A stretch of DNA of 64,000 nucleotides from Blastocatellia bacterium (GTDB lineage Bacteria > Acidobacteriota > Blastocatellia > UBA7656), in contig DATENM010000129.1 in assembly GCA_035275065.1 (NCBI GenBank), forward strand, positions 13,409 through 77,408, written 5' to 3'. This document shows positions 1 through 64,000 of this stretch, piece by piece. Under the pieces are notes generated by a model. That model was given only the letters and a program-made list of their open reading frames with translations, had not been told where the DNA came from and did not search any database. The position numbers and the translations under genes are program-made. Positions within the stretch are counted from its first letter, which is position 1. Every line of letters begins with the position of its first letter.

Positions 1-3000
1 GTCTCGTCGGTATCGAGCAGCAGGACCTGTTCTTCCCTGCGCTTGCCTTGCTGTGCGGGCCGGCCCGCATCACAGGCCAGGTGAGTGGGCGTGGTGAAGC
101 CTTTCAGCTCCTCTTTCCAGAATGACTGTGCGGGCTGGTGGTCTTGCCGCTTCAACCATGCGACATAATCTCTGTAGGGCCGCGCGCGCCGCGGTTGCGG
201 CTCTCGTTGCAGGGCTTCGCCGTCATAGCAGGCGAATACTTCCTTGATAATCAGCTCGCGGCACCAGGCGTCGTAGAGCAAGTGATGACTGCTCCAGACG
301 AAGAAGTAACTGTCTTCGCCCGTGCGTAGCAGGGCCAGGCGCAACAGCGGCGCGCGGGAAAGATCGAATCCCGCTTCGGCGTCGCTTACGAGGAACTGCC
401 GCAGACGCGCGCACTGCTCGTCGGGGCAAAGGGGCCGCCAATCCTCTTCATGCCAGGGGACCTCGACTTTTTCGTGGACAAGCTGCAAAGGCTCTTGTAG
501 CCCTTTCCACAAGAAGGAGGTCCGCAAGGCCGAATGCCGACCGACGACGGTCTGCCATGCGCGCCTGAAGGCTTGCGGGTCCAGCCGCCCGCCAATGCGA
601 CAGCTCGTTTGCACGAAGTAGAGGGCCGGGCCGGGCGCGTAGAGCGAATGAAACAACACGCCCTGTTGCATGGGCGAGAGCGTGTACAGGTCCTCAACCG
701 ATGCCCTGCGACCGAGCGCTCGGTCGAGCGTCTCCTGATCGAGGTTGGCGAGCGGGAAATCCGACGGCGTATAGCCGCCGACGCCCGGTGATTGGCAGTG
801 AACGATGAGGGCGCGCAAGCAAGCGGCAAACAAGTCAGCCAGATTCGCTACCGTCTGGCGGCGGTGAATGTTCTCGCTATACGTCCAGTCGATGCGCAGT
901 CGCCCATTGACGATCAACCCATTGAGGTCGAGCAGATGGCCGCGTGGATTATCGCCGTCCTGCACGGGGCCGGGGTTTTCTTGTGCCGGCGCAAACGGCG
1001 AAGCCTCCGAGAAGAGCTGGTCGAACTGCCCCAGGTAGTTGAAGCTGATCTGCGGGCGCGGCAGCTCGTCGAGTCGCCGCAGGCTGTCCGGGTCGCCGCT
1101 CAGGTAACGCAAAGCGCCGTAGGCGAAGCCGCGTCGCGGGAGCGCACGGAGCTGTTCTTTGATCTCCTTCAACACGTCGCCCACATGCCGCTTTCGCAAT
1201 TGCAGGCGGACGGGAAAGATCGTCGTAAACCATCCGACCGTGCGCGACAGGTCAATGTCTTCGGCCAGCGCCTCGCGTCCATGCCCTTCGAGATCGATCA
1301 GCACGTCGTCCTGACCGGTCCACAGGGTGCAAGCGTGGGCCAGGGCGCTCAAGAGCGCGTCATTGATCTGCGTATGGTAAGCCGCAGGCACGTCTCTGAG
1401 CAGCGCGCGGGTTTCTTCGGCGCTCAGCCAGACCGACACGGTGCGCGCCGAAGCCACCGTGTTGCAGCCCGCCGGCTCATCGACCGGCAGCGCACTCGCG
1501 GCGCCCTCCCACGGGGCGGCGAGCCAGTACTGCGCTTCCTGTTTGAGCGCCTCCGTCTGAGCGTAGGATTGCAGCCGCTGCGCCCACTGGCGGAAAGAGG
1601 TCGTTCGGGGCGGCAACTGCACGGTCCCGCCCCGCGCCAGTTGCTCGTAAGCGCTCTGCAAGTCTTCGAGCAGGATTCGCCAGGAAACGCCATCGATGAC
1701 CAGGTGGTGAATAATGATTAAGACCCGGTCAGCCTGCTGCTGGCCGAATTGAAAGAGCGCCACGCGCAGCAGCGGCCCGTCGGATATGTTAAGGCTGCGT
1801 TGCAGGTCGGCGGCAACGCTCTCCAGCGCCGCCAGTTGCTGCGCCTCCGGCACGCCCGATAAATCGACCCGCTGAACCGCCGCGCGGTCGCCGGCTGGCG
1901 AGCTGAACTGTCGCCAGTGCGTGCCCTGCCGGCGGAAGCGAAATCGCAGCGCGTCATGGTGCTGCAAGAGGTGGCCCACGGCTTCTTCCAACAGCTCCGC
2001 CTTCAGGGCCGCCCTCGCGGTCAGCAGAACGGCCTGGTTCCAGTGGTGCGGATTGGCGTAGCCCTGGTCAAAGAAGCGCCGCTGGATGGGCGTCAGTTCG
2101 ACATCGCCCTCTGCCGCTTCGGGCTCCGCCACATTCGCCGGCGCTGTATGGACGGACGCGGCCAGCGCGGCGACCGTCTGGTGCTCGAAGAGGTCCACGG
2201 GGGCCAGGTTATAGCCGGCCTGTCTGGCCCTGGAGACAATCTGTATGCAGAGGATGGAGTCGCCGCCCAGCTCGAAGAAGTTGTCCTCAATGCCGACTCG
2301 CTCGACCCCCAAGACCTGCGCCCAGATGCCGCACAGCGTTTCTTCGACGGTGTTGGTCGGCGCGTCATAGCCCCGCCGCCTGGGCTGTATCTCCGGCCTG
2401 GGCAGCGCGCGCCTGTCAATCTTGCCATTAGGGGTCAGCGGCATGGCCTCTAACACCACACAGGCGGCAGGGTACATATACTCTGGAAGCCGCCCCCGCA
2501 AATAATCCATCAACTCGGCGGCGGGCGGCGCTTGTCCTGTACCCACGACATAGGCCACCAGCCGCTGCACGCCGGGATCATCTTCGCGCACCAGCGCCAC
2601 GGCCTGCCCGACTGCCGGATGCTGCGCCAGCACCTCTTCGATTTCGCCGAGCTCGATACGGAAGCCACGGATTTTCAACTGGTAGTCCGTGCGTCCAATG
2701 TAGTTTACGTTCCCATCATCTAGATGCCGGGCCAGGTCGCCCGTGCGGTACATACGGGTTCCGGAGCCGGTAAAGGGGTCGGGGATGAACCGCTCGGCGG
2801 TCAAATCCGGCCTTCCCCAGTAGCCGCGCCCGAGGGCGGGGCCGCCGATGTAGAGGTGTGCGGCTGCCCCTGGGGCAGCCGGAGCGAGCTCGTCATCGAG
2901 GAGATAGGCCCGCGTGTTCGCTATCGGACGACCGATAGGGGCGCTCGGCCCCTCAAAGGGCTCGCAATGCCAGAAGAGCGTCTGGATAGTGGCTTCCGTC

Positions 3001-5285
3001 GGGCCGTACAGGTTGCACAACCCGCATGCCAGTTGCCGTAAGGCTTTCTCCTGCAACTCGCTGCTCAACGCTTCGCCGCCGCAGAAGGCTTGCCTGAGGC
3101 TAGTGCAGGTGTCGAGGCCGCCGGCCTCAAGCATCAGCCGCAGTTGTGCAGGGACCAGTTGCAGAACGGTCACCTGGTTTTCCCTCACGGCCTGCACCAT
3201 GTATTCGCCGTCGGCATGTCCTGAGGGGCGAGCCATAACCAGCTCGGCGCCGCTCAACAACGGGGCCCAAAATTCCCACACCGAGGCGTCGAAGCTGAAG
3301 GGCGTCTTCTGTAGCACGCGGTCCGTTTCGCGCACCGAAAACTCCCGGTCGAACCACGCCATGTGGTGCGCCAGCGAGCCGTTGCTTATGGCGACGCCTT
3401 TGGGCTTGCCCGTCGAGCCGGAGGTATAAAGGACGTATGCAAGTTGTTCGGGAAAGACTCGCGGCTGCGGGGCGAGGCCGCTTTCCTGCGCGATGATCTC
3501 CCAATCGGCGTCTACACAGACCTCGATGGCGAAGCCCTGCGGCAGCCGCGCCCGCAGCCGCGCTTGCGTCAGCACGATTGCCGCCCCGGAATCTTCCATC
3601 ATGTAGGCCAGGCGCTCAGCCGGGTAGCCGGGGTCAAGGGGCACGTAAGCGCCGCCGGCTTTCAGGATGGCCAGTAGCCCGAGCACCAGGTCAATCGACC
3701 GCTCCATGCAGATGGCGACTCGCACGTCCGGCCCGACGCCAAGCTGTCGCAGGTAATGGGCTAGCTGGTTGGCCCGCAGGTTCAACTCGCGGTAGCTCAC
3801 CTGTGCGTCTTCATGGCGCACGGCCACGGCGTCGGGCCGCCGTGCCCCCTGCGCCGAAACTTGCTCGGCGATGCTGCCCTCACCTGGAAGCGGCGACCGC
3901 GTATCGTTCCATTCAACCAACACCTGATGCGTTTCGGCCTCGCTCAGAAAGGCGATTTCGCAGATGCGCTTGTCGGCCCCGCAAGCGATCTCGTCCAGCA
4001 TGCGTTGCAAGTGTCTGAGGATGCGCGCAGCGGTTGCCTCATCAAAGCGGCGGCTGTTGTAGAGCAAGCGCAGTTGCAACTGCCGGCCAGGAATGGCGAC
4101 GACCAGCAGCGGATAATTAGGCTGCTCGTTGATCTGCACCTCGCCGATTTCGATGGCGCCGCTGTCACCGGCAGGGCTGCTCGACGTGCCGCGTGTCGGG
4201 TAGTTCTCGAATACCAGGTAGGTGCTGAACAGCGGCACGCCGCGCGGCACGTCGCTCCAACCCTGTACGTCGACCAGCGGGCTGTATTCGTACTGGCGCG
4301 CTTCGGCCTGCTGCGATTGCAGGGCTTGCAGCCACGACAGCAAAGGCGTCTGCGGCGACACCTGCACGCGCACGGGCAGCGTGTTGATGAACAACCCCAC
4401 CATAGATGCGACGCCGGGCAGGTCTGCCGGGCGTCCGGAAAGGGTCGCCCCGACGACCACGTCTGGATCACCGCTATAACGGCTCAGCAGGAGTGTCCAC
4501 GCGCCGAGGATGAGCGTATTCAAGGTGACGCCATGGCGGCGGGCCAGCGCCTGCAAGGCTTCCGTCATGGCCGCCGGTAAATCGGCGCGCACCTCGCGGT
4601 CGCTCGCCTCCTGTGTCGATGCCGCCGCGCTAGAGGCTTGCATCGGCAGCGGCGTTGGGGAGCGAAAGCCGCCCAGGAGCCGCCGCCAGAACCGCTCAGC
4701 GCCCGCCATGTCCTGTTGCTTCAGCCAGGCGATGTAATCTCTGTATGGGCGAGGGCGGTCCAACGCCAGGTCACGCCCCCGCCTGAAGGCTTCGTAGTAA
4801 GCCAGGGTCTCTTCCATGACGATCATAGAAGACCACCCGTCGAGCAAGAGGTGATGCTTGGTCCAGACGAACTGGTGCGCGTTCGAGCTCAGGCGGATCA
4901 ACGCCATCCGCATCAACGGCGGCACGCTCAGGTCAAAGCTACGCTCCCGGTCAATCCGCAAATACTCTTCCAACCGCTCCTGATGTCGGTCTTCGGGCAG
5001 GTGCCGCCAGTCGGCAGTTTCCCAAGGCAACTCGACCTGCGAGCGGACAATTTGCAGTGGCTCGTCGCGCTCCTGCCAGGTGAAGAGGGTGCGCAGGATG
5101 GGGTGTCTATCAACGACCCTCTGCCAGGCCCTTTTAAACGCCACGACGTCGAGATTGCCGTAGAGAGGGCAGCTTAACTGCACCACGTAGGCGGCTCGCG
5201 AGTCGGGGGCATAGATGCTGTGAAACAGTATGCCCCGCTGCAATGGCGACAGGGGATAGATCGCTTCGATGTTCCGCTTAGTCAT
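1..5285 (-). CDS. NRPS, 3'-truncated by window edge; domains C-A-T-E-C(partial)
   Basis: Absent from the ORF track because the minus-strand frame beginning ATG 5285 (MTKRNIEAIYPLSPLQRGILFHS...) has no stop down to position 1. None of the listed minus ORFs in 1-5285 share this frame. In-frame motifs I read: HHLLLDGWS (C3, ~4850), YRTGDLARHLDDGNV (A8, ~2700), LTPNGKIDRRALP (A10, ~2410), FFELGGDSI (T domain of the type that precedes E, ~2280), IIIHHLVIDGVSW (E domain, ~1715), SSHHLLYDAW (next C domain, ~280). The start codon is 23 nt downstream of the upstream NRPS stop. Confidence 0.8.
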   Translation of the reverse strand, partial: MTKRNIEAIYPLSPLQRGILFHSIYAPDSRAAYVVQLSCPLYGNLDVVAFKRAWQRVVDRHPILRTLFTWQERDEPLQIVRSQVELPWETADWRHLPEDRHQERLEEYLRIDRERSFDLSVPPLMRMALIRLSSNAHQFVWTKHHLLLDGWSSMIVMEETLAYYEAFRRGRDLALDRPRPYRDYIAWLKQQDMAGAERFWRRLLGGFRSPTPLPMQASSAAASTQEASDREVRADLPAAMTEALQALARRHGVTLNTLILGAWTLLLSRYSGDPDVVVGATLSGRPADLPGVASMVGLFINTLPVRVQVSPQTPLLSWLQALQSQQAEARQYEYSPLVDVQGWSDVPRGVPLFSTYLVFENYPTRGTSSSPAGDSGAIEIGEVQINEQPNYPLLVVAIPGRQLQLRLLYNSRRFDEATAARILRHLQRMLDEIACGADKRICEIAFLSEAETHQVLVEWNDTRSPLPGEGSIAEQVSAQGARRPDAVAVRHEDAQVSYRELNLRANQLAHYLRQLGVGPDVRVAICMERSIDLVLGLLAILKAGGAYVPLDPGYPAERLAYMMEDSGAAIVLTQARLRARLPQGFAIEVCVDADWEIIAQESGLAPQPRVFPEQLAYVLYTSGSTGKPKGVAISNGSLAHHMAWFDREFSVRETDRVLQKTPFSFDASVWEFWAPLLSGAELVMARPSGHADGEYMVQAVRENQVTVLQLVPAQLRLMLEAGGLDTCTSLRQAFCGGEALSSELQEKALRQLACGLCNLYGPTEATIQTLFWHCEPFEGPSAPIGRPIANTRAYLLDDELAPAAPGAAAHLYIGGPALGRGYWGRPDLTAERFIPDPFTGSGTRMYRTGDLARHLDDGNVNYIGRTDYQLKIRGFRIELGEIEEVLAQHPAVGQAVALVREDDPGVQRLVAYVVGTGQAPPAAELMDYLRGRLPEYMYPAACVVLEAMPLTPNGKIDRRALPRPEIQPRRRGYDAPTNTVEETLCGIWAQVLGVERVGIEDNFFELGGDSILCIQIVSRARQAGYNLAPVDLFEHQTVAALAASVHTAPANVAEPEAAEGDVELTPIQRRFFDQGYANPHHWNQAVLLTARAALKAELLEEAVGHLLQHHDALRFRFRRQGTHWRQFSSPAGDRAAVQRVDLSGVPEAQQLAALESVAADLQRSLNISDGPLLRVALFQFGQQQADRVLIIIHHLVIDGVSWRILLEDLQSAYEQLARGGTVQLPPRTTSFRQWAQRLQSYAQTEALKQEAQYWLAAPWEGAASALPVDEPAGCNTVASARTVSVWLSAEETRALLRDVPAAYHTQINDALLSALAHACTLWTGQDDVLIDLEGHGREALAEDIDLSRTVGWFTTIFPVRLQLRKRHVGDVLKEIKEQLRALPRRGFAYGALRYLSGDPDSLRRLDELPRPQISFNYLGQFDQLFSEASPFAPAQENPGPVQDGDNPRGHLLDLNGLIVNGRLRIDWTYSENIHRRQTVANLADLFAACLRALIVHCQSPGVGGYTPSDFPLANLDQETLDRALGRRASVEDLYTLSPMQQGVLFHSLYAPGPALYFVQTSCRIGGRLDPQAFRRAWQTVVGRHSALRTSFLWKGLQEPLQLVHEKVEVPWHEEDWRPLCPDEQCARLRQFLVSDAEAGFDLSRAPLLRLALLRTGEDSYFFVWSSHHLLYDAWCRELIIKEVFACYDGEALQREPQPRRARPYRDYVAWLKRQDHQPAQSFWKEELKGFTTPTHLACDAGRPAQQGKRREEQVLLLDTDE

Positions 5286-5308
5286 AAGCTGTCCGGTCAG
5301 GCAGTGGG

Positions 5309-8300
5309 TTAGCCGAATTTCGCCATCAGGGAATCTAACTCGTTCTGGCTCAGGGCCACGTCGGGAAAATCCGAAGGGGTCAGGCCGCCGCTCGCGTCGG
5401 TCAGGCAGTGGTTGATGATCGCTCGCAAAGCCGCCAGGAAGTCCTCGCCGAGTCGCTCCATCGTCACGCGCCGGTGGACATTTTGACTATAGCGGAAAGA
5501 GAATTGCAGCCGCCCCTCGGCGACATGCCCGATCACCTCCAGCAGGTGCGGGCGGGCGGCTCGCGGGCTATTGTTGGGAGCGCGCAACTCCCGCATGCCC
5601 GCAAACAGCGGGCTGTTAGAAAAGACCTGGTCGAACTGTCCGACGTAGTTGAAGCTGATCTGGGCTTGCTGGCAGGCTCGCAACCGCGCGGCGACCGCGG
5701 CGTCGCCGCTCAGATAGCGCAGCAGGCCGTACCCTGTTCCGTGCTGCGGCAGCCGCCGCAGTTGTTCCTTGATCGATCTTAGGGCGGCCCCCGGTGCCGG
5801 CGAGTCTCCGGCATCCAACAGCACGGGGAAGCGCGTCGTGAACCAGCCGACCGTGCGCGATATATCGACGCCGGGCAACAGGTCGTGTCGCCCGTGGCTT
5901 TCCAGGTCGACCAGCAGTCTTGAGGAGCCGGTCCAGCAGGCAACCGCCTGTACCAGGGCGGTCAGTAGGATGTCTTCAACTTGGACCCGGTAGACGCCGG
6001 GGACCTCGCGCAGCAGTGCCTCGGTCGCTTGCGCGTCGAGTAACACCGTCACCGCACACGTCGAGCCTTCAGAGTTGACCCCGCCGTTCAGCTCGGCTGG
6101 GAGCATGGCCACAGGTTCGTCGGCGCCACTCAGCCAGTAATCGCCCTGCCGCCGCACCTCAGGCGATTGGGCGTACTCGGTCAATTGCTCCGCCCATTGC
6201 CGGTAAGAGGCCGTCTTGACGGGCAGAGTCACGGGCTGCCCGCCTGCAAGCTGCCCGTAGCCGGTTTGCAGGTCGTCGAGCAGCACATGCCAGGAGACCA
6301 CATCGACGGCCAGGTGGTGAATGATAATCAACAGCCAGTCGGGTCGGCTGCCGCCGCGTTGAAAGTGGAGCACCCGCAGCAGCGGCCCTTCGGCAAGGTT
6401 GAGACTGGCCTGCGCTTCGGCGGCCAGGCGTTCGACGGCCAGCCTTTGGTGCAATTCGGGCAGGGCCGCAATATCGACCTCGGCAAAAGGCAGCCCCGCA
6501 TCGGGTCTTGAATAAACCTGGCGCACCGCCTCGCCGTGGCGAGTGAACCGCAGCCTGAGCGAATCGTGATGCTCTAACAAGCGCCTGAGCGTCTCAGCCA
6601 GCAGGCTCGCGCTCAAGGGCTGCCGCGTTTCGAGCAGTAGAGACTGGTTCCAGTGGTGCGGGTCGGCGAAGTCCTGCTCGAAGAAACGGCGCTGAATCGG
6701 TGTGAGCGAAACCTCGCCGCTTACCGGCCCCTGTTCGGCCACAGGCCGACTGTGCTTACGCACGACCTCGGCCAGTTCGGCAATCGTCTGGCGCTCGAAG
6801 ATGTCCCGTTCCGTCAGTTGATAGCCGGCCTCTCTCGCCCGCGAGACAATCTGAATGCTGAGAATGGAATCTCCCCCGAGCCGGAAGAAATTCGCGCCGG
6901 TGCTGACCCGGTCGAGGCCGAGTACGTCAGCCCAAATTCGTGCCAGGTGCGCTTCAACCTCAGTCTGCGGGGCCGTGAAATCGGCCTCAGAGCCCTGCTC
7001 GCGCGTCTCCGGTGCGGGAAGTGCCCGCCGGTCAACCTTGCCATTGGCGGTCAGCGGCAACGACGGCAGCAGAACATAATCGGAGGGCACCATGTAGTCG
7101 GGCAGCCGGTCCCTGAGATAGCCCCAGATCGCCTCGGGTTCGAGGGCGGTCCCGCCGTTGGTATCGATGTAGGCGACCATCCTCTTGTTTCCGGGGCGGT
7201 CTTCGCGCGCCAGCACAACCGCCGTGCGCACGAGCGGGTGCTCGGCCAGCACGGCTTCTATCTCGCCTAACTCGATGCGGAAGCCGCGAATCTTTACCTG
7301 ATGATCGAGGCGGCCCAGGAAATCGATAGCCCCATCGGCCCGCCGCCGTGCCCTGTCCCCCGTACGGTAGAGTCGCCCCCCGGCCTGCCGCGCGAATGGG
7401 TTTGGCAGAAATCTCGACGCCGTCAGGTCGGGGCGGTTGAGATAGCCGCGGCTCACCCCCGCGCCGCCCAGGTAGATTTCCCCGCTCGCGCCGCCGGGCA
7501 GGGCATTCAAGCCGTCGTCCAGAATGTAAACCAGCGCGTTGGCGAGCGGCGGGCCGAGCGGCAGACTGGCTGACGGCTCGCCGCCGCTCTCGCCGGCCTT
7601 CACCTCGTAGGCCAGAGCGCCCACCGTCGTTTCCGTCGGGCCATAATGATTGATGACTTTGCAGTCCGGCTGCGCCTCTTGCAACTGTCGCACCCATGCG
7701 GCGGACGCGGCCTCGCCTCCGAGTATCAAGGTACGGCGCGGGCGTATACGTTGCCCGCCGCGCGTCGCGTGCAGGGCCGCCAGGTGCGAAGGCGTTATCT
7801 TGAGGTAATCGATGAAATGATTCTCGAAGTAATCGCCGAGCGCCGCCGCATCCTGCATGGCCTCGGCGGAGATGACATGCAGGCAGCCGCCCGTGAGCAG
7901 TGCCGGGAATATGGCCGTGTTTCCGAGGTCGGCAGCGAGCGTTGACAGCGTCGCGTGCCCTTCGCCTTCCCTGATCCTAAGCAGGCCAGCGATGGCGCGG
8001 CTGTAATTGACCAACTGGCGATGTTCAACCGCCACGCCCTTGGGCTTGCCCGTCGAGCCCGACGTGTAGATGACGTAGACGAGATTCTGCGGGCTTACCG
8101 CCGAGGCCGCGACGGCGGCGCTGACCGAGCCGGGCGATTCCCATTCCGCGTCGAGGGCGATCATCTCCACCTTGAGATGAGACATCTCCTTCGCCATCCG
8201 GCGCTGCGTCAGCATGAGAGTCGCCTGACTGTCTTCCAGCATGTAGGCCAACCGGTCCTTCGGGTACGCCGCATCAAGCGGCACGTAAGCACCGCCGGCT

Positions 8301-9931
8301 TTGAGCACGGCCAACAGGCCGACCACCATATCGATGCCGCGCTCCGCGCACAAGGCAACCGGCACGTCCGCCCTTACCCCTCTTCGCCGAAGCTCGTGGG
8401 CCAGGCATTCGGCCCGCCGCCCCAAGGCGGCGTATGTGACTTGTTGGTCCTCGCACACGACCGCTATCGAGTCTGGCGTCCGCTTCGCCTGCTTCTCAAA
8501 CAGCTCGTGAACGACCTCTTCAGCGGCGTCGCCGGCCCCTGTATCATTTAGCTCAACCAACTGGTGCTGCCGCTCTAACTCTCCGAGCAGCGGCAACTCA
8601 CCGACGTGCGCGCTGGGGTTGGCAATGGCCGACTCAAGCAGGACTTTCAGCGCGTCACCTAGCCGCCGCACCCCTTCCACGTCAAAACGTCCGGCGTCAT
8701 AGTGCAACTCCAGGTCCGGCCCTTCTTCTTTTTCGAAGCAGGCCAGCTTCACCTCATAGGGCTCGATACATTCAAAGCGGCCGGCGCTGGAGAAGTCGCC
8801 GTCGCCGCGGTATGAACGGGCGGGCTGAGCGACAAACTCGAAGAGGGCCGAGCAGAATGGTGGCCGCTCCGGCTCAGGCCCCGACGGCGCGAGCCGTTCC
8901 CAGGTGAAACAGTCCTGCCAGGTGTAGCTCTCCTCGACCGACTGGCGGACGCAGCCTAAGACCTCCGCGAAGCGCGAATGACTCTCCATGCCGCACTCGA
9001 CCGGCAGGTATCTCGCAAACAGCCCGAGTGCCTTGTCCAGTTCGGCATATTTACGCCCATCAGAGCGAACGCCTACATTGAAAGCGCGCCCGCCGGTCAG
9101 GCGAAATAGCAGAGCCATCCAGGCGCTCAACAGAAAGACGGACGGCGGCACATCAAGCCCGCGGCTGACGCCGGCGAGCTGCGCCGCCCTCGCCGCGTCG
9201 AGCGGGCAAGCGATCATGGCCGGCGTAAAGGTGGTCACGCGGCGGCTCGCCAGGAAAGGCAGATCGAGCGCGAGATCAGACGAAAGGACTTTCCGACGCC
9301 AGTACCGTCTGCCCGCCTCTGCTTCCTCCGAGTCAATCGCTTCGCGCTGCCACTGGGCGAAGTCCGCATACTGCAAAGGGTCGAGGCGGTCGCCGTCATA
9401 CGCGGAACCCTCAAGGCCAACGCCGGCAAGCTCGGTGAGCAATTGAGCCAGCGTCGCCGAGTCGCCGCAAAGCGCCGCGATGGACGCCAGCAGGACGTGC
9501 TTGTCGTCCGACAGCTCGATGGCCTGCACCCGCCAGAGCGGGCCATTCTCAAAATCGAAAGGCTTGCGCTTCATCTCGTCGAACCGCCGTCCGACTTCAT
9601 CCTGTTGATCCCGCAGAGTGCGCCCGATCAGCGAAACCCGCTCAAAGGCCGGCCAGAGTTCCGGCCTGACGACCTGTGCCAGCCTGGACTCCGACGGCAG
9701 GTAGTCGAATGTCGTGCGCAGGATTTCATGGCGATTCATGGCGGTGACCATTGCGCGTTGCAACCTCTCCGCGTCAAGGCGCTGCCGGATCAGTATGGCC
9801 TGCTGTGAGCGGTAGGCCAGCCCTCCGCCGTCCCGCAACAAGGACCACAAACGCTCCTGTTGGGGCGAGGCGTAGTAGCGGTGCGCTTCTTCACTCTGCC
9901 CGCCATTTTTGAGCGCCGCTTGACCTTCCAT
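5309..9931 (-). CDS. NRPS module C0-A-T-E (inactive-looking C domain, adenylation, thiolation, epimerization)
   Basis: 1540 aa. The N-terminal C-domain fold carries C1/C2/C4 motifs (QQERLWSL, NRHEILRTTF, LQYADFAQW), but the HHxxxDG position reads AALCGDS (aa 152-158). A domain: YTSGSTGKPKGV, YRTGDRARRRADGAIDFLGRLDHQVKIRGFRIELGEIE, LPDYMVPSDYVLLPSLPLTANGKVDR. T domain FFRLGGDSILS (GGDSI type). E domain IIHHLAVDVVSW. RBS AGGAGA 5 nt upstream of ATG. Confidence 0.9.
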   Translation of the reverse strand: MEGQAALKNGGQSEEAHRYYASPQQERLWSLLRDGGGLAYRSQQAILIRQRLDAERLQRAMVTAMNRHEILRTTFDYLPSESRLAQVVRPELWPAFERVSLIGRTLRDQQDEVGRRFDEMKRKPFDFENGPLWRVQAIELSDDKHVLLASIAALCGDSATLAQLLTELAGVGLEGSAYDGDRLDPLQYADFAQWQREAIDSEEAEAGRRYWRRKVLSSDLALDLPFLASRRVTTFTPAMIACPLDAARAAQLAGVSRGLDVPPSVFLLSAWMALLFRLTGGRAFNVGVRSDGRKYAELDKALGLFARYLPVECGMESHSRFAEVLGCVRQSVEESYTWQDCFTWERLAPSGPEPERPPFCSALFEFVAQPARSYRGDGDFSSAGRFECIEPYEVKLACFEKEEGPDLELHYDAGRFDVEGVRRLGDALKVLLESAIANPSAHVGELPLLGELERQHQLVELNDTGAGDAAEEVVHELFEKQAKRTPDSIAVVCEDQQVTYAALGRRAECLAHELRRRGVRADVPVALCAERGIDMVVGLLAVLKAGGAYVPLDAAYPKDRLAYMLEDSQATLMLTQRRMAKEMSHLKVEMIALDAEWESPGSVSAAVAASAVSPQNLVYVIYTSGSTGKPKGVAVEHRQLVNYSRAIAGLLRIREGEGHATLSTLAADLGNTAIFPALLTGGCLHVISAEAMQDAAALGDYFENHFIDYLKITPSHLAALHATRGGQRIRPRRTLILGGEAASAAWVRQLQEAQPDCKVINHYGPTETTVGALAYEVKAGESGGEPSASLPLGPPLANALVYILDDGLNALPGGASGEIYLGGAGVSRGYLNRPDLTASRFLPNPFARQAGGRLYRTGDRARRRADGAIDFLGRLDHQVKIRGFRIELGEIEAVLAEHPLVRTAVVLAREDRPGNKRMVAYIDTNGGTALEPEAIWGYLRDRLPDYMVPSDYVLLPSLPLTANGKVDRRALPAPETREQGSEADFTAPQTEVEAHLARIWADVLGLDRVSTGANFFRLGGDSILSIQIVSRAREAGYQLTERDIFERQTIAELAEVVRKHSRPVAEQGPVSGEVSLTPIQRRFFEQDFADPHHWNQSLLLETRQPLSASLLAETLRRLLEHHDSLRLRFTRHGEAVRQVYSRPDAGLPFAEVDIAALPELHQRLAVERLAAEAQASLNLAEGPLLRVLHFQRGGSRPDWLLIIIHHLAVDVVSWHVLLDDLQTGYGQLAGGQPVTLPVKTASYRQWAEQLTEYAQSPEVRRQGDYWLSGADEPVAMLPAELNGGVNSEGSTCAVTVLLDAQATEALLREVPGVYRVQVEDILLTALVQAVACWTGSSRLLVDLESHGRHDLLPGVDISRTVGWFTTRFPVLLDAGDSPAPGAALRSIKEQLRRLPQHGTGYGLLRYLSGDAAVAARLRACQQAQISFNYVGQFDQVFSNSPLFAGMRELRAPNNSPRAARPHLLEVIGHVAEGRLQFSFRYSQNVHRRVTMERLGEDFLAALRAIINHCLTDASGGLTPSDFPDVALSQNELDSLMAKFG

Positions 9932-10009
9932 GAAATCTCCTGTCGATGAGTTAGGGCTCTTGACCCGACTGCCCGCCGGTGGGGCGGCAGGGGTCTGTGG
10001 CCTCGCCCA

Positions 10010-11131
10010 TCAGTCGGCGACGTGAACCTTGACCCATTCGGGATGGCGTTGAACTCTGAGCCAGTCCGAGGTCGTGTATTTCACCCAGTCCGCGCCGACC
10101 GGCTGGCTCAGGTCGTGTTTGAAGATGATGAAATCGCCGGAGCGTTTGACTTGCCGGAAGCCGGCGAGCTTGAAGGTCAACAGCATCATGCGGTTCCTCT
10201 GGTTGGCGAGAAATTCGGCCTGTAAGCGGACGCCCGCCGCACGGGCGAGCTGAAGCAAGTGGTTCATCATGATGGTTCCGACGCCAAACGACATCACGCG
10301 GCAGGACATCAGGAAGAGCTTGATCGTCCAGAGGTCGTGCCCCTTCTCGACCAGCGTCAGGCCGATCTTCCCATAGTCTCCGAAGTGATCTTTGAGGCTC
10401 GCGACCAGGAAGAGGTGGTCGGCGGATTGGCGCAGGGCGTTCAACTCATCGGGCGAGTAAACATAGCCGGTGGTGTTGAGCTGGTGCGTCCGCAGGGTCA
10501 ATTCTTCGGCGCGCTGCAAATCCTCCGCCTGGAGGGTGCCGATAGTGAACTCCAGGCCGAGGGTAGCGAGAAACTCTTCGCTCGGCCCGACGAACTGTTC
10601 CTCGGCCAGCTTGCGCCGCGCCGCGGCGCGGTACATCTCGCGGCGGCGGGCGGCGTCTTCGGTGACCAGGCGCGGCGAGAACTCCGGCCTCTGCGTCAGG
10701 GTCGCCAACTCGCTGGCCGCCAGCGTCATCACTTCGGGGAGGGCGTGTTTCACCTCTTCGCGCTCGTAGGCTTCGTCGTCAATGAAAGCCACCGCATCGA
10801 GACCGATGTTAATGGAGCCGGCGATTGAGCGGATGCTGGACGACTTCGCGTTCCAGTTCACCTGGGGGTAGAGGAAGTACTCATCCAGCCCCGCCTCTTT
10901 CAGCTTTGCCATGGCCTGCTCATGGTCGTTCTTGCTGGCAATTGAGTGCAGAATGCCGCGCTGGTCCAGGGCCTTGAGCGTCTGGTGTACGCCGTCCCGC
11001 ACCTGCACGCCGTCGCCCTCAAGCAGGGTGCCCTGCCAGATCGTATTATCAAGATCCCAGACCAGAAGCTTGATCAGCCGTGCGGTTGTTTCCTGTCCGT
11101 CTTTCGAGGTGGAAGGCAGAGCTATTGACAC
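10010..11131 (-). CDS. FkbH-like HAD-IIIC phosphatase / glyceryl-loading family protein (stand-alone)
   Basis: LIKLLVWDLDNTIWQG is the HAD motif I (DxDNT) typical of FkbH-like domains. The C-terminal GNAT-like half is as in FkbH. The track ORF begins at GTG 11233. An internal GTG at 11131 preceded by GAAGGAG (spacing 5) gives a typical ~19 aa lead before the DLDNT motif, so the start is uncertain (11131 vs 11233). Confidence 0.7.
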   Translation of the reverse strand: MSIALPSTSKDGQETTARLIKLLVWDLDNTIWQGTLLEGDGVQVRDGVHQTLKALDQRGILHSIASKNDHEQAMAKLKEAGLDEYFLYPQVNWNAKSSSIRSIAGSINIGLDAVAFIDDEAYEREEVKHALPEVMTLAASELATLTQRPEFSPRLVTEDAARRREMYRAAARRKLAEEQFVGPSEEFLATLGLEFTIGTLQAEDLQRAEELTLRTHQLNTTGYVYSPDELNALRQSADHLFLVASLKDHFGDYGKIGLTLVEKGHDLWTIKLFLMSCRVMSFGVGTIMMNHLLQLARAAGVRLQAEFLANQRNRMMLLTFKLAGFRQVKRSGDFIIFKHDLSQPVGADWVKYTTSDWLRVQRHPEWVKVHVAD

Positions 11132-11316
11132 AGGAACTCCTTCGGATGGGTGTAGTGCTCGCGGGAGGGTTGAGCGCCCGTCTTGCCCGGCGGCTCTTCG
11201 GTCCTGGGCTAACAAGATTGGGCGAAGTGGCACAGGCTACAAAGGCATTTCTGCGCTGACGCCGATGGTTCTCCATGCCACTCCGGTCTTTTATCCCAAT
11301 CTTGCGTCCTCTCAAT

Positions 11317-14300
11317 TTAACTTGAGACGACACGACGCCGGACTTGCTTCAACTGCTGATGAAGCGCGCTTTCGTATTTCGCCGCCACGCGGCTCTGGTA
11401 ATGCCTGCCGGCCATTCGCAGGTGCTCATCGAGCGCCCGCAAGCTGAGGCCCGGCTGCCTCGTCGCCCTTTCAAGGACCGCTCGAAAGGACTCGCATAGA
11501 TCGGCTATAGTGCCGGCTTCAAACAGGTCGCCGTTATACTCGAAGTTGCCGCTGATGCCCGCCGCGCCATCTACGAAGTGGACGGCCAGATCGACTTTGG
11601 CGGCCTGCGAAACCGTCTCGAGCGGAGTCAGCGTGGCGGCGGGCAGTTTCACGGTCGGCAAAGCGCCGGCGTGCAGACCGAACCAGACGCGGTACAAGGG
11701 AGAATGGTTGACCGTGCGTTCCGGCGCAATGGCCGCCACCAGCCGCTCGAATGGCAGGTCCTGGTGAGCGTATGCCTGTAGGGCCACGTCGCGGACGCGC
11801 CCGAGGAGTTGGCGGAAGGTCGGGTTGCCGGACAGATCGACCCGCAAGACCAACGTGTTGACGAAGAAACCGATGAGCCGCTCGAACTCGGCGCGGTTGC
11901 GCCCTGCGATGGGCGACCCGACCGTGATGTCGCTCTGCGCCGTGTAGTGGTGGAGCACCACAGAGAACCCCGCCAGCAGGGCCATAAACAGTGTGCTTCC
12001 CTCTTTCCGGGCGAGCCTTCTGATTTCGTCTGAGAGTTCTTTCGTGAGAGTCAGTTTTTCAAACGCCGCGGGGCTTACACTCCGCCGCGGGCGCGGCCTG
12101 TCGGCGGGCAGTTCAAGCTCGGCAGCCGGCCTGGCAAACTGCTGCTGCCAGTACGCAAGCTGGCTTCGCAGAAGGTCGCCTCGCAATTGCCGGCGCTGCC
12201 ACAGGGCGAAATCCGCGTACTGAACCGGCAGCGGCGCTAGCGGCGAGGCGTTGCCCGCCAGATAGGCCCGGTAAAGGGCAGCCAACTCGTCCAGCAAAAC
12301 TCCGAGCGACCACGCATCACTGATAATGTGGTGCAGCGTCAGCAGCAACAGGCTCTCGTCGGCTGACGAGCGCAGCAGGCGCACGCGTAGCAGTGGCCCC
12401 TGCTTGAGGTCGAAAGGGCGTCGAGCTTCTGCCGCCGCCAGCTCGTCAGCCTTGCCGGCTGCCACGCTTCCCATATCAACCAGCGGCAGCCCGATTTGCG
12501 CCGCCGGCTGTATGACCTGCGCGAGCTGGCCCTGGCGTTCTCTAAAAACGGTTCGCAAGGCGCTGTGGCGGAAGGCAATCTCTCTGACCGCCTGCTCCAG
12601 CGCAAAGCGATTCAGAGAGCCGACCAGGCGAAACGCAACCGCGATATTGTAGGCCGGATTGCCCGGCGTCAACTGGTCCAGGAACCACAACCGCTGCTGA
12701 CCGAACGAGGGCGGAAAGTCCGCCTCCTCGTTGGCCGGAGCGGCCGGCTCTGAAGGCGGCTCATCAACCGGCCTCGTCAGCTCGGCGGCTGCCAGCAGGG
12801 CGAGCCTGGAGATACTTTCCTCCTGCAAAAAGGCCGACATGGGCAAGAAAATCTTCAACCCCGTCTCGATCTCATTTTGCAGTTCCATCGCCTTCAGCGA
12901 ATCCACTCCGAGCCGCATCAGCGGTTGCTGCAAAGGCAACTGGCCGGGCGCCAGTCCCAGCAGCCGTGCCACTACACTTTGCAGGTGGCGCTCCAGCCGC
13001 AGCCGCCGTTGAGGTTCCGAATCAAGGGCCAGCAACTCTTCACGGGAGACCGTCGGCTGATCTGATTCGACAGGCAGGTCGCCCGGCTCTGTGACCAGGC
13101 TCGATTCAATCGCGTTTAGTGCGCCGGCCAAGAACGCTTCGCGGCAGGCCGAGCGCTGCACTTTGCCGCTCGAAGTCTTGGGCACGCTGCCCGGTTTGCT
13201 TAAAACGACCGCGTGCGCCTGGACCTCATGCGCTTCGGTCACTGCCCCGCGGATGGCCTCGGCGACCTCGTGCAAGTCCGCTTCCTGATACTGCCGCTCG
13301 ATCTCTTGAACGATGACCAGTCGCTCTTCGCCGCCGACCTCCACGGAGAAAGCGGCGCCGCCGCCGGGCCGCGCCGCCGGATGACAACGCTCGACGGTGA
13401 ATTCAATGTCCTGCGGATAATGATTGCGACCGCGAATGATGATCAGGTCTTTCGAGCGCCCGGTCACGTACAACTCGCCATCCTCGATGACGCCCAGATC
13501 GCCGGTGCGCAGGAAAGGGCCTGCGCCGCTGTCGGCCAGATAAGCCTTGAAGGTGCGACGCGATTCGTCAGGCAGGTTCCAGTAGCCGGCGGCGACGCTC
13601 GCCCCCGCGACCCAGACCTCGCCGACGTGGCCGGTCGGACATTCCGTCAGAGACAGTGGATCGACGATCCTGATTCGCCCGCCCGCGCCGCTCTCCCCGC
13701 AACTCACCAGATGGCGCGCGTCGGCGTCTTCAGCCGCCGCCGGCTCCAGGCGGTTTCGTTTGAGGGCTTCGCCACGGACCGATTTAATCGTCGGCCCGCC
13801 CCCGCTCTGACTGCCTGAAACGAACAGGGTGGCCTCGGCCAACCCGTAGCAGGGGTGAAAGGCCGTGGGGCGGAATCCGCAGGGCGAAAAGGCGGCGGCG
13901 AACTGGTCGAGCGTCTGTTTGCGTATCGGCTCGGCCCCGCAGTAGGCCGTCTCCCAGGTGCTCAAGTCAATGGCTTCGCGTTGCTCGGCGCTGACCTTAC
14001 GCGAGCACAGGGCGTAGGCGAAATCCGGCCCGCCGCTGGTCGTCGCCCGGTAGCGCGATATGGTTTCGAGCCACGCCGAGGGGTTTTGCAGAAAGGTCGT
14101 CGGCGACAACAGGATGCAGCGCGCGCCGGCGTATAGCGTTTGCAGCACGCTGCCGATCAGTCCCATGTCATGGAATAGCGGCAGCCAGCAGACGATGATT
14201 GACGCTTCAGTCTGTCGAAAGGCGTGCTTAATCAGGCGCTCGTTGTCGAGCAGGTTCTCATGCGTCACCATCACGCCTTTCGGCGTTGCCGTCGAGCCTG

Positions 14301-14847
14301 ACGTATACTGGAGGAAGGCCAGTGTATGTCCGGCCACAGAAGGCCGCCGCCAGGTGTCCGCCCATTCGTCTTCAATGGCATCGACGGCGCAGATCGCCGC
14401 CTTCCGTCCTGCCCCCGCCTCGCGCAGCCACTGTATCTGCGGCAGCAGGCGGCTGGCGGTGAGAATGATCGCCGGCGACGCGTTTTCGATGATGGCTTCG
14501 ATGCGGCCAAGGCGCCGGTTGGAGCGCGGCGGGTAGGCGGGAACGGCCACCGCCCTGGCATAGAGGCAGCCGAAGAAGGCCGCGATGTAATCAATGCCGG
14601 ACGGAAAGAGCAGTAAGACGCGCTCATCGGCGGCCCTGCGGGATTGCAGCCATGCGCCGATGGCCCGCGCCCGCCGGTCCAGCTCGCTGTAGGTCATGCA
14701 GGCTGCCGGCGTCCTCGCATCGGCGAGGAAGGTGTAGCCCGCTCGCTCGGCCTGCGCCGCGGCCCTGTGGCGTAGCAGCTCGACGAGGTTGAGCGGCTCA
14801 AGGTCCGGCACCAACCGGCGGTCTGACGTGGACACCGTGTTCTTCAT
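11317..14847 (-). CDS. Lipoinitiation protein: fatty acyl-AMP ligase (FAAL) - ACP - condensation domain
   Basis: 1176 aa. FAAL N-terminus (TYSELDRRARAIGAWL, FLQYTSGSTATPKGVMVTHENLL, insertion-containing FadD32-like pattern). Carrier domain LMRLGVDSLKAMEL. C domain with HHIISDAWS plus C1/C4 motifs (QQRLWFLDQL, YADFALWQ). Confidence 0.85.
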   Translation of the reverse strand: MKNTVSTSDRRLVPDLEPLNLVELLRHRAAAQAERAGYTFLADARTPAACMTYSELDRRARAIGAWLQSRRAADERVLLLFPSGIDYIAAFFGCLYARAVAVPAYPPRSNRRLGRIEAIIENASPAIILTASRLLPQIQWLREAGAGRKAAICAVDAIEDEWADTWRRPSVAGHTLAFLQYTSGSTATPKGVMVTHENLLDNERLIKHAFRQTEASIIVCWLPLFHDMGLIGSVLQTLYAGARCILLSPTTFLQNPSAWLETISRYRATTSGGPDFAYALCSRKVSAEQREAIDLSTWETAYCGAEPIRKQTLDQFAAAFSPCGFRPTAFHPCYGLAEATLFVSGSQSGGGPTIKSVRGEALKRNRLEPAAAEDADARHLVSCGESGAGGRIRIVDPLSLTECPTGHVGEVWVAGASVAAGYWNLPDESRRTFKAYLADSGAGPFLRTGDLGVIEDGELYVTGRSKDLIIIRGRNHYPQDIEFTVERCHPAARPGGGAAFSVEVGGEERLVIVQEIERQYQEADLHEVAEAIRGAVTEAHEVQAHAVVLSKPGSVPKTSSGKVQRSACREAFLAGALNAIESSLVTEPGDLPVESDQPTVSREELLALDSEPQRRLRLERHLQSVVARLLGLAPGQLPLQQPLMRLGVDSLKAMELQNEIETGLKIFLPMSAFLQEESISRLALLAAAELTRPVDEPPSEPAAPANEEADFPPSFGQQRLWFLDQLTPGNPAYNIAVAFRLVGSLNRFALEQAVREIAFRHSALRTVFRERQGQLAQVIQPAAQIGLPLVDMGSVAAGKADELAAAEARRPFDLKQGPLLRVRLLRSSADESLLLLTLHHIISDAWSLGVLLDELAALYRAYLAGNASPLAPLPVQYADFALWQRRQLRGDLLRSQLAYWQQQFARPAAELELPADRPRPRRSVSPAAFEKLTLTKELSDEIRRLARKEGSTLFMALLAGFSVVLHHYTAQSDITVGSPIAGRNRAEFERLIGFFVNTLVLRVDLSGNPTFRQLLGRVRDVALQAYAHQDLPFERLVAAIAPERTVNHSPLYRVWFGLHAGALPTVKLPAATLTPLETVSQAAKVDLAVHFVDGAAGISGNFEYNGDLFEAGTIADLCESFRAVLERATRQPGLSLRALDEHLRMAGRHYQSRVAAKYESALHQQLKQVRRRVVSS

Positions 14848-14872
14848 CTGCGTAGAAGGAGGGCCGGGCTGT

Positions 14873-16870
14873 TTATCGGCGCGCCGGCGGGCTCAGCTTG
14901 ACGACCCGTTTGGTCCACAAGCGGATGATCTCGTCAACCTGCGCCTTTTTGCCGTCGCCGCTGCCGTGGCGGTCGAGTAGCCTGCCCAGGCTGGCCTTGC
15001 CATCGGCGCTCGACAGCACGGAGAAGACTTCGGGGCTGACTTCAATCTGAAAGCGTTGATCGTAGGTGTTGCTGATCTTGCAAGCCGTGCGCGTCTGGTT
15101 ACTGGAGACATAGCCTTTGACCTGCTGCATGCGGGTGTACAACGGCATGGAAGGGATCATATCCAGGTAGGCTAGATAGTCATGCTCTCGTCTGCGCACC
15201 AGATAATTCCCCACGACCAGGTAATGCAGGCTCGTCGTCAGAAAGCAGACCACGGCGTCCTGGGCGGAATCGACAATCGGCTCGACGTTGTTATTGAAGG
15301 ACGTGTTGAGGAGCACGGGGACGCCGGTGAGTTTGCCGAACTCGTTGATCAAGTTCCAGAACGGCTCGTTAGTCGCTTTGGAGACCGTGTGGACTCTGGC
15401 GCTGCCATCAACATGGGTGACGGCCCCGAGCAGCGCCTGTTTGTCTTTCCGCACACGCACCACAAAGACCATGAAGGGGAGGCGCGCCTGGCCGGCGGGC
15501 AAGTCAAAGTAATCGCCGGCGCACTCTTCCAGGACCGAGGGCGCAAAGGGCCTGAAGCCTTCACGCTTCTTGACCATCGCGTTGATAATGTCTTTGTTTT
15601 GAGCCGGCCTCGGGTCGGCCACGATGCTGCGGTTGCCGAGCGCACGCGGGCCAAATTCCGAACGGCCTTGAACCCACCCGATGATCGCGCCGTCGGCGAG
15701 CAGCGCCGCCGCGCGCGCGGCTATATGATCGACGCGCTCGTACTCGATCAATCGCCGCCAGGGCCATAACGTCGCGGCGATGAGCGCGTCGTCGCCGACG
15801 TCGGTTCCCAGGTAAACATGCTCCAGGCGGCGTGCCTTACCGGCCGGGTGGTTTTCGCGGTAGACCTGTAAGGCGGCGCCGATGGCCGTGCCCGCGTCGT
15901 GCGCCGCCGGCTGCACGAAGACATCCGAAAACAGGCCCGAATAAAGAATCTTCCCATTCAGCGAGCAGTTGTGCGCGACCCCGCCGGCCAGGCAGAGATT
16001 GCGCTGGCCGGTCTTTCTCCTGAAGTATCTCAGCAAGTGCAGGACGATCTCTTCCAGAGACTCCTGCAAAGCCGCCGCCACGTCCATGTGGAGCTGGGTG
16101 ATCGCCTCGGCCTTCTTGCGCGGCGGCACCACGTCGTACAGGGCCTCCAAACGCTCCTTATGCAGGGCGTAGCCGCCGTTCGGCATCAGGCTGTAAAAGG
16201 TCTTGAACAGGTCACGAAACCTGCCGGGGTCGCCGTAAGGGGCCAGCCCCATCACCTTGTACTCCTCAAACTCTTCAAACCCCAGATACCGGATGACGTC
16301 ATCATAAAACCAGCCGAGGGATTTCGACGTCGGGATGGTGTTGATGACCGACAGGTGCGGGCCTTCTGCCTGCAAGAGCATGCCGGCTATCCCATCGCCG
16401 TGGCCGTCAATCGTGAGGATCAGGCTCTGCTCGAACCCCGACAGCGCAAAGGCGCTGACGGCGTGGGCCATATGATGATGGACGAAGGTCATTTTATCGT
16501 CGGCGATTGTGAAACCCAGTTCCTCGTTGAATATGCGCCGGATTAACCCCCTGGCGTCGGTAAAGTCCGACTGGCGGTGGTGCAAGTGATGGCGCTTGAG
16601 GAAGCCATTCAGGAACCCTTCCGTGCCGAAGAAGGCGACCCGGTCCACGTCATTGAGGCTGACTTTCGCACTGTCGAGGCAGAAGCGTATGGCCGCCGCC
16701 GGGGCCTTATTCGTATGCTTGATTCGATTGAGCCGCTCCTCTTCGATGGCGGCAACGATTCTGCCGTCATCAACCAGGGCGGCGGCGGCATCGTGGAATG
16801 AACCTCGACTGACCGGGTAGTGATCTTCGTAGACGAGATTCATGCCGCCCGAAATTCCCAAGACTAGCAT
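14873..16870 (-). CDS. NodU/CmcH-family carbamoyltransferase (paralog 1)
   Basis: MLVLGISGGMNLVYEDHYP...AAALVDDGRIVAAIEEERLNRIKH N-terminus and the VHHHMAHAVSAF metal-binding motif (Kae1-like domain) plus a YrdC-like C-terminal half. Start taken at the internal ATG (MLVLGIS, RBS GAGAGGAA), since the track ORF begins at TTG 16951. Confidence 0.8.
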   Translation of the reverse strand: MLVLGISGGMNLVYEDHYPVSRGSFHDAAAALVDDGRIVAAIEEERLNRIKHTNKAPAAAIRFCLDSAKVSLNDVDRVAFFGTEGFLNGFLKRHHLHHRQSDFTDARGLIRRIFNEELGFTIADDKMTFVHHHMAHAVSAFALSGFEQSLILTIDGHGDGIAGMLLQAEGPHLSVINTIPTSKSLGWFYDDVIRYLGFEEFEEYKVMGLAPYGDPGRFRDLFKTFYSLMPNGGYALHKERLEALYDVVPPRKKAEAITQLHMDVAAALQESLEEIVLHLLRYFRRKTGQRNLCLAGGVAHNCSLNGKILYSGLFSDVFVQPAAHDAGTAIGAALQVYRENHPAGKARRLEHVYLGTDVGDDALIAATLWPWRRLIEYERVDHIAARAAALLADGAIIGWVQGRSEFGPRALGNRSIVADPRPAQNKDIINAMVKKREGFRPFAPSVLEECAGDYFDLPAGQARLPFMVFVVRVRKDKQALLGAVTHVDGSARVHTVSKATNEPFWNLINEFGKLTGVPVLLNTSFNNNVEPIVDSAQDAVVCFLTTSLHYLVVGNYLVRRREHDYLAYLDMIPSMPLYTRMQQVKGYVSSNQTRTACKISNTYDQRFQIEVSPEVFSVLSSADGKASLGRLLDRHGSGDGKKAQVDEIIRLWTKRVVKLSPPARR

Positions 16871-17135
16871 GTGGATTCCTCTCGCTTGCCCGCTATTCGC
16901 GCCGTCTGAATCAGGGTAGGCTTGCCGGGCGAGACTGGGGCACCGGCCCAACAGGCCGATGGCCTGCCGCCGAAACGGTCGCGGTCGGCACGGGTGGTCT
17001 GACTGTCAATGTCGGCCCGCCCGTGCCCTGCTCCCGTGAGTCAAACGGCGTGAGCCAGGGCCGGACACGTTACAGCCCCGTAGGGCGGCCCCGATGCGCC
17101 CCACAGTCTCGCGCGGGGCCGGTGGCGTGCCGCCT

Positions 17136-17603
17136 TTACGGGTAGTCGGTCAGTTCGGTGAACGGCAGGCCGCAAGGGTAGAAAAGGTTGAAAATGGGCT
17201 GATCGACGGCCTCGGCGAAGCGCAGCGTCAACGGCGCGTACTGCTCCAGCGGGCTAACGCCACTCTCGACGGCGGCGAGTTGCTCGACCGGCCAGCCCAG
17301 TTGCGTGGCCAGGGTCTCGCGGCTCAGGCCGCGACTCTCTCTGTGCGCGCGGATCAGCCGCCCGCATTGGCCGTCCTCTTGTGCGGCTTGCGCCGACTTG
17401 CCCGTTTCGCTGATCAAGCGCGAGGTCGGGGTCGCCAGCTTGATGGCGATCTCGGCCAGTTTCGGCGCCCAGTCTTCAATCGGCGACGACCCGCCTTCCA
17501 CCTCCGTGTAGGCGGTCGCCGTCAGGCCGAGTCTTGCCGCCGCATCATCGACCGTCAGTCTCTTGCGCTCACGCTCTTTTTTAAATACATCGCCAAGCTT
17601 CAT
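17136..17603 (-). CDS. Tandem XRE-family helix-turn-helix transcriptional regulator
   Basis: 155 aa with two HTH_XRE-like units (LTVDDAAARLGLTATAYTEVEGG and LSRETLATQLGWPVEQLAAVESG), sitting between the two carbamoyltransferase genes. Confidence 0.6.
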   Translation of the reverse strand: MKLGDVFKKERERKRLTVDDAAARLGLTATAYTEVEGGSSPIEDWAPKLAEIAIKLATPTSRLISETGKSAQAAQEDGQCGRLIRAHRESRGLSRETLATQLGWPVEQLAAVESGVSPLEQYAPLTLRFAEAVDQPIFNLFYPCGLPFTELTDYP

Positions 17604-17614
17604 GTCTCTCCCTC

Positions 17615-20098
17615 CTAATCATCAGTGACGCCGGCCACAATGGTCATCAAAGGAGCTGCCGACGTATTCAGCCCGCCCTGATGCGGATAAATTCCCGCCC
17701 CGCCATCTCCGCCTTCCGGCGAGGCGCGATCTAGCTTTTCCAGCACGACGACTTCATTCGGCAGCGTGACGACGGCGGCGCTGACCGCTCCCGAGCTGCC
17801 GGTCTTGAACTCGACGGCGTACCCGGGAAGCCGCTTGAGATAGAACTCCGTCGCCGAGGTCCTGACCAGTGCGAAAGGCGGTTGACCGGGCGTCGAAACG
17901 GCCAGGCGGTCGCCTTCCAGACTGACCGTCATCAGCTTGTCAAGCGTCCTGTAGGTGCCGACGAAGGGCTCGCCAGAGGCCGCCAGGTTATCGCCCGCGA
18001 CCGGCGCGCGAAAGAAGACCTGGCGGTTGCCGAGGCGATTGCCCTGAAACAGCGCCAGCACATTGACGCGCCCTCTGCGATCCGGCAGAAAGGCGAACTG
18101 GTAGCCCGACATGGTGCCGCCGGCCACCTCGAACAGGTCGCCGTGGCGGCGCTTGAGCGGCGAAGAGATCTTCGACCTGATAGCCGCCCCGCTCCCCAGG
18201 GTCGCCCGCAACCCATCCTTTTGCATTTCGACGACCACGCGGCCATGGCGTTCATGCTCAAAGGTGCCGACATAGCCGTGCAGTGATCGCTCGCGGACAG
18301 GCTCATCGCCTTCCGGCCCTCGTTTTTCGCCCGCTGCCGCTTGCAGGGTTTCACTGATCTGGCGCGTCAGGCGCTCAGGCCAGGCCACCTCCTGGCGCTC
18401 AAACAGGATCTCCCGCCGCTTCGTCACGGTCTGGTTTTCCAGCACGCAGAAGTCGATTCCCGTCGATAGCAGCGTGTTCAGCGCGTCTTGCGGGGTCTCG
18501 ACAATCGGTTCGCCGGCAACATTGAAGGAGGTGTTCAGAATGATCGGCACCCCCGTCTTTTCGTAGAACCGTTTCGCCAACTGATACAGCGAGCCGTTGG
18601 CCTCGCGTGTGACGGTCTGTAAACGGCCAGTGCCATCGACATGCACGACCCCCGGAACCTGCGCCTGCTTGTCGTCATGGAATTTGCAGATGCGCAGCAT
18701 GAAAGGGCTGTGCGGGCATGCGCCGTCCAGGTCAAACCACTCCCTGACGTTCTCCAGCAACACGACCGGAGCAAAGGGGCGAAACGATTCGCGGTGCTTG
18801 ACCTGATGATTCAAGACGTCTTTGGCTTCGGGCCGGCGGGCATCGCAAAGTATGCTACGCTGCCCTAGCGACCGCGGGCCGAGTTCGGAGCGGCCTTCGA
18901 ACCAGCCGACGATCTTCCCCTCGCACAAGCGGTCGATGGTCTCGGCAATGGGGTCTTCGCAATCCAGCGGCTCGACCGCCGGCGTCTCGGCGATGGCCGC
19001 GCGTATTTGCGCCTGCGTGTAGGGCCGACCGACCGCATCGTGGACCAGCCGCTTGCGCGTGTTGTTTTTCGTCAGGTGCCACAGGCCGTAGTAAGCCGCG
19101 CCGATGGCCGTGCCGCTGTCCTCGGCTGCCGGAATGATGTACACATTCTTGAATGGCGACTCGCGCACGATCCTCTCGTTGGCGACGCTGTTGAGCGCCA
19201 CGCCGCCCGCGTAGCACAGGTTGTCGTTCGGGCAGAGTTCGTAGAGGCGCTCAGTGAGCCGCAGCACCGCCTCCTCCAGCGCCGCCTGCACCGACGCCGA
19301 CAGGTTGGCGTAAGCTTCTTGCCGCAAGGGCCAGCGGTCATCATGGCGGAAGCGTTTCGTCACCTCGTCGTGGAAAAGGAAACGGCCATCCTCAATGTGG
19401 AAAAATTCTTCGGCGGCGATCTCCGGCTTGCCATAAGGGGCTAGTCCCATGACTTTGCCGGCCTCGTGGAGGTCTCCGAAGATCTGATGAGCGACCGCCG
19501 CGTACATGCCGCCGAGGCTGCCGAAGGTCCGCATCCCGCTCGGCTCTTTGCCGACCCAGGCGAAGTCTTCGACCAGATGTTTCTCAAGCGGCTTGATGGC
19601 GGTGCCGGCGGCGGCGTAGAGCGAGATGGTTTCCCAGCCATCTGCCACGGGCCAGCGGCAGGCCGCCTGCTCTTCCGCCGTGAAATCTTCAAAGGGTGAG
19701 CCAACGCCGTCGAGAACCAGGACCGCCGCCTCGGCAAAGCCAGAGGTGGCGAAGGCGCTGAAGGCGTGACCATAGTGATGCGGGATATAGATCACAGGCG
19801 TCTGGTGCGCGCGGGTCCGCAGGGCCGGGTTCAACGACAGGTCCTGCTCGGAGACCTTCGCGCGGTTGGTCACGCAACTGACGACGAGGCTGAGGTCGCC
19901 CGGCCCGATGCCGGCGTAGTCAAGGCAGTATTCAATGGCGAGCGAGGGGTAAGCCCCATAGATGGCGGCCCGCTTGATGCGATTGAGCCGCTCCTCCTGA
20001 ACCGCCGCCACGATCTCGTCGCCCTTTAGCAGGCAGGCCGCGCCGTTGTGCGGCGACGCGCTGATGCCGAGAACCCACAAGTTGTTTTCGCTGGTCAT
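17615..20098 (-). CDS. NodU/CmcH-family carbamoyltransferase (paralog 2) with ~270 aa C-terminal extension of unknown function
   Basis: LWVLGISASPHNGAACLL...VAAVQEERLNRIKR, IYIPHHYGHAFSAF. Residues ~560-827 have no counterpart in paralog 1 and no motif I recognise. Confidence 0.8.
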   Translation of the reverse strand: MTSENNLWVLGISASPHNGAACLLKGDEIVAAVQEERLNRIKRAAIYGAYPSLAIEYCLDYAGIGPGDLSLVVSCVTNRAKVSEQDLSLNPALRTRAHQTPVIYIPHHYGHAFSAFATSGFAEAAVLVLDGVGSPFEDFTAEEQAACRWPVADGWETISLYAAAGTAIKPLEKHLVEDFAWVGKEPSGMRTFGSLGGMYAAVAHQIFGDLHEAGKVMGLAPYGKPEIAAEEFFHIEDGRFLFHDEVTKRFRHDDRWPLRQEAYANLSASVQAALEEAVLRLTERLYELCPNDNLCYAGGVALNSVANERIVRESPFKNVYIIPAAEDSGTAIGAAYYGLWHLTKNNTRKRLVHDAVGRPYTQAQIRAAIAETPAVEPLDCEDPIAETIDRLCEGKIVGWFEGRSELGPRSLGQRSILCDARRPEAKDVLNHQVKHRESFRPFAPVVLLENVREWFDLDGACPHSPFMLRICKFHDDKQAQVPGVVHVDGTGRLQTVTREANGSLYQLAKRFYEKTGVPIILNTSFNVAGEPIVETPQDALNTLLSTGIDFCVLENQTVTKRREILFERQEVAWPERLTRQISETLQAAAGEKRGPEGDEPVRERSLHGYVGTFEHERHGRVVVEMQKDGLRATLGSGAAIRSKISSPLKRRHGDLFEVAGGTMSGYQFAFLPDRRGRVNVLALFQGNRLGNRQVFFRAPVAGDNLAASGEPFVGTYRTLDKLMTVSLEGDRLAVSTPGQPPFALVRTSATEFYLKRLPGYAVEFKTGSSGAVSAAVVTLPNEVVVLEKLDRASPEGGDGGAGIYPHQGGLNTSAAPLMTIVAGVTDD

Positions 20099-20168
20099 TG
20101 CGCTCTCTCTCGTCGGAGGTCAGGGCGCGGGCTTTGCGCCCGCGCCGGATGTCGGACACGATTCCGCT

Positions 20169-22595
20169 CTACAGCTTTTCCTTGGGCGCCGCCAGAATCA
20201 GGGTTTCTTTCGTCGCTTCCGCCACCGCCGCCCGGCTGAAAGCAAAGGCAGGCGGCTTGACTGTCTGCCAGCTCTCAAGCTGGTCCTTCCAGTGCGGGCT
20301 GGCCGGGTCGCCCGACTCGCCGAGCGGGATGCCCTGTCGCGTGTCATCCCAGTTACTGAGGTCGGCGATCAAGCGCATGGAGACCAGCGCCCCGCGGTTG
20401 ACTGTGTAGTTGCCGCCGTTCTGCGGCACCGGCTCGACGGCGAACTTAGAGCCGACCGAGGGCAGCCCGGCCAGCGGGTGCTGGAAGCGCACCTGCGCCA
20501 AGCGCCCCCAGGTCCATTGCGCGCGGTTGGTGCCGAGCCGCTTCGTGATCAACTCCTGGGCGTCCTTGTAGACGGCCAGGTAGAGCGCCTGGTAGGAGTC
20601 AAATTCCTTGGGCAGCCACTCGCGCGGTTGCGTCGTGATGACGCGATTCAAGAAGGTGCCCGAACCCGACCACGCGTATCGCTTCGCCAGCTCGTCGCCG
20701 AGCGTGCCGGCGAGGATGCGCCGCAGCAAGGCATCGCGCATGGCGGCTGAGAGCGCGCTCGAATCCGCTGACAGTGTCGCGTCGCTCCCCTTCAGCGCGC
20801 CCAGCAGGTCCTGCCATTCAGGTGAGCTCTCCTGGAGCGGCTGCCCGATCCTGGCCAGCTCGGCGACGAAGGCGGCGTCCGGATACGAGTAGGTATCGCC
20901 CTGAATGGCGCGGAAGTCTTCGACGCTCAGCTTCTCTTTGGCCGTCAGCAGCTCGTAGATACGGCGGGCACGGTAGGGGGCGGCCCAGTTGTCGGTGATG
21001 TAGTAGGGATAATCGCTGCCCACCAGACGATTGTTGGCGGTGACGATGATCCCTGATGGCGGGTCATAAACATGCGGCGTCGAGTCAAAGGGGATGTATC
21101 CGGTCCAATCGCCCGCGTCGGTCGCCCCATCGTAAGGAGTGGTGCCGTGACCTGTCTTCCGGATCGGGTAGCGACCCGCCGCCCAGTAACCGATGTGGTC
21201 GTTGACATCGGCGTAGATGAAATTCAGGGGGAAGCCCGTATAGCCGCTCAGCGCCGTCCGAAATTCGTTCCAGTTGCGCGCCCGGTTGATCTGGTAGTAG
21301 GCCTCAAACTCGTTCGCCGCCGGGTCGAGCGTCGGCCAAGCCACCGCATAGCGTGCGCCATCTTTTTCGAGCAGGACCGGCCCGTGCCGCGTCACCACGA
21401 CCTCGACCGCGACCGGCTCGGCGGCCGGGTCGGTCGGGCTCTTTCTGACCTTTATCTCCTCAGAGCGCGTTTCGGCCTCGCGCCACCCCGTCGGGCTCTG
21501 ATAGCGCCGCGGGTTGTCGGGGTCGAACTTTTCAAGGTAGACATCCTGGACGTCGGCCTCAACGTTGGTGATGCCCCAGGCGATGGCGTCATTGTGGCCG
21601 ATGAAGACGCCTGGGTTGCCGGCGACGGTGACCCCGGCGACGTGTAGGCCGGGCGCGCTCAACTCGATCATATACCAGATGGATGGTGCCGAAGGTTGCA
21701 GGTGCGGGTCGTTAGCCAGAAGCGGCTTGCCGGTCACGCTGTGCCGTCCACTCACCACCCAGTTGTTGCTGGCCGCCAAGTCCTCCGCGTAAACCCCTAC
21801 GCGCTGCAACGAGCGGTTCAGAGTTTCGGTGATCTCGGAAATCTCGCTGAGCATTTCCGCCGACGCGGCGCGGTCAGGGCGGGCGGGCGGGCGATCATTG
21901 ACGGCTACACGCTTGTTGACCGCCTTATCGCTGCCGACCATGATGAGGTCGAGCGGCGAGGTGCTGGGCAACAGGTCGTTCACGCGTTCGGGCGGCAGGC
22001 CGGCGAAGGCGTCGCGCATCATATCCGTCTGCCAGGTGCTGCTCAGTGTCTCAGCAAACAGTTTACCGATCATCAGCGAGTCTGCCGGACGCCAGGGCCG
22101 CGGCTTGTATTGAAGCGTGCGGAACTCTAGCGGCAGGCTGTCCTTGTCCAGCGCAGCGATGTAGGCATTCACCCCGTTCGCGTAAGCTTCCAGCGAGGCG
22201 CGCACGGGCGGAGACAATCGCCCGACCAGTTGCTCGGCGAGCGCCGCGAAGCCAAAGGCCCGCCGCCGCTTGTCCTCTTCGAGCGCATTCTGTCCAAGAA
22301 TTTCGGCCAGCTCCCCGGCTGCCGTGCGGCGCAGCAAATCCATCTGCCAGAGGCGGTCAGAAGCCACCACATAGCCTTGGGCAAAGTACAGGTCATCCTG
22401 ATTCGCCGCCTCGACGTGTGGGACGCCGCGTTCGTCGCGCCTGACGGTCACGTCGGCGCGCAGCCCGGCCACCTCCAGGGTGCCGGATTTTGCCTGCGCC
22501 CTCATGGCGACCGAGCGCGCGCAGGCCCACTGCATGGACAGCGCTATGGCCGCTAAGCCAAGCGCCAGACAGAAGCATAGCTGATGTTTCTTCAT
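20169..22595 (-). CDS. Secreted Ntn-hydrolase, penicillin acylase / AHL-acylase (S45, PvdQ-like) family
   Basis: Signal peptide MKKHQLCFCLALGLAAIALSMQWACA (start moved to ATG 22595, RBS GGAGAA). The beta-subunit nucleophile motif SNNWVVSG follows a spacer region. Other family motifs include LYFAQGYVVASDRLWQMD. Confidence 0.8.
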   Translation of the reverse strand: MKKHQLCFCLALGLAAIALSMQWACARSVAMRAQAKSGTLEVAGLRADVTVRRDERGVPHVEAANQDDLYFAQGYVVASDRLWQMDLLRRTAAGELAEILGQNALEEDKRRRAFGFAALAEQLVGRLSPPVRASLEAYANGVNAYIAALDKDSLPLEFRTLQYKPRPWRPADSLMIGKLFAETLSSTWQTDMMRDAFAGLPPERVNDLLPSTSPLDLIMVGSDKAVNKRVAVNDRPPARPDRAASAEMLSEISEITETLNRSLQRVGVYAEDLAASNNWVVSGRHSVTGKPLLANDPHLQPSAPSIWYMIELSAPGLHVAGVTVAGNPGVFIGHNDAIAWGITNVEADVQDVYLEKFDPDNPRRYQSPTGWREAETRSEEIKVRKSPTDPAAEPVAVEVVVTRHGPVLLEKDGARYAVAWPTLDPAANEFEAYYQINRARNWNEFRTALSGYTGFPLNFIYADVNDHIGYWAAGRYPIRKTGHGTTPYDGATDAGDWTGYIPFDSTPHVYDPPSGIIVTANNRLVGSDYPYYITDNWAAPYRARRIYELLTAKEKLSVEDFRAIQGDTYSYPDAAFVAELARIGQPLQESSPEWQDLLGALKGSDATLSADSSALSAAMRDALLRRILAGTLGDELAKRYAWSGSGTFLNRVITTQPREWLPKEFDSYQALYLAVYKDAQELITKRLGTNRAQWTWGRLAQVRFQHPLAGLPSVGSKFAVEPVPQNGGNYTVNRGALVSMRLIADLSNWDDTRQGIPLGESGDPASPHWKDQLESWQTVKPPAFAFSRAAVAEATKETLILAAPKEKL

Positions 22596-22697
22596 GGGGT
22601 TCTCCGCTGAAACTGGAATTGAAGATTCGAGCGACCTCGGCCCGCCGTGCGCCGCCACGGCCAGAACAACCGGGCTTTGCGAGCCGGCGCGGTCAGC

Positions 22698-23300
22698 TCA
22701 GCCGTGGGCTTCGGCAGTGGCGATCAGGTCAATATCGTCCGGCACCCTGAATTGCAGGGTGCCGACACAAAACGCTTCCCAGTCCGGGGTGACCTGATTG
22801 AAGATGACGTTCTCGTTGTGCCACATCGACTCGGTAACCGTGAAATCCTGGTGAATGAAAACAACGCTTTCCTCGTCAAAGGCGGCTTCGCTGCCCTGGC
22901 CGTTAGGCTTCTGCTTCCAGTTGATCCGCCCTTCGCTCCAGGCCGGGTACTGCCTGAGATCTCCCAGGTGATAAGCCTTACAGTATTGGCGCGGCGGGCG
23001 GGCGGGCTTCTCCCCGGGGTAGCTGTCTTCAACCTCTCTGAGGAACTTGACCACCGACAGCCGACCGGCGGCCAGGGCGATCATGTAGGGCGTCCGGTGG
23101 TCACGCCCGGTTTTGAAGACGTCGGCGCCGCCATTGACCAGCCGCTTGACCAGCTCCAGGTCTCCCTTCCCCGCGGCGAAATTGAGCGGGGTCCATCCCT
23201 GCTCGTCCTGCTGGTTCAGGTCAGCTCCGGCCCCGATCAGCCTGTCCACTTCGGCGAGGTCGCCGGCCTTGACCGCCTCGATTAATCCCAAATCTTGCAT
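22698..23300 (-). CDS. Ankyrin-repeat protein with C-terminal domain of unknown function
   Basis: 2-3 ANK repeats (GADLNQQDEQGWTPLNFAAGKGDLELVKRLVNGGADV ... RTPYMIALAAGRLSVVKFL), then a ~90 aa unassigned region. Strong RBS AAGGAGGGAG. Confidence 0.65.
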   Translation of the reverse strand: MQDLGLIEAVKAGDLAEVDRLIGAGADLNQQDEQGWTPLNFAAGKGDLELVKRLVNGGADVFKTGRDHRTPYMIALAAGRLSVVKFLREVEDSYPGEKPARPPRQYCKAYHLGDLRQYPAWSEGRINWKQKPNGQGSEAAFDEESVVFIHQDFTVTESMWHNENVIFNQVTPDWEAFCVGTLQFRVPDDIDLIATAEAHG

Positions 23301-23436
23301 ACTCCCTCCTTAACAACAAATCCGTCTTCAGGCGACTGGTCTGTGTTCTTCTGCCGGCGATTGGCTCGGGCAGGCCGACGCCCGCGCCGGCCAGATTCCC
23401 GGCAATGGCAGGTCGCACGCGACGTGCGCCGCCGGC

Positions 23437-24039
23437 TCAATCTCCGGCACCGGCCTCCACCCTTGCGAGGTGTCCGGTGCCTGCCAGGGTGCTCAAGTCG
23501 ATGTCGGCAATGCACCTGACCTTAACGTAATCGAGCGAAAGACCACCTTCGAGGTGGACGGGGCCGCTGCCTTGGTCGAAATCGGCCCGGCTGAAATCGC
23601 AAGCCTCACGGTCCAACCTGACGCCGAGTTCCGTGCCCCCCCTCGTGTCGGTGAACTTGATGTGAACGTAATTTCGGTCAATGGCCTCCTTAAACAGCTT
23701 CACCGTCCTTTCGGGGCGCAGGCCGGCTTCGACCGGGTGGTCGGCTTCGCAAAGGCGCTCGACCAGGCTCTTCTCCTCAGGCGCGGCGGGCGCGGGCGCG
23801 GCGGGCGGCGGCGGATTCTTAGCCATCTCCTCCATCTTTTTGCGCAGGCTGAGCGGCCTCATGTCGGTCCACACTTCTTTGATATAGGCCAGGCAGTCGG
23901 CTTTCGGCCCGACCTTTCCGGCGTCGCGCCACCCGAGGGGGTTCTCTTTGTACTCCGGCCATATCGAGTATTGTTCTTCATGATTCACGACGACCTTGTA
24001 GATGGTCGTGTCTTCTCTGTCGGCATCGTTCCAGCTCAT
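23437..24039 (-). CDS. MbtH-like protein fused to a C-terminal ~115 aa domain of unknown function
   Basis: [64 protein letters not shown] matches the MbtH signature (YxVVxNxExQYSxWP, GW, WTDxRP). A Pro/Ala-rich linker ([12 protein letters not shown]) precedes the unassigned C-terminal domain. Start at the second ATG (RBS GGAGGT, 7 nt). Confidence 0.75.
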
Positions 24040-24144
24040 CTTTTCAACCTCCGTAATTGAGATGTTCATCTGGTGGCTCCAGGCGATGGAGCCGTGATCA
24101 GTCGTTTGCGCGCCGTGCGGCTCGGCGCGCGGCGCGGCGGGCGG

Positions 24145-25854
24145 CTAGGCGGTCGGCGTAGCCATCTCCCTTTCCATTCGCCCCGACGGCTCCGGGCGTT
24201 TGTCGTACTCCAGTTGGCCGCTCTCCAGCTTAATGATGCGGTCGGCGAGATGGTAGAAGCGGTCATCGTGGCTGATGACGATGAGCGTTTTACCCGCCGC
24301 CTTAAGCTCGGGCAGGATTTCGCAATAGAAGAATCGCTTGAACACGGGGTCCTGGTCGGCGGCCCACTCGTCGAAGATGTAGAGTGAACGGTCTTCAAGG
24401 TAGGCCGTCAGCAGCGCCAACCGCTTTCGCTGCCCCGAAGACAGGTCGAGCGAAGAGAGCCGCCCGTCGGCGACCTCGACTTTGTGGTCCAGTTGCAGCC
24501 GGGTCAGGTAGTACTGTGCCCTTGCACTCTGGTTCTCCGAATCGATCCCCAGCAGGCGATCAAATAGAAAGTAATCGGAAAAGATGGCGGTAAAATTCTG
24601 GCGGTACTGGTCGCGGTTGTGGTTCGCCACCGGGGCCCCGTCCAGCCGAATCTCTCCCGACTCCGGGGCGTAAAGACCGGCGAGCAGCTTCGCCAGCGTC
24701 GTCTTGCCGCTGCCATTGCCGCCGATCAGGAAGATTAGCTCGCCGGGGCGGAAGGATAGGTCGAGCGGGCCGACGGTGAAGCTGTGTGCCCCTTGATCGG
24801 ACTTGTACTGATGCGTGATGCCGATCAGGTCAAGCCGCCTCCAGGGCGGTGCCGGCCCGGACAGTGGCGCGGCTTCGGGTTCCGACGATTGGTTCCCCAG
24901 TGAGAGGCCGAGCGCCTCGATTTTTCGGAAGGCCACCTGCGCCCGCCCCAGGTTAGGCAGCGTGTTCAGGACCGCCGCCAGCGGTCCATTCATATAGAGA
25001 ATCGTCAGCGCGTAGCCGGTCAGCACATGGCGGTCTACACTGAAGAAGATCGGCGAGACGAACAAGACCAGCCCGATGAAGATGAAGAACAGGACTTGCC
25101 CCAAATTGGCGGCGGCGAAACTGTAAGAGCTGCCGCTGACGCTGAGCCGGCGAATCGCCTCCATGTCGGGGTCGAGCTGCTGGGCGAAGAAGGCCCGGCG
25201 GCGCGCGCCATGGAGCTTCAATTCCTTGCTCCCATCCGTCAGCGCGCGCAGCGACTTGAACAGCGCGTCCCACTCCTCGCGCAAGGCCCGGAAATGAGTC
25301 AGCGCCTTTGCAAAGGGGACCTGATAGCTGAGAATGCCGACCGCCATGTAAATGATCACCGACAGCAGAAGCGGGCGCGAGAGCCAGCCCAGGTAGGCCA
25401 GGCAGCCGGCGATGATCGCCAGTTGGGCCAGCAGGACCGGCAGGCTGGAGATGGTCGTCGTCACCGCCGATATGTCGTCGGTGAGCGTGGCGAACAGGCG
25501 GTGCGTTCCGAGTTCTTCGAGCACCCGGAAGGGCGCTGAAAGCATCTGCCGGCACAATCGCCGTCTGATGTCGTAGGCCGCCCTGGCCGTCAGGCGGACC
25601 AGCAGGACCTGCGAGATGTAGGCGCTCGCAGGGATGAAGAGGCACAGCCCGACGAACATCGCCAGCAGCCGCATGCGCGAGCCCGGCGCGCCCAGCAGGA
25701 TGGCGTTGATGACGCCGATCAGCGCCGTATTGCCAAGCCCGGCCAATACGCCGGAGGCGATGATCAGAACCACGGTCCGCCGCGACCCGTTAACCTGGCG
25801 AGACCAGTGGAACAGGACCGGGAAGACTCGGAATAGATCGCGGATGACTTTCAT
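24145..25854 (-). CDS. ABC exporter, fused TMD-NBD, cyclic-peptide (SyrD/YojI-like) transporter family
   Basis: N-terminal multi-TM region; NBD with Walker A GGNGSGKTT, signature LSSGQRKRLAL, Walker B LYIFDEWAADQD. Confidence 0.8.
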   Translation of the reverse strand: MKVIRDLFRVFPVLFHWSRQVNGSRRTVVLIIASGVLAGLGNTALIGVINAILLGAPGSRMRLLAMFVGLCLFIPASAYISQVLLVRLTARAAYDIRRRLCRQMLSAPFRVLEELGTHRLFATLTDDISAVTTTISSLPVLLAQLAIIAGCLAYLGWLSRPLLLSVIIYMAVGILSYQVPFAKALTHFRALREEWDALFKSLRALTDGSKELKLHGARRRAFFAQQLDPDMEAIRRLSVSGSSYSFAAANLGQVLFFIFIGLVLFVSPIFFSVDRHVLTGYALTILYMNGPLAAVLNTLPNLGRAQVAFRKIEALGLSLGNQSSEPEAAPLSGPAPPWRRLDLIGITHQYKSDQGAHSFTVGPLDLSFRPGELIFLIGGNGSGKTTLAKLLAGLYAPESGEIRLDGAPVANHNRDQYRQNFTAIFSDYFLFDRLLGIDSENQSARAQYYLTRLQLDHKVEVADGRLSSLDLSSGQRKRLALLTAYLEDRSLYIFDEWAADQDPVFKRFFYCEILPELKAAGKTLIVISHDDRFYHLADRIIKLESGQLEYDKRPEPSGRMEREMATPTA

Positions 25855-25966
25855 CAATTAAGCCCTTTACGGTCTGGCGCGGCGGCGCGCCGCCATGACT
25901 CAAGGAGGGTTGAAGCGCAGAAAAGGCGGGCCACCCAGGGCGCGCCGCTCCGCTAGAGACTGCCGT

Positions 25967-27034
25967 TCAGCCGGCGAAGGCGTCCGGCTCGACCGCCTCC
26001 CGCGGACGCGCCGCAAGAGCGCCGTCGCCGGAAAAGATGCGTTTGGCCGCCATCTCGAAAGCGACGTTGATGTGGTAGAACTCCTGCTCCTGCGGCGCGA
26101 TCTCCAGGATGAACGTGCGTATGCCGCGCTCTATGAGGCGGACCAGGAGGCCGGCGACGTACTCGTAATCGCCGACGACGGTCGGACAGTCGGCCTTGAG
26201 GTTGCGAAAAGGCGTCAGCCAGTAATTCGGCGGCAGCGACCGCGGGTCGTCCGAGATGCCCTTCAGGTCCCGCTTCCAGACCGAATCGGTGTTGCCCATG
26301 GAGAAGTCGAGAACCTCGCGGCCCTCCTCATCCTCCGGGTAGAGGCGCTTTGCCGCCTCCCATGCCTCCGACTCTTTACCACGCGTCACGATGCCGAAGT
26401 GGATGCCGCGTTGACTGGTGACGGCTTGTTCAAGTTGCGGCTTGAGCATCTGCATCCCCGTGCCGCCGACCTCCGCACAGATCCGCTGCGCGGCTTCCGA
26501 CTGCCCGGCGATCAGGAATCCGGGGAACAACTCTGCGGGGACGCTGGGCAGCAAAAACAGGTTGGAAACCTGGTAATATTTGCCGGAGAAGTTCACCAGG
26601 CCGGGGCCGCTTAATAGCAGGCTTACAATCTGCACGTACTCCTGAAGCCGCTCGTAACGCTCGTCGTGCGACAGCCCGTCGCCGAGGGCTTCCAGGTAAG
26701 ACAGGGCCGTGCCCGTCACCAGATTTAAATAGACCTTCCTTTTATAAAGGTAGGCAAACGACGAGATCATCTTGGCGGCGGTAAACGGATGCATGTAGAC
26801 CGGGTTGACCGCAATCAGCGGGCACAGCGTCTCGGTTTCGTTAAGTAACTGATGGGCGACGAGCCAGGGGTCTACATAGACATCATTGCCCGTGAAGATC
26901 AATACGCCCGTGCAATCGAACTTCTGGCTCAGGCGCGTGACGGTTTGAATATCTCGCCAATACAGCACCTGGTCCGTGGTGCGCGGGTTGATCGTAAAGA
27001 CGTCGATAGGCCCGTCGGCCAAATTCATTCTCAT
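25967..27034 (-). CDS. LLM-class (luciferase-like) flavin-dependent monooxygenase
   Basis: 356 aa TIM-barrel LLM pattern (SsuD-like length and spacing, e.g. ...LITRGKESEAWEAAKRL...). Start at ATG 27034 with RBS GAGGGA. Confidence 0.55.
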   Translation of the reverse strand: MRMNLADGPIDVFTINPRTTDQVLYWRDIQTVTRLSQKFDCTGVLIFTGNDVYVDPWLVAHQLLNETETLCPLIAVNPVYMHPFTAAKMISSFAYLYKRKVYLNLVTGTALSYLEALGDGLSHDERYERLQEYVQIVSLLLSGPGLVNFSGKYYQVSNLFLLPSVPAELFPGFLIAGQSEAAQRICAEVGGTGMQMLKPQLEQAVTSQRGIHFGIVTRGKESEAWEAAKRLYPEDEEGREVLDFSMGNTDSVWKRDLKGISDDPRSLPPNYWLTPFRNLKADCPTVVGDYEYVAGLLVRLIERGIRTFILEIAPQEQEFYHINVAFEMAAKRIFSGDGALAARPREAVEPDAFAG

Positions 27035-27096
27035 AACGAAGTCCCTCGTTTCTGCCCGGTGGGGCGGCAAGGCGGCACCCGTGCGGCGGTGATCGT

Positions 27097-30000
27097 CTAG
27101 GTCGTTTCTGCGGCCGGCAGGAGTGCGGCGGCCTCTTCAAGACAGTCTCTCATCTGTTGGGCGAGCACGCGCACCTGCGGCTCTCGCATAACCGTCCAGT
27201 GCGGGCCGGCGATCTCGCGCAGGCTCAGCGGCTCACTGGAAAGGCGGCTCCAGGCGGCCTCCCTATCCGTCTCCGACTCGACCTGAAACAAGGTGATCTT
27301 GCCGGGATAGACCTTCGCCTCGTACTCGCCGAACGCCTTGATGCGCGACATATAGCCCTTCACATAGTTGCTCAGATAAGCCAGGCCGCTCTCCCGCTCA
27401 AGCCCCTCGGCGATAAGCCCCCAGCGCTGCAAGCGCTCCAGCGCGTGGCTGTAGAGTTCGACACGATTGAGCGACGCCAGCCCTTCTTCGCGGACAAAGA
27501 GGTCCCGTTCCTCGGCCGGGGCCAGAGCCTGCAAAGCCTTTAACAGGAAGACGGCCTCGTCCTCATGGCGCGGCTTCACGCGAGCCGACCACGGCGCGAC
27601 CGAGTCGACGAGAGCCAGCAAGCCGACCGGCTGATTTTGGCGGGTCAGTTGTTGGGCCATTTCAAAGGCCACGGCGCCGCCCCAGGAGAATCCCCCCAGC
27701 CAGTAAGGCCCCGCGGGTTGAACTTCGCGGATGGCGTCGAGGTACCGAGTCGCCACTTCTTCCAGGGACCGGTTGTCGTCAACCGGCGCGGCCCCGAGAG
27801 GGGCTTGCAGCGCGTAGAAAGGCTGGTCGTCGCCGAGCAGCCGGGCGAGCTGGTAATACTCCAAGACCTCGCCGCCGATGGCGTGGACGAAGAATAGCGG
27901 CGGGCGGCTCCCCTCGCGGTGGAGTGCCACGAGTGGCGAATAACGGCGCGGTGTCACCTTCTCCTGCAACAGCTTCGCCAGGTTGGCGATATTCCCCTCC
28001 TGCATCAGGACGTTGAGGGTCAACCGCTGGCCGAATTGCTTTTCGATCTGGGAAGCCAGCCTGACCGCCGACATCGACGTGCCGCCGAGGCTGAAGAAAT
28101 TATCCCTGACCCCTACAGATGCGACCCCGAGCACTTTTTCCCACATCTGCATGAGTTGCATCTCCAGCAGGGTGCGGGGGGCCGTCTCTTGCCCCGGCGC
28201 GGCGGTAGCGGCAGGGGCCATTTTCGCCAGGGCGATGCGATCCACCTTGCCGTTTGGCGTCAACGGCAGGCGCTCGACGATCACCAGGCCGGCAGGAACC
28301 ATGTAGTCGGGCAACCGCTCCTTCAAATAGCTGATCAACGGCTTGTCGGCCAGCGCGACGCCTGGCCTGGCGACGACGTAGGCCCTTAACCTTGGGTCGC
28401 CGAGCTGGCTGTCGCCGGCAATCACCACCGCCTGCTCAACATCAGGGTGTTGGCTCAAGGCGGTTTCGATCTCGCCGAGCTCGATACGGAAGCCGCGTAT
28501 CTTGACCTGAAAATCGCGGCGGCCGAGGTATTCGATTCCGCCATCCGGCAAGCAGCGCGCGATGTCCCCGGTTCGGTAAAGCCTGCCGCCGGCAACGCCG
28601 CCCAGGTGGTCCGGGACAAAGCGGTCTGCCGTCAGGTCGGGCTTACCCAGGTAGCCTCTGGCCGGCGCTAGCCCGCCGACGTAGAGCTCGCCGTGCGCGC
28701 CGAGAGGGCAGGGGTTGGCGTTGCGGTCCAGCAGGTAGACGCTCGTGCTCGAGATGGGATGGCCTATCGCCACGGGCGAGGTGCCGCCGCGCCATGTCTT
28801 GAGATTGAAGTAGGTGACATCAGCAGCAACTTCCGACGCCCCATACGAGTTCAATAGCTCTCTTCGTGGCAGCCGGTGCTGGAAGGCTTCGGCCAGATCG
28901 GGGCTGAAGTATTCGCCGCTGGTCACCCAGAACCTGAGGGCAGGAATCTGCGTTGCAAGCTCCTGGCCGCTTTCAAAAAGCATCCGCAACAAAGAAGGCA
29001 CCAGGACGATGTGCGTCACTTGCCGGCTGCCCAGATTGCGAATCAGCCGCGTCGGGTCCTTGACCGCTTCTTCGGGGATGATACTCAGCCGCACCCCCTG
29101 AAGAAGCGGCCCCAGGGTTTCAAAGATTGAATCGACAAAGCTAATGATCGTCTTCTGGCAGCAGATGTCGCCTGGCTGAAACGGGTGTTCGGCCCACATC
29201 CATTCCAGCCGGTTCAGCGTCGCCGTGTGCGACGCGACGACACCTTTGGGCGTCCCCGTCGAGCCCGACGTGTAGATCACATAGGCCGCATTGTCACCCC
29301 CAGCCGGCGAATCGAGGTTCGATGAAGGCGCTTCGGAGATCAATTGCCAATCGGTGTCCAGGCAGATGGCCTGCGCACGTTCGGCGGGGATTCGTCCGGC
29401 CAGCCGCCGCAAGCTTAGGACGAGGGCCGCGCCGGAATCTTCAATCAGGAAGCGCAGCCGCTGGTCAGGCTGCGAAGGGTCCATAGGGATAAAGGCCGCG
29501 CCCGCTTTCAAGGTGCCGAGGATGGCGACCACTAGATCGACCGAGCGCGGCATACAAATGCCGACAAAGCTCTCGGCCCCCGCCTGGAACCCGCGCAGGT
29601 AGTTCGCCAGTTGATTGGCCCGCCGGTTCAGCTCGCCATAGGTCAACTGCCGCTCGTCATCTTCGATGGCAATCGCCTCGGGCGTCTGCGCCACCTGCGC
29701 CTCGAATACTTCACTCAAGCAACGGTCTCGCCGGTAAACGCCCACGGCCTGATTCCATTCGATCAACAGCCGGTGCTTCTCCGCTGCGGATAACACCTCG
29801 ACGGCGACCAATGGCAGGTCGGGGTCGGCGACCGCCTGCGTCAACAAGGTCGCGTAGTGCCTGACCATGCGCTGGACGGTCGTGGCGTCGAACAGGTCGG
29901 TGTTGTATTCGAACGACACGCCGATCCGGTCCGGCATCTCGGCCATCGTCACGGTCAGGTCGAACTTGGCCTCATCAAACTTCGCCTGCTGCTTGCCGGC

Positions 30001-31284
30001 GAGGCCGCTGAAGCGCAATTCCGCAAAGGGCGAGGACTTCTTCTGGTCGGCGGCGGGCGGGGCGCTCGACATCGAGAACATGACCTGGAACAGCGGCGCG
30101 TAGCTCAGGCTACGCTCAGGCTTCAACTCCTCAATCAGTCGCTCGAAAGGCAAATCCTGATGCGCCTGCGCTCCCAGAAAGACCTCGCGCACATGGCCTA
30201 TGGCCTCGCGGATCGTCATGTCGCTGGGAAGCTTCGACCGCATCACCACCGTGTTCAGGAAGAAGCCGATCAGCGGCTCCGTCTCGATGCGGCTGCGGCC
30301 CGCTAACACCGTGCCGACGGCGATATCTTGCTGCCCACTGTGGCGGCAGAGCAGGACCTTGAGCGCCGCCAGAAGGACGACGAACAGCGTCACCCCCTCG
30401 CGCTGGCTCAGGGCGCGGAGCCCTTCGGTCAGTTCCGCCGACAGCGTCAGCCCTTCAGTAGCCGCCCGGTAGGTGCGCCTGTCTGAGCGCCGCCGGTCGG
30501 TCGGCAAATCCAGGGCTTGGATGCCCTCCAGTTGTTGTTTCCAGTAGGCGAGCTCGCCGGCCAGCACGTCGCCCTGTAACCACTGCCGCTGCCAATGACT
30601 GTAGTCGGCAAACTGTATTGGCAAGTCGGCCATCGGCGACGGCATGCCCGTGCCATAGGTCTGGTAGAGCATTCCCAGTTCCCGCATAAATATCTCGCCC
30701 GACCACAGGTCAGAGACGATGTGGTGCATCGTCCGCAACACCGCATAGCATCGCTTATTCTTAATCAAGCTGACCCGCAAGAGCGAATCTTCGGCCAAAT
30801 CGTAGGGCCGACGGGCCTCTTCTGCGGCCAGCCGGCGAGTGACGGCCTCCTGCTCAGGCTCGCTCAATCCTTCGAGATCAACGGTCGGCAGCGGCTGCTG
30901 TCGTGCGGCGGCAATCACCTGGACGGCTTGACCATCCTCGCTTACAAAGTTGGTGCGCAGGGATTCGTGCCGCCTGATAACCTCGTTAAGCGCCTGGCTC
31001 ATCGCCGACACGTTGAGCCGCCCGCTGATCTGCCCGGCCAGCGATATGTTGTAAGTCACGCTGCCGGGATTTAACTGATCCCATATCCACAGCCGCTCCT
31101 GCGCAAACGAGAGCGGTATCGGCTGATCGGGCGGGCGCGGGGGGATACTGCCGGGGCGGGAATCCTCCGGCGCGGCGACTTGCAACCGGCCCAATAGCGC
31201 CGCCTGTTTTTCCGATGGCAGGCTGGCCCGCCGCATGGCGAGGCGGCCGCGGCGGCGCTCGATCTCCTCTCTTGCTGTCGTCAT
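27097..31284 (-). CDS. NRPS termination module C-A-T-TE
   Basis: C domain: [24 protein letters not shown]. A domain: [91 protein letters not shown]. T domain [12 protein letters not shown]. TE domain [21 protein letters not shown] (GxSxG). The track ORF starts at 31452 and overlaps the upstream GT gene, so I chose ATG 31284 ([13 protein letters not shown]). Confidence 0.85.
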   Translation of the reverse strand: [1395 protein letters not shown]

Positions 31285-31336
31285 AAAGGTTCTCTGAATG
31301 GGCAGACGATGGGCGGCCTTCGTTTCTGCATCACCG

Positions 31337-32515
31337 TCAGTTTGCGGTGCGCCGCTTCGGCGAGAAGGCCGCGGCGGCCTCGTTCGCCGGCCCGGCCGCT
31401 TCAGGGCGTAGCTGGGAGAGTACCAGGCGGACGGCATCGGCTGCCGCTTCACGTTGCTTGAAGCATTCTCCCATTTGCCTGCACCGCGTCTGGAAAGAGG
31501 GGGTGCGTGCGATCTCGTCGATCATCGAATGGATCATCTCGACCGATATCTGATTGATGTTTCCCCGCAGCCCGAGTCCATGATGGACGACGCGAGCGGC
31601 GACCGCCGGGTGGTCGCGAATCAGCGGGAATACCAGCATGGGAACGCCATAGAAGATGCACTCCTTGACCGTGTTAAACCCGCCGTGTGTGATCATCAGC
31701 GTGGTTTTCTGTAAGACCTCTAGCTGCGGCGCGCGATTGACAAGGATGATGTTGGGCGCGACATCACCGAAGTCTTCGGGGTTCAAGTGCGCGCCAGTGG
31801 TCAGAACCAACTGCCAGTCCTGGCGCGCCGAGATGGCGTCGATGACGGTCTGTAAGACCTTCCGACCGCCGGTGATCAAATGGCTCTGGCTGCCCAGCGA
31901 GCAGTAGATCACCGGCCTGTGGAGGTCGAGCCGCTCCCAGGGGAAAGCGACGTCCCGCCGCTGCTGGTCAATGGAAGCCTCGACATAATGGCAGTTGTCT
32001 CGCATGCGGGCGCGCGGGAAGTCGAATTCCTGCGGACACAAAATCAGTTCCGGGACGTCCAGAAGCCGCCGGTAGTCTGCGGCTTTGCGCGCGTCTTCCC
32101 ACGGGTCGTAAAACTGCGTGTTCAGAAAGACGCTGGCGAGCTTGAGCTGCTTGGACAGCAAGGCCACCATCGAAAGCAGCAAGTCGATGACCAGTACGTT
32201 TGGCCGCAGGCTGGTTACAGTCTGCGCCAATTCCGCCATCAGGTCAGCGGCCTGCCGCCCTCGCTGGGCGGCGGTTAGGATGGCCGCAAAAGGTTCGACC
32301 TCGCGGCTGGCGACGTGCTGACTGATGAACCCTTTCGCGATGGTGTCAGGAAACAGCGGTTGGAATTGGAACTGCTGAAGCCGCACGGGCGCTTCAAAAT
32401 CCGAGATTCCCAGATAGGTGACCTCGTGGCCGAGCGCCTTTAATTGCCGGGCCAGCTTAAAGCTGGCGTACAGGTGCCCGGTTTCGGGGAACGGGATGAA
32501 TACCATTCTTGCCAT
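31337..32515 (-). CDS. GT1-family (MGT/Gtf-like) glycosyltransferase
   Basis: N-terminal MARMVFIPFPETGHLYASFKLARQLKALGHEV (GT-B N-domain) and C-terminal HHGGFNTVKECIFYGVPMLVFP (UDP-sugar binding region). Start is uncertain among 32506, 32515 and 32563. Confidence 0.7.
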   Translation of the reverse strand: MARMVFIPFPETGHLYASFKLARQLKALGHEVTYLGISDFEAPVRLQQFQFQPLFPDTIAKGFISQHVASREVEPFAAILTAAQRGRQAADLMAELAQTVTSLRPNVLVIDLLLSMVALLSKQLKLASVFLNTQFYDPWEDARKAADYRRLLDVPELILCPQEFDFPRARMRDNCHYVEASIDQQRRDVAFPWERLDLHRPVIYCSLGSQSHLITGGRKVLQTVIDAISARQDWQLVLTTGAHLNPEDFGDVAPNIILVNRAPQLEVLQKTTLMITHGGFNTVKECIFYGVPMLVFPLIRDHPAVAARVVHHGLGLRGNINQISVEMIHSMIDEIARTPSFQTRCRQMGECFKQREAAADAVRLVLSQLRPEAAGPANEAAAAFSPKRRTAN

Positions 32516-32700
32516 AAGATGGTCAGGGAATCTGGGTCCGCGTGGGAACTGCGCCCCGCGCAATCAAGCGCGACGCCGGGGCTCCAGGCGCGCGCCGAGT
32601 CAGGACTCAATGGGCCGGCGGTCGGCGACGGCCTCGGCGAAGCCGTTGCGCGCCTGGTCATCATTGGTGTGCGAAAGGAAGTTGAGGGCCAGCCGGCGAC

Positions 32701-32791
32701 AGGCTACCGCATGTTGCACCGCCTCGCGTGCCGCTTTGCGTTTCGCGTTTCAGCCCTATCAAAGGTGAACAGGCTACCGCATGTTGCACCG
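32701..32791. repeat. Imperfect direct repeat: 21-bp core AGGCTACCGCATGTTGCACCG twice, 70 bp apart, each followed by a related ~11 bp tail
   Basis: Read directly at ~32701-32721 and ~32771-32791. It is adjacent to the IS630 remnant. Confidence 0.6.
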
Positions 32792-33000
32792 TCTTGTGTG
32801 CCTGCCTTAAAGGGCTATGTATGGATGCTGACCGGGCGATACGGCCTGGGCGTCCGCCCGCAGCCGCGACTGAAGGGCCTGGTCCAGCGGCAATGAGCCG
32901 ACCTTTACGATCACTCTGCCGCCAAAGAGAAAATAGCCAATCGCGAGTCGGAAGTCTTGAAGCCTACATCAATTTCCATTCAAAGTTTTTTAAACCTTCT

Positions 33001-33495
33001 TCATGCGTCTTTATCGCGACGCCGGGCAGGGTCGGGCCCGCTCGCGTGGCCTGCGGCATTTTGCTTTCGCGCCGATTTCGAGAGAAATCGGCTGAGTCCG
33101 TGCCGCCGGAGGCGCGCGGAGATTTGCTGCTGCGACAGGCGGACGCCGTACTCTGCAAGGACCTTTTCAGCCAGGGCCTTCAGCGTCCAGCGGCGGCCAT
33201 CCGGGCGGCCTTCTTTGATGGCAGTCAGCAGCGCCGCCTCCTGCTCAGGGTTCAACTTTGCGGTGCGTCCGCCCGTATGCTTGTACTTTAGCGCTTCAGG
33301 CCCGGCAAGGTTGAATTGTTTGATCCAAGTGCGTACGGTTTTTGGCGAGCGGCCCAGAATGCGGGCGATTTCGGTCGGGGCCATCCCCTGGCCGCGTAAG
33401 TAGATAGACTTCAGGCGCTGGCGCGTCCTGCGGTCGGTCGCTTGCGAGCAGAGTTGCTCAAGGGCAGTGAGATCGTAGCGGTCTAGTCGTTTCAT
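33001..33495 (-). mobile_element. IS630/Tc1-family transposase N-terminal HTH fragment (remnant; no DDE catalytic domain)
   Basis: APTEIARILGRSPKTVRTWIKQFNLAGPEALKYKHTGGRTAKLNPEQEAALLTAIKEGRPDGRRWTLKAL is the typical IS630 ORF1 winged-HTH region. The ORF ends after 164 aa with no DDE domain downstream. Confidence 0.6.
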
Positions 33496-33933
33496 AGGCG
33501 CGCGCGTTCTGACCTCCGGCGACCGATCTGGCCGCGAAGTTGTTGTGATTTTTTAACAAGTAGTCGCTGTGCAGCTTACGGCCCATCTCAATCCTGAAAT
33601 GCTCTTGTAGCGTCTGTGGGTTTACTGTAAAATGCGATTCGGTATACGCTTGAGAGGGGTAAGGATCGAACTCGCGGGCGGCGATACAGCCGGAATGTCT
33701 GGCATGATACGCTGCTTCCGAATTGATCAGGGCCAGTGAAGGTTGGGACTGATCTGGCGTCGTCCGGCTTGAAGGCAGTTACGCTTGGAGACGTCTCCAC
33801 TGGCTTTAATCCTGGCATCGACAGAGCGGTAGGCCCATCACTACTGAGTATCCCCCCTGATTTAACTTATTGATAACCTCAGGCGTGTCCATCTTCTGCG
33901 TCCGGTTTAAATTTCTCAATTCTCGATTTAGCT

Positions 33934-35721
33934 ATGCCAGGAGTATCTATGGTAAAGGCGGCGATTGAGTTTATCTACATAAAACAGATCTACCGATTCG
34001 GCCCGTTCACCCTCGACACCGGACAGCGCCTGCTGACGCGCGACGGTGGAGTCGTGCCGCTCACTCATAAAGCTTTTGAAACGCTCGCGCTGCTAGTTCA
34101 ACACAATGGCCGCGTTCTTCAAAAAGAAGAGATGATGAAGAGCATCTGGCCCGACAGCTTTGTCGAAGAGGCCACGCTGGCACAGAATGTATTCATCCTC
34201 AGAAAGGTTCTGGGCGAAACCCCGCTCGGGACGCGTTACATCGAGACCGTGCCGAAGTACGGCTACCGCTTTGTCGCCGAGGTCGAAGAGGTCGCGCCGA
34301 GTCCCGGCGGACAGGTGACCGAAGCCCGAAACGGCAGCCGGACGGCCAAGTCTGTCGCCGTCCTGCCCTTCAAGGTGCTGACCAGCGACACCGGCAGCGA
34401 GTATTTCGGCATCGGCATGGCCGACGCCCTGATCACCCGTTTGAGCAACATTGAAGAGGTCACCGTCCGCCCGAGCAGCGCCATTTTGAAATACGACCGG
34501 CCGGATGTTGACCTCTGCGCCGCCGGCAGCGAGTTGAAGGTCCAGTTACTTCTGGACGGCATCATCCAGCGTTTCGGCGACCGCATTCGTGTCACAGTCC
34601 AACTGGTCAACACAGAAGACGGCGCGCCCCTGTGGGCGGGCAAGTTTGACGAGAAGGTCACCGACATCTTCGCCATTCAGGACATCATATCGGGGTTGGT
34701 TGTCGAAGCCCTGACCCTTAAGCTGACCAGCGCCCAACGGGTGCGGCTGACCAAGCACCACACCAAGAATTCGGAAGCTTATCGCTACTACCTCAAGGGC
34801 CGCTATCTTTGGAGCAAGTGGACGAAAGAGGGATTCAACAAAGGGATCGCCCTGTTCGAGCATGCCATCAAACTAGAGCCTGATTACGCCTTGCCTTATG
34901 CCGGCATCGCCGACACTTATATTTCCATGTGCTTCTATGGGCACATGCGCTCTTACGAGGCAATGACGAAAGTCAAAACCAAGGCCAGAAAAGCGTTGCA
35001 GCTCGACGACCAACTGGCCGAGGCGCGCTTGCCGCTGGCGGCTGCCCTATTCTTTTATGACTGGGACTGGGCGGGTGCCGAAGAAGAATTTAAGCGCGCC
35101 ATCCAAGCCAACCCGAATTACGCCGCCGCGCACCAGTCATACGGCCTGTACCTGATCGCCATGAGCCGCTTCGACGAAGCTCTGGCGAGTATGCACAGGG
35201 CGCAGGAAATCGACCCGGTTTCCCCGCTCATCAAGACCACAATCGGCTTCCCCTACTACTACTCCGGCCAATACGAGCAGGCCATCAGGCAGTACCACGA
35301 AGCGCTGGAGGAAGACCCGTCCTTCGGCCTGACCCGTGTGGCGCTGGCCGATGTCTACACGCGATTGGGGAGCTATGAGCAGGCCATCGAGAGTTACGAG
35401 CAGGGGCTGGCGATGTGGGAAGAAAAATCGGTCCTGCCATACCTGGGTCATGTTTACGGCTTGTCAAACCGGCGGCAGCAGGCTCTCGACGTCCTCAATA
35501 AGCTGAAGCGGCTGTCCGGCCAGGAGTATATTTCGCCCTTCTCTATGGCGGTCGTTTGCGCCGGCCTCGGTGAGGCCGACGAGATGTTCGACTGGCTTGA
35601 AAAGGCTTACGAGGAGCGTTCCAACAAGCTCGTCTTTCTCGACGTTCAACCGGTCTTTTACCCGTTTCGCGGCGACGCGCGCTTCATCGACCTGCTGCGG
35701 CGCATCGGGTATGAGCCTTGA
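33934..35721 (+). CDS. CadC/OmpR-type winged-helix DNA-binding regulator with TPR repeats
   Basis: N-terminal trans_reg_C-like region (FGPFTLDTGQRLLTRDGGVVPLTHKAFETLALLVQHNGRVLQKEEMMKSIWPDSFVEEATLAQNVFILRKVLGE), then a TolB-N-like segment SVAVLPFKVLTSD, then TPR-like repeats (AIQANPNYAAAHQSYGLYLIAMSRFDEALASMHRAQEIDP...). Confidence 0.65.
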   Translation: MPGVSMVKAAIEFIYIKQIYRFGPFTLDTGQRLLTRDGGVVPLTHKAFETLALLVQHNGRVLQKEEMMKSIWPDSFVEEATLAQNVFILRKVLGETPLGTRYIETVPKYGYRFVAEVEEVAPSPGGQVTEARNGSRTAKSVAVLPFKVLTSDTGSEYFGIGMADALITRLSNIEEVTVRPSSAILKYDRPDVDLCAAGSELKVQLLLDGIIQRFGDRIRVTVQLVNTEDGAPLWAGKFDEKVTDIFAIQDIISGLVVEALTLKLTSAQRVRLTKHHTKNSEAYRYYLKGRYLWSKWTKEGFNKGIALFEHAIKLEPDYALPYAGIADTYISMCFYGHMRSYEAMTKVKTKARKALQLDDQLAEARLPLAAALFFYDWDWAGAEEEFKRAIQANPNYAAAHQSYGLYLIAMSRFDEALASMHRAQEIDPVSPLIKTTIGFPYYYSGQYEQAIRQYHEALEEDPSFGLTRVALADVYTRLGSYEQAIESYEQGLAMWEEKSVLPYLGHVYGLSNRRQQALDVLNKLKRLSGQEYISPFSMAVVCAGLGEADEMFDWLEKAYEERSNKLVFLDVQPVFYPFRGDARFIDLLRRIGYEP

Positions 35722-35729
35722 GCAATGGC

Positions 35730-36512
35730 TCAGAGGGGCTGTGCCAGCCGCATGAGTTCTTCAGACAGCGCCTTCAAGACCTCGGTTTCGGCGCTGTGAA
35801 TAAAGAAGTGGTCGCCGCCGAACAGGCGCAGCGCGAATCGCCCGGTCGTCTCTTCCCGCCATGCGTCCAGGTCTTCGCCCGTCACTTGCTGGTCGTCAAG
35901 TCCGCCGAAGGCGCTGATCGCACAATCCAGCGGCGGCTCTGGCTCATAGCAATAGCTCGCACACAGCGCCAGGTCGGCCTTTAGCGCCGGCAGCATTAAT
36001 TGCACGAGCGCCGCCATGTCCGGCGTCAACCGGCTCATCTGGTTGAGACGTTGCACCTCGTCGAGAAACTGAAGCGGCTGCTGATTCTGTACCGAGTCAG
36101 GCCAGCGCAGGCGACGCGGCGCGCCCGCCGCCGAGATGAACAACTGGGCCGGTCGCAGGCCATAAGCCCTGCGGAGGTGTCGGGCAAGTTCAAAACAGAT
36201 CAACCCGCCCATGCTGTGCCCCCAGAAGGCGGCGGGGCGATCTAAATAAGGGAGCAATGGACGCTCAAGCGCCTGCACCAACTGCGACAAGCGGTCAAAG
36301 GGCGTCTCCTGGAGGCGGCGCTCCCGCCCGGGCAGATGCACCAGACATAGTTCGACCTGATCAGGCAAGCGGCTCGCCCATCTGTAATATACGTTACTTC
36401 CTCCGCCCGCGTAGGGGAAGCAGAACAAGCGCAGCGCGGCGGCCGGGTTTGGCTTCGGGAAGCTAATCCAGGCGTGGGAAACCGATCCTTCTGTCCTATT
36501 GAAGAATGTCAT
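35730..36512 (-). CDS. Type II thioesterase (editing TEII)
   Basis: CFPYAGGGSNVYYRW, GHSMGGLICFELA (GxSxG), C-terminal GGDHFF. The track ORF (391 aa) carries a spurious Arg/Pro-rich N-terminal extension. The real start is ATG 36512 (MTFFNRTEG), confirmed on the sequence. Confidence 0.8.
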   Translation of the reverse strand: MTFFNRTEGSVSHAWISFPKPNPAAALRLFCFPYAGGGSNVYYRWASRLPDQVELCLVHLPGRERRLQETPFDRLSQLVQALERPLLPYLDRPAAFWGHSMGGLICFELARHLRRAYGLRPAQLFISAAGAPRRLRWPDSVQNQQPLQFLDEVQRLNQMSRLTPDMAALVQLMLPALKADLALCASYCYEPEPPLDCAISAFGGLDDQQVTGEDLDAWREETTGRFALRLFGGDHFFIHSAETEVLKALSEELMRLAQPL

Positions 36513-36589
36513 AAAACCTACACCGACATGGTTGGGCGCTGCGCCGCCGCTCTTCACGTCAGGGACGGGCGTCGTCCGGCTGGCGCGTG

Positions 36590-38020
36590 TCAAACGGCCA
36601 GTGGCGGCATATTCATAATCCGACAGTCGAGGTCTGCAAGCATCACCTCGATGAGCTTCTGGTAGCCGGCGGCCATCTGAGTTATCTCCTCTTGGTCGAA
36701 TAAGCCGCTGTCGTATTCGATCCTGCCTTCGATGACCCGCTCCGTTTCTCTCAGGACAAGGGCCAGATGGCCATGACATGCGCCGGTCTCCGGCTCTTCT
36801 TCGAGGATCTTCAGGTCGCCGGCCTGGTACGTCAATGCTTCGGCATCTTCCATAGCGAAGGTCACATCGAGGGGGCAATCCACCGCGGGGTCGGCGACAA
36901 CCCATTCGCGGGGGATTTCCTGGTGCTCAAAGGCTTCGATCAGGCTCTCCTTCAGCCTGCGAAATATGACGCGAAAGCTGGGATTGCCGCTCAGGTCGAG
37001 CTTGATCAGCAGGAGGTTGGAGAGCGGCCCGACCAGGGATCGCAGTTCGGTGCGGTTGCGGTTCGCGACCATCGTGCCGACGGCCACCTCTTCCTGCCCG
37101 CTGTAGCGGCTGAGCAGCACCTGCCAGCCGGTGAGGAGGATCATGTAGGGAGTCAGGCCCTCGCGGCGGCCCGTCCGTCGAACATGCCGGCTCGCCGCCT
37201 CGCCGAGGTTCACTTTATGCCGCTTTACTGACCCGCTCACCGCCTCTCGACCGCCGCGCGCGCTCAAGCGCCCGTGCGGCAATCCCCCTGCCGGTTGTTG
37301 CCGCCAATACTCAAGGTCCAGATCGAAGTCGCCGGCCTCGAAGCGGCTCCTCTGCCACATCGCAAAATCGCCGTAGCCGACCTCCAGTTCGTTCAAGCTG
37401 CAAGGGACCCCCGCCGTGATCGATTCGTATGATCGGCTCAGTTCATCCACCAGGATCTTCTTCGACCAGTCGTCGCAGATGATCTGATGCAGGGTCAGCA
37501 TCAACAATTGCTCATGCGAGCTCAACGCGATGAGGCGGCTGCTGAACAGCGGCAGTCGCTCAAGGGCAAAGACCATGTCGGCCTGCTCGCCGCACAGCCG
37601 CTCGCAGTTAGTGACCTGCGCGGAGGCCGGCAGGCGGCTTAAATCGGCGAGGCTGACTTCCAGGTTCACAGACGCCGCGGCCTGCTGAACTAGAAGGCCG
37701 TCGCTCTCGACAAACCTCGTGCGCAGAAGTTCATGCCGCCTGACCAGGCTGTTGAGGGCCTCGTCCAGGGCCGTGACATTGAGAGACCCTGAGAGGCGAA
37801 GCCTTACCACTTCATTCTGGCCGATGCGGCGCGGGTCAGCATGCCAGGCTTTCCAGAGGCGCTCCTGCGCCGGCGTCAGCCGGCAGGGTTCAGCCGCGCT
37901 CCGGTTCGGAATCGGCAGCCGGGGAGGCAGGGCGATCCCACTGTCCCTGAGCAATTGTTCAAACAGCCGCTGTTTTTCAACCGAGAACGGTTGTATCTTG
38001 CTTTTAGAAGAGTCTTTCAT
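36590..38020 (-). CDS. Stand-alone condensation-domain-like protein with HQxxxDD in place of HHxxxDG
   Basis: C1/C2 motifs (LTPAQERLWKAW, RRHELLRTRF), TLHQIICDDWS at aa 179-185, and a C4-like YGDFAMWQ. No A or T domain is present. Start at ATG 38020 (TTG 38023 in the track). Confidence 0.75.
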   Translation of the reverse strand: MKDSSKSKIQPFSVEKQRLFEQLLRDSGIALPPRLPIPNRSAAEPCRLTPAQERLWKAWHADPRRIGQNEVVRLRLSGSLNVTALDEALNSLVRRHELLRTRFVESDGLLVQQAAASVNLEVSLADLSRLPASAQVTNCERLCGEQADMVFALERLPLFSSRLIALSSHEQLLMLTLHQIICDDWSKKILVDELSRSYESITAGVPCSLNELEVGYGDFAMWQRSRFEAGDFDLDLEYWRQQPAGGLPHGRLSARGGREAVSGSVKRHKVNLGEAASRHVRRTGRREGLTPYMILLTGWQVLLSRYSGQEEVAVGTMVANRNRTELRSLVGPLSNLLLIKLDLSGNPSFRVIFRRLKESLIEAFEHQEIPREWVVADPAVDCPLDVTFAMEDAEALTYQAGDLKILEEEPETGACHGHLALVLRETERVIEGRIEYDSGLFDQEEITQMAAGYQKLIEVMLADLDCRIMNMPPLAV

Positions 38021-38115
38021 CAACCAAATCAGCGGGGCATCTGATTTCAGACCATCAACAAATGGGCGAGGGAGAGTGGTCCGTTATTACTTCGATTAGC
38101 GAATCAATCGCCGGC

Positions 38116-41100
38116 TTAGCTCGGCGAATTCAGAGGCTGCGTTAAACAACCCGAATCCCGCTGCTCCAGAATCGCGTTCGTGTCCCGGTCAGACAGTTGC
38201 TCGACCTGTAAGAAGGTCCAGGCGATCTCCTCGACAATCTCACTTCCTCCCCAGAGATCCGACAAGACTTTGACGACGCCGCTAACCGTCGGCGCGTCGA
38301 ACAGGGCGCGAACCGGAACCTCAACCCGGAAAATCTCGCGCAGTTGCAAGACGACCTGGCTAGCCAGCAACGAATGGCCGCCGAGAGTAAAGAAGTCGCT
38401 GTTGATACCCACCTTGTCAATACACAGGACATCTTCCCATATCCTTGCCACCAGTTCCTCGGCTGGTGTACGCGCCGGAACAAATTCCTCTGTCGTCTCG
38501 ACAGCCGGCCCACCACTCAAGGCGAGCGCCGCCCGGTCAACCTTGCCATTCGCCGTCAGCGGCAACCTGTCCATGACTAAGTATGCCGAAGGGAGCATAT
38601 AGTCAGGCAGCCTTTCTTCTAAGTGGGCGCGCAAGCTCTCGGCGGTGAGCCGGTGCTGCGGGTCGGCGGCGACGTAGGCCAGCAGGCGTCGCTGGCCGGG
38701 GCTGCCTTCTCTGGTAACCACCACCGCCTCGCGCACCGCCGGGTGGCAAGCCAGTATGGCCTCTATCTCGCCCATCTCTACTCGAAACCCGCGAATCTTC
38801 ACCTGGTGGTCGGCGCGACCGATAAATTCGATATTCCCATCTTCCAGGTAACGCGCCAAGTCGCCTGTCTTGTACAAGCGCCCGCCAGGCCGCGGGCTGT
38901 AGGGGTCCGGCACGAAACGCTCCGCCGTGAAGTCCGGGCGATTCAGGTATCCCCGCGCCAGGGCGATGCCACCGATATAAAGCTCTCCGAGCGCGCCCGT
39001 GGGTACAGGGCCGAGCAGTTGGTCCAGCAGATACATACGGGCATTGGCTATGGGCCTGCCGATGCAAGGGCGTGCCGCCCACGAGTCGGGCGCGCCTTGC
39101 AGCGACAGCGCCGTCACCACATGGCTTTCGGACGGGCCATAGTGGTTATGTAGCGTGCACGAACTAAAGTCTTCAAAGAAGGCGACGACGGGCTGGGTGA
39201 TTTGCAACTGCTCGCCGGTCGTGATGACTTCCCTCAGGCATCTGAACAATTGTTTCCGATAGCGGTGTTCTTCGGCAAGCTGTTGCAGCACGACCACCGG
39301 CAGGACCATTTTCTCAATTTCGTGGCTGGCCAGAAAGCCGGCCAGTCGCGGGATGTCCTGGCGGAACGCCTCAGGGGCGATAAACAAGGTCCCGCCCGAC
39401 ACCCAGGTGGCAAACATCTCGTAAAAGCTGACGTCGAAGCTCGGCGACGCGAACTGTAAGGTCCTCGCCTTTGGCGATAACTCGCCCGTGTGCCATCGGA
39501 TCAGGTTAGCCAGGACGCCCTGCGATAAGCTCACTCCCTTCGGCCTTCCGGTCGAGCCCGATGTGTAGATCACGTAAGCCAGGTCATCAGCCGTGGCCGG
39601 ATTGATGGGACCGGCGTCGCACTGGCCGTTGGCGGCCTCTTGTTCCGCCTCCAGGCAGACGACGGTCGCGCCGCTATCGGGCAAACGCTCAAGCAGATGG
39701 GCCTCGGTCAGTAAGACGGGCGCGCCCGCCTCTGTCAGCATAAAATGCAAGCGCTCGGTCGGATAGCTCGGGTCCAGGGGCAGATAAGCGCCGCCGGCTT
39801 TCAGTGTGGCAAGCACGCCGATGCACATCTTCGGCGAGCGTTCAACGCACAGGCCGACCAGCGCCCCCGGCTTGACCCCGAGCCGCCGCAGGTCGCCGGC
39901 CAGAAGGTTAGCCCGGCGGTTCAAATCGCGGTAGGTGAGTTGCTCGTCGCCATAGACGACCGCAATGGCTTCGGGCGTTCTCGCCGCCTGCCCTTCAAAC
40001 ATCTGCGACAGGTTCTGGTCAGCCGGGTAAGCCAGGTCGGTGTCGTTCCACTCGGTCAGCAGCCTGCGCTGCTCAGCCTCAGTCAGCACGGGCAGTTCAC
40101 TCAACCGGCGATCAGGGTCGGCGAGCGCCGCCGCCAGCAGCCGTTGATAAGCCTCGGCCATGCGCCTGATTTTCGGCTCGTCGAACAGGTCTGTGCTGTA
40201 ATGGATGTGGCCGGTGAATCGCCCGCCGCTCTCTTGTATGACCATCATCAGGTCGTACTTGGCGGTCCCCATGTCGATCTTTTCTTCGCTGACGGTCAGG
40301 CCGCTTAACCCTGCCTGCGCCGTCAACCCTTGCTCCATGACAAACATCACTTCGACCAGCGGCCTGCGGCTGACGTCGCGGCCGACGGCCAGCTCGGCCA
40401 CCAGCTTTTCATAAGGCAGCTCCTGATGCTTGTAGGCGCCGACCGCCGCCTCTTTTACCCTCGCCAGCATTTGCCTGAAAGTCGGATTTCCCGTCAGGTC
40501 GCCCTTGATGATCAGCGTGTTAACCATCAGGCCGACGATGCTTTCCAACTCGGCGCGCCCCCGGTTGGCGGCGACGCTGCCGACGGCCACTTTATCCTGG
40601 GCACAGTAACGTCCGAGCAACACCTGCCACGCGGCCAGCAGCGCCATGTATACGGTGACGCCGCTGGACTGGCTCAACGCTTTGACGCCATGACCGACCG
40701 CCGGACTCAGCTCGAACCTCCAGGCCGCGCCGCAATAGCTCGGCACAGGCGGCCTGGGGCGGTCGCCGGGCATATCCATAGACGGCAGCGAGCCGCCTAG
40801 CTGCTGCCTCCAATAGTCCATTTCGGAGTCCAGGTCGCCCCGGTTAATCCGCTCCTTTTGCCACGCTGCGAAATCGGCATAGTGCAGGTCCGGCTCGGTC
40901 AGAGGCGACTCGCCGCCACGGCCATAAGTCTCGTACAAGCGGCGCAGCTCATGGATGAGTAACCCTTTCGACCACCCGTCACAGATGATGTGGTGCAGGC
41001 TAAGCACCAGCAGATGCTCTGCCGGTTCGAGCTTGACCAGGACGGCCCTGATCAGGCGCGGCCGGCTAAGGTCGAAGCGCCGGCAGGCCAGCCGCCGCGC

Positions 41101-41598
41101 CTGTTCGCGCGCCACTGCATCACGGCCTGACCGGGCCACCCGGCACAGATCAACTACGGGAAGGGGGAGATGCCCCTCGTCCGATACGCGCTGGTAAGGC
41201 TGCCCCTCGACGACTTCAAAGGAGGTTCTGAGCACCTCATGGCGGCGTACCAGCTCATTGAGGGAGTGTTGTAGCGCCGGAACGTTTAACGTCCCGACCA
41301 GGCGAAGCGCGATGGCCTCGTTGTAGAGCGCCGTATCCGACGCCAGCTGGTCCATGAACCACAGGCGCTCTTGCGCGGGCGCGAGCACGCACAGCCCCGC
41401 CGTGGTTTGACGGCGCTGGGAAGCTTCCGTCTCTAAGCAAGCCAGGGAAGGGTCCAGCTCTTCCCTGCTTGGGAGCTCAGGCCCGCGCCGCGCCGGCGCG
41501 ACGGCTCTTTCAGAAGATGGATGAGACCGCCGCCGCCTGGCTGCCGTCCCTTTACCTTCCCGGCCCGGATGGGTTGATGAGAGTGCGAATGCGATCAT
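38116..41598 (-). CDS. NRPS elongation module C-A-T with ~60 aa C-terminal docking tail
   Basis: LAPAQERLWFMDQL, HHIICDGWS, YTSGSTGRPKGV, YKTGDLARYLEDGNIEFIGRADHQVKIRGFRVEMGEIE, LPDYMLPSAYLVMDRLPLTANGKVDR, FFTLGGHSLLASQ. Start chosen at ATG 41598 (RBS GAGGGGGG), which overlaps the upstream gene end by ~47 nt. The track start at 41748 overlaps more. Confidence 0.8.
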   Translation of the reverse strand: MIAFALSSTHPGREGKGTAARRRRSHPSSERAVAPARRGPELPSREELDPSLACLETEASQRRQTTAGLCVLAPAQERLWFMDQLASDTALYNEAIALRLVGTLNVPALQHSLNELVRRHEVLRTSFEVVEGQPYQRVSDEGHLPLPVVDLCRVARSGRDAVAREQARRLACRRFDLSRPRLIRAVLVKLEPAEHLLVLSLHHIICDGWSKGLLIHELRRLYETYGRGGESPLTEPDLHYADFAAWQKERINRGDLDSEMDYWRQQLGGSLPSMDMPGDRPRPPVPSYCGAAWRFELSPAVGHGVKALSQSSGVTVYMALLAAWQVLLGRYCAQDKVAVGSVAANRGRAELESIVGLMVNTLIIKGDLTGNPTFRQMLARVKEAAVGAYKHQELPYEKLVAELAVGRDVSRRPLVEVMFVMEQGLTAQAGLSGLTVSEEKIDMGTAKYDLMMVIQESGGRFTGHIHYSTDLFDEPKIRRMAEAYQRLLAAALADPDRRLSELPVLTEAEQRRLLTEWNDTDLAYPADQNLSQMFEGQAARTPEAIAVVYGDEQLTYRDLNRRANLLAGDLRRLGVKPGALVGLCVERSPKMCIGVLATLKAGGAYLPLDPSYPTERLHFMLTEAGAPVLLTEAHLLERLPDSGATVVCLEAEQEAANGQCDAGPINPATADDLAYVIYTSGSTGRPKGVSLSQGVLANLIRWHTGELSPKARTLQFASPSFDVSFYEMFATWVSGGTLFIAPEAFRQDIPRLAGFLASHEIEKMVLPVVVLQQLAEEHRYRKQLFRCLREVITTGEQLQITQPVVAFFEDFSSCTLHNHYGPSESHVVTALSLQGAPDSWAARPCIGRPIANARMYLLDQLLGPVPTGALGELYIGGIALARGYLNRPDFTAERFVPDPYSPRPGGRLYKTGDLARYLEDGNIEFIGRADHQVKIRGFRVEMGEIEAILACHPAVREAVVVTREGSPGQRRLLAYVAADPQHRLTAESLRAHLEERLPDYMLPSAYLVMDRLPLTANGKVDRAALALSGGPAVETTEEFVPARTPAEELVARIWEDVLCIDKVGINSDFFTLGGHSLLASQVVLQLREIFRVEVPVRALFDAPTVSGVVKVLSDLWGGSEIVEEIAWTFLQVEQLSDRDTNAILEQRDSGCLTQPLNSPS

Positions 41599-44500
41599 TG
41601 TTTCCCCCCTCGCTGTTGACCGCGACATTCGATGCCCGTTTGCGACAGGTTCGGATGTCAAGGTCCAGCGCCCTTGGCTCGTACCACATTCCATCCTGAA
41701 AAGCCCTCGCCAGGCTCCTGGGTGATGGGTAGCTGTAGAACTCCTCAATGCCCGGTCGGCAGTTGAACTCTTTTTCGAGCCGGGTCGCGATCCTGGTTAT
41801 GTCAATGGAGTTCGCGCCCAGTTCGAGCAGGTTGGTGTCCGCGCCTACGTGATCTAGCTTGAGAACGTCGGCAATGCATTCGGCAATTCGCTCCTCGACC
41901 GACATGCCTCTTTGCGCCGGCGGGTCGGCGGGCAGGCTCGCTGTCCTGGCCTGGCCGGCCAGCGCCTTGCGATCAACCTTGCCATTGGCCGTGAGCGGCA
42001 GGCTGTCGCTGATGACGAAGGCCGAAGGTATCATATAGGCGGGCAATTTCTTCCTGAGAAAGCGGCGCAACTCATCAACGGTCGGGGCCGAGCCGGGGTC
42101 GGCAGCCAGGTAAGCGACCAGCCGCTTGTTTTCGCGCGCCCCCTCGGCGACCACCGCCTTCGAGCGCACGCCGGGGTAATTGCCCAGCGCCGCTTCGATC
42201 TCTCCGAGTTCGATGCGATAGCCCTGAATCTTCACCTGAGCGTCTACGCGGCCAAGAAATTCGATAGTTCCGTCAGGAAGATAACGGCCAAGGTCGCCCG
42301 TCCGGTAGAGCCGCTCGCCGGTGCGCGGGTGGGTGATAAAACTCGCCTCGGTGAGCCGGTCATCCCGCCAATAGCCCAGGGCCAGGCCGACGCCGCCTAT
42401 ATACAAGTCGCCGGCAACCCAGACCGGGCGCGGCTCCAGCGCCTGGTTCAAAACGTGGAAACGCTGATTAGCTAGTGGCCGCCCATAGGGAATGCTTGGC
42501 AGGTCGGTCGGCTGGCCGTCGGCCGGGTGGAAGATGGACCACACGGACGCTTCGGTCGCGCCCCCAAGGCTAATCACTTGAGCAGCAGGGGCAAGCGCCT
42601 TGATCCTGTCAGGCAGGGTGACGGAAATCCAGTCGCCGCTCAAGAGCACGAGGCGCAATGACCCGGCGGGCCGGCCGCCGCGGCCAGCCGCGCAGGCCAC
42701 CAGCATCTCCATCACGGCCGGCGCAGAATTCCAAACCGTCACCTCCTCGCGGTCAATCAGGTCGAGCCAACGCGCCGCGTCACGGCTCGCAGAGGCAGCC
42801 GGCATGACGATAGTGCCGCCCGCCGCCAACGTCCCGAAAATATCATAGACGGAAAGATCGAAGCTCAGGTTTGAAACCGCCAGGACCCGATCATCTGGCC
42901 CTATCCCGAAACGCCTGTTGATGTCGAGCAAGGTGTTTACGGCCCCCTTATGATCGATCATCACGCCCTTGGGCAATCCCGTCGAGCCGGACGTGTAGAT
43001 GACGTAAGCGAGATCATCGGGCTGCTGCGCCGGTTCGGGCGGCGCGCCGGCCTCGCCGGGCGGCTCAAAATCGACCGCCAATCGCTGTAGCTCGCGGGGC
43101 CATTCGAGGGCTTCGTCAACCCACGACTGGGTTAGCACAATAGAGACTTCGCCGTGGCTGAGCAGGTGCCAGAGGCGTTCCTGCGGTAAGCCCGGGTCAA
43201 GCGGCAGGTAGGCCGCCCCGGCTTGTAGGATCGCCAGAACGGCGGCGACCTGTTCCACCCCCTTTTCCATAACCACCGCGACCAGCGTGTTGGGGCGAGC
43301 GCCCATCAGCCTGAGCTTGCGGCTCAGGCCGTTGACTCTCGCTTGCAGTTCTTCATAAGTGAGCGAGCCGCTCGCCGCGACGACGGCGGTCTGCTGCGGT
43401 CGCCTTTTGGCCTGCTCCTGGAATAAGCCCTGCAACAGGGCCGGCGCGGCGGCCACTTCAGTCTGATTGATGGCGTCGCGCTGGCGGCGCTGAGCGGGCG
43501 GCAGGAGACTGCCGGACGGTTGCCGCCAGGCGCGCGGGTCATCACTCAGCCGCCGCAATAACGAGCAATAGGTCTCGAACATGTCATCGAGCAGGCGCTC
43601 TGGGAACAGGCTTTCGACCGCATCCCAGTTGAAGACCAGGTTGCCGCCCTCTTCGAGCACTTGATGATCGAGCCAGACCTGCGGCGTCTGGGTGATGCCG
43701 TACACAACGTCACCCATCCATAACGTCTTCTCCGTCCGCTTGCCGGCCTGGTGGGGCGACAACAGGCTGGTGAAGACGATGGGCAGGGCCGCGCCCGGCG
43801 TGCGCCCATGCGCCCGCGCCAGTTCGCGCAGAATTTCAACGCCGCTGACGAACCGGTGGTCGAGGTCTTCGAGCAGTTGCGCCTGCACGCGGCCAGCCCG
43901 CGCCGCGAACGAAATTCCCGACGCCGTGTCGACGGACAGCGGCACCAGCGACGTGAAATCGCCGATGATCTCTTGCACCTGCGGGTGCAGCGGCAAGCGG
44001 TTGAGCAGCGTCACGTTGAGCGTGAACTCGGGTTTTCTGCTCCAGGTCGCCAGCACGTCGGCAAAGGCCGTCAGGAGCGCGCCGGAAGGGGTCAGGCCGA
44101 GCTCGGCGGCATGGGCCTTGATTTGCGCCCACGCCCCGGCCTGCAACTGCCCCGTGCGCCGCACGAATCGGGGGCGGGCCTGCGAACCTGGGTTGTTGGC
44201 AAGCGGCAGGTCGGGCGCAGGCGGCAGGCTGGACAGACGCTTCGCCCAATACTGCTGCGATTGACGGTAAGACTCCGAATCCTTCAACTCGGCTTCCGCC
44301 ACGACGTAATCCCTGAATTGCAGGTCGAGTGGCGGCAGCGGCGCATCGAGGTCGGCGTAGAGTATCGCCCATTCCGAAAACAGAATCTGCAAGCTCCAAA
44401 CGTCGGCGATCAGTATGTCGAAGCTGAAGTGCAGGCGGACGCCGCCATCGTTGAGCCGCGAGGCACAAATCTCGAACAGCGGCCAGCGGTCGGACGGCAA

Positions 44501-45039
44501 CACCTGATGCGACATGCGGTGACGAACCGCCTCGAGCACGGCGGCAGCCTGCTCGGCCGTGTGCCGCCGCAAGTCGAGGACTTTGATCTCGTAACGCGGC
44601 ACCTGCTCTAGAACCTGCTGCCTGCCGTCCGCAAGTACGATGGCGCGCAGCATGTCGTGGCGCTCGATTAAACGCTGCAAAGCCAGTTCGAGCCGCGGCA
44701 GGTCAAGCTGCTCGGCCTGCACTTCGTAATACGCATGGCAACTGACGTTGCCCAACTCGACGGTGCCGCCGCGACCAATCCAGTAAGCCTGCTGAATGTC
44801 TGTCAGCGGGAAGGGCTCGTAGCGACGCCGCGGGTCGGGGATGGCAATGGGGAGCGCGCTGTCAGCGTCGGCCCGCTGAGCTTTTTCGAGCAACTCCATA
44901 ACCGCGGCCTTGTGCGCCGCCAGCTTGGCCTGTAGCTCGGGCGTGAGCACCCCCTTGGGGGCGCGGACGCGCAGATGTTCGCCGTCGCTCCACACCTCGG
45001 CGTTCTGCCGGATCAGGTCAGTCAGTACTTCAGACGCCA

Positions 45040-45043
<4 letters not shown>
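41552..45043 (-). CDS. NRPS heterocyclization module Cy-A(Cys-like)-T with N-terminal docking domain
   Basis: Cy motifs FPLTDIQQAYWIGR and FDILIADVWS (DxxxxDxxS). A domain: YTSGSTGLPKGV, SNLSFDLSVYDIFG (code begins D-L-Y as in Cys-activating domains), YRTGDLGRYLPDGTIEFLGRVDAQVKIQGYRIELGEIE, LPAYMIPSAFVISDSLPLTANGKVDR. T domain LLELGANSIDITRI. The start ATG overlaps the PKS stop (ATGA), RBS GGGAGGAA. Confidence 0.85.
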
Positions 45044-51561
<6,518 letters not shown>

Positions 51562-51711
51562 ATGTCATCACCAGGAATAAGGCTTCGACAACTCCGAGCA
51601 GGTTACCACCTGTGACGCCAGCCCTTGAGACGCCCAGCGGCTTAAGATAATGAGCCAAGCGGGACAAATTAAGGCATGCAGGTATATGAATCCTGAAGCC
51701 TGCTGTACCGT

Positions 51712-51741
51712 CCGGCGCTAGCTCCTCAAACCTAGCGCCGG
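51712..51741 (-). promoter_or_regulatory. Leader hairpin (10-bp perfect stem CCGGCGCTAG / CTAGCGCCGG, 10-nt loop) containing an ops-like GGCGCTAGGTTTG motif, 5' of the PKS gene
   Basis: Read directly. It lies ~40 nt downstream of the NusG-paralog stop and ~150 nt upstream of the PKS ATG. No U-tract follows on the mRNA strand, so it is not a canonical intrinsic terminator. Confidence 0.4.
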
Positions 51742-51779
51742 CTTAGGTTTCGCGATTTCGGTTCTCACGGTTCGAGTTT

Positions 51780-52322
51780 TCAGGCGTAGCAAACCGTATC
51801 GCTAACTTTGCGTAACATGCCGCGTTCGATGCGGACGCGGGCTCGGTAAAGAACAGTGTTCAGCAACACCTCGACGCGATCAGAATCCTTCATTTCCTTC
51901 TCAAAAACTCCGGTCAGGTTCTGGAAGACGCCCTCTTGAATTACCACCATATCGCCGGGCTTTATGCCGTCGCCGAGCTTAACGAAGCCATCTTTGCCGA
52001 TACGGGAGCGAACCAGAGCAATGATCTCCTCATCGACCTCGGTCGGGCCATCGCCAAATCCCACCAACCCCTGCACGCCTCTGGTGTAGCGGATTTTGTG
52101 GAATAACCGTTCGAGATTGAAACAAGCGAAGACGTAGCGTGAGAACAGCGGCTTAACCGTGTACCGGGGAAGACCGTTGAATGCGTTGTAGGAAACATCA
52201 CGGAACTGAGGTGAAAGCGTTTCGATATTCCAGGCGCGAAGATTGCTAATTGCCCGATCTTCTTGCTTCGGTTTGGTATGAATCAGGAACCAGGAGCGCT
52301 CGTCGTTGTCCAGATTACTCAT
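51780..52322 (-). CDS. NusG/RfaH-family paralog (LoaP/TaA/UpxY-like specialised transcription antiterminator)
   Basis: NGN domain WFLIHTKPKQEDRAISNLRAWNIETLSPQF...RYVFACF. KOW motif IKPGDMVVIQEGVFQNLTGVFEKE. Start at ATG 52322 (MSNLDNDE), preceded by GGAGG with a 6-nt spacer. The track's N-terminal extension is rejected. Confidence 0.75.
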   Translation of the reverse strand: MSNLDNDERSWFLIHTKPKQEDRAISNLRAWNIETLSPQFRDVSYNAFNGLPRYTVKPLFSRYVFACFNLERLFHKIRYTRGVQGLVGFGDGPTEVDEEIIALVRSRIGKDGFVKLGDGIKPGDMVVIQEGVFQNLTGVFEKEMKDSDRVEVLLNTVLYRARVRIERGMLRKVSDTVCYA

Positions 52323-52455
52323 AGCCATCCTCCAATTACACCGTCTGGGCTTGGCGCGTAGCCATATATCTTTAATCCGTCGGGAACCTGCGGATTTCAG
52401 TAGCTTCGTGCGCAGTGGAATACTACACAAGTGGGCTGAGTAAGTATTTATTAGC

Positions 52456-52475
52456 TCTTGAATTCTCTTTCAAGA
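52456..52475. promoter_or_regulatory. Inverted repeat TCTTGAA-N6-TTCAAGA in an AT-rich stretch ~135 bp upstream of the NusG-paralog start; candidate operator
   Basis: Read directly. It sits in a locally low-GC region (52440-52520) typical of promoter DNA in a high-GC genome. Confidence 0.3.
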
Positions 52476-52812
52476 ATTATTGAAAACCGTTTTAAAGTTT
52501 TTTTAATTCATCCCTGGAATGGCTCAGAGGGGCCGGGAAACGACAAGGGAAGACATGGATCGCCGCCGATAACCGGGCGGAGGCCTACGCCGGTCCACTG
52601 CCGACCATCAGCGCCGGCAACCCCCAACGCTGGAGGAATTTGCGAGGAAGTGCCGCCTGTTTCAGGAGGCGAAAAAGCGGCTCAGACTCTCATGATGACT
52701 GCACCTCAGCTCGGGGCTAGACCGGTCGACAGATGCGCCCCTCGGCCGCGGCTTGCGGCCCGCAGGCTGGGCAGCGGTCTTGCGCTTGACGCGGCGGTTG
52801 CCGGACAGGAAG

Positions 52813-55017
52813 TTAAGGGACGACCTCGAATGAAGTCTCGCGGGTCTGCGCCGCTTTGGACTGCGGATCTTTCACAGAGATTCGCAAGGTGTAATATCCG
52901 GGCGTGAGGCGCGATGACGGGACGCGCCCGCCGAATTCGACCGAGTCGGCTTCCTTAGCGAGTACGAGCGACGACAGCGGCTTCCATGTATCTTCAAACA
53001 CGACCTCTTCATCCTTCAGTATCTGCTCCTGAATCATTAGCCCCGCAGCGCTACGCTCGCCCAATCCCGCCTGGCGCGCCTTGCCGTAGTAGGCGAGGAC
53101 ATCGTCGCGCCGGAAGAGAAGGAGGCCGTTGCGCACGCGCGGCTGTGACACAGCCTGCTTGGCGGCTTCTGTCGCTTTGTCATCGGACGGCAACCTGGCG
53201 GTCGAGATGCTGCTCAGAATCAGCTTCCTCGATTTAAGATCGGGCACTTCAACCCAGGTCGAGGCCGTGCCCATCTTGCCGGTCTGCGAGTCGAACACGC
53301 CGACGCGTATCTGGTAGAGGCCGCGCTCCAGGCGCAGGCGTTTGGTATAGCGGTAGACGTCCTCCCGCGCGCGGTCCAGTTGCTCGCGCGACAGGCGTAT
53401 CTGTACGGCGTCCTGCAAGACGTTGGTTGTCCGCCCCGATGAATCGAGCACGCCGGTCAGCAAAGTAAAACTGGTGACGAAGCTCTGGCCTTGTTCTTTG
53501 TAGCCGAGATTACGGGCTGCGACGAAGACGTAAACCGACACCTGCGCGTCGTCGCTCGACAGCCAGAGGAAGTCTGCTGAAGCGTCTACCCCGATCTCTG
53601 TGGCGGCTAAAGGCTCACCCATTGTTTTGATCAAAGACTCACGCGGATCCGTCGGCAAGGCGGTCTTCTCTTTGAGAAGGTCGCTGGTCAAATAACCGCT
53701 CTGCGTTCGCACACGGTAATCTGGATGACCTTTGACGCGGACATTGATGGAGCGGAAGCTCTTCTTGTCTTTCGGCGCGGTCGGGTAATAAGCGAGCACG
53801 TAATAGAATCCGTTGTCGTCGAGCGCCTTGCCGAGCGCGCCTTTCAGGTCGTTGGTCGTCAGGAAGGCTTCGCCGCCGGTGCCTTTCGCCAGCCGCTCCA
53901 GGCCGGCCTCCACCTCGCGGTCGCCCGCCGCAAAGTAGCCGGGCAACAGGTGAGCGAGGTGCGGCTCGGACGGCACACTCGTCGTTACGTCGTACATCCT
54001 ATTGCCGTGCAGCCCTTTTGCATTGACCGCGTAGACGACGACGCCCGAGCGCGTGGCACGGCTGATCGCGGCGCGCAGGTCGTCTGAATCGGTCACGCCC
54101 GATTCGTCGAGCTGTGTGAAGCCGTCCGACAGCATTAAGACCATCCGCTGGCCGGGCATCTCGGCAATGCGCGCGGCGACCGCCTTCAGCACGGACAGCG
54201 TTTCCCGGCGCAGGTAGGTCGCTTCGACTGAAATCTGTCGGGCTCGCGATTTGGCGAGGTTGGTCACGAGGGACTCAAAGTGCGGGTCATCAGGAAGGTG
54301 CTCTTCCTGCCTGACGATACTCTTGGCCACTTCTATGGCGTTGGCGTCTTCGGCTTCGACCTTGGCCGCGAGGAAGGGCGTGTAGGCGCTGTCGGAGCGC
54401 GACGCCGGGAAGTTGCTCAGCCGGTTGATCGCTGCCCGCAGCACGCGCTTGTCTGAGGTGAACTGGCTGAACAGGCCCAACCCGCCGCCGGTGGCGACGA
54501 CCGCCGCCAGATCTTCGTCGCCGAGGCGTTCGTCAACGAACTTCAGCATATGCTGTTTGACCTGCATCATGCTCGCCGTCGTCATGTGCAGTGTGTCAAC
54601 GAAGAGGGCGACCGTGCGTTTCGGCCTCGCGGCAGGCGGCACTTGCCGGCGGCTCGCCGGCGACGCGCCGGGCGGGCTGGTGGCGAGCGCGCCGCTGATC
54701 TGTTCGGCGGTGAAGAAGCTGACGACCTGCTTTCGGCCATCCTCTGTGATCTCGAAATCGTCTTTGGTGAGGTCTGTGATCGGCTTGCCCTGTTTGTCGG
54801 TGACCACGGCGCGAAGCTCGATCAGGTCGGTCTTCAGGCGGATTGGCTGGTCTTGTGACTCTACTTTATTGGCCGCGGACTGCGGCGGCCGCGCGGCCAG
54901 CGCCGCCTGTGTGAACAGCATCACCACCGAGGCGACGCACCAAAGGCGGCGGCGTTGTGCGCTTCTCTTTTTGAGGGGAGCCTTAGCCCGGATGGCGGGC
55001 GAATTCTGATTGTTCAT
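52813..55017 (-). CDS. Secreted VWA-like domain protein (degenerate MIDAS)
   Basis: N-terminal signal-like segment LWCVASVVMLFTQAALAA. VWA-like beta-alpha pattern RTVALFVDTLHMTTASMMQVKQHMLKFVDERLGDEDLAAVVATGG. A large C-terminal region is unassigned. Confidence 0.45.
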   Translation of the reverse strand: MNNQNSPAIRAKAPLKKRSAQRRRLWCVASVVMLFTQAALAARPPQSAANKVESQDQPIRLKTDLIELRAVVTDKQGKPITDLTKDDFEITEDGRKQVVSFFTAEQISGALATSPPGASPASRRQVPPAARPKRTVALFVDTLHMTTASMMQVKQHMLKFVDERLGDEDLAAVVATGGGLGLFSQFTSDKRVLRAAINRLSNFPASRSDSAYTPFLAAKVEAEDANAIEVAKSIVRQEEHLPDDPHFESLVTNLAKSRARQISVEATYLRRETLSVLKAVAARIAEMPGQRMVLMLSDGFTQLDESGVTDSDDLRAAISRATRSGVVVYAVNAKGLHGNRMYDVTTSVPSEPHLAHLLPGYFAAGDREVEAGLERLAKGTGGEAFLTTNDLKGALGKALDDNGFYYVLAYYPTAPKDKKSFRSINVRVKGHPDYRVRTQSGYLTSDLLKEKTALPTDPRESLIKTMGEPLAATEIGVDASADFLWLSSDDAQVSVYVFVAARNLGYKEQGQSFVTSFTLLTGVLDSSGRTTNVLQDAVQIRLSREQLDRAREDVYRYTKRLRLERGLYQIRVGVFDSQTGKMGTASTWVEVPDLKSRKLILSSISTARLPSDDKATEAAKQAVSQPRVRNGLLLFRRDDVLAYYGKARQAGLGERSAAGLMIQEQILKDEEVVFEDTWKPLSSLVLAKEADSVEFGGRVPSSRLTPGYYTLRISVKDPQSKAAQTRETSFEVVP

Positions 55018-55237
55018 GCAAGCTCCCCTTCCCTGCGACTATGAATCATGTTCGTGATGGTATGGCTCTGTGCTTACAGACAGTATTTCACATGTGTCTG
55101 GCGGCTGCAACCACGCTGCACGCGGCAAGCGTCGCTCTTCTTTTTTGAATGGCGGCTTTACCGGTGCGGCCTGCTTTGCGGCAGTCGCCGGTCTGCCATG
55201 CTCAACCCGCCGGAGAAGGCGGTGGGGGAGTGACGTA

Positions 55238-55287
55238 GGACAGACCGCCCGGTCTGTCCCCTTAGCTGACAGAGGTGGCCGTCTGTC
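55238..55287 (-). terminator. Two GC-rich hairpins immediately downstream of the tricorn-protease stop (GGACAGAC-N6-GTCTGTCC and GACAGA-N8-TCTGTC); putative U-tract-poor terminator
   Basis: Read directly. They start 1 nt after the TAA stop. There is no clear U-run, as is common in high-GC genomes. Confidence 0.3.
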
Positions 55288-58200
55288 TTACCTTTTTTTC
55301 ATCAACTCCTTAACTGCCGCCTCGATCTGCTGGTCGTGGCCTGACGACATGACGGTGGGCTCGTTCATGACGCGGATGTCCGGCTCGGTCTGGACGTTCT
55401 CGGCGCATTTCCCGTCCATCGTGCGCCAGCAGCCCATCGGGATACCGAACCGCAGCGTCGGATCGATCTGATTTTCCCACCAGACGAACGTGCCCGTGCC
55501 CGGAACGGGCATGCCGACAAGGAGACCGAGGTTCTTCGCCTTGTACGCGAGCGGGAAAAGGTGCGCGTCCGAGTAGTTACTCTCGCCCATCAGCACGATT
55601 GACGGCTTGATCCACTTGTCGAAAGGCTCGCTGCCAATATACTGTCCGTGCGGGATGACGTCGAAATACTTCTTGCCGCTCAGGAAATCCGACAACTGCT
55701 CATGGATGCCGCCGCCGCCGTTGAATCGCGTATCGATGATGATCGCGTCCTTGCTGACGTTCAGCCCCAGAGCCTCGTCAAAGACAGTACGCATACTTGG
55801 ATCGTTCATCGCGCGAACGTGAATGTAGCCGATCCTGCCACCCGACAACTTGTCGACCTCCGCCCGCCGCTGGCGGACCCACCGCTTATAAAGCAACTCG
55901 CCCTCGTCGCCGCGCGTGACCGGCTTCACGGTTTCGTCCCAGCGCTTGTTGTTGACGGGATCAAAAACGGAAAGAAGCGTGTACTTGCCGGCCTTGCGAT
56001 TTAGCAGCTTGTAAAAATCCATCGATGCGTCAATCGTCGTGCCGTCTATGGCTTCGATAATGTTGCCGGCCTTGATCGAGGAAGCGGCGAGGTCCACGGG
56101 CCCACCCTGGATGACCTCAGCGATCTTCACGCCGCTGCCGGTGTGGTCGTAGTCGTAAAGCAGGCCAAGCGAGGCCGTTTGGTCGCCGTTAGGGAACTGC
56201 GGGCTGTAGTAACAGCCCGTGTGCGAGACGTTCATCTCGCCGAGCATCTCGCTCAGCATCTCGGCGAAATCGTAATTATTGTTGATGTATGGCAGGAAAC
56301 GCTTGTACGCCGTATAGTAAAATTCCCAGTCGACCTTTTGCAGGTCAGGGAAGATAAGTTTCTCCTTGAATTGGCGCCAGCTATGGTCGAAGATATATGC
56401 CTTCTCGGCCGAGTAGTTGAGTACCATCTCGGTCGCGAAGGCGATAGGTTCGGCCTTGCCGCTTTCGACGTCGATCTTCATGGCTCGCCCCTCGGCAAGT
56501 ACAAAGAGGAATTTCCCGTCCGGCGAAAGCTCCATTGATGTCCTGTTCGCGCCAAGTTTTGCGAAGAGCTTTGTGTCGCGCGTACGGAGTTCCGTGACCC
56601 ATAGATCGTTGCCTTTCTCGAAATTAGTGAGGTAAAAGAGCTTTTCGCCGTCCTTCGAGAGGACCCAGCCGGACGCGCTCGATGTGTGGATCGTCAGCCG
56701 AGTTTTGCGGTCGGTCAGTCCGCCCCAGTCGATAACGATCTTTTTGTCCTCGGGCTTTGGCGAAGCAGCGGGAGACGCGGCTGGCGAAGCGCCAGGAGAC
56801 GGACCGCTCGCCTTGGCTTTTTCCTCGGCGTCCTTTTTGTCTTTATCCTCTTGCTCTTTCAGAAGGGCGAACTCTTCCTTCGTGAGGCGCTGGCGGTCGT
56901 AGAATGCCTTTGTGAAGTACATCCCGTAGACGTCGCCCTGCTGCGGGTCACCGGCCTGGTTTCTTGCGCCTTCGCGGTCGGAACCCCAGATCATCATCTT
57001 GCCGTCCATTGCCCACTTAGGGTTGAAGTTGTCATAGCCGCTCTGGGTGAGGTTATGCACTTCGCCGCCGTCGGCCGAGACGAGTCCTACCTCGGGGCTG
57101 AACATCCGCTCAGCATGCGCAAATTGGACCAGGAACCACTTCGAGTCGGGCGACCATTCATAATACTGATCGCCATCGGCGTATGAATAATTCTTGTCCG
57201 CGGGCAGGACCGTGCGTGTTTGTTTTGAAGCGATGTTATAGACCTTAAGCGTCTGCCGGTTTTCGAGGTACGCGATCTCTTTGCCGTCGGGCGAATAGGC
57301 CGGCTGGAATTCCTCGGCAGGTGTAGCCAGGACTGTCTCCTCTTTGAGGACGGTCGACACACAGAAGTACGGTTCCTGCTTGCGTGAGATCGAGACGGTG
57401 TAGATATTCCAGTTGTTGTCGCGCTCAGCGGCGTACACGAGTGAGCGGCCGTCGGGGCTGAAACTTACGGTGCGCTCCTGCCAAGGGGTATCCGTGACCC
57501 TCTTGACCATCTTGCCGTCCATCGATGAGACAAAGATCTCGCCGCGGAATACGAATGCGAACTCCTTCCCATTCGGCGACAGTTTTGCCTCGGTCATTCC
57601 GCCATTGATCGGGACGATCTGCTCAATGGAGCTGCGACCGTCGGCGGCGATCCGCACGTTGACCTTTTGCGGCTCACTGCCGGGTTTCATCGTGTAGAGC
57701 TGGCCGTCGTACGAGAAAGCAAGCGTGCCATTGTTGGCGCGGGTGAGAAAGCGCACGGGATGCTTTGTAAGATGTGTGACCGCGGTCGACTTGTCGGGAT
57801 GAGCAAGGCTGCTTTTGTACACATTAAAGCTGCCGCTTTGCTCGCTGAGGTAGTAAAAATCGTTGTCGTTAGAGTCGAAGACCGGATTGCGGTCCTCACC
57901 CTTGAAGCTCGTCAGCTGAGTGTATTTTTTCGACGGGACGTCGTACACCCAAACGTCACGAGTGACGGACGAGGTGTGGTGTTTTCGCCAGTCGCTCTCG
58001 TACCCCTTGTAGTCGTGAAAGATGATCTTATCGCCCGTTGAACTGACAGTTGCGTCGAGAGCCGGCGACGTCAATATCAGCGAAACACGGCCACCGTTGA
58101 CCGGCACGCTGTAAAGTTCGGTCATGCCGGGCGTGGGAAACTGCGCATTGGTCGCCAGATCCTGCCGCTGGGCTGCAAAGAGGATGGCCTTGTCGTCCGC

Positions 58201-58548
58201 CGTAAACGAGAGCGGCGCTTCGCGGCTCGAGTGGTATGTGAGCCTTTTCGCATCCCCGCCGCCGGCCGGCATTATGAACACGTCGAAGCTGCCGTACCGG
58301 TCCGATGCGAACGCAATCGACTTGCCGTCATGGCTCCATACGGGAGCAAATTCGTAGGACTCGCTCAGGGTAAGCGGCACTGCGGTGCCGCCCGCCGTGG
58401 GGACTGACCAGATGTCGCCTTTGTATTCGAAAAGCAGGGTCTGCCCGTCCGGCGAGATCGCCGGGTATCGCAGCCACAGCGGATCGTTTTGGCCGTAGAT
58501 GGCCGTAGACAGGAAGAGAACGGTCGCGAGGCAAAGTAACGGTTTCAT
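55288..58548 (-). CDS. Tricorn-type protease (S41 family) with TolB-like beta-propellers and PDZ domain
   Basis: Signal peptide MKPLLCLATVLFLSTAIYGQ. Propeller repeats (PDGQTLLFEYKGDIWSV, SHDGKSIAFASDRYGSFDVF...). C-terminal S41 core IIDTRFNGGG and flanking motifs. Total ~1090 aa. Confidence 0.75.
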   Translation of the reverse strand: MKPLLCLATVLFLSTAIYGQNDPLWLRYPAISPDGQTLLFEYKGDIWSVPTAGGTAVPLTLSESYEFAPVWSHDGKSIAFASDRYGSFDVFIMPAGGGDAKRLTYHSSREAPLSFTADDKAILFAAQRQDLATNAQFPTPGMTELYSVPVNGGRVSLILTSPALDATVSSTGDKIIFHDYKGYESDWRKHHTSSVTRDVWVYDVPSKKYTQLTSFKGEDRNPVFDSNDNDFYYLSEQSGSFNVYKSSLAHPDKSTAVTHLTKHPVRFLTRANNGTLAFSYDGQLYTMKPGSEPQKVNVRIAADGRSSIEQIVPINGGMTEAKLSPNGKEFAFVFRGEIFVSSMDGKMVKRVTDTPWQERTVSFSPDGRSLVYAAERDNNWNIYTVSISRKQEPYFCVSTVLKEETVLATPAEEFQPAYSPDGKEIAYLENRQTLKVYNIASKQTRTVLPADKNYSYADGDQYYEWSPDSKWFLVQFAHAERMFSPEVGLVSADGGEVHNLTQSGYDNFNPKWAMDGKMMIWGSDREGARNQAGDPQQGDVYGMYFTKAFYDRQRLTKEEFALLKEQEDKDKKDAEEKAKASGPSPGASPAASPAASPKPEDKKIVIDWGGLTDRKTRLTIHTSSASGWVLSKDGEKLFYLTNFEKGNDLWVTELRTRDTKLFAKLGANRTSMELSPDGKFLFVLAEGRAMKIDVESGKAEPIAFATEMVLNYSAEKAYIFDHSWRQFKEKLIFPDLQKVDWEFYYTAYKRFLPYINNNYDFAEMLSEMLGEMNVSHTGCYYSPQFPNGDQTASLGLLYDYDHTGSGVKIAEVIQGGPVDLAASSIKAGNIIEAIDGTTIDASMDFYKLLNRKAGKYTLLSVFDPVNNKRWDETVKPVTRGDEGELLYKRWVRQRRAEVDKLSGGRIGYIHVRAMNDPSMRTVFDEALGLNVSKDAIIIDTRFNGGGGIHEQLSDFLSGKKYFDVIPHGQYIGSEPFDKWIKPSIVLMGESNYSDAHLFPLAYKAKNLGLLVGMPVPGTGTFVWWENQIDPTLRFGIPMGCWRTMDGKCAENVQTEPDIRVMNEPTVMSSGHDQQIEAAVKELMKKR

Positions 58549-58697
58549 ATTGGCTCCAAGGGGCACTATTGAGGGTGAAAAAAGTAAGTCTGCTTCCTTT
58601 TACGTTTTGAGTCAAGGAAGGTTGCGCTCCCAAGGGTGGGGAAAATCAGCGATCATAGCCCATTCGTTCAGGAGGTGATCTACGTTGATGGCGACCT

Positions 58698-59693
58698 CTA
58701 TCGGGTGAAGCGCCGCATTTCTTCGAGATAGTTATTCCAAATATGATTCGCATAAAAAAGCGGGGCATGATCAACAAATCCATCATCAGGAATATCACCG
58801 AGAAAACCGGACCTGAGATGACCAAGCACGTTGAACTGGTGACTGAAATAACCGGTGAACCTGTCTCTCAGCCTGCCGGATAACTTCTGATTATCGTTGA
58901 TCTGCCCTTTGCTATCTATATACTTCAATCCATCCACGTGACGGTAGATGCCTAGTGGTGGGAGCCTTAATGGTTCATAAGAGCCTATGAGCGGCACGTT
59001 GGTCACGATGTCGTTGTTATTTACGAATCGATAAGTGTTGATATGGTAATCATCCTTAAACGCTCCGTCCCCAACACGCGGTGAGCCAAAGGTGTACACC
59101 CCCTGCACGTTCCCGTACCGGTCGGCAGCGAGAGTAGCAAGAGCTGCTCCCAGACTATGTCCTGTTATCCACAGCGTGCGGTTATGACCGGCGGCATTCT
59201 TGATTTGGTTTAAATAGGACTCAAGGCCCTGTTTTTCGCCTTGATCTTTCCAGATTTCATCAAGGGCCTTCTTGAACCCCTTGTGAACATAACCTCCCTG
59301 CTGGGAATCTACGAGAATTATACTTATGTCGGCCAATATATCAGCCACTATTTCATGGAAAACTGATTTGAACCCTCGCTTATAAACCTGTGTGCCTCTG
59401 AAGGCAACTACTATAAAGTCGTTGTTAGACGCTACAAAACATTGTGTGCTACTGCCGGTAAAGGCCATGAAATCTACTAAGCCTGCCTTGCGAAATTCTT
59501 CCCTTATATAAGCCTCTTCATCGTAAACGAGCAAAGAAGCTTCCGCGAGCCACCAGGCGTTGACCAATTCGAACCTGCTAGAATTGTATCGAAACGGGTG
59601 GTTCTGGCTGTTCTCAAAGAAGATTCGATCCCTGTTAGGAGGTAGGACGTTATCTAAAGTTGCCCTTGGAATCGGTTTAGGTTGATCCTCCAT
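58698..59693 (-). CDS. Class 3 (fungal-type) lipase family alpha/beta hydrolase
   Basis: GHSLGAALATLAA nucleophile elbow, a VAFRGT upstream motif, and a D/H downstream region. Start at ATG 59693 (MEDQPKP, RBS GGAGAG). Local GC is clearly lower than the surroundings. Confidence 0.7.
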   Translation of the reverse strand: MEDQPKPIPRATLDNVLPPNRDRIFFENSQNHPFRYNSSRFELVNAWWLAEASLLVYDEEAYIREEFRKAGLVDFMAFTGSSTQCFVASNNDFIVVAFRGTQVYKRGFKSVFHEIVADILADISIILVDSQQGGYVHKGFKKALDEIWKDQGEKQGLESYLNQIKNAAGHNRTLWITGHSLGAALATLAADRYGNVQGVYTFGSPRVGDGAFKDDYHINTYRFVNNNDIVTNVPLIGSYEPLRLPPLGIYRHVDGLKYIDSKGQINDNQKLSGRLRDRFTGYFSHQFNVLGHLRSGFLGDIPDDGFVDHAPLFYANHIWNNYLEEMRRFTR

Positions 59694-60186
59694 TTGTGAA
59701 TCTCTCCTTTCGGTACATACTGAGCGACGTTGTAGGAACTCTGATTGATTTAGAGTCAAAGTTAATACGCAATGATCGCCTATCTTCGCAATGCTAGTGC
59801 GGACAATCAACAATTATCCATATCCATCAAGCCCTCTTTGGGAGGCCTACCCAGTAAAACGTCAAAGGATGTCGGATGGCTCTTACGAGGAGGTGCCAAG
59901 AGATAAGCTGATTGCATATACATCCCTCCGCTACTTTCCTGACAGTAACCTAAAGCAGCTTTGCGTGTGCGGATTCTTATACCACTAATGAGCTGCGGTG
60001 GAAAGCCTGGAAGTAAATTATTTCCCTTGTCCCAGGCGCAAGCCTGCCGGTGTCGGCTCTTTTGTTGTGGGCGTGGGCCTGATTAACGACGTGAACAAAT
60101 TGCAGCAATATGGCTTTCTGATCTTTGAGCCACTCTGCCGGCAGACATCAACTCAGGCATCGGCTAAAATAGCACTGCCCAGGCAT

Positions 60187-60215
60187 TTGACATAGCCGAA
60201 TCGCGGGCGTAGACT
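60187..60215 (+). promoter_or_regulatory. Sigma70-like promoter TTGACA-N17-TAGACT for the 60262 gene
   Basis: Read directly. It lies ~45 bp upstream of ATG 60262, which has RBS GGAGGT at -9. Confidence 0.4.
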
Positions 60216-60261
60216 TGCGCCGCTTCGTAAATCTCACAGCCCTTCGGAGGTAAGAACAACT

Positions 60262-60696
60262 ATGAAACGCACCATGCTTTTTGTGTGGGCTATTTGCCTG
60301 CTCGCATCCCTGACGTTCGCTCAATCGAAAGTGCCGGCCAACTCGAAAGTTTACATCAGTAAGATGGAAGGCGGCCTTGACGGCTTCATCGCAACCGAGA
60401 TATTGAAAAAGAAACTCCCGATCACCATTGTTACCGAAGATAAAGATGCGGATTTCATCCTTGTCGGCACATCAATCAAAGCTGACGATAAGTGGTATCA
60501 CACTGTTTTCGGCGGCAAGGACAAGAACGAAGGTAATGTGCAACTACTATCCGTCAAAGATAAAACCCTTGTGTGGGCCGGCGAAGCCGGCGACCGCTCG
60601 CTCATGTGGGGCAGCCTCCGGCGCGGCGGACAGAGAAAAGTTGCGGATCGTATTGTCAGCAAGATGAAGAAAGACTTGTTTGAGAAGAAGGGCTAG
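60262..60696 (+). CDS. Hypothetical secreted protein (signal peptide)
   Basis: MKRTMLFVWAICLLASLTFAQS signal peptide, a good promoter and RBS, and no recognisable domain. It lies within the low-GC island. Confidence 0.5.
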   Translation: MKRTMLFVWAICLLASLTFAQSKVPANSKVYISKMEGGLDGFIATEILKKKLPITIVTEDKDADFILVGTSIKADDKWYHTVFGGKDKNEGNVQLLSVKDKTLVWAGEAGDRSLMWGSLRRGGQRKVADRIVSKMKKDLFEKKG

Positions 60697-60812
60697 AAGA
60701 CATTTTATCGTAAGGTAGACTTGCGCGGTGATGAAACTAACGATTCGCGCTATAGCTATGTGCGGCGAGGCTACCCTAATCAAGTGAAGAAAATCAATGA
60801 TGGAGAAACCCT

Positions 60813-61364
60813 ATGCCTGAGCATGCGAATGTCAATCCCTCTGATTGGAGCTGGTTGCAGGATACCTACTGGTATGTTCTGCCGGGCAATCTGCCGGCTC
60901 TGCAACTAGACACAGATCAGGAGACGCTCAACTGGGTGGTTGATCAAACAGTTTGGCATATCACCGGCTACCGCAACGGCTACTTCTGGGGCGTCTCGGC
61001 TACCCTCATCATTCAAGATGCAGAGGGCATGCCTCAACAAGCTCCAACCTCTCAGCCGGTTTGCTTCACGATGCTTGGCACGATTACTCCCGAAGGCCGG
61101 ATACATTTAACCTTCATCCGTAGCCATCAGCCCTCTTCTGCGACACCAACGATTGGCATCGGTCGCGCTATTCCTTATAGGGATGCCTGGAGTTTAGAGA
61201 TGCAAATGTCCTCTGGGACTGACAAGCAGACTGCACATTGGGCGTATATGACGCGTGTGCAGCCCGCTGACCCAAGTTGGGAATCATTGCCTGGGGTTGG
61301 GCTATCAGTACCGGAGATGCTAAACAGGTGTAAGCCGCCGCAACTGGGCGGCAATTCGGAGTGA
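60813..61364 (+). CDS. Hypothetical protein
   Basis: 183-aa ORF co-oriented with the 60262 gene and with no recognisable motifs. Coding status is moderately supported by length in a lower-GC context. Confidence 0.4.
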   Translation: MPEHANVNPSDWSWLQDTYWYVLPGNLPALQLDTDQETLNWVVDQTVWHITGYRNGYFWGVSATLIIQDAEGMPQQAPTSQPVCFTMLGTITPEGRIHLTFIRSHQPSSATPTIGIGRAIPYRDAWSLEMQMSSGTDKQTAHWAYMTRVQPADPSWESLPGVGLSVPEMLNRCKPPQLGGNSE

Positions 61365-61759
61365 AGCTGTGGCAAGCCGCTGCGGTCTGCGGTCTGACCA
61401 GCCGAAGAATCTTACGGGCGGGGTAGCCTTCGAACGATGAAGCGGAATGAGGCGAAGGCCACCTGCTTTGCGGCAAATGGCGGGAAGACCAGACAATTAT
61501 GCGGGAATCAGGTGGTAGAGGAACTAAAACACCGTGCGGGAATACAGTTGGTGGGTGCGTTGAGCAGCGGGGTGAGAAAGATCTGATGAGCCAAGGTGCG
61601 AAACGCGGGCGGCTACGTTTTACCAGTCCTTATCGGCCACTAACAGAGGGACAGATCGAAGGATGTCCGAATTGCCAGCATTGAAATAATGCCAGGGGCC
61701 GCAGGCCGAGCGACCTGCGCGAACTTGACCGAGCGCCGAAGCCCCACCTGGCAGTGCAG

Positions 61760-62485
61760 TTATTTCGACGCCACCTTATCGGTCTTTTCGAGCATGGGCT
61801 TGAGATAGCGATAGACCGTGTCGGCGACGATGCGCGCGCCCGCCGGGTTCGGGTGGATGCCGTCGGCTTGATTCAGCGAAGGGATGCCGGCGACGCGGTC
61901 GAGCAAGAATGGAATCAGCGCTACGTTATGCTCTTTCGCCAGGTCGATGAAAGCCTCATCTGTCCAGCGGCAGTAATCGATGCCGGAATTGGTCGGCGCT
62001 TTCATGCCGGCGAGCAGTACCTGTGCGCCGCGCTTCTTGGCGTGCTCGATGATTGTACTCAGATTCTCTTTCATTTCGGCGATGTCGAGGCCGCGCAGGA
62101 TGTCGTTGGCGCCCAGCTCGACGATGATGACCTTGACATCGCCGCCCTCCAGCGTCCAGTTGATGCGCCGCACACCACCCGCCGAGGTGTCGCCGGAGAT
62201 GCCGGCGTTGACCACTTCATAGTTCAGGCCGTCGGCCGTGAGCCTCTTTTGCAACAGCTCGGGGTAGCTCTCTTCGGGGCTCAAGCCGTATCCGGCAGTC
62301 AGGCTGTCGCCGAAGGCGACGACCTTCGCTACACCGTTAGCCGGCATCGCGGGCGACGACGCTTTCGACGGCCCGCCTTTGCATGCAGCCAGGGCCAGCA
62401 GCGTCAAGAACAGAAGACAGGATGGCCAAAATCGCACGGTTCTATGATAAGAGTTGAGCAATTGACATGTGCGATCTACAGACAT
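61760..62485 (-). CDS. SGNH/GDSL hydrolase lipoprotein (TesA/arylesterase-like)
   Basis: Lipobox LLALAAC. Block I VVAFGDSLTAGYG, block III GANDIL, block V DGIHPN. Start uncertain among 62485, 62518 and 62551. Confidence 0.75.
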   Translation of the reverse strand: MSVDRTCQLLNSYHRTVRFWPSCLLFLTLLALAACKGGPSKASSPAMPANGVAKVVAFGDSLTAGYGLSPEESYPELLQKRLTADGLNYEVVNAGISGDTSAGGVRRINWTLEGGDVKVIIVELGANDILRGLDIAEMKENLSTIIEHAKKRGAQVLLAGMKAPTNSGIDYCRWTDEAFIDLAKEHNVALIPFLLDRVAGIPSLNQADGIHPNPAGARIVADTVYRYLKPMLEKTDKVASK

Positions 62486-62560
62486 GGTTCCCTTCCTTAG
62501 AGAAGCTCCCTTCGTCATAACCGGCCAGCAGCCCGAGCGGGGCGTCGTCAACTTAGGCAG

Positions 62561-63325
62561 TTAGGTATCCGATGACCAGATCAATTTCAGGCACTCTTTC
62601 AACAAGTTATTTTCACTCGGGTATCCTAAGACGCTCTGCACATAGCGCACGCGGTCAATCAGGCAGTCACAGGGAATGTGACTGTGGCCAAAGATGTGGA
62701 TGACGGAGTTGACGGCGCGAATCTGTTGATCGAGAGCGGCGCAGCCGGCGACTTTTGGAAGGCCCTTGAATGTGAGTCTAGCGACTTCTGGCAGAAGATC
62801 ACGACGTGGGAGGAAATGGGAAAGGGTGATCACCGGCCTATCATAGCTTTTGATATTTGGCGCGTTGGCGCTGAGAAGATACTCGGCAACGGAGTCGATC
62901 CAAGGCGGCCATTTGCAAAAATAGTAATCCGCCCATGCCTCCAACGTTTCCGTGTCTGCGCTCTGATCCTCATCAAAGCCCTCCTCATACCACGACAACA
63001 GGGGAACAATCCACAGCTCACCCACCCGCGCCGGTTTCGCGCACACTCCCAGGTCATCGCACAGCTGCAAAATCCTTTCGAGTTTAGCGGGCGAGTGACA
63101 GTCGTCCCTACGCGTCCACAGTTCGTGATTTCCTGGGACATAAAATACCCGGCCGAACCTTGCCCGCATGTGCGCAAGTGTCTTTGCGATAACCGACAGT
63201 TGATCAGCGATGTCGCCAGCGATTAAAACGACGTCGTTTTTGTAATCCTGTAGAGAAAGCCATTGCAGGGCTCTCCAATTCTCAGCGAAATCAGCGTGGA
63301 GGTCTGAGATGGCGAAAACTCGCAT
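62561..63325 (-). CDS. Calcineurin-like metallophosphoesterase
   Basis: ISDLHAD, LIAGDIAD, VPGNHE and IFGHSH motifs in canonical order. Confidence 0.75.
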   Translation of the reverse strand: MRVFAISDLHADFAENWRALQWLSLQDYKNDVVLIAGDIADQLSVIAKTLAHMRARFGRVFYVPGNHELWTRRDDCHSPAKLERILQLCDDLGVCAKPARVGELWIVPLLSWYEEGFDEDQSADTETLEAWADYYFCKWPPWIDSVAEYLLSANAPNIKSYDRPVITLSHFLPRRDLLPEVARLTFKGLPKVAGCAALDQQIRAVNSVIHIFGHSHIPCDCLIDRVRYVQSVLGYPSENNLLKECLKLIWSSDT

Positions 63326-63390
63326 GGTCTGACTTCAAGGGATAGGCGCTTATCAAAGAGCGAACGGCGTTGAAAGCCTCAATCGAAAGT

Positions 63391-64000
63391 CTACTCATAG
63401 CGGAGCGCCTGCATCGGGTCCACCTTCATTGCCCGGCGCGACGGTAGGTAGCCGGCCAGGAGTGCTACTGTCAACATAACGGCAATGGCCACGCTGATCG
63501 CCAACGGATCCGTGCTCTTCACCCCAAAAAGCATGCTCGAAATCAGGCGGGTTGCGGCAGTGGCAACCGCCAGGCCGATGACGATGCCGGATGCGACCAT
63601 CACTAAAGTCTCACGCAGCACGATCCAGAGAATCGTCCGCCGCTGTGCCCCCAGTGCCATGCGGATGCCGATTTCCTGAGTCCTGCGGGTCACCGAATGG
63701 GCCATCGTACCGTAAAGGCCGATTGAGGCCAGGACCAACGCCATTCCCCCGAAGATTGACAACAGCGTGGACAGCGAGCGCTCTTCGCCAAAGAACCCGT
63801 CCAACTCGTCCATCTGGGTTTGGATCTCTCTCAAGGCCAACCTCTGATCAACTTTCTGCAACTCCGTGCGGACTATAGAAATGAGGCTGGCCGGGTTGCC
63901 CCTGGTGCGAATAAGGAATTTCATTTGCCCCAGCGACTGCGGCAACGCCTGAGTATAGGGAATATAAACACACCCCTCCCATCCCTGTTGCCTCAGGTTG
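63391..64000 (-). CDS. ABC transporter permease, FtsX/MacB family (C-terminal part; 5' end beyond window)
   Basis: The C-terminal four-TM FtsX-like region ends ...PMQALRYE. The upstream frame stays open to the window edge. Confidence 0.7.
   Translation of the reverse strand, partial: NLRQQGWEGCVYIPYTQALPQSLGQMKFLIRTRGNPASLISIVRTELQKVDQRLALREIQTQMDELDGFFGEERSLSTLLSIFGGMALVLASIGLYGTMAHSVTRRTQEIGIRMALGAQRRTILWIVLRETLVMVASGIVIGLAVATAATRLISSMLFGVKSTDPLAISVAIAVMLTVALLAGYLPSRRAMKVDPMQALRYE

What the first reader, a model, noticed from the sequence alone, without database searches (positions are those of the whole stretch)
1..52430. ~52 kb hybrid PKS-NRPS lipopeptide cluster with non-collinear two-block organisation, extending beyond the window
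In this window I see one PKS module, a Cy-A-T module, three complete C-A-T-type modules (two carrying E domains), a 3'-truncated NRPS with a further E domain and the beginning of the next C domain, a FAAL-ACP-C lipoinitiation protein and a C-A-T-TE termination module. Tailoring, export and regulatory genes accompany them.

The termination module is the second gene of block B, whereas the lipoinitiation protein sits in the middle of the same block, so gene order cannot equal assembly order. The two blocks are split by a plus-strand regulator and an IS630 scar.

The predicted product would be a glycosylated, carbamoylated, thiazoline-containing lipopeptide with at least two D-amino acids. I cannot match this combination to a cluster I know.
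Basis: partly seen in the sequence, partly recalled or inferred. Interest (0 to 1): 0.8.

Follow-up and report, generated by a model that had tools for sequence, protein, structure and literature searches.

The report
Acidobacterial hybrid NRPS-PKS glycolipopeptide gene cluster
The window holds most of a large, intact and so far uncharacterised gene cluster from an uncultured soil acidobacterium (class Blastocatellia) that should build a sugar-decorated, fatty-acid-primed peptide-polyketide; it is a good genome-mining lead but is built from known enzyme types.

Summary
Window 3-52322 (minus strand) carries an intact hybrid NRPS-PKS cluster. It has a fully reducing PKS, a Cy-A-T module with a Cys code, and C-A-T. 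It also has C-A-T-TE, FAAL-ACP-C, C*-A-T-E and a cut C-A-T-E-C… gene. Corrections: there are two E domains, not three. The source is a 94.7-kb Blastocatellia metagenome contig. The cut gene is 2615 aa. Downstream come KS-AT-KR-ACP-C, a half-C-A(Tyr)-T protein, a 2OG oxygenase and glycosyltransferases. The closest relative adds five tandem glycosyltransferases and another C-A-T gene, so the whole cluster is about 80 kb or more. The two-block order, the regulator and the 'IS630' ORF are all conserved in that relative (67-85% aa identity), and the ORF has dN/dS of 0.24. It is therefore a maintained HTH gene, not a decaying scar. The start matches the myxoglucamide layout (FAAL-ACP-C, then a His-less C-like domain-A-T). 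Unusually, FkbH is interposed without a carrier domain. A PvdE-type exporter and a periplasmic acylase suggest the lipid may be removed after export. I found no characterised match. Verdict: new member of a known kind, moderate interest.

The parts
51780..52322 (-). NusG specialised paralogue (RfaH/LoaP-like), first gene of block A
   Evidence: Pfam NusG. TIGR01955 RfaH 86.5 bits, below the 144.5 cut-off. Best PDB match is RfaH at 4e-10, against NusG at 3.5e-6. The gene call is 180 aa.
52491..52505 (-). A-rich motif TAAAAAAACTTTAAA upstream of the NusG-like gene
   Evidence: One of only two matches to TTAAAAAACTTTRAA in the 64 kb; 0 of 100 shuffles gave two matches.
45040..51561 (-). PKS1: KS-AT-DH-ER-KR-ACP (fully reducing)
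   Evidence: Pfam. Motifs TACSS, HGTGT, HxxxGxxxxP, LIHSASGGVG, LDD, YAAAN; AT has GQSMG and VASH. End-to-end match to mycocerosic acid synthase 9d2z at 1240 bits.
41552..45061 (-). TubC_N docking domain-Cy-A(Cys)-T; its start overlaps the stop of PKS1
   Evidence: Pfam TubC_N, Condensation, AMP-binding and PP-binding. Cy motif FDILIADVWS. Specificity code DLYNLSLVWK.
38116..41388 (-). C-A-T module, substrate unassigned (code DVYVITHVTK)
   Evidence: Pfam. HHIICDGWS. Code. C-terminal tail ...VEQLSD.
36590..38023 (-). Free-standing C domain whose second catalytic His is replaced (LHQIICDDWS)
   Evidence: Pfam Condensation 4.9e-65. The HQ motif is conserved in the relative. dN/dS 0.20.
35730..36512 (-). 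Type II thioesterase (GHSMG)
   Evidence: Pfam Thioesterase 6e-43 on the 260-aa gene call.
33934..35721 (+). Divergently transcribed regulator: OmpR/CadC-type winged helix plus TPR repeats
   Evidence: Pfam Trans_reg_C and TPR. NCBIfam. 81% identical in the relative, dN/dS 0.10.
33001..33495 (-). HTH-only ORF related to the N-terminus of IS630 transposases; no DDE domain
   Evidence: Pfam HTH_32/29/23. NF033545 covers positions 2-120 of 299, 95.9 bits, below the cut-off of 100. The orthologue sits at the same site in L019, dN/dS 0.24.
32979..32993 (-). A-rich motif TTAAAAAACTTTGAA at the start of the block B leader
   Evidence: Conserved in L019.
32699..32789 (-). Two exact 21-nt boxes GTGCAACATGCGGTAGCCTGT (32769-32789 and 32699-32719), 70 nt apart, with an ops-like core GCGGTAGCCTG on the non-template strand
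   Evidence: 0 expected. Both boxes and their spacing are identical in L019, while the flanks are about 72% identical.
31337..32506 (-). GT1-family (macrolide-type) glycosyltransferase
   Evidence: Pfam UDPGT and EryCIII_C. TIGR01426 at 142 bits, below cut-off.
27097..31284 (-). Termination module C-A-T-TE; A code VDFVVSSADK (beta-amino-acid type)
   Evidence: Pfam. Domain limits. Code. TE motif GFSWG.
25967..27034 (-). Luciferase-like flavin monooxygenase
   Evidence: Pfam Bac_luciferase. NCBIfam hits all below cut-off.
24145..25857 (-). Cyclic-peptide export ABC transporter (PvdE/SyrD type)
   Evidence: TIGR01194 at 500 bits, cut-off 286.
23437..24069 (-). MbtH-like domain fused to an unassigned 145-aa C-terminal region
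   Evidence: Pfam MbtH 2e-21 over residues 17-65 of 210.
22698..23300 (-). Ankyrin-repeat protein
   Evidence: Pfam Ank families.
20169..22595 (-). Secreted Ntn-hydrolase acylase (penicillin amidase family)
   Evidence: Pfam 1.4e-207. N-terminal signal-like sequence, and Ser276 (SNNW) aligned to residue 1 of acylase beta chains. Best PDB match is D-succinylase 7ea4 at 3.6e-87.
17615..20098 (-). Carbamoyltransferase with DUF3471 C-terminal extension
   Evidence: Pfam Carbam_trans_N/C and DUF3471.
17136..17603 (-). 155-aa double HTH_31-type protein
   Evidence: Gene call and Pfam. NCBIfam weak.
14873..16870 (-). Carbamoyltransferase (NodU/NovN type)
   Evidence: Pfam. The gene call is 665 aa.
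11317..14847 (-). Lipoinitiation protein FAAL-ACP-C with an active C (HHIISDAWS)
   Evidence: Pfam AMP-binding, DIP2-like, PP-binding and Condensation. FAAL-type insertion seen in the alignment. The C domain is close to the two ordinary C domains of the cluster, 345 bits.
10010..11131 (-). Stand-alone FkbH (glyceryl-loading HAD/acyltransferase enzyme) with no adjacent carrier domain
   Evidence: TIGR01686 at 264 bits, cut-off 147. DLDNT and SCRV motifs. It sits at the same position in all four related clusters.
5309..9931 (-). First amino-acid module C*-A(Asp-type)-T-E; C* lacks both catalytic histidines
   Evidence: Pfam. IAALCGD. The motif SI[AS]ALC[GS]D is conserved in three relatives. Code DLTKIGHVGK.
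3..5285 (-). 5' 1761 codons of a 2615-aa NRPS C-A(Gln)-T-E-C-A(Asn-type in relatives)-T, running 2.56 kb past the left edge
   Evidence: Pfam. Domains. Full length from the source contig. Codes DAWQFGLIQK, and DLTKIGEVCK/GK in relatives.

Best explanation
The window holds about two thirds of one intact, vertically conserved hybrid NRPS-PKS biosynthetic gene cluster. The whole cluster is about 80 kb or more. It comes from an uncultured Blastocatellia (Acidobacteriota) bacterium and is arranged as two co-oriented operons.

Shown:
- Domain inventory, active-site motifs, intact reading frames and purifying selection.
- Conservation of the two-block layout.
- Continuation of the cluster beyond the window.

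Inferred pathway:
1. FAAL-ACP loads a fatty acid.
2. The C domain fused to FAAL-ACP N-acylates Asp held on the next protein. That protein's own N-terminal C-like domain is non-catalytic and would serve as a scaffold or interface. This is the layout of myxoglucamide MxgA/MxgB.
3. Chain growth continues through D-Asp, D-Gln and an Asn-type residue.
4. A malonate unit reduced to beta-hydroxy follows (KS-AT-KR-ACP-C).
5. Tyr is added on a half-C-A-T protein next to a 2OG oxygenase.
6. One further C-A-T module follows.
7. Most likely the block A proteins come next: a fully reduced ketide, Cys cyclised to thiazoline, and one unassigned residue.
8. The C-A(beta-amino acid)-T-TE module releases the chain.

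Glycosyltransferases (at least 2 here, 6 in the closest relative) and two carbamoyltransferases decorate the product. A PvdE-type ABC exporter moves it out. The signal-peptide Ntn acylase probably removes the N-acyl chain from the D-Asp terminus outside the cytoplasm.

The two operons share a unique promoter-proximal motif. Block B carries twin conserved boxes that may recruit the cluster's NusG paralogue.

The role and carrier of the stand-alone FkbH remain unresolved.
For: Domains and motifs.

Source and taxon:
- Exact-protein look-ups place the window on ENA contig k141_246357, 94,720 bp.
- NCBI names its proteins 'Blastocatellia bacterium'.
- The flanking gene is TIGR03436 acidobact_VWFA.

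Continuation beyond the window:
- The cut gene is 2615 aa.
- The source sample's 5.1-kb Logan contig L033 (the 881-aa protein P0124 is also on the 94,720-bp contig) carries the end of the PKS2 gene, which aligns to the C-terminal C domain of its relatives, then half-C-A-T, a 2OG oxygenase and a glycosyltransferase.
- Relatives show KS-AT-KR-ACP-C, half-C-A-T, 2OG, 3-5 glycosyltransferases, C-A-T and a carbamoyltransferase.

Same two-block order in an independent assembly: Ga0307468_100000034, 67-85% aa identity, dS about 1, dN/dS 0.08-0.24.

Hand-off logic:
- Two proteins end in an active C domain, and exactly two proteins begin with a dead or truncated C.
- Each E domain is followed by a C domain with the LSPLQ-type start.
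- The PKS1 stop overlaps the start of the TubC_N-Cy protein.
- Two carrier tails carry an (I/V)EQLS(D/E) motif. Three C-domain heads carry an S-x-EKQ/AK-x-x-L-type motif.
- This leaves the PKS1 KS as the only acceptor for the last C-A-T protein.

Maturation: TIGR01194 exporter at 500 bits. The acylase has a signal-like N-terminus and Ser276, and its best PDB match is D-succinylase.

Co-regulation: the A-rich motif is found only upstream of both operons, and the twin 21-nt boxes are conserved.

Literature parallels: the MxgA/MxgB layout (PMC13638107) and acylated precursors that are deacylated (PMC10099666).
Against: - No experiment and no MIBiG or antiSMASH comparison was possible.
- The order in which the protein segments act is inferred from adjacency and short terminal motifs only.
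- Block B plus its extension is formally complete from FAAL to TE without block A. Block A also has its own thioesterase II and a free C domain.
- FkbH has no carrier domain and no FkbI/J/K partners in the roughly 100 kb inspected across the source contig and its relatives, so one conserved enzyme is unexplained.
- The C* domain aligns best to ordinary C domains (Txo1). I could not place it in the published interface-domain clade.
- The 2OG oxygenase is PF13759/TIGR02466, which to my knowledge is not the family of the amino-acid beta-hydroxylases described for interface domains.
- The acylase scores only 70 bits against the PvdQ model (cut-off 950).
- Specificity codes were read against a GrsA sequence recalled from memory. 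The numbering was checked by recovering DAWTIAAICK. Two codes are unassigned or only type-level.
- The left 13.4 kb of the window's own contig was seen only through the 5.1-kb Logan contig L033, so the counts of glycosyltransferases and the last modules come from relatives.
Confidence: 0.55

Rival explanations
1. There are two assembly lines side by side. Block B plus its leftward extension is a self-contained line: FAAL start, Asp-Gln-Asn-ketide-Tyr-X, then beta-amino acid-TE. Block A is a separate line. Its MAS-like PKS is primed by a cellular fatty acyl group, then passes the chain to Cy-A-T and C-A-T. The free C domain either releases that chain or grafts it onto an amine or hydroxyl of the other product (convergent assembly). 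The type II thioesterase acts as editor.
For: - Block B plus extension runs from a loading module to a TE without needing block A.
- PKS1 matches mycocerosic acid synthase end to end. To my knowledge that enzyme is an iterative PKS primed by fatty acyl groups.
- The free C domain follows C-A-T directly. Its head is of the same type as the head of the termination module. It is under purifying selection, dN/dS 0.20.
- A divergent regulator separates the blocks. Block A has its own NusG paralogue.
Against: - Block A has no loading module, no type I TE or reductase, no exporter and no tailoring genes.
- The free C domain has lost the second histidine of HHxxxDG.
- A unique A-rich motif is shared by both leaders.
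- The juxtaposition is conserved at dS of about 1.
- The tail of the last C-A-T protein in the 58% relative lacks the EQLS-type motif that would pair with the head of the termination module.
Confidence: 0.3
2. The start is a vioprolide/corramycin-type acyl-glycerate cap. FkbH delivers glycerate, the FAAL-linked C domain esterifies it with the fatty acid, and the acyl-glyceryl unit caps the peptide as a removable pro-moiety. Here the dedicated carrier and the next condensation step would be replaced by the His-less C-like domain recruiting FkbH.
For: - FkbH is a confident member of its family, with HAD and SCRV motifs intact.
- In four related clusters it always lies between FAAL-ACP-C and the first A-T protein.
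- FAAL-ACP-C-HAD-T is the described start of vioprolide and corramycin (PMC10099666).
- Interface domains have been proposed to recruit additional enzymes (PMC13638107).
Against: - No carrier domain follows FkbH in any of the four clusters.
- The next C-like domain is catalytically dead, so an acyl-glyceryl thioester could not be condensed in the usual way.
- The maturation enzyme here is an amide-cleaving Ntn acylase rather than an esterase.
- The closest FkbH paralogue inspected sits in a classical FkbH/ACP/dehydrogenase cassette for PKS extender units.
Confidence: 0.15
3. The product is an amphiphilic siderophore. Beta-hydroxy-Asp and thiazoline would be the iron ligands. It would be made as a lipopeptide, exported by a PvdE-type pump and delipidated by the acylase, as for pyoverdine.
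For: - An Asp module is preceded by an interface-like domain, and the cluster holds a 2OG oxygenase.
- Cy-Cys module.
- MbtH, a TIGR01194 exporter and a secreted acylase.
- Titles and abstracts returned by the literature search describe lipopeptide siderophores with beta-hydroxy-Asp ligands and their enzymatic delipidation.
Against: - No TonB-dependent receptor, no uptake or reductase genes, and no hydroxamate or catechol genes anywhere in the 64-kb window or in the inspected relatives.
- Up to six glycosyltransferases and two carbamoyltransferases would be unusual for a siderophore (own knowledge).
- The oxygenase family, to my knowledge, is not that of the siderophore Asp hydroxylases.
Confidence: 0.08
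4. The two-block arrangement is an assembly chimera, or the cluster is a decaying remnant split by a mobile element.
For: - The source is a short-read metagenome contig.
- An IS630-related ORF lies at the junction.
- The Logan contigs of the same sample do not span the junction.
Against: - The same junction, regulator and HTH ORF occur in an independently assembled JGI contig from a different sample.
- All genes are intact with dN/dS of 0.08-0.24.
- No DDE domain, no inverted repeats and no gene remnants were found at the junction.
Confidence: 0.02

Closest known systems
Myxoglucamide pathway (mxg) of Cystobacterineae sp. MCy9003: MxgA FAAL-ACP-C-Ox followed by MxgB I-A-T (PMC13638107)
   Same: - Lipoinitiation by FAAL-ACP fused to an active, ordinary-type C domain.
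- The next protein begins with a C-like domain lacking the catalytic histidine, followed by A-T.
- A tailoring enzyme is encoded between the two.
- Hybrid NRPS/PKS glycolipopeptide with glycosyltransferases, a flavin monooxygenase and a discrete C-like protein.
   Different: - Here the interposed enzyme is a stand-alone FkbH, not a fused 2OG dioxygenase.
- The first residue is Asp-type with an E domain, not Glu.
- The cluster is far larger. It adds a Cy module, a fully reducing PKS, a second 'C | half-C-A-T' junction, carbamoyltransferases, an acylase and a PvdE-type exporter.
- The phylum is different. No sequence comparison with Mxg proteins was possible.
Vioprolide / corramycin starter FAAL-ACP-C-HAD(FkbH)-T (PMC10099666)
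   Same: - FAAL-ACP-C is directly followed by an FkbH enzyme.
- In both cases the acylated precursor is expected to be deacylated during maturation.
   Different: - FkbH is a separate protein.
- No carrier domain follows it.
- The following C-like domain is inactive.
- The candidate deacylase is an Ntn amidase rather than the putative hydrolase ComB that the corramycin paper proposes.
Pyoverdine maturation (acyl-primed PvdL, exporter PvdE, periplasmic acylase PvdQ) and telomycin deacylase Tem25 (own knowledge)
   Same: - An acyl-primed NRPS.
- A TIGR01194-family exporter.
- A signal-peptide Ntn hydrolase of the penicillin-amidase family encoded in the cluster.
   Different: - The acylase is closer to D-succinylase and penicillin G acylase than to PvdQ. 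It scores 70 bits against the PvdQ model, cut-off 950.
- There are no chromophore or siderophore uptake genes.
RfaH-ops, LoaP and TaA: NusG paralogues that keep RNA polymerase processive on long operons (PMC5995543 for ops; LoaP and TaA from own knowledge)
   Same: - A NusG paralogue is encoded at the head of a very long biosynthetic operon. Its best structural-database match is RfaH.
- Conserved leader boxes have a core GCGGTAGCCTG on the non-template strand. It keeps C3, G4-A7, G8, T11 and G12 of ops GGCGGTAGCGTG.
   Different: - It scores below the RfaH family cut-off.
- The RfaH residues H20, R23 and Q24, which form the T6 pocket, are not conserved.
- The boxes lie in the leader of the other operon.
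- No function was tested.
Mycocerosic acid synthase (PDB 9d2z) type fully reducing PKS
   Same: Same domain order KS-AT-DH-ER-KR-ACP, same length, end-to-end alignment.
   Different: Here it is translationally coupled to a Cy-A-T NRPS through a TubC_N docking domain. It therefore behaves as a module of a hybrid line. Whether it works iteratively is unknown.

Membership tests
Hybrid modular NRPS / type I PKS biosynthetic gene cluster | KS, AT and ACP domains together with C, A and T domains, a loading function and a releasing TE, all with intact catalytic motifs | tested here: met
   Pfam and motif checks. All frames are open.
Heterocyclisation (Cy) module | DxxxxD motif in place of HHxxxDG, plus a Cys/Ser/Thr-specific A domain | tested here: met
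   FDILIADVWS. Code DLYNLSLVWK, the Cys type as I recall the published code.
FAAL lipoinitiation | Adenylating domain with the FAAL-type insertion, followed by an ACP with the serine motif | tested here: met
   About 25-aa insertion relative to A domains in the alignment. PF23024 DIP2-like C-terminal subdomain and PP-binding LGVDSL.
Vioprolide/corramycin-type acyl-glycerate starter | FAAL-ACP-C followed by an FkbH domain | tested here: met
   Gene order 14847-10010. TIGR01686 at 264 bits.
Vioprolide/corramycin-type acyl-glycerate starter | A carrier (T) domain directly after FkbH, then an active C domain | tested here: not met
   FkbH ends at 10010 and the next gene starts at 9931 with a His-less C-like domain. 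The same holds in three relatives.
Interface (I) domain of the condensation superfamily | C-like fold lacking the catalytic HHxxxDG, placed N-terminal to A-T and after an active C | tested here: met
   IAALCGD at the motif position, conserved as SI[AS]ALC[GS]D. The layout matches MxgA/MxgB.
Interface (I) domain of the condensation superfamily | Groups with the published I-domain clade in a C-domain phylogeny, and partners with a beta-hydroxylase | not testable with these tools
   No reference I-domain sequences were available. The PDB search puts Txo1 C domains first. A 2OG oxygenase of family PF13759 lies outside the window.
PvdQ-type acylase | Reaches the NF051460 equivalog cut-off | tested here: not met
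   70 bits against a cut-off of 950. It is a general penicillin-amidase family member with Ser276 and a signal-like N-terminus.
IS630 transposase / insertion sequence | Full-length transposase with a DDE catalytic domain | tested here: not met
   Only profile positions 2-120 of 299 are matched, below the cut-off. No DDE-coding remnant lies downstream. dN/dS is 0.24. Terminal inverted repeats were not searched for.
RfaH-ops antitermination | RfaH family membership, conserved ops-contact residues, and an ops element in the leader | tested here: inconclusive
   TIGR01955 at 86.5 bits, below 144.5. K10, T72 and R73 are kept but H20, R23 and Q24 are not. The ops-like core is present twice and conserved.
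FkbH-I-J-K hydroxy/methoxymalonyl-ACP extender cassette | FkbH accompanied by a discrete ACP and two dehydrogenases | tested here: not met
   None is present in the window or in the inspected relatives. The cassette is present next to a 66% paralogue in Blastocatellia AA13.

The most novel reading that the evidence does not exclude
This family of acidobacterial clusters may use a new lipoinitiation variant. A catalytically dead C-like domain would recruit a free-standing FkbH, and a glycerate-derived unit would be installed at the peptide N-terminus without any dedicated carrier or condensation domain. In addition, the two operons of the cluster may be tied together by an RfaH-like NusG paralogue acting through twin, perfectly conserved ops-like boxes. 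To my knowledge that would be the first ops-type recruitment system described in Acidobacteriota.
Probability: 0.12. Interest if true: 0.65.

Novelty: new member of a known kind. Interest (0 to 1): 0.45.

Why it matters
- My literature searches returned no characterised assembly-line product from soil Acidobacteria, although papers describe them as abundant and rich in biosynthetic clusters.
- This cluster is intact and under selection.
- At least four metagenome assemblies carry it or a close relative, so it is a concrete target for capture or refactoring.
- It gives testable questions about three things: non-catalytic C-like domains at protein junctions, an FkbH with no carrier, and lipid removal after export.
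- It does not by itself overturn anything known about NRPS-PKS logic.

Tried and rejected
1. Exact-protein look-ups of the 1540-aa module failed twice, although the gene is called with that length on the contig. So I could not fetch the left 13.4 kb of the source contig directly. I reached it only through the source sample's 5.1-kb Logan contig L033 and through orthologous contigs.
2. The genome-collection scan found no close relative. The best hits were 44-45% identical, in Myxococcus, Chloroflexota and Pyrinomonadaceae. The organism is therefore not among the GTDB species representatives.
3. The metagenome scan with the free C domain found one true orthologue. The other hits (35% or less) proved to be in-line C domains of unrelated synthetases.
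4. I looked for remnants of the KamA-like aminomutase and aminotransferase genes of the relative in the window. There are none.
5. Rfam found nothing at gathering thresholds over the whole window, and nothing credible in the leader. The sigma-70 promoter scan of the junction found nothing.
6. A consensus fold of the twin-box leader gave no covariation, because the boxes are invariant.
7. The PDB search could not assign the His-less C-like domain to a special class.
8. Literature searches for a described acidobacterial cluster of this type found none.
9. I considered and rejected the idea of a recent IS insertion splitting the cluster.
10. I considered that FkbH feeds a methoxymalonyl-type extender. 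I rejected this for lack of the partner genes.

Full report
WHAT IS THERE

Six-frame analysis shows a nearly continuous run of long minus-strand reading frames from position 3 to about 52.3 kb. One plus-strand gene interrupts it. G+C content is 61-66% across the run and falls to 50-58% beyond 52 kb.

Pfam and NCBIfam scans, plus my own domain and motif mapping, give the following map in transcription order.

Block A:
- RfaH-like NusG paralogue (51780-52322).
- PKS1 KS-AT-DH-ER-KR-ACP (45040-51561).
- TubC_N docking domain-Cy-A-T (41552-45061). Its start overlaps the PKS1 stop.
- C-A-T (38116-41388).
- A free C domain (36590-38023).
- A type II thioesterase (35730-36512).

Junction:
- A divergent OmpR/TPR regulator (33934-35721, plus strand).
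- A 164-aa HTH ORF related to the N-terminus of IS630 transposases (33001-33495).
- A 0.5-kb leader.

Block B:
- Glycosyltransferase (31337-32506).
- C-A-T-TE (27097-31284).
- Luciferase-like monooxygenase.
- TIGR01194 cyclic-peptide ABC exporter.
- MbtH fusion protein.
- Ankyrin protein.
- Penicillin-amidase family acylase (20169-22595).
- Two carbamoyltransferases flanking a 155-aa HTH protein.
- FAAL-ACP-C (11317-14847).
- FkbH (10010-11131).
- C*-A-T-E (5309-9931).
- The first 1761 codons of a C-A-T-E-C… gene that runs off the left edge (3-5285).

Beyond 52.4 kb lie an acidobacterial VWA-domain protein, a tricorn-like protease, lipases and an FtsX permease. None of these looks biosynthetic.

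CHECK OF THE OBSERVATION

It errs in count. There are two E domains (HHLAVDVVS and HHLVIDGVS), not three.

- The Cy domain has DILIAD.
- The C domains of C-A-T, C-A-T-TE and FAAL-ACP-C have HHxxxD.
- The two C domains that follow E domains start with the LSPLQ/LSPMQ signature. I recall this (own knowledge) as typical of C domains that accept a D-configured donor.
- The free C domain reads LHQIICDDWS, so the second histidine is lost.
- The N-terminal C-like domain of the 5309-9931 protein reads IAALCGD, so both histidines are lost.

I read specificity codes against a GrsA sequence recalled from memory. Its numbering reproduced DAWTIAAICK, which serves as a check. The residue assignments for each code are also from memory. 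The codes are:
- DLYNLSLVWK: Cys.
- DLTKIGHVGK: Asp type.
- DAWQFGLIQK: Gln. The relative has the canonical DAWQFGLIDK.
- VDFVVSSADK: the beta-alanine or beta-amino-acid type.
- DVYVITHVTK: unassigned.

SOURCE AND EXTENT

Exact-protein look-ups place the window at bases 13,409-77,408 of ENA metagenome contig ERZ27257050:k141_246357 (94,720 bp). Shorter Logan contigs from SRR5195144 carry the same genes. NCBI names two of the contig's proteins 'Blastocatellia bacterium'. The flanking TIGR03436 protein fits Acidobacteriota. No species-representative genome carries a close relative.

The cut gene is 2615 aa in full (C-A-T-E-C-A-T) and ends 2.56 kb left of the window.

The source sample's 5.1-kb Logan contig L033 carries the 881-aa protein P0124, which is also on record on the 94,720-bp contig. 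L033 shows what follows: the end of a PKS gene that aligns to the C-terminal C domain of its relatives, an 881-aa 'half-C'-A-T protein (code DASTIAAVCK, Tyr type), a 2OG-Fe(II) oxygenase and a second glycosyltransferase.

Orthologous contigs show the full picture:
- In the 77% relative (JGI Ga0307468_100000034): KS-AT-KR-ACP-C (2025 aa; AT motif HAFH), half-C-A-T, 2OG oxygenase, five tandem glycosyltransferases, then another C-A-T gene.
- In the 58% relative (contig named JX_forest): three glycosyltransferases, a 1162-aa C-A-T and a carbamoyltransferase.

The source contig itself probably ends inside the cluster.

IS THE TWO-BLOCK LAYOUT REAL AND OLD?

A metagenome scan with the free C domain found its orthologue on the same JGI contig as the block B orthologues. 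It lies about 34 kb upstream and in the same orientation.

tblastn shows the same order there: PKS1, Cy-A-T, C-A-T, free C, thioesterase II, divergent regulator, HTH ORF, then the glycosyltransferase and C-A-T-TE. Identities are 67-85%.

Synonymous divergence between the two clusters is about 1. dN/dS is 0.08-0.24 for the six genes tested. That set includes the IS630-like ORF (0.24) and the free C domain (0.20).

The ORF matches only the first 120 of 299 positions of the IS630 transposase model and scores below its cut-off. It is a maintained HTH-only gene, not a decaying scar. The layout predates the split of the two organisms. The independent assembly also argues against a chimera.

The one difference at the junction is that the relative has a KamA-family aminomutase and a class III aminotransferase between the leader and the glycosyltransferase. 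This fits the beta-amino-acid code of the termination module. The window has no trace of these two genes.

HOW IT PROBABLY WORKS

Two proteins end in an active C domain: FAAL-ACP-C and KS-AT-KR-ACP-C. Exactly two proteins begin with a non-catalytic C remnant:
- C*-A-T-E, whose motif SI[AS]ALC[GS]D is conserved in four clusters.
- The half-C-A-T protein, which starts just after the active-site region in all four clusters.

Each pair is adjacent. The simplest reading is that the upstream C domain does the chemistry and the remnant serves as a scaffold.

This is the layout reported for myxoglucamide. MxgA is FAAL-ACP-C-Ox, with an ordinary active C. MxgB starts with a His-less 'interface' domain followed by A-T (PMC13638107).

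The inferred chain is:
1. Fatty acyl.
2. D-Asp.
3. D-Gln.
4. An Asn-type residue.
5. A beta-hydroxy C2 unit.
6. Tyr, possibly hydroxylated by the neighbouring 2OG oxygenase.
7. One more residue from the far C-A-T protein.

Three facts favour, but do not prove, that block A acts next (a saturated ketide, thiazoline from Cys, one unassigned residue) before the beta-amino acid-TE module releases the chain:
- Carrier tails of the block A C-A-T and of half-C-A-T share an (I/V)EQLS(D/E) motif.
- The heads of the free C domain, the termination module and the far C-A-T share an S-x-EKQ/AK…L…L motif.
- The PKS1 KS is the only acceptor left for the far C-A-T protein.

Decoration would come from the glycosyltransferases and carbamoyltransferases.

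Three features point to periplasmic removal of the N-acyl chain from the D-Asp terminus:
- The exporter is of the PvdE/SyrD family (500 bits, cut-off 286).
- The acylase has a signal-like N-terminus and the Ser276 nucleophile of Ntn hydrolases.
- Its best solved relative is a D-succinylase, which by its name hydrolyses N-succinyl-D-amino acids (own knowledge).

Such delipidation is known for pyoverdine and telomycin (own knowledge), and deacylation is proposed for corramycin and described for vioprolide (PMC10099666). The mature product may therefore not be a lipopeptide.

WHAT REMAINS UNEXPLAINED

FkbH is a confident family member with intact DxDxT and SCRV motifs. It sits between FAAL-ACP-C and C*-A-T in all four clusters.

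The described FAAL-ACP-C-FkbH-T starter has a carrier after FkbH. Here there is none, and the next C-like domain is dead.

The partner genes for extender-unit synthesis are absent here, but they flank a 66% paralogue in another Blastocatellia genome.

Either a carrier lies in the unseen part of the cluster, or FkbH uses one of the existing carriers or the aminoacyl-T directly. The latter would be new chemistry, and I give it low probability.

REGULATION (noticed in passing)

The block B leader holds two exact 21-nt boxes, GTGCAACATGCGGTAGCCTGT, 70 nt apart on the non-template strand. They occur nowhere else in the window. Both boxes and their spacing are identical in the relative, although the flanks are about 72% identical.

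The core GCGGTAGCCTG keeps C3, G4-A7, G8, T11 and G12 of the E. coli ops element GGCGGTAGCGTG (PMC5995543).

The cluster's NusG paralogue matches RfaH better than NusG in the PDB. It lacks RfaH's H20, R23 and Q24 pocket residues and falls below the family cut-off.

An A-rich motif, T[TA]AAAAAACTTT[GA]AA, occurs only twice in 64 kb: just upstream of each operon.

Together these hint at one regulon. They are not proof.

COMPARISON AND NOVELTY

Every enzyme type here is known. The closest described logic is a mosaic of:
- The myxoglucamide start.
- The vioprolide/corramycin FkbH start. This fails on the carrier domain.
- Pyoverdine-like export and deacylation. This fails the PvdQ equivalog cut-off.
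- A MAS-like reducing PKS.
- NusG-paralogue control.

Top protein hits carry only generic names. Literature searches found no described acidobacterial cluster of this type. MIBiG could not be queried.

I file it as a new member of a known kind, of moderate interest: a well-defined, conserved, intact target from a phylum with almost no characterised assembly-line products.

Noticed in passing
window 32699-32719 and 32769-32789 (minus strand); L019 15272-15288 and 15342-15358: Two exact 21-nt boxes, GTGCAACATGCGGTAGCCTGT, lie 70 nt apart in the block B leader. They are perfectly conserved in a relative whose flanks are about 72% identical. The core resembles the RfaH ops element.
   Followed up: partly
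window 32979-32993 and 52491-52505 (minus strand): The A-rich motif T[TA]AAAAAACTTT[GA]AA occurs only twice in 64 kb, once just upstream of each of the two operons. It may be a shared promoter or UP element.
   Followed up: partly
window 51605-51616 (minus strand), about 45-55 nt upstream of the PKS1 start codon at 51561: GGTGGTAACCTG matches the ops consensus at 9 of 12 positions, with the C3:G8 pair changed to T3:A8. This could easily be chance.
   Followed up: no
L019 15478-17933 versus window 32506-33001: The closest relative carries a KamA-family radical SAM aminomutase and a class III aminotransferase between the leader and the first glycosyltransferase. The window has no remnant of them, although its termination module has a beta-amino-acid-type code.
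   Followed up: yes
window 33001-33495: The IS630-related ORF encodes only the HTH part of a transposase and is under purifying selection (dN/dS 0.24). It looks like a domesticated regulator.
   Followed up: yes
window 22698-23300 and 17136-17603; L038-L040 16375-17549: An ankyrin protein of about 200 aa and a 155-aa double-HTH protein also occur side by side in an unrelated Blastocatellia AA13 cluster. That cluster has a classical FkbH/ACP/dehydrogenase cassette. The pair may be a recurrent acidobacterial accessory module.
   Followed up: no
window 23437-24069: The MbtH-like domain (residues 17-65) is fused to a 145-aa C-terminal region with no family match.
   Followed up: no
L033 722-3367; homologues P0121-P0234: Proteins of about 870-900 aa, consisting of the C-terminal half of a C domain plus A-T, are common in Blastocatellia and Pyrinomonadaceae metagenome bins (46-50% identity). 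The 'C at the end of one protein, remnant at the start of the next' junction may therefore be widespread in this phylum.
   Followed up: partly
window 48982-49902 (PKS1 AT); L018 17856-23933 (PKS2 AT): Both acyltransferase domains deviate from the usual GHSxG nucleophile motif. PKS1 has GQSMG with VASH. PKS2 has GYSIG with HAFH.
   Followed up: no
window 17615-20098: One of the two carbamoyltransferases carries a DUF3471 domain and about 270 extra C-terminal residues.
   Followed up: no
window 52813-58566: The flanking genes are a TIGR03436 acidobacterial VWA-domain protein and a tricorn-like protease. They are useful as taxonomic markers and mark the right border of the cluster.
   Followed up: partly

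Follow-up and report, generated by a model that had tools for sequence, protein, structure and literature searches.

How would an NRPS assembly line begin its product when a FAAL-ACP-C protein is followed by a stand-alone FkbH-like enzyme and then by a module that opens with a condensation (C) fold lacking both catalytic histidines? The question is raised by a 64,000-nt stretch of DNA (hereafter, the window) from a Blastocatellia bacterium, an inhabitant of soil. An initial annotation had described three minus-strand genes there, coding for FAAL-ACP-C, FkbH and C*-A-T-E proteins (C* being the His-less domain), and our domain matches agree with this description (Table 1).

Genes and domains of the initiation region

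The 1176-aa protein contains AMP-binding/FAAL, PP-binding and Condensation domains according to Pfam and also matches NCBIfam fatty-acid-AMP ligase models. Core FAAL motifs were found unbroken when the translation was read. The protein aligns to positions 8–1137 of PRK05691, a general NRPS/PKS subfamily model that we take to be PvdL-like. Its C domain is of the LCL type, with 45–52% identity to many ordinary C domains. The FkbH gene, 185 nt from the preceding gene and 78 nt from the following one, lies within an ORF spanning 10010–11233; the true gene is 10010–11131, whose product is identical to database protein P0104.

The 1540-aa protein is called C-A-T-C-like by Pfam. Its last domain is an epimerase, since it carries an HHLAVDVVSW motif and matches TIGR01720, and since the next gene has a DCL-type start, "YPLSPLQRGILFH". 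The code of the A domain was read by hand-anchored alignment and is presumably that for Asp, given the Stachelhaus code DLTKVGHIGK; in every orthologue the domain is intact and has Asp specificity. The assembly line does not stop at this protein: another NRPS gene, starting at 5285 and missed by ORF lists that omit truncated ORFs, continues past the left edge of the window. Its A code, DAWQFGLIQK, is Gln-like. Orthologues of this gene code for C-A-T-E-C-A-T proteins of 2610–2625 aa and are followed by a KS-AT-KR-ACP-C module, in which the AT, the nearest one, bears the malonyl signature HAFH.

The C-A-T-TE module probably terminates the same assembly line. Its A code, VDFVVSSADK, looks like a β-amino-acid code because Asp235 is missing, and we tentatively read it as β-Ala. 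The PvdQ-like acylase has a hydrophobic N-terminal segment, is kept in orthologous loci and, by sequence, probably removes the lipid tail. Further components of the cluster are a glycosyltransferase, an NRPS/PKS hybrid and a flavin-type monooxygenase.

Table 1. Genes, domains and motifs of the locus in window coordinates
Feature	Position	Strand	Remarks
Next NRPS gene	3..5285	(-)	DCL-type C, A, T, E, C...; cut by window edge
I*-A(Asp)-T-E protein	5309..9931	(-)	1540 aa; Pfam and NCBIfam matches
Epimerisation domain	5369..6721	(-)	HHLAVDVVSW
T domain	6764..6946	(-)	GGDSI type, the form that precedes E domains
Adenylation domain	7037..8500	(-)	core motifs intact; code DLTKIGHVGK (Asp)
His-less C-fold domain (C*, interface type)	8552..9883	(-)	aa 17-460 of 1540-aa protein
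AALCGDS motif	9458..9478	(-)	residues 152-158; homologous to HHxxxDG
FkbH, stand-alone	10010..11131	(-)	373 aa; GTG start; TIGR01686
Insertion QPVGADWVKYTTSDWL in FkbH	10058..10105	(-)	16 residues; limited to NRPS-embedded FkbH clade
FkbH Cys277 (in SCRV)	10301..10303	(-)	presumed glyceryl-thioester site; invariant in 46 homologues
FkbH HAD motif D26-L-D28-N-T30	11042..11056	(-)	DxDxT
FAAL-ACP-C initiation protein	11317..14847	(-)	1176 aa; Pfam and NCBIfam matches
Domains of 1176-aa protein			FAAL aa 37-581; ACP aa 622-683; His-bearing LCL-like C aa 712-1138; C-terminal tail ~40 aa
C3 motif HHIISDA of FAAL-ACP-C	12313..12333	(-)	intact
Carbamoyltransferase	14873..16870	(-)	665 aa
Carbamoyltransferase with DUF3471 tail	17615..20098	(-)	827 aa
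PvdQ-like Ntn-hydrolase acylase	20169..22658	(-)	signal-like N-terminus; Penicil_amidase 692 bits
C-A-T-TE module	27097..31452	(-)	

The His-less domain belongs to a conserved interface-type clade

AALCGDS matches the C3 motif HHxxxDG column for column in an alignment with six other C-type domains of the window and 26 database homologues. The fold around it is complete, as had been claimed: positions 21–468 match solved C domains in a profile comparison, and an AF2 model (pLDDT 86.4, pTM 0.88) resembles the C domains of Txo1, Txo2 and TycC with a TM of ~0.8. C*, with alanines in place of both histidines, is very probably non-catalytic, as first presumed.

The motif is no oddity of this one protein but characterises a whole clade. 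A tblastn search with C* against 100 loci gave 274 matches. All matches above 185 bits lack the HH pair, and those listed below ~160 bits carry it, save for one TauD-adjacent HALHAD domain (L033). The His-less clade has 100% neighbour-joining bootstrap and its FkbH-linked subclade 88%. Bootstrap for the grouping of C* with TauD-partnered His-less domains is likewise 100%, in a tree built without the named I domains (CucF/G, MxgB, glidomide). Members come from Cyanobacteria, Acidobacteriota and Chloroflexota, share 14 invariant positions across 27 sequences and have the C3 consensus (P/A/S)-A-x-x-x-D; Ala153 of C* is invariant among seven aligned members. That C* is a decayed C domain of a first module was rejected on account of this distinct, conserved clade.

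The genomic surroundings of the clade are similarly uniform. Nine of its ten non-orthologous members follow a TauD gene at a distance of 40–250 bp, with a complete C domain ahead of them, so that the usual layout is "...T-C / TauD / I-A(Asp/Asn)-T". The A codes beside the non-orthologous members are Asp/Asn-like, and one Nostoc module has exactly the code of the window. A His-less domain opening an NRPS before A-T, with a complete C domain ending the upstream protein, was found in the window, L012, L015, L021 (twice), L033 and L092. Interface domains were reportedly described by Reitz et al. in 2019 in β-hydroxy-Asp/Asn modules of siderophore-type NRPSs, and it is in such units that the closest homologues of C* occur. 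Thus, C* is a member of a conserved His-less interface-type clade that is usually paired with a β-hydroxylase encoded in the C/I gap. The window differs from the siderophore-type systems in that no TauD homologue and no TonB-type receptor was seen in it. TauD is also missing from L004, L009, L011 and L090; in this cluster family the C/I gap is filled by the FkbH gene.

By architecture, the closest precedent is the myxoglucamide pair MxgA (FAAL-ACP-C-Ox) and MxgB (I-A(Glu)-T...), where acylation is carried out in trans by the upstream C domain (PMC13638107, sections 2.7–2.9). Both systems have a lipid-starting FAAL-ACP, a His-bearing C domain that ends the first protein, and a tailoring enzyme between this domain and the His-less interface domain that opens the next protein before A-T. 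The glycosyltransferase, NRPS/PKS hybrid and flavin-type monooxygenase are common to both clusters as well. The slot enzyme, however, is a fused Fe/2OG dioxygenase in myxoglucamide and a stand-alone FkbH here, the amino acid is Glu there and Asp here, and the hosts are a myxobacterium and an acidobacterium, respectively. Because the gene layout is that of the published I-domain architecture, the upstream His-bearing C domain would most likely N-acylate T-bound Asp in trans. The suggestion of the initial annotation that the dead C domain is a docking scaffold for an in-trans C domain therefore came close: interface-type membership and the MxgA/MxgB split, with the upstream C acylating, speak for it. 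The X domain of glycopeptide NRPSs, which recruits the P450 Oxy enzymes, is likewise a C fold that serves trans enzymes without condensation chemistry (TM ~0.78 between the C* model and 4tx2/4tx3), but it is found in the last module before the TE, belongs to another clade and has other partners.

The FkbH enzyme in the C/I gap

The stand-alone enzyme is a genuine member of its family, as annotated. Its score against TIGR01686 "FkbH domain" is 263.7 bits (cut-off 146.65), and it is 66% identical to the FkbH of a canonical 3HCDH-ACP-ACAD-FkbH cassette located beside an NRPS in Blastocatellia AA13 (L006–L008), so that a placement with non-glyceryl HAD phosphatases fails. The AA13 cassette locus also has the Ank and HTH genes of the window. 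An N-terminal HAD phosphatase domain is followed by a Cys-bearing C-terminal domain, which is GNAT-like in the AF2 model (pLDDT 83.8); Foldseek matched the model to MDP-1-type HAD phosphatases and GNAT acetyltransferases. The GNAT fold is typical of N-acyltransferases. D26, L27, D28 and T30 do not vary among 46 FkbH homologues, at least 90% of which also have N29. The catalytic role of the equally invariant Cys277 is presumably that of its counterpart in OzmB/FkbH.

The window enzyme thus has the same DxDxT motif and Cys as the FkbH of the FkbH-FkbJ(ACP)-FkbI-FkbK hydroxymalonyl/methoxymalonyl-ACP cassette (also OzmB, ZmaN). Unlike that enzyme, it has no ACP and dehydrogenase partners and contains a 16-residue insertion, present in all 8 representatives of the NRPS-embedded clade and in none of 38 canonical FkbH proteins. 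In the model the insertion is flexible, contains a short helix and is predicted with low confidence. Two residues that are invariant among the 38 canonical enzymes, R282 and T224, are both replaced in the NRPS-embedded clade. Both the insertion and the replacement of residues that are invariant in ACP-dependent FkbH point to a change of partner.

The gene order FAAL-ACP-C, FkbH, large NRPS was found in six lineages (FkbH identity 66–100%), with the catalytic DxDxT and Cys kept in all of them. In five of the six the large NRPS gene opens with a His-less domain, and in L011 there is a 4-nt overlap between the stop of FkbH and the start of I-A-T-E. FkbH in the slot of a hydroxylase, in six independent Blastocatellia-type lineages, appears to be a new element. 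One could suppose that the His-less domain, FkbH or both are functionless, decaying remnants, given that both catalytic histidines are lost and that the Mxg I domain is dispensable in vitro (PMC13638107). The phylogenetic spread and invariant positions of the His-less clade, the confident full-length C-fold model and the retention of all FkbH catalytic residues across six lineages make decay scarcely credible.

Possible routes to the first peptide bond

The initial annotation had proposed a fatty-acyl-glycerate ester starter and named vioprolide as a parallel. On vioprolide this is accurate: the vioprolide and corramycin starter is FAAL-ACP-C-FkbH-T (PMC8949500, PMC10099666), and glycerate-esterifying C domains are documented for vioprolide (PMC8949500). 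Such a start, with glycerate on its own carrier, a C domain esterifying it and the next C passing it on, shares its first part with our locus. As in vioprolide, corramycin and cystomanamide, FAAL-ACP-C is followed by an FkbH expected to make a glyceryl thioester, and a later step takes off the lipid tail, at our locus probably. Here, however, FkbH is a separate protein with no T domain after it, the next C-fold domain is His-less and of the interface-type clade, and the T domain of its module is already served by an intact Asp-specific A domain and an E domain. A six-frame carrier-HMM scan of the window and of L004, L090, L009, L011 and L091 revealed module-integrated carriers and no free carrier protein, nor was a T domain without its own loader seen in the window or the orthologous loci scanned; the scan covers the 64-kb window, with ~30 kb of the source contig lying outside. 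Because neither a glycerate-accepting T domain nor an active C domain behind it is present, here or in orthologous loci, canonical vioprolide logic (FkbH-T, then an active C) cannot operate, and a starter of this type is very improbable.

A compressed form of the same logic would use one ACP-C pair twice. FkbH would load the ACP of FAAL-ACP-C and the C domain would move glyceryl to the amine of Asp-S-T, whereupon FAAL would reload the ACP and the C domain would esterify the glyceryl hydroxyl. This scheme requires no missing carrier or second active C, leaves FkbH with its canonical thiol acceptor and can draw on the glycerate-esterifying C domains of vioprolide. There is, on the other hand, no precedent for two loaders competing for one ACP or for a C domain that forms an amide in one round and an ester in the next; the FkbH clade no longer has residues that ACP-dependent enzymes keep, and the I domain would be left without a role. 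We regard it as quite improbable.

We tentatively prefer, at slightly less than even chances, a split initiation module "FAAL-ACP-C / trans enzyme / I-A-T-E", with FkbH as the dedicated trans partner that would deliver glyceryl at the Asp-loaded T domain. By homology, FAAL puts a fatty acid on its own ACP, the intact Asp-type A domain loads the T domain of the next protein, and the His-bearing C domain of FAAL-ACP-C acts on that T domain in trans. FkbH would form glyceryl-S-Cys from 1,3-bisphosphoglycerate and hand glyceryl to the Asp-loaded T domain, in the preferred version to the α-amine of Asp-S-T; the C domain would next esterify a glyceryl hydroxyl. The outcome would be an acyl-glyceryl-D-Asp start without a separate T or second active C domain; the chain would go onward through the E domain and the downstream DCL module, and the PvdQ-like acylase would strip the lipid tail late. 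An acyl-glyceryl-Asp starter may, in short, arise by a non-canonical route. To our knowledge, FkbH enzymes load phosphopantetheine thiols only, and a direct aminolysis with a T-bound amino acid as acceptor would be unprecedented. The particular form in which the I domain docks carrier-free FkbH, the GNAT-like domain passes glycerate from Cys to the amine of T-bound Asp and the upstream C then esterifies it is doubtful; the Mxg system could do without its I domain in vitro, so that even the recruitment of hydroxylases by such domains is not established.

Several observations would also fit an FkbH unrelated to priming. The enzyme, 66% identical to an ACP-dependent FkbH that has an ACP beside it (L006–L008), may use an ACP elsewhere in the genome, and its gene position could be an accident of cassette insertion. 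It might supply a glycerate-derived unit to another carrier (outside the window or a discrete genomic ACP) for a PKS extender unit or a late tailoring step, its place in the C/I gap being an accident of operon history, while the line would start, like PvdL/PvdQ or cyanochelin C, with plain N-acyl-D-Asp. A KS-AT-KR-ACP-C module two genes downstream in orthologues and the ordinary LCL type of the C domain of FAAL-ACP-C are consistent with this. So is the combination of a FAAL-ACP-C start with an Ntn-hydrolase acylase, which recalls PvdL-PvdQ and cyanochelin C, where a FAAL is paired with a PvdQ-like acylase (preprint 10.64898/2026.07.24.740629); as an acylase of the PvdQ type points to an amide-linked fatty acid, plain N-acyl-Asp fits better than an acyl-glycerate ester. 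Yet the AT of the PKS module carries the malonyl motif, neither FkbI/J/K genes nor a free ACP were seen in the 64 kb of the window or the orthologous loci searched, the slot position is constant in six lineages with translational coupling to I-A-T-E in one, and the clade insertion and lost residues argue for a different partner. On balance, an FkbH outside priming is rather unlikely.

Should the I domain nevertheless dock a carrier-free FkbH that passes glycerate straight to T-bound Asp, the enzyme would itself be the "carrier", and an acyl-glyceryl-peptide could be made without one of the T domains and one of the active C domains that vioprolide needs. Interface domains may then be general plug-in adaptors for trans enzymes, beyond hydroxylases.

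The initiation genes and their His-less domain

The three NRPS-initiation genes are co-directional and all lie on the minus strand. The stand-alone FkbH-like protein scored 263.7 bits against TIGR01686 (cut-off 146.65). It is identical to a protein annotated in a Blastocatellia MAG on a 94.7-kb contig, which places the source in the Acidobacteriota; an exact-sequence look-up with the 1540-aa NRPS protein gave no match. In the 1540-aa protein the A domain retains every core motif, and the final domain is an epimerase (HHLAVDVVSW; TIGR01720). Since the next NRPS gene, whose A domain has a Gln-like code (DAWQFGLIQK), runs off the left edge, the assembly line extends past 5309-9931, with the 1540-aa protein as its first amino-acid module; being truncated, this next gene is missing from ORF lists that leave incomplete ORFs out. 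On an 86%-identical orthologous contig (Ga0307468_100000034) the line goes on with a C-A-T-E-C-A-T protein, then KS-AT-KR-ACP-C, then a gene that opens with a truncated C domain and an A domain after it. In L090, a locus orthologous to the DNA left of the window, what opens the gene next to KS-AT-KR-ACP-C is only the C-terminal half of a C domain, ahead of an A domain. The same cluster thus offers a second instance of a protein-terminal complete C domain opposite a degenerate C-like N-terminus of the next protein.

Features of the window and of loci collected for comparison
Feature	Position	Strand	Remarks
Fourth NRPS gene	3-5486 (ORF; start 5285)	minus	C-A-T-E-C..., DCL-type C first, off left window edge
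NRPS protein	5309-9931	minus	1540 aa; N-terminal His-less C-type domain
Stand-alone FkbH	10010-11131	minus	373 aa; GTG start, GAAGGAG ahead of start
FAAL-ACP-C	11317-14847	minus	1176 aa; C3 = HHIISDA
MbtH fusion protein	23437-24069	minus	MbtH-like domain and ~110-aa C-terminal region
C-A-T-TE module	27097-31452	minus	A code VDFVVSSADK
Transposase-like HTH ORF	33001-33495		separator
TPR/OmpR-type regulator	33934-35721	plus	separator
Apparent second cluster	35730-52430	minus	
Thioesterase	35730-36905		391 aa
Stand-alone condensation protein	36590-38023	minus	477 aa
KS-AT-DH-ER-KR-ACP	45040-51561	minus	second cluster; no loading module
NusG-like gene	51780-52430	minus	second cluster
ORF	52813-55017		734 aa
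Tricorn-like protease, class-3 lipase	56000-62000		
3HCDH-ACP-ACAD-FkbH cassette	L006-L008 7436-11074		complete; Blastocatellia AA13 and two metagenome contigs
Nostoc NRPS	L021 10826-13876		C-T-C stretch
Half-C, A gene	L090 20541-21497		orthologue of DNA left of window
Sulfotransferase-like ORF	L098 6995-7946		frameshifted

The initial annotation read the 1540-aa protein as opening with a C domain that has alanines for both catalytic histidines and is presumably non-catalytic. Alignment bears out the replacement, placing AALCGDS (aa 152-158, nt 9458-9478) in the HHxxxD columns of the window's other C-type domains. The domain matched solved C domains end to end in an HMM profile comparison. Its AF2 model (pLDDT 86.4, pTM 0.88) superposed on the Txo1, Txo2 and TycC C domains with TM ~0.8 and on a P450-recruiting X domain with TM ~0.78, and thus, as modelled, it is a full C fold.

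Homologues from Nostoc and other Cyanobacteria, Blastocatellia, Pyrinomonadaceae and Chloroflexia are the closest in the database, at 31-37% identity. At C3 each of these best matches reads (P/A/S)-A-x-x-x-D, with motifs C1, C2 and C4 still recognisable. The His-less domain, FkbH and TauD were used as queries against all 100 collected loci. The first of these gave 274 hits in total, and every C-domain hit above 185 bits was without the HH pair. Among the hits listed below ~160 bits the pair was present, with the sole exception of a TauD-adjacent HALHAD domain in locus L033 (143 bits). A single genome-contig search, for which the downstream NRPS supplied its E-C junction as query, returned only generic NRPS loci and no orthologues; these loci were reused as a background of ~250 ordinary C domains. 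In a neighbour-joining tree the His-less group had 100% bootstrap and a long branch.

A TauD-family gene, itself preceded by a complete His-bearing C domain, lies 40-250 bp upstream in nine of the ten non-orthologous His-less members. The recurrent unit is ...T-C, TauD, I-A-T-(E/C/TE), with Asp/Asn-type A-domain codes in these members; the code of one Nostoc module, DLTKIGHVGK, is identical to that of the window. One Nostoc NRPS contains a C-T-C stretch with no detected A domain immediately ahead of one of its TauD, I-A-T units. The recurrent unit has the architecture given, in secondary citations, for interface (I) domains of beta-hydroxy-amino-acid modules. Homology thus assigns the His-less domain to the interface type. 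The supposed anomaly of a dead first C domain dissolves, because domains of an already described class normally lack these histidines, and existing knowledge accounts for it.

An FkbH-like protein in the hydroxylase slot

The TauD search gave only chance matches in the window (E 3.8 or higher) and no homologue in the orthologous loci collected. What lies between the C and I domains is instead an FkbH gene. The order FAAL-ACP-C, FkbH, large NRPS gene was found in six lineages (FkbH identity 66-100%), and a His-less domain opens the NRPS gene in the five in which that gene was read; their C3 motifs are IAALCGD, VSALCAD, ISALCGD and ISALCSD. In one orthologous locus (L011) the FkbH stop codon and the I-A-T-E start overlap by 4 nt. 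By homology, FkbH appears conserved in this slot without a carrier of its own. The NRPS-linked FkbHs described in three papers (PMC8949500, PMC10099666, PMC8609519) are fused to their own T domain, and we came across no account of an FkbH that takes the place of the hydroxylase next to an interface domain.

Among the best 120 homologues of the FAAL-ACP-C condensation domain, a Rosetta-stone check found one C-TauD fusion and no C-FkbH fusion. A sulfotransferase fused to a C domain (P0093) was ruled out as an interface-type fusion, its HHSISDG motif being normal. In locus L098, a single error-prone long-read contig, a frameshifted sulfotransferase-like ORF, not TauD, separates a C domain from a His-less C*-A gene; on the evidence of this one contig, the slot may accept other enzyme classes.

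FkbH is, as judged from its sequence, a genuine family member: 46 homologues all keep D26, L27, D28, T30 and C277. Comparison of eight NRPS-embedded representatives with 38 canonical enzymes revealed a 16-residue insertion, W(L/V)(K/E)YTTSxWL (residues 343-358), close to the C-terminus of the NRPS-embedded clade. Two residues that all 38 canonical enzymes share are substituted, T224 by V, L or I in all eight clade members and R282, five residues past the Cys, by L or F in six; the canonical-invariant D170, S160, L241 and Y320 are changed in most or all of the eight. In its AF2 model (pLDDT 83.8) an MDP-1-like HAD phosphatase makes up the N-terminal half, the half with the Cys has a GNAT acyltransferase fold, and the insertion is a flexible, low-confidence segment containing a short helix. 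Homology thus predicts a catalytically intact, lineage-modified enzyme.

A 66%-identical FkbH of Blastocatellia AA13 belongs to a textbook 3HCDH-ACP-ACAD-FkbH cassette that lies next to NRPS and MacB-type exporter genes. No O-methyltransferase was present among the called neighbours of this cassette, which suggests hydroxymalonyl-ACP rather than methoxymalonyl-ACP as its product. Ankyrin and 155-aa HTH genes occur both there and in the window, and are thus accessory genes common to the two cluster types.

Other genes of the window

Upstream genes in the same operon as the initiation set encode the C-A-T-TE module, a glycosyltransferase, a luciferase-like monooxygenase, two carbamoyltransferases and a PvdQ-like Ntn acylase whose N-terminus is signal-like. 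An ABC exporter, the MbtH fusion protein, an ankyrin protein and an HTH protein are also encoded there. The A domain of the C-A-T-TE module lacks Asp235, which binds alpha-amino groups in A domains, and has NSYGASE in place of NxYGPTE at A5; we take its code to resemble those for beta-alanine or beta-amino acids. The C-terminal region of the MbtH fusion has a weak CBF-beta-like Pfam match, and the fusion is kept in an orthologous locus (L009 1-21).

A second, separate hybrid PKS-NRPS cluster appears to follow the two separator genes. It also encodes, on the minus strand, TubC-dock-Cy-A(Cys, DLYNLSLVWK)-T, C-A-T, C and TE proteins. Its stand-alone condensation protein reads HQIICDD at C3, the second, catalytic His being replaced by Gln, and adjoins the thioesterase, which has a ~150-aa N-terminal extension. 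G+C content is 61-65% through most of the window, falls to 0.585-0.59 in the separator region and is 0.50-0.56 at 56000-62000. The 734-aa ORF matched no Pfam family over threshold (faint VWA match only), and the stretch past it probably marks where the biosynthetic region ends.

Priming of the assembly line and the proposed role of FkbH

The C domain of FAAL-ACP-C is ordinary and LCL-like, with 45-52% identity to very many C domains. As the domains are read, it is the sole candidate catalyst of the first condensation and would have to reach in trans to the T domain of the protein that follows. Homology indicates such a split initiation, by a C domain acting in trans. The Asp code DLTK(I/V/L)GHVGK is kept in all four orthologues compared. 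The intact A domain with this code, followed by E and a DCL-type C, identifies the predicted first amino acid as Asp, which presumably ends as D-Asp. In the nearest experimentally studied case, the myxoglucamide pair MxgA (FAAL-ACP-C-Ox) and MxgB (I-A(Glu)-T), the MxgA C domain acylates the amino acid on MxgB, and the I domain is omissible in vitro (PMC13638107). In glidomide biosynthesis the I domain is indispensable, according to PMC13638107.

The initial annotation pointed to an esterification logic in vioprolide biosynthesis. That logic does exist there, but the canonical scheme, FAAL-ACP-C-FkbH-T and then an active C domain (PMC8949500, PMC10099666), cannot run here because the DNA searched has neither a carrier for glycerate nor an active C domain next in line. 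We tentatively favour, at somewhat under even odds, a composite of split initiation by the trans-acting C domain, an interface domain, and FkbH delivering a glyceryl unit at the module; its interface-domain and trans-acylation part is, taken separately, highly probable. FkbH would now be the trans partner of the I-A-T-E module. In the version we prefer, the glyceryl unit would pass straight from Cys277 to the amine of Asp-S-T and would then be O-acylated by the upstream C domain. Such direct transfer would explain the joint absence of the T domain and the second active C domain, and the modelled Cys277 half has a fold typical of N-acyltransferases; however, the transfer has no known biochemical precedent and fits poorly with an amide-type acylase in the cluster.

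Carriers bear on two alternatives. FkbH may load the FAAL-linked ACP, in which case that ACP would be used two times over, or it may act on a carrier that lies beyond the sampled DNA, and priming would then give plain N-acyl-D-Asp. A carrier-protein HMM run over six-frame translations of the window, L004, L090, L009, L011 and L091 detected only module-internal carriers, each with its own loader (FAAL, A or AT), and no free carrier. No counterpart of the FkbJ-type ACP of the canonical cassette was found in the window or these five loci. It is unlikely, though a real minority prospect, that FkbH is unrelated to priming. A supply of glycerate-derived extender units to the downstream PKS module has become less probable, since the AT of that module has the malonyl signature (GYSIGE and HAFH) and FkbI/J/K genes were not seen.

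With the dead C domain belonging to an already known class, the element that appears new is the FkbH in place of a hydroxylase beside an interface domain. That I domains may recruit other enzymes has been suggested in the literature. Should the slot turn out to be a general site for docking, on-line tailoring enzymes could be added through it to engineered NRPSs. The case also raises how a carrier-less FkbH would hand over a glyceryl unit. Uncultured Blastocatellia are the source of the cluster family; to our knowledge, not many natural products of their phylum, the Acidobacteriota, have been characterised. The family presents a conserved natural case of a chemically unrelated enzyme in the genomic slot of the hydroxylase, with the I-A(Asp)-T unit almost unchanged, and thus a natural experiment on the role of interface domains, asking whether the I domain binds any occupant of the slot.

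Follow-up and report, generated by a model that had tools for sequence, protein, structure and literature searches.

A conserved acylase of FAAL-primed peptide clusters in Blastocatellia and its proposed role in fatty acyl removal after export

Introduction

The question raised by the gene at 20169..22595 (minus strand) in a 64,000-nucleotide stretch of DNA, hereafter the window, is what an acylase with a predicted export signal might do inside a cluster that appears to build its peptide on a fatty acid. The source is an uncultured Blastocatellia soil bacterium of the Acidobacteriota, a group that is abundant in soil, mostly uncultured and chemically almost unexplored. An earlier note on this DNA had suggested that the acyl chain is installed for assembly and export and then removed outside the cytoplasm, in the manner of a prodrug.

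Removal of an acyl chain from a nonribosomal peptide has precedents. PdnM delipidates pandorachelin B, as shown by genetics and in vitro (PMC13592322), and PvdQ, Tem25 and BntA/MhtA are cited there as experimental precedents for deacylation. CcsQ is an acylase associated with a FAAL-bearing cyanochelin cluster, the product of which is without the acyl chain; the evidence for its role comes from the structure of the product, the BGC context, phylogeny and modelling and not from an enzyme assay, and it groups with the GL-7-ACA acylases and not with PvdQ (bioRxiv 10.64898/2026.07.24.740629).

Results

The acylase gene and its predicted product

The gene and its parts were assigned as follows:

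20169..22595, minus strand: acylase coding sequence, 808 aa and stop, precursor of a PF01804 penicillin-amidase-family Ntn hydrolase (profile, PDB, gene-caller and structure matches)
22601..22605, minus strand: Shine-Dalgarno-like GGAGA, 5 nt 5′ of the ATG at 22595 (direct sequence reading)
22515..22595, minus strand: predicted export signal, about residues 1-27, with MKKHQ, a hydrophobic core at 6-20 and an end in QWACA/RS (hydropathy, model)
21771..22514, minus strand: alpha subunit and spacer peptide, about residues 28-275, the spacer including the low-confidence residues 227-241 (alpha-chain alignments, model)
20172..21770, minus strand: beta subunit, residues 276-808, starting at the Ser276 nucleophile of SNNW (alignment to solved beta chains)

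The minus-strand ORF at this place, 20169..22658, begins with GTG, and the 808-residue protein begins at an internal ATG (MKKHQ...). This ATG at 22595 is favoured over the GTG at 22658 because of the GGAGA lying 5 nt upstream, and it is also the start chosen by gene callers in two independent assemblies and the one found in homologues. Against PF01804 (Penicil_amidase) the protein scored 692.5 bits (cutoff 21.3, E 1e-207) over residues 48-792 and profile positions 1-674 of 675, the gathering score being exceeded at full length.

The signal peptide named in the earlier note was found again by hydropathy as a basic n-region followed by the hydrophobic core, and by hydropathy and charge only the same pattern occurs in every full-length member of the clade described below. 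The AlphaFold2 model has an N-terminal helix at 2-28 with low pLDDT at 20-34. The N-terminus suggests that the acylase is exported out of the cytoplasm. The conserved Cys25 was considered as a possible lipoprotein cysteine; the residues at -3 and -2 (Q, W) are off the canonical lipobox.

The beta-subunit nucleophile motif SNNW, likewise recognised earlier, occupies residues 276-279, and Ser276 aligns with residue 1 of the crystallised beta chains 4hsr_B and 6nvx_B and with Ser282 of D-succinylase, while residues 35-194 match the alpha chains of penicillin G acylase and glutaryl acylase. Ser276, Asn277, Trp279 and the further catalytic or pocket residues His298 (beta23), Leu299 (beta24), Asn521, Arg542 and Arg545 are invariant in 138 aligned homologues, and Asn344, another residue of this set, is nearly invariant. 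By alignment, the equivalents of the oxyanion and catalytic-support residues beta23, beta69/70, Asn-beta241 and Arg-beta263 (penicillin G acylase numbering) are conserved. The model (pLDDT 86.4, pTM 0.86) has the alpha-beta-beta-alpha Ntn fold, with a Foldseek probability of 1.00 to D-succinylase, cephalosporin acylases and penicillin G acylases. Conserved residues and modelled fold together suggest a catalytically competent enzyme, and the conserved Ala274-Ala275/Ser276 site, with the spacer 227-241 of low confidence in the model, suggests that the precursor would cleave itself between Ala275 and Ser276.

Subfamily placement

The placement in the PvdQ/AHL-acylase family that had been made at first sight did not hold. 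The NCBIfam equivalog for the bifunctional acylase PvdQ (NF051460) scored 70.2 bits, its cutoff being 950, and matched only residues 251-458; in the PDB sequence search PvdQ was retrieved with E 1e-12 over about 190 residues only, and it was 49th in the Foldseek structural ranking. The best PDB sequence match was D-succinylase (E 4e-87, residues 39-799), to which the AlphaFold2 model aligned with TM 0.80-0.85 in Foldseek, and the next solved relatives, by sequence and by Foldseek, were the cephalosporin (glutaryl-7-ACA) and penicillin G acylases. The acylase is thus not of the PvdQ clade, PvdQ being remote, and its origin is a lineage resembling D-succinylase, cephalosporin acylase and penicillin G acylase that is widespread in Blastocatellia. 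It is remote from all experimentally proven lipopeptide acylases, and its nearest characterised relatives act on succinyl, glutaryl or phenylacetyl groups and not on long fatty acyl chains.

The gene cluster in the window

The acylase lies within a run of cluster genes on the minus strand, the following of which bear on its role:

5309..9931, minus strand: first elongation protein with C-like, A, T (GGDSI) and E (ESHGR, TVGWF, FNYVG) domains (domains, motifs)
10010..11233, minus strand: FkbH-domain protein (TIGR01686, 263.7 bits, cutoff 146.65)
11317-14847, minus strand: FAAL-ACP-C lipoinitiation protein, starter C domain catalytically intact with HHIISDAWS (domain profiles, motif)
14873..16951, minus strand: second carbamoyltransferase, missing from the L007 variant of the cluster (profiles)
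17615..20098, minus strand: NodU/CmcH-type carbamoyltransferase with C-terminal DUF3471, downstream of the acylase across a 70-nt gap (profiles)
22698..23300, minus strand: ankyrin-repeat protein of 200 aa, without signal peptide, directly upstream of the acylase (profile)
23437..24069, minus strand: MbtH-like protein, extended at the C-terminus by about 140 aa (profile)
24145..25857, minus strand: cyclic-peptide export ABC transporter, permease fused to ATPase (TIGR01194, 500 bits, cutoff 286.2)
27097..31452, minus strand: terminal NRPS module C-A-T-TE (domains, code)

That the acylase sits in a FAAL-primed cluster, with an exporter of the cyclic-peptide type two genes away, had been stated before and is borne out by these assignments. 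The two genes between acylase and transporter encode the MbtH-like and ankyrin proteins, and the transporter is proposed to export the acylated precursor. The minus strand of the gene run showed no terminator-like site, which is weak evidence, and a promoter and terminator scan between the cluster genes gave background level only. A carbamoyltransferase gene follows the acylase gene also in L003, L004, L006, L007, L095 and the P0030 place, a further cluster variant, and the ankyrin gene is kept beside the acylase in L003, L004, L006 and L007. A copy of the ankyrin protein with 51% identity occurs in L023, an unrelated acylase-containing cluster. The tailoring genes of the cluster include the carbamoyltransferases, a glycosyltransferase and a luciferase-like monooxygenase.

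Specificity codes were read by alignment to a GrsA reference, and the known Phe code DAWTIAAICK was reproduced. The A domain of the first elongation protein has the Stachelhaus code DLTKIGHVGK for Asp, and DLTK[IV]GHVGK is the code of the A domain after FAAL in the window and in L014, L094 and L095. The C-like domain of the same protein is without HHxxxDG (IAALCGDSAT), and from this we presume it to be like an NRPS interface domain. Loading and epimerisation of Asp are predicted for the module that follows the FAAL-ACP-C starter and would give an N-acyl-D-Asp N-terminus, and because of this predicted A(Asp) and E arrangement the likely substrate of the acylase is an N-acyl-D-Asp peptide. The next module has a Gln code and an E domain. 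The code of the terminal A domain, VDFVVSSADK, is without Asp235, resembles the beta-alanine type and is identical in L003, L004 and L007.

Linkage of the acylase to the cluster across Blastocatellia

Orthologues with 86, 74, 70 and 64% identity occupy the same position of the same cluster. In the rearranged L014 and L094 the ABC exporter gene is followed at once by the acylase gene, which is separated by 130-150 nt from the FAAL gene downstream of it, and in L095 the order is ABC exporter, acylase, carbamoyltransferase, FAAL. In a neighbour-joining tree of 143 sequences the FAAL-linked acylases form one clade of 23 sequences, recovered exactly in 82 of 100 bootstraps and nested among ubiquitous non-cluster acylases of Blastocatellia; in a thinned set of 87 sequences the bootstrap was 50% and the exact clade was not recovered. 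Clade support, which is from neighbour joining only, is thus moderate and depends on the method.

Seven clade loci have 5 kb or more of flanking sequence on each side, and all seven have a FAAL-ACP, an NRPS and a cyclic-peptide ABC exporter within 10 kb, as opposed to 0, 2 and 0 of 28 loci outside the clade for FAAL, NRPS and ABC exporter, respectively. The difference in FAAL linkage is significant (Fisher p = 1.5e-7), with the loci being phylogenetically related so that p overstates their independence. A scan of genome contigs with the acylase protein gave only four loci, none of which belongs to the FAAL-linked clade and which were used only as non-cluster controls. Across the cluster orthologues, identity is higher for the acylase than for the FAAL protein and the terminal NRPS module and is about that of the ABC exporter.

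These data were weighed against the view that the enzyme is a general acylase, engaged in AHL quenching or in turnover of beta-lactams or N-acyl amides, which merely happens to lie inside the cluster. Relatives with 59-67% identity are indeed found in housekeeping, non-NRPS contexts in Blastocatellia and Pyrinomonadaceae, one with 64% identity being present in the same metagenome assembly as the window, and the two groups are without sharply diagnostic substitutions. Nevertheless the acylase stays beside FAAL, NRPS and ABC exporter through several rearrangements, even where identity falls to 61-64%. This association is specific to the clade, and the scanned ORFs of the window include none of LuxI/LuxR type. 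A general role is therefore the least credible of the readings, and AHL quenching, which had been raised earlier as an alternative, is disfavoured by the synteny with FAAL. There is strong evidence that the acylase is a genuine conserved member of the cluster and not a passenger, and it is an apparent recruit from a non-cluster Blastocatellia lineage, independent of the lineage of PvdQ.

The acyl pocket and the bond that would be cut

Position 457 is taken here to be the equivalent of Ile-beta177, an acyl-pocket residue of penicillin G acylase. It aligns with the Leu of SLNWYYAD in the Bacillus penicillin G acylase beta chain, and its equivalent is His in class III cephalosporin acylase and Glu in D-succinylase. 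All 23 clade members have Leu at this position, and 77% of the other acylases have Gln. No column was strictly fixed between clade and non-cluster acylases at thresholds of at least 75% conservation on each side and less than 10% leakage, and a list of differing columns was obtained only at relaxed thresholds; because no column is cleanly fixed at stringent thresholds, there is no sharp change-of-function signature.

The pocket bears on where the enzyme would cut. It might cleave after D-Asp and release N-acyl-D-Asp as a leader, as an Ntn counterpart of the prodrug activation performed by ClbP and XcnG. The N-terminus predicted from starter C, A(Asp) and E is a counterpart of the prodrug motif N-acyl-D-Asn known from the biosynthesis of colibactin and xenocoumacin, and the nearest solved relative, D-succinylase, acts on N-succinyl-D-amino acids. 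An aspartyl alpha-amide is a 2-(acylamino)succinyl amide, and the Asp side chain could in principle fit a pocket of the succinyl or glutaryl type. Hydrophobic residues, however, occupy the aligned pocket positions (Leu299, Phe331, Ile332, Ile342, Leu457), the change at 457 in the clade from Gln to Leu leads away from polarity, and identity to D-succinylase in the Foldseek structural alignment is only 29%. The protein matches PF01804 only and is not a membrane-bound S12 peptidase of beta-lactamase fold like ClbP and XcnG, and we know of no characterised PF01804 enzyme that acts in this way. Leader removal is on balance improbable. If true, it would amount to an independently evolved Ntn prodrug-activation system in Acidobacteriota, convergent with the S12 enzymes ClbP and XcnG and derived from an acylase lineage that has as its closest characterised relative an enzyme for succinyl amides of D-amino acids.

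Discussion

Proposed deacylation after export

The reading that we consider probable is that of a Sec-exported acylase dedicated to a FAAL-primed lipopeptide pathway, in which the fatty acyl group would be removed after export. By its domains and specificity codes, the FAAL-ACP-C protein is predicted to activate a fatty acid and join it to the Asp loaded by the next protein, so that initiation would give a peptide headed by N-acyl-D-Asp. Extension would proceed by the Gln-code module with its E domain and end at the beta-Ala-like terminal module with its TE, and the carbamoyltransferases, the glycosyltransferase and the luciferase-like monooxygenase would tailor the peptide. The PvdE/SyrD-type ABC exporter would carry the acylated peptide over the inner membrane. 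In the periplasm, by analogy with PvdQ, Tem25, PdnM and CcsQ, the precursor may cut itself between Ala275 and Ser276, and by the same analogy Ser276 would hydrolyse the amide between fatty acyl group and Asp, setting free the fatty acid and leaving a peptide whose N-terminus is unblocked. Substrate, scissile bond, product, acylation state and autoproteolysis are in all cases what we infer for this acylase. The sequence of installation, export and deacylation that had been suggested earlier is thus the best-supported reading, with PdnM, PvdQ, Tem25 and BntA/MhtA as precedents, and the prodrug purpose attached to it becomes one possibility among several, maturation and a functional switch being others.

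An enzyme of the same location and linkage could also, as the earlier note had allowed, protect the producer by inactivating a membrane-active lipopeptide that builds up in its envelope or returns to it. The predicted periplasmic location and the strict co-inheritance with the lipoinitiation genes fit such a role, and environmental acylases are able to deacylate lipopeptide antibiotics (CDA and aculeacin acylase papers). To hydrolyse its own product in the compartment through which that product has to pass would be self-defeating for the cell, unless the deacylated peptide is the true end product, in which case self-protection collapses into the deacylation proposed above, and no precedent for a cluster-encoded PF01804 resistance enzyme was found in the literature. 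Self-protection is accordingly very doubtful, more so than leader removal.

Maturation or switch

A somewhat less remote alternative, still an unlikely one, keeps the enzymology of deacylation unchanged and differs in purpose alone. Both the lipidated and the delipidated peptide would be products, and the acylase would set their ratio; the lipidated form might be surfactant or membrane-associated and the free form soluble and metal-binding. PdnM sets such a ratio for pandorachelins (PMC13592322) and BntA/MhtA do so for marinobactins, the deacylation of which is called optional in bioRxiv 10.64898/2026.07.24.740629. The TauD hydroxylase beside the Asp module in related clusters fits lipopeptides of the beta-hydroxy-Asp amphiphilic-siderophore type. 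In the variant of the window, however, the slot of TauD is held by the FkbH protein, and neither the window nor the ±10 kb on either side in relatives contained a TonB-dependent receptor or other iron-uptake gene. A switch and an obligatory maturation are not separable by sequence alone.

A siderophore as the product, as might be read from TauD, the Asp code and the beta-Ala-like code, was considered and not adopted, since no TonB-dependent receptor or uptake genes were found in the window and beta-hydroxy-Asp occurs also in non-siderophore lipopeptides (PMC12971057). No outer-membrane exporter or uptake receptor was found within the window.

Significance

A family of FAAL-primed NRPS clusters in Blastocatellia has a dedicated, putatively exported acylase, and the mature products may consequently lack the lipid that would be expected from genome mining. 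Loss of the lipid affects structure prediction, mass-spectrometry searches and the design of heterologous expression. Deacylation after export is a principle already established elsewhere, and the present case is most likely a well-supported new example of it in Acidobacteriota, its value lying in the example and in the comparative evidence. It would add an independent origin to the short list of systems that acylate, export and deacylate (PvdQ, Tem25, PdnM, CcsQ), and the enzyme is a possible N-acyl-D-amino-acid or lipopeptide acylase for biocatalysis.

Comparison with known systems

PvdQ of Pseudomonas aeruginosa is likewise a periplasmic PF01804 Ntn hydrolase encoded with an NRPS pathway, the location being predicted for the enzyme in the window, and both pathways begin at a lipoinitiation module of the acyl-ligase type and use an ABC exporter of the TIGR01194 type. 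The two enzymes share the Ser-beta1 nucleophile and His at beta23. They differ in subfamily and in host phylum, chromophore and pyoverdine genes are absent from the window, and the N-terminal residue is L-Glu in the PvdQ pathway and a predicted D-Asp here.

Tem25, which acts on the telomycin precursor, and BntA/MhtA, which act on marinobactin, are Ntn acylases that remove an N-terminal fatty acyl group from a nonribosomal lipopeptide, as is proposed here, and PMC13592322 assigns them to the 'lipopeptide acylase' group of PvdQ and aculeacin acylase. The enzyme in the window resembles instead the other group, that of penicillin G acylase, cephalosporin acylase and AHL acylases. A further difference is that the genes for BntA and MhtA lie outside the cluster.

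PdnM, like the acylase described here, is a cluster-encoded Ntn acylase with a signal peptide and with self-processing, which is predicted in the present case. It takes the N-terminal fatty acid off a nonribosomal lipopeptide after export and has been called a specialised single-pathway clade (PMC13592322), whereas the enzyme in the window has the canonical single PF01804 architecture, and its close relatives number in the thousands.

D-succinylase of Cupriavidus sp. P4-10-C (PDB 7ea4 / 7eby) is the closest of the solved proteins in both structure and sequence. It has the same SNNW motif at the nucleophile and the same NDPH segment, with identity being only 29% (Foldseek) and the equivalent of Leu457 being Glu.

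CcsQ, the acylase linked to cyanochelin C, is by its published description also an Ntn acylase associated with a cluster that has FAAL-primed NRPS genes and belongs to the cephalosporin or GL-7-ACA-type group and not to that of PvdQ. In both systems the cluster-linked acylases are monophyletic and apart from non-cluster paralogues, and the predicted beta-Ala-type module here and the Asp/TauD chemistry of related clusters are further points of likeness. CcsQ is, however, from Cyanobacteria and is encoded in the opposite orientation to the biosynthetic genes, and no siderophore transport genes were seen in the window, where the acylase belongs to the same-strand run of cluster genes.

The acylase gene and its product

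The acylase is a real and complete gene, and a chance ORF is excluded. Counted from a GTG start, the ORF covers 20169..22658 on the minus strand, and the ATG at 22595 (MKKHQLCF...) is internal to it, with GGAGA 5 nt upstream. This ATG is the start chosen by the gene callers on two independent assemblies with the same sequence, and the N-termini of homologues agree with it. A protein identical to the acylase is annotated in NCBI from a Blastocatellia MAG and is also found in ENA assembly ERZ27257050, on the 94.7-kb contig k141_246357. Pfam PF01804 (penicillin amidase) matches residues 48-792 over profile positions 1-674 of 675 with 692.5 bits, and the gene that the earlier note had pointed out is thereby confirmed as a full-length member of 808 aa starting at the internal ATG. 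Plus-strand ORFs overlapping it are a usual by-product of the GC content of approximately 64%.

The N-terminus combines a basic n-region with a hydrophobic core at residues 6-20, and all full-length proteins of the close clade share this layout. In the AlphaFold2 model (pLDDT 86.4, pTM 0.86) residues 2-28 form an N-terminal helix that leads into a low-confidence linker. The motif ..W-A-C-[AGT]-R-[SA], close to the predicted cleavage site, is kept in the ten closest homologues and fits, as a sequence pattern, an AxA-type signal-peptidase I site; a canonical lipobox did not fit at this site in the same ten proteins. Ser276 (SNNW) lines up with the first residue of crystallised beta chains and, in D-succinylase, with Ser282. 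Across 138 aligned homologues Ser276, Asn277, Trp279, His298 (beta23), Leu299 (beta24), Asn521, Arg542 and Arg545 are invariant and Asn344 is near-invariant, and the low-confidence stretch 227-241 of the model lies where the spacer peptide is expected. Because of the signal-like N-terminus, the aligned nucleophile, the conserved catalytic residues and the fold model, the acylase looks catalytically competent and exported.

The cluster around the acylase

The window is dominated by a single long minus-strand run of biosynthetic genes.

Genes along the run in transcription order (coordinates, strand, product)
1st: 51780-52430, minus, NusG-like protein
2nd: within 35730-51561, minus, PKS (KS-AT-DH-ER-KR-ACP)
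3rd: within 35730-51561, minus, TubC-dock-Cy-A(Cys)-T, Cys code DLYNLSLVWK
4th: within 35730-51561, minus, C-A-T
5th: 36590-38023, minus, lone C domain, motif HQIICDD
6th: 35730-36905, minus, TE
7th: plus, winged-helix/TPR regulator, breaking the minus-strand run after the TE
8th: minus, glycosyltransferase
9th: minus, C-A-T-TE (terminal NRPS module)
10th: minus, luciferase-like monooxygenase
11th: minus, TIGR01194 cyclic-peptide ABC exporter
12th: 23437-24069, minus, MbtH-like protein
13th: 22698-23300, minus, ankyrin protein
14th: 20169-22595, minus, acylase
15th: 17615-20098, minus, carbamoyltransferase-DUF3471 (DUF3471 C-terminal), adjoining the acylase
16th: approximately 17136-17603, minus, small XRE-type HTH gene between the two carbamoyltransferases
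17th: 14873-16951, minus, second carbamoyltransferase, present in some cluster variants, missing in locus L007
18th: minus, FAAL-ACP-C
19th: 10010-11233, minus, FkbH-domain gene
20th: 5309-9931, minus, NRPS annotated C-A-T-C
21st: from near 5285 (MTKRNIEAIY...) off the window start, minus, further NRPS gene

The acylase is separated from its two neighbours by 102 and 70 nt, and no terminator-like site was detected on its strand in the cluster scan, which is weak evidence. The last NRPS gene is open-ended: it encodes at least 1,760 aa with C-A(DAWQFGLIQK, Gln-like)-T-E and more and continues past the window start, so the assembly line extends further than the window shows.

At the other end of the run, the PKS is preceded by the NusG-family protein, which may be a LoaP-like antiterminator, and the thiazoline-type PKS/NRPS hybrid line (35730-51561) lies upstream of the FAAL-primed genes. 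The lone C and TE ORFs overlap by approximately 315 nt in different frames, perhaps because the TE begins further downstream or because a frameshift or an assembly error splits a C-TE gene. A 734-aa ORF at 52813-55017 (minus) is flanked by the NusG-like gene and a tricorn-type protease and matches nothing in Pfam but, below threshold, VWA_2. The MbtH-like protein is 210 aa long, with an extension of approximately 140 aa beyond the MbtH domain that has a weak, sub-threshold CBF_beta match and is kept at the homologous loci L003, L004, L006, L007 and L024. The ankyrin-repeat protein directly upstream of the acylase (200 aa, cytoplasmic) is conserved across the FkbH-type clusters and might serve in immunity or as a chaperone. 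The unrelated PKS/NRPS cluster L023, which also contains an acylase, has a copy of it with 51% identity (12276-12902).

Linkage of the acylase to lipoinitiation and export

Orthologues of the acylase are found in the same cluster and at the same position, between the ankyrin and carbamoyltransferase genes, with 86% identity in L003, 74% in L004, 70% in L006 and 64% in L007 and L008. Rearranged variants of the cluster retain the pairing of acylase and FAAL. The order is ABC exporter, acylase and a fused FAAL-ACP-C-A-T-E protein in L014 (gap 130 nt), ABC exporter, acylase and FAAL-ACP in L094 (gap 147 nt), and NRPS, ABC exporter, acylase, carbamoyltransferase, FAAL-ACP-C, TauD and NRPS in L095, while GT1, acylase, carbamoyltransferase, FAAL-ACP-C, TauD and NRPS follow each other around homologue P0030. 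Over the cluster orthologues the FAAL protein kept 73/63/53% identity, the terminal NRPS module 76/62/54% and the acylase 85/74/63%, a level similar to that of the ABC exporter.

Non-cluster acylases stand in other surroundings: L005 (67% identity) adjoins carB, L009 (59%) lies amid isoprenoid and housekeeping genes, and L096 (64%) has an unrelated context in the same metagenome assembly as the window. The neighbours of L096 (ENA ERZ27257050 k141_2497897) are a TonB-dependent receptor, MacB-type and ABC transporters and a multicopper oxidase, and its acylase is possibly a non-cluster copy from the same or a related organism.

In a neighbour-joining tree of 143 sequences all FAAL-linked acylases fall in one 23-member clade nested within non-cluster acylases of Blastocatellia and Pyrinomonadaceae. 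Exactly this clade was recovered in 82 of 100 bootstraps, with the housekeeping L005 inside it in 9. Among loci with at least 5 kb of flank on both sides and partners sought within 10 kb, FAAL, NRPS and ABC exporter were all present at 7/7 clade loci, whereas outside the clade FAAL was found at 0/28, NRPS at 2/28 and ABC exporter at 0/28. The difference in FAAL linkage gave a Fisher p = 1.5e-7, which overstates independence because the loci are related. By comparative genomics, that is, synteny, clade-specific FAAL and ABC linkage, phylogeny and conservation, the acylase is a conserved pathway component, in physical linkage with the genes for lipoinitiation and export. The clade-specific synteny disfavours both a role of the acylase in self-protection and a general AHL or beta-lactam acylase, and with them the self-resistance and AHL quenching that the earlier note had listed as alternatives.

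Relationship to characterised acylases

Cluster membership and the deacylase logic proposed in the earlier note stand, and its placement of the enzyme in the PvdQ/AHL-acylase family holds for the PF01804 superfamily as a whole but not below it. The NCBIfam PvdQ equivalog scored 70 bits against a cutoff of 950. In a sequence search of the PDB, D-succinylase matched residues 39-799 with E 4e-87, followed by an engineered penicillin G acylase (7reo) at approximately 1e-51 and the beta chain of a class III glutaryl-7-ACA acylase at approximately 1e-48, and PvdQ reached 1e-12 over approximately 190 residues. With Foldseek the acylase model matched D-succinylase with TM 0.80-0.85, and PvdQ ranked 49, behind cephalosporin acylases, penicillin G acylases and MacQ. 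The 65% identical protein P0015 combines M16 peptidase domains (PF00675, PF05193) and the acylase domain in one chain of 1,243 aa.

Predicted substrate and proposed mechanism

In the FAAL protein the HHIISDAWS motif of the C domain is intact. The N-terminal approximately 470 aa of the NRPS at 5309-9931 form a C-like domain without the HHxxxDG catalytic histidines (IAALCGDSAT), which resembles 'interface' domains. Such domains are reported to recruit beta-hydroxylases (Reitz et al. 2019). In the same NRPS the A domain has DLTKIGHVGK, an Asp code, the T domain has GGDSI, typical ahead of epimerisation domains, and the final annotated 'C' domain carries the E-domain motifs ESHGR, TVGWF and FNYVG. 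The Asp code after FAAL is also found in L014, L094 and L095, where TauD either takes the place that FkbH has in the window or precedes the acylase by a few genes. Just upstream of the C-like-domain NRPS there is a TauD gene around P0030 and in L095 and FkbH in the window, L003, L004 and L007, a difference that may be a swap of partner enzymes on an interface-type domain. The gene after the Asp-module NRPS encodes C-A(Gln code)-T-E. The code of the terminal C-A-T-TE, VDFVVSSADK, is without Asp235, is identical in L003, L004 and L007 and resembles beta-alanine codes. The cluster product is predicted to begin N-acyl-D-Asp(-D-Gln...), and the scissile bond is expected to be the fatty acyl-Asp amide.

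In the mechanism proposed, FAAL and the starter C domain would put a fatty acyl chain on Asp, and peptide assembly, release and tailoring would come next. The TIGR01194 exporter, of the family of PvdE and SyrD, would then carry the acylated peptide to the periplasm, and the self-processed acylase would take off the acyl chain. We infer what the enzyme acts on, which bond it cuts, in which compartment and to what end, be it maturation, prodrug activation or a functional switch between forms with and without the lipid. A regulated switch would use the same chemistry as obligatory maturation and is inseparable from it by sequence, but is considered unlikely.

Position 457 of the acylase aligns with Leu of the SLNWYYAD segment in the beta chain of a Bacillus penicillin G acylase and with His in class III cephalosporin acylase, and we take it to be Ile-beta177 of penicillin G acylase, an acyl-pocket residue. 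All 23 clade members have Leu there; of the Blastocatellia acylases outside the clade, 77% have Gln. The more hydrophobic pocket would be compatible with a fatty acyl substrate, which is suggestive only. Relatedness to D-succinylase and the N-terminus predicted for the product raise the idea of a cut after D-Asp, freeing an N-acyl-D-Asp leader in analogy to ClbP and the N-acyl-D-Asn motif, but the pocket positions are hydrophobic and speak against it, and such leader release is judged unlikely next to removal of the acyl chain itself.

Comparison with known systems

A second, separate acylase lineage associated with NRPS/PKS genes lies outside the FAAL-linked clade. Its sister loci L023 and L024, 49% identical to the window acylase, have the acylase in a different PKS/NRPS cluster, in L023 (4336-8254) immediately following genes for TauD and a FeeM-like N-acyl-amino-acid synthase and in L024 (3886-7681) with TauD and a 168-aa ORF at the position matching that of L023. 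The L012 acylase (52% identity) adjoins a type II thioesterase, an MbtH-like gene and an NRPS. Because of these contexts, the pairing of an N-acylating function with an exported acylase seems to recur in the class. The N-acylating enzyme paired with the acylase in L023 is of a different kind.

Literature searches for Blastocatellia with NRPS, lipopeptide and acylase gave nothing on this system. The acylate-export-deacylate logic is already established, so the case brings no new principle, but it is solid and can help to predict the natural products of acidobacteria. As cited in PMC13592322, PvdQ strips the acyl chain off the pyoverdine precursor in the periplasm, Tem25 does so for telomycin precursors, and BntA and MhtA deacylate marinobactins. 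Delipidation of pandorachelin B by PdnM was shown genetically and in vitro, and changes the function of the molecule (PMC13592322). The acylase CcsQ is associated with a FAAL-bearing cyanochelin cluster, the product of which is without the acyl chain, and groups with GL-7-ACA acylases away from PvdQ, its cluster-linked relatives being monophyletic (bioRxiv 10.64898/2026.07.24.740629). The pattern of acylation, export and deacylation seen with CcsQ and the other enzymes would recur here in another phylum and in another PF01804 lineage.

Follow-up and report, generated by a model that had tools for sequence, protein, structure and literature searches.

How specialised NusG paralogs encoded in cis, such as TaA, locate the operons that they serve has been stated to be unknown (PMC7593976, PMC7819879). 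The same question is raised by a locus of a Blastocatellia bacterium (phylum Acidobacteriota) that lies in a 64,000-nucleotide stretch of contig DATENM010000129.1, hereafter the window, where a gene for a small protein with NGN and KOW domains stands at the head of a PKS-NRPS assembly line.

51780..52322, minus strand: putative RfaH-like specialised NusG paralog, 180 aa plus stop, NGN and KOW domains (Pfam, NCBIfam, AF2).
52328..52333, minus strand: Shine-Dalgarno GGAGGA of the paralog gene, invariant in 7/7 orthologs, 5 nt before the conserved ATG.
45040..51561, minus strand: type I PKS, first assembly-line gene, KS-AT-DH-ER-KR-ACP, 2173 aa (Pfam).
35730..45061, minus strand: rest of the presumed target operon, with an NRPS (TubC dock-C-A-T), an NRPS (C-A-T), a free C domain and a thioesterase (Pfam).

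An earlier note on this DNA had placed an NGN-KOW reading frame immediately upstream of the PKS gene and in the same orientation, and this was borne out (minus strand; Pfam NusG NGN match of 2.6e-13). Some of its measures needed correction. The protein, given there as 181 aa, has 180 when started at ATG 52322, which is kept among orthologs (180 aa likewise in P0001, P0002 and P0004) and follows the invariant GGAGGA. The leader between paralog and PKS is present, with 218 nt (51779..51562, minus strand) instead of 219, and the operon, counted from the PKS through the thioesterase gene (35730), measures ~15.8 kb, not the ~20 kb attributed to it. Around the paralog gene are encoded a protein of unknown function, a tricorn-like protease and a lipase. 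A 734-aa ORF upstream of the paralog, which gave no match in a Pfam search, was rejected as a recurrent partner, since it also differs from the ORF that trails the paralogs elsewhere. The protein nearest to the window paralog shares 91% identity with it, and the best one from a species-representative genome 55%.

The NGN plus KOW architecture would also fit the housekeeping NusG of the organism. Among the NCBIfam models, however, RfaH gave the highest score with the window paralog (86.4 bits), against 42.7 for UpxY, 36.4 for NusG and 35.8 for LoaP, and it was the top-scoring model for 38/38 tested family members. None of the cut-offs was reached, be it those of the RfaH equivalogs (TIGR01955, 86.4 vs 144.5; NF006534, 73.8 vs 124), of UpxY (NF033644, 42.7 vs 100), of LoaP (NF033641, 35.8 vs 125) or of housekeeping NusG (TIGR00922, 36.4 vs 135.7). 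A PDB profile search returned RfaH with 78 bits, a chain of a NusG-RNA complex (8f5g) with 58 and E. coli NusG with 42. The best fold match of the AF2 model was chain 8phk_P, which is RfaH bound to the ops-paused complex. The housekeeping assignment is further contradicted by the absence of a secE or rplK context around the gene, by the several family copies found per MAG and by the strict synteny of paralog and biosynthetic gene cluster (BGC), and we give it practically no credence. The protein thus looks like a specialised, non-housekeeping NusG paralog of RfaH-like type, as the earlier note had it when speaking of a dedicated paralog, and like neither LoaP nor UpxY. The resemblance to LoaP that the note had also proposed was not upheld, the LoaP score being far below its cut-off and the leader having no conserved LoaP-type hairpin or terminator.

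With 180 aa, the paralog fits the size of RfaH-type NGN-KOW proteins (~160-180 aa), and its alignment with RfaH spans residues 11-164. Of the residues by which RfaH contacts ops, K10, R16 and R73 are matched by K19, R25 and R83 in the window paralog, and three others are replaced (H20 by N29, an invariant N; R23 by A32; Q24 by W33). Across the family, R25, T82, R83, G84 and V85 (RfaH R16 and T72-V75) are invariant or nearly so; the residue at the RfaH K10 position changes across the wider family. In the AF2 model, built on a 38-sequence alignment, the NGN domain has a pLDDT above 90 and the KOW/CTD resembles a beta-barrel (pLDDT 60-78). Furthermore, RfaH E48, which forms a salt bridge with R138, corresponds to K59, and I103, F142 and R151 are retained (RfaH I93, F130 and R138). 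Because of the predicted beta fold of the KOW domain and the change of E48 to K59, RfaH-style autoinhibition may be lost in the paralog. In E. coli, it is the autoinhibition of RfaH, by an alpha-helical CTD that can refold into a beta-barrel, that makes ops obligatory.

Synteny of the PKS-NRPS operon with the paralog recurs in six independent metagenomic loci. The order paralog-leader-PKS-NRPS is repeated in loci L090, L093, L094, L095 and L097, where the orthologous PKS has 2176-2187 aa. Co-directional PKS/NRPS domains were found downstream of the relatives in 32/56 loci, versus upstream in 6/58, and at least six MAGs contain two copies of the family. By these comparisons, the paralog appears to belong to a large Acidobacteriota family, mainly of Blastocatellia and Pyrinomonadaceae, that is encoded beside PKS/NRPS clusters and is often multi-copy.

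Where in the leader might such a protein be recruited? The earlier note had pointed to an ops-like motif embedded in a hairpin.

51712..51741, minus strand: 10-bp hairpin CCGGCGCTAG-gtttgaggag-CTAGCGCCGG, perfect inverted repeat I19, lineage-specific.

This perfect 10-bp stem does exist, with arms at 51712-51721 and 51732-51741 and a 10-nt loop. It is stable (local fold z-score of -2.98) and lies within the leader on the sense strand. The ops-like string that it carries, GGCGCTAGGTTTG (51739..51727, minus strand), differs from ops by one mismatch and one additional base, and on the mRNA it corresponds to the 5' arm plus the loop, not to the 3' arm as claimed. The hairpin is carried by a 14-nt insertion that is missing from 6/6 orthologous leaders, which have hairpins of other sequences at other positions, and no copy of it was found in 98 fetched loci. 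Its motif is also no commoner than chance: when one mismatch is allowed, the window contains 7 instances of GGCGCTAGNNNTG, with 7.2 expected. The ortholog alignment, the 98-locus search and this chance frequency ruled it out as a conserved element. There is no T-tract 3' of the hairpin and no terminator call on the minus strand, and the window contains four further perfect 10-bp inverted repeats with separate arms, hairpin-type or near-palindromic (among them I16, I20 and I21). With a far better, conserved ops match 100 nt downstream, it is very unlikely that the paralog is recruited at 51741..51712 through GGCGCTAGGTTTG, whether as an ops-like site or as a LoaP-type RNA hairpin. At most, I19 would be a generic RNA-stabilising or attenuating stem behind the paralog ORF.

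The downstream match is the sole block of the leader that is strongly conserved among 7 orthologs.

51594..51621, minus strand: extended ops-like element CTGGCGTCACAGGTGGTAACCTGCTCGG, PWM score of 20.2 bits.
51610..51599, minus strand: core GGTGGTAACCTG of the element, ending 38 nt before the PKS start codon.
51620..51616, minus strand: upstream TGGCG box of the element, kept as TGG(C/T)G 10-12 nt upstream of the core.

The core (51610..51599) appears to be the real conserved ops-like element, and it is much nearer to E. coli ops than GGCGCTAGGTTTG. Only positions 3 and 8, which are mutually complementary, set it apart from the E. coli consensus GGCGGTAGnnTG, and its pause is predicted at T 51600 / G 51599. 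The pattern GGYGGTARNNTG has one match in the whole window, at this element. The counterpart of the element in ~90 related loci, most of them from Blastocatellia and Pyrinomonadaceae, has the sequence TGCGGTAGCTYTG, and the family core GCGGTAGC is identical to G2-C9 of E. coli ops. Loci L009 and L076 fit the E. coli consensus, and L072 contains the exact E. coli ops, GGCGGTAGCGTG.

The distribution of the element is strongly biased. The core pattern G[CT]GGTA[GA]C occurs at 0.71/kb in the 600 nt after the paralog stops versus 0.060/kb/strand elsewhere, a 12-fold difference, and 58/94 loci have no match to it in those 600 nt. With the PWM, 62 matches were obtained on the paralog strand and 4 on the opposite strand; 18 were located within 400 nt before paralog starts and 0 inside the paralog gene. 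Since downstream matches served to train the PWM, independence is limited to the statistics on strand and on upstream and distal matches.

In E. coli, the C3:G8 stem pair is architectural for RfaH recruitment, and G5/T6 are the only bases that RfaH reads specifically (Zuber et al. 2018, PMC5995543). We looked at the corresponding positions in 51 sites found with the stem positions masked. Pair 3:8 was C:G in 43, T:A in 7 and something else in 1, and pair 2:9 was G:C in 47, A:T in 3 and G.T in 1; Watson-Crick pairing was observed in 25/80 chance matches. In the 65-instance family alignment, G4, G5 and A7 are invariant and T6 is kept in 57/65, with C or A in the other eight. G5/T6 and the G4-A7 loop are invariant at all seven sites of the window's clade. 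These data suggest that the ops mini-hairpin is kept by compensatory changes (C3:G8 to T3:A8; G2:C9 to A2:T9), which would represent only one or two independent events, since each of the two variants, T:A and A:T, stems from a single clade. In most family sites, TG is preceded by an additional base. The window variant has the length and pause spacing of ops.

A second biosynthetic gene block of the window is preceded by two sites of the same kind.

32765..32792, minus strand: ops-like site 1, ACGGTGCAACATGCGGTAGCCTGTTCAC, with core GCGGTAGCCTG at 32780..32770; PWM score of 23.7 bits.
32695..32722, minus strand: ops-like site 2, GCGGTGCAACATGCGGTAGCCTGTCGCC, with core at 32710..32700, 70 nt after site 1; PWM score of 22.7 bits.
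5309..32563, minus strand: second biosynthetic gene block, downstream of both ops-like sites (Pfam), presumed operon.

This block encodes a glycosyltransferase, an NRPS (C-A-T-TE), a luciferase-like oxygenase, an ABC exporter, MbtH, an ankyrin protein, a penicillin amidase, two carbamoyltransferases, a FAAL-T-C protein, a HAD hydrolase and an NRPS (C-A-T-C). The pattern GYGGTARCYTG has 3 matches in the window versus 0.16 expected, and the three window sites all keep the G-10/Y-1/G+1 pause spacing. No second NGN gene was found in the window near this operon (hmmsearch --max, E <= 10).

Upstream of the paralog gene, conserved columns of the ortholog alignments mark a putative promoter region.

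52456..52475, minus strand: inverted repeat TCTTGAA-agagaa-TTCAAGA, candidate operator or promoter-proximal site, skeleton TTGA-N8-TCAA.
52420..52450, minus strand: promoter-like block TAAATACTT (TAAAGACTT in orthologs), followed after 16-17 nt by TAGTAT.
52425..52420, minus strand: TAGTAT, -10-like.
52495..52508, minus strand: A-tract, further upstream of the promoter-like block.

A simple scan found no sigma-70 consensus promoter, including for the PKS gene; the assignment of 52420..52450 as a promoter is put forward from its conservation. The 7-6-7 inverted repeat TCTTGAA/TTCAAGA that had been proposed as an operator is present (52475..52456). It is not significant alone, but TTGA-N8-TCAA is kept in 6/7 orthologous promoter regions, with TTGA and TCAA invariant or near-invariant, and this conservation makes it a fair operator candidate. 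L097 has a different palindrome, TTGATTT-GC-AAATCAA, at the same location. A terminator scan gave a single terminator-like site, on the opposite strand inside the paralog gene, and none on the sense strand.

Taken together, the comparisons make it probable that the RfaH-like paralog loads at the ops-type leader element and antiterminates the ~16-kb PKS-NRPS operon. From them we infer promoter, pausing, binding and antitermination as follows. Transcription would begin in the conserved promoter region that precedes the paralog gene, possibly under control of the TTGA-N8-TCAA palindrome, and RNA polymerase would cross the paralog gene and enter the 218-nt leader. On reaching GGTGGTAACCTG, it would encounter a signal of the ops type whose pause fits the consensus (G-10, T-1, G+1), and there the non-template strand would fold into a mini-hairpin with a stem of G2:C9 and T3:A8 and a loop of G4-G5-T6-A7. 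The NGN domain would bind the paused complex through the equivalents of RfaH R16, T72-R73-G74-V75 and, in this clade, K10. Retained on the polymerase, the paralog would exclude NusG/Rho-dependent termination and suppress pausing, so that the operon is completed. Both GCGGTAGCCTG sites before the second operon are probably also loading points, for the same or a sister paralog.

Could the element instead be read as nascent RNA, in the manner of LoaP? The paralog would then bind a hairpin with a GGUA loop and overcome NusA-dependent intrinsic terminators. Since an ops element in DNA is also present in RNA, the two modes of read-out are not separable by sequence, and the compensatory changes suit RNA as well as DNA. 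The one G.T pair at 2:9, in L097, would be G.U in RNA, the outer pair 13:24 shows 14 G.U pairs, and covariation in the 5-pair stem amounts to 0.236 vs 0.188 ± 0.018 in shuffled alignments, 2/500 shuffles reaching 0.236. The match of the family profile to the NusG-RNA chain 8f5g and the precedent of LoaP as a BGC-linked paralog (PMC12691694) go in the same direction. Yet the LoaP model is missed by a wide margin, the sense strand has no terminator-like site downstream, and the core equals an ops that E. coli reads as DNA, with the same G-10/Y-1/G+1 spacing at all window sites. Nor was a larger structure detected around the element, as judged from swapped flanks (z = +0.7), from dinucleotide shuffles (MFE z of -0.35 vs -0.50 in controls) and from RNAalifold (-6.4 kcal/mol), which on the leader retained the ops mini-stem alone. 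We regard read-out as RNA as unlikely. An extended stem (GACAT with TGTC vs CAAAGT with CTYTGCC) looked suggestive by eye, and its covariation was not significant. Rfam gave no match over 51400-52900 and JUMPstart none at the operon-2 sites; the sole JUMPstart match, at the exact-ops site of L072, was sub-threshold (14.8 bits, E = 2.4).

The 28-nt block might also be a promoter, or the site of an unrelated regulator, that co-occurs with the paralog merely through a shared operon context. It is oriented and located upstream of genes, as promoters are, the PKS gene has no detected sigma-70 promoter, and the TGGCG box superficially resembles the -24 element of sigma-54. The spacing rules out this sigma-54 reading of TGGCG...TGC: GG and GC are separated by 8 nt in the family consensus (GG-N8-GC), as against the strict 10 nt of sigma-54 (GG-N10-GC), and the window site has GC at neither position (GT/GG at -12). 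A promoter would have no use for the compensatory upkeep of a 2-bp stem, the core matches ops exactly, and tandem copies are found in L009, L044 and operon 2, as is the case with ops. Moreover, the element stands after the paralog in 35 loci and before it in 18, with very few instances off the paralog's strand, as would suit a signal that is transcribed. A promoter or foreign regulatory site is therefore improbable, even more so than read-out as RNA, and recruitment at an ops-type DNA signal remains our preferred interpretation.

The closest known counterpart is RfaH/ops of E. coli (GGCGGTAGCGTG, PMC5995543), which is the best-scoring family and whose core GCGGTAGC is that of the family consensus. 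The window core GGTGGTAACCTG shares its length and pause spacing, with the C3:G8 stem pair kept as T3:A8, and in both systems the operons that carry the element in their leader are long and probably spread horizontally, and tandem sites are found. In contrast with RfaH, which is a separate cistron, the gene of the window paralog stands in cis, heading the presumed target. It also differs in falling below the equivalog cut-offs, in the replacement of H20, R23 and Q24, and in its predicted beta CTD with loss of E48. Unlike E. coli ops, the family element has a TGG(C/T)G box 10-12 nt upstream and mostly an extra base before TG. RfaH targets LPS, capsule, pilus and toxin genes, whereas the targets of the acidobacterial family would be PKS/NRPS genes. 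Proteobacteria account for about 95% of RfaH proteins (PMC7593976); the window paralog is from Acidobacteriota. The monomorphic beta-RfaH homologs described in a 2026 preprint (PMC13015549) likewise have a predicted all-beta CTD, adjoin long target operons and are missing some ops-binding residues. They are ops-independent in E. coli reporters, unlike what is suggested here by the strict conservation of an ops-like element beside the paralog genes, which argues that ops is still used.

Other paralogs resemble the window system in part. TaA of Myxococcus xanthus, a NusG-like activator from a different phylum, may be likened to it by context, as its gene too accompanies a very long PKS operon (TA polyketide) and codes for a specialised paralog of NusG. 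LoaP of Bacillus velezensis adjoins polyketide operons and is needed for read-through of a long biosynthetic operon; it requires a small hairpin in the leader RNA and antagonises NusA at intrinsic terminators (PMC12691694), whereas the window paralog fails the LoaP model, has no conserved hairpin-terminator pair and has a signal that looks like a DNA-type ops. UpxY proteins of Bacteroides (PMC11685472) are also numerous, locus-specific paralogs encoded at the operon head. Their opsX signal of ~40 nt is multipartite, comprising a non-template hairpin and upstream duplex DNA (Saba 2024, PMC11685472), and the TGGCG box of the window, at about -20 from the pause, would fall in such upstream duplex DNA. 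The window paralog differs from UpxY by its low model score (42.7 vs 100) and by the position of its site after, not before, the paralog gene, and the targets of UpxY are capsule operons. In UpxY loci the second gene encodes a cognate inhibitor, UpxZ; in the window the paralog gene is followed by that of the PKS.

By sequence criteria, the window system appears to be a new member of the RfaH/ops kind that is linked to biosynthetic clusters. It extends an ops core identical to that of E. coli to the phylum Acidobacteriota; a full-text search of 7.7 million PMC papers and 0.34 million preprints found no paper on ops in this phylum. For this cis-encoded paralog, comparative genomics provides a precise candidate recruitment signal of 12-28 nt, together with natural compensatory variants. 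Soil Acidobacteria are rich in PKS/NRPS clusters that are not expressed, and heterologous expression of their 16-27-kb operons may need co-expression of the cognate paralog and retention of the ops-bearing leader. More tentatively, and with considerable doubt, one may imagine an acidobacterial 'ops code', in which the many paralogs of a genome would each load at extended ops variants that differ in their stem (C3:G8 vs T3:A8), their spacing and the upstream TGGYG box, thus forming orthogonal elongation-level switches for individual operons. In such a scheme a single paralog could also act in trans on operons that are not linked to it, as hinted by the two canonical sites before the second operon of the window. 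Ops-type recognition has been proposed to be a late proteobacterial invention (PMC7593976); if such a code exists, recognition of the non-template strand of the ops type would be ancient or widely transferred.

The inverted repeat, a promoter-like block, the gene of the NusG-like NGN-KOW paralog, its leader and the PKS gene are all carried by the minus strand of the window sequence:

52475..52456, minus: inverted repeat TCTTGAA-agagaa-TTCAAGA, in an AT-rich region
52450..52420, minus: conserved block TAAATACTT-N16-TAGTAT, 3' of the inverted repeat
52333..52328, minus: Shine-Dalgarno sequence GGAGGA of the paralog gene
52322 (ATG) to 51782..51780 (TGA), minus: paralog ORF, 180 aa
51779..51562, minus: leader between paralog and PKS, 218 nt
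51621..51594, minus: ops-like element TTGGCGTCAnAGGTGGTAACCTGCCCG, with its core GGTGGTAACCTG at 51610..51599
51561 (start), minus: type I PKS, KS-AT-DH-ER-KR-ACP, 2173 aa
3' of the PKS to 35730 (thioesterase end), minus: two NRPS genes, a free condensation domain and a thioesterase

The genes from PKS to thioesterase presumably form one operon. From the PKS onward it measures about 15.8 kb, not the ~20 kb given in the earlier note. The thioesterase ORF (35730..36905, minus) overlaps the preceding condensation-domain ORF (36590..38023) by about 315 nt, and its first ~150 residues are arginine-rich and contain no domain; translation probably begins further downstream. A 734-aa ORF without a Pfam match (52813..55017, minus) immediately precedes the paralog gene; its weak relatives (24% identity) in two fetched relative loci, L069 and L029, are located several kb 5' of the paralogs.

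A protein search returned 127 relatives of the paralog, almost all metagenomic, the named ones being from Acidobacteriota or Pyrinomonadaceae. At least 433 encoded relatives were found by scanning species-representative genomes; MAGs of Blastocatellia or Pyrinomonadaceae accounted for nearly all of the best 80, Verrucomicrobiota for a few, and at least six MAGs contributed two loci each. The same gene order (paralog, leader of about 190-205 nt, PKS of 2176-2187 aa, TubC-dock NRPS) was present in six independent metagenomic loci with 60-89% protein identity (L093, L096, L090, L094, L095 and L097; L090, also present as L081 and L091, was counted once). Among loci with at least 8 kb of downstream sequence, co-directional KS, AT, KR, C or A domains occurred within 10 kb downstream in 32/56, compared with any upstream in 6/58. 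This shared synteny and the downstream PKS/NRPS bias exclude that the paralog is a housekeeping NusG and confirm the proposal that it is dedicated to the cluster.

In 15 related loci (L003, 10604-12934; L056, 10693-13050; and 13 others), the paralog is directly followed by the gene of a ~780-aa peptidase, which scans of two loci, L003 and L056, confirmed to be M28; in three loci (L001, 10635-12593; L002; L014) an HSP90/HtpG homolog takes this place. Several loci of these types have NRPS adenylation domains a few kb behind that gene. The clusters are flanked by genes of mobile elements. In the window, an HTH_32/HTH_29 transposase-like ORF (33001..33495, minus) is found just upstream of the leader of the presumed operon 2, the second biosynthetic gene block; in L090 (3767-4561) and L091, an IS21 IstB gene closely precedes the paralog, and L095 has a phage-type integrase (8396-9325). 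The paralog-PKS-NRPS cassette may move horizontally.

Pfam identified an NGN domain in the paralog. Its NCBIfam bit scores were 86.4 and 73.8 for RfaH, 42.7 for UpxY, 36.4 for NusG and 35.8 for LoaP, none of these models reaching its curated cut-off, and RfaH was the top-ranked model in all 38 family members examined. Against PDB sequences, the family profile scored 78 bits with E. coli RfaH, 58 with the NusG-RNA complex chain 8f5g and 42 with E. coli NusG. The AlphaFold2 model, based on a 38-sequence alignment, comprised a confident NGN domain (pLDDT above 90) and a beta-stranded, KOW-like CTD of moderate confidence (pLDDT 60-78); its closest fold match was RfaH when fully recruited to an ops-paused complex (8phk_P). 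Residues were mapped using the roles described for RfaH (PMC5995543 and PMC7593976). RfaH R16, T72, R73, G74 and V75 correspond to R25 and T82-V85 of the paralog, invariant or nearly so family-wide, and K10 to K19 in the window's clade, other family members varying at this position. Where RfaH has H20, R23 and Q24, the paralog has N29 (invariant), A32 and W33; among the autoinhibition residues, E48 is replaced by K59, and I93, F130 and R138 are retained. Because of these model scores, fold match and residue mapping, we conclude that the paralog resembles RfaH without being an RfaH equivalog, and that it may lack autoinhibition.

When the seven orthologous leaders (those of the same PKS-NRPS operon) were aligned, TTGGCGTCAnAGGTGGTAACCTGCCCG was the sole strongly conserved block. 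It ends 38 nt ahead of the PKS start codon. Its core has the same length as ops, the E. coli RfaH loading signal (GGCGGTAGCGTG), and departs from the ops consensus GGCGGTAGnnTG at just two positions, 3 and 8, where C:G has become T:A. The canonical form is present in more distant family members; two copies of GGCGGTAGCCTG separate paralog and PKS in L009, L076 has one copy, and in L072, from a Terriglobia MAG, the E. coli 12-mer occurs unchanged. Across the family, the consensus reads yTGGCGnnAnnTGCGGTAGCTyTGyC. An untrained core pattern, G[CT]GGTA[GA]C, scanned in 600-nt windows after the paralog stop codons, occurred 39 times in 55 kb (36/94 loci; 0.71 per kb), against 0.060 per kb per strand elsewhere (1.4 Mb), a 12-fold enrichment near paralogs. 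With a 28-nt weight matrix (at least 16 bits), 62 matches were obtained on the paralog strand and 4 on the opposite one. The 62 comprised 35 after the stop codon (partly by construction, the matrix having been trained on them), 18 at most 400 nt before the start, none inside the gene and 9 in other leaders. The element is therefore found close to the paralog gene, on its 5' or its 3' side, and always reads in the sense direction. Ahead of the core, at a distance of 10-12 nt, a TGG(C/T)G box is conserved. Its place would be in the duplex DNA ~20 nt behind the pause, reminiscent of the determinant that Bacteroides opsX sites have in upstream duplex DNA (PMC11685472). A sigma-54 reading of this box was rejected, its spacing being GG-N8-GC and not N10.

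The earlier note had pointed to an ops-like motif in another part of the leader, in a hairpin with a 10-bp stem and 10-nt loop (51741..51712). This hairpin exists (local fold z-score of -2.98), but a conserved role can be discarded, since it sits on a 14-nt insertion missing in 6/6 orthologs of the same alignment and its motif, with one mismatch allowed, is found 7 times in the window for 7.2 expected. Its 30-mer was present in 0/98 fetched loci. On the mRNA strand, the motif corresponds to the 5' arm plus loop, not to the 3' arm plus loop as had been stated. The orthologs do form hairpins within the first 100 nt past the stop codon, but at other positions and with other sequences; no T-tract follows these or the window's hairpin, and a terminator scan gave no match on the hairpin's strand. 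In our view the window's stem is specific to its lineage and would at most act as a generic stabiliser or attenuator. A second, semi-conserved leader stem lies at 51650..51700 (minus; alignment columns 95-125), with the sequence GCAGG...CCTGC in the window and TTCATGC...GCATGA(A) in L093 and L096; RNAalifold gave it no support.

The stem of the element itself was assessed by a new scan with a matrix in which positions 2, 3, 8 and 9 were masked. In 51 leader matches, position 3:8 was C:G in 43, T:A in 7 and other in 1, and position 2:9 was G:C in 47, A:T in 3 and G.T in 1; chance matches elsewhere were Watson-Crick in 25/80. The two inner pairs were paired in 65/65 and 64/65 sequences of a 65-instance alignment, and for the orthologous leaders RNAalifold predicted no structure beyond this mini-stem and its GGUA loop. 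The compensatory changes go back to no more than one or two evolutionary events, because each variant belongs to one clade, T:A at 3:8 being confined to a single clade and A:T at 2:9 to L094 and L095. Stem pairs and loop match the E. coli ops mini-hairpin (PMC5995543). In RfaH-bound ops, the loop spans G4-A7 with T6 flipped into RfaH (Zuber et al., PMC5995543), specific read-out is limited to G5 and T6, and the C3:G8 pair is architectural, a flipped pair partly restoring recruitment (PMC5995543).

The transcript carries the same letters as the DNA element, and a LoaP-like read-out of RNA is a possible but less likely alternative. The stem might continue, past a mismatch, with pair 13:24, which is A:U in 16, G:C in 16 and G.U in 14 cases, and the overall stem covariation score was above 498/500 shuffles, though a high score can arise from sequence relatedness without any structure. 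A larger RNA structure is argued against by a null swapped-flank test (z = +0.7) and by folding z-scores equal to those of control segments. Rfam gave no match at the window sites, and at the exact-ops site of L072 a JUMPstart match that was sub-threshold only. An RfaH/UpxY-type read-out of DNA is favoured because the family core is identical to that of E. coli ops, the G-10/Y-1/G+1 pause spacing is kept at 3/3 window sites and RfaH is the nearest relative among the protein families compared.

The pattern GYGGTARCYTG is found 3 times in the 64 kb (0.16 expected), each time on the minus strand and in a leader, one of these being the PKS leader. Two ops-like sites precede operon 2, a block of roughly 27 kb:

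32695..32792, minus: tandem ops-like sites, 70 nt apart, each core within GGTGCAACATGCGGTAGCCTGT
32780..32770 and 32710..32700, minus: their canonical ops-like cores
operon-2 genes: glycosyltransferase, NRPS C-A-T-TE, luciferase-like oxygenase, ABC exporter, MbtH, ankyrin protein, penicillin amidase, two carbamoyltransferases, further NRPS genes

Since no second NGN gene was found in the window, these sites would be served either by the window's paralog in trans or by one encoded elsewhere. Between the two biosynthetic blocks, divergent from operon 2, lies a 595-aa candidate initiation-level regulator (33934..35721, plus), SARP/BTAD-like, with an OmpR/PhoB-type Trans_reg_C DNA-binding domain and TPR repeats.

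Upstream of the paralog, the orthologs share an A-tract, TTGA-N8-TCAA, TAAAGACTT and, 16-17 nt on, TAnTAT. TTGA-N8-TCAA is the skeleton of the inverted repeat, and its conservation makes the suggestion that this repeat is a candidate operator a reasonable one; in L097, a different perfect palindrome occupies its position. A promoter scan found no sigma-70 consensus upstream of the paralog. Ahead of the paralog gene (52405..52520, minus) and of the operon-2 ops sites (32890..33010, minus), TTTAAA/A-tract, TTGA, AAGACTT and TAnTnT follow one another in matching order; the alignment behind this is a forced one of six sequences and only a lead. Both operons may use a common promoter type that is not of sigma-70 consensus.

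About 95% of RfaH proteins belong to Proteobacteria, and the recruitment of cis-encoded paralogs has been stated to be unknown (Wang et al., PMC7593976). A full-text literature search retrieved no paper linking Acidobacteria, RfaH and polyketides. We infer all functional steps of the system, proposing for the acidobacterial paralog the working mode of RfaH on ops; TaA, LoaP and UpxY have the same arrangement, with the paralog encoded at the head of its target. The monomorphic beta-RfaH class (2026 preprint, PMC13015549) is similar, but the acidobacterial family retains a conserved ops. An ops core identical to that of E. coli is attached to biosynthetic clusters in a distant phylum, and the element is a precise, testable candidate recruitment signal with natural compensatory variants.
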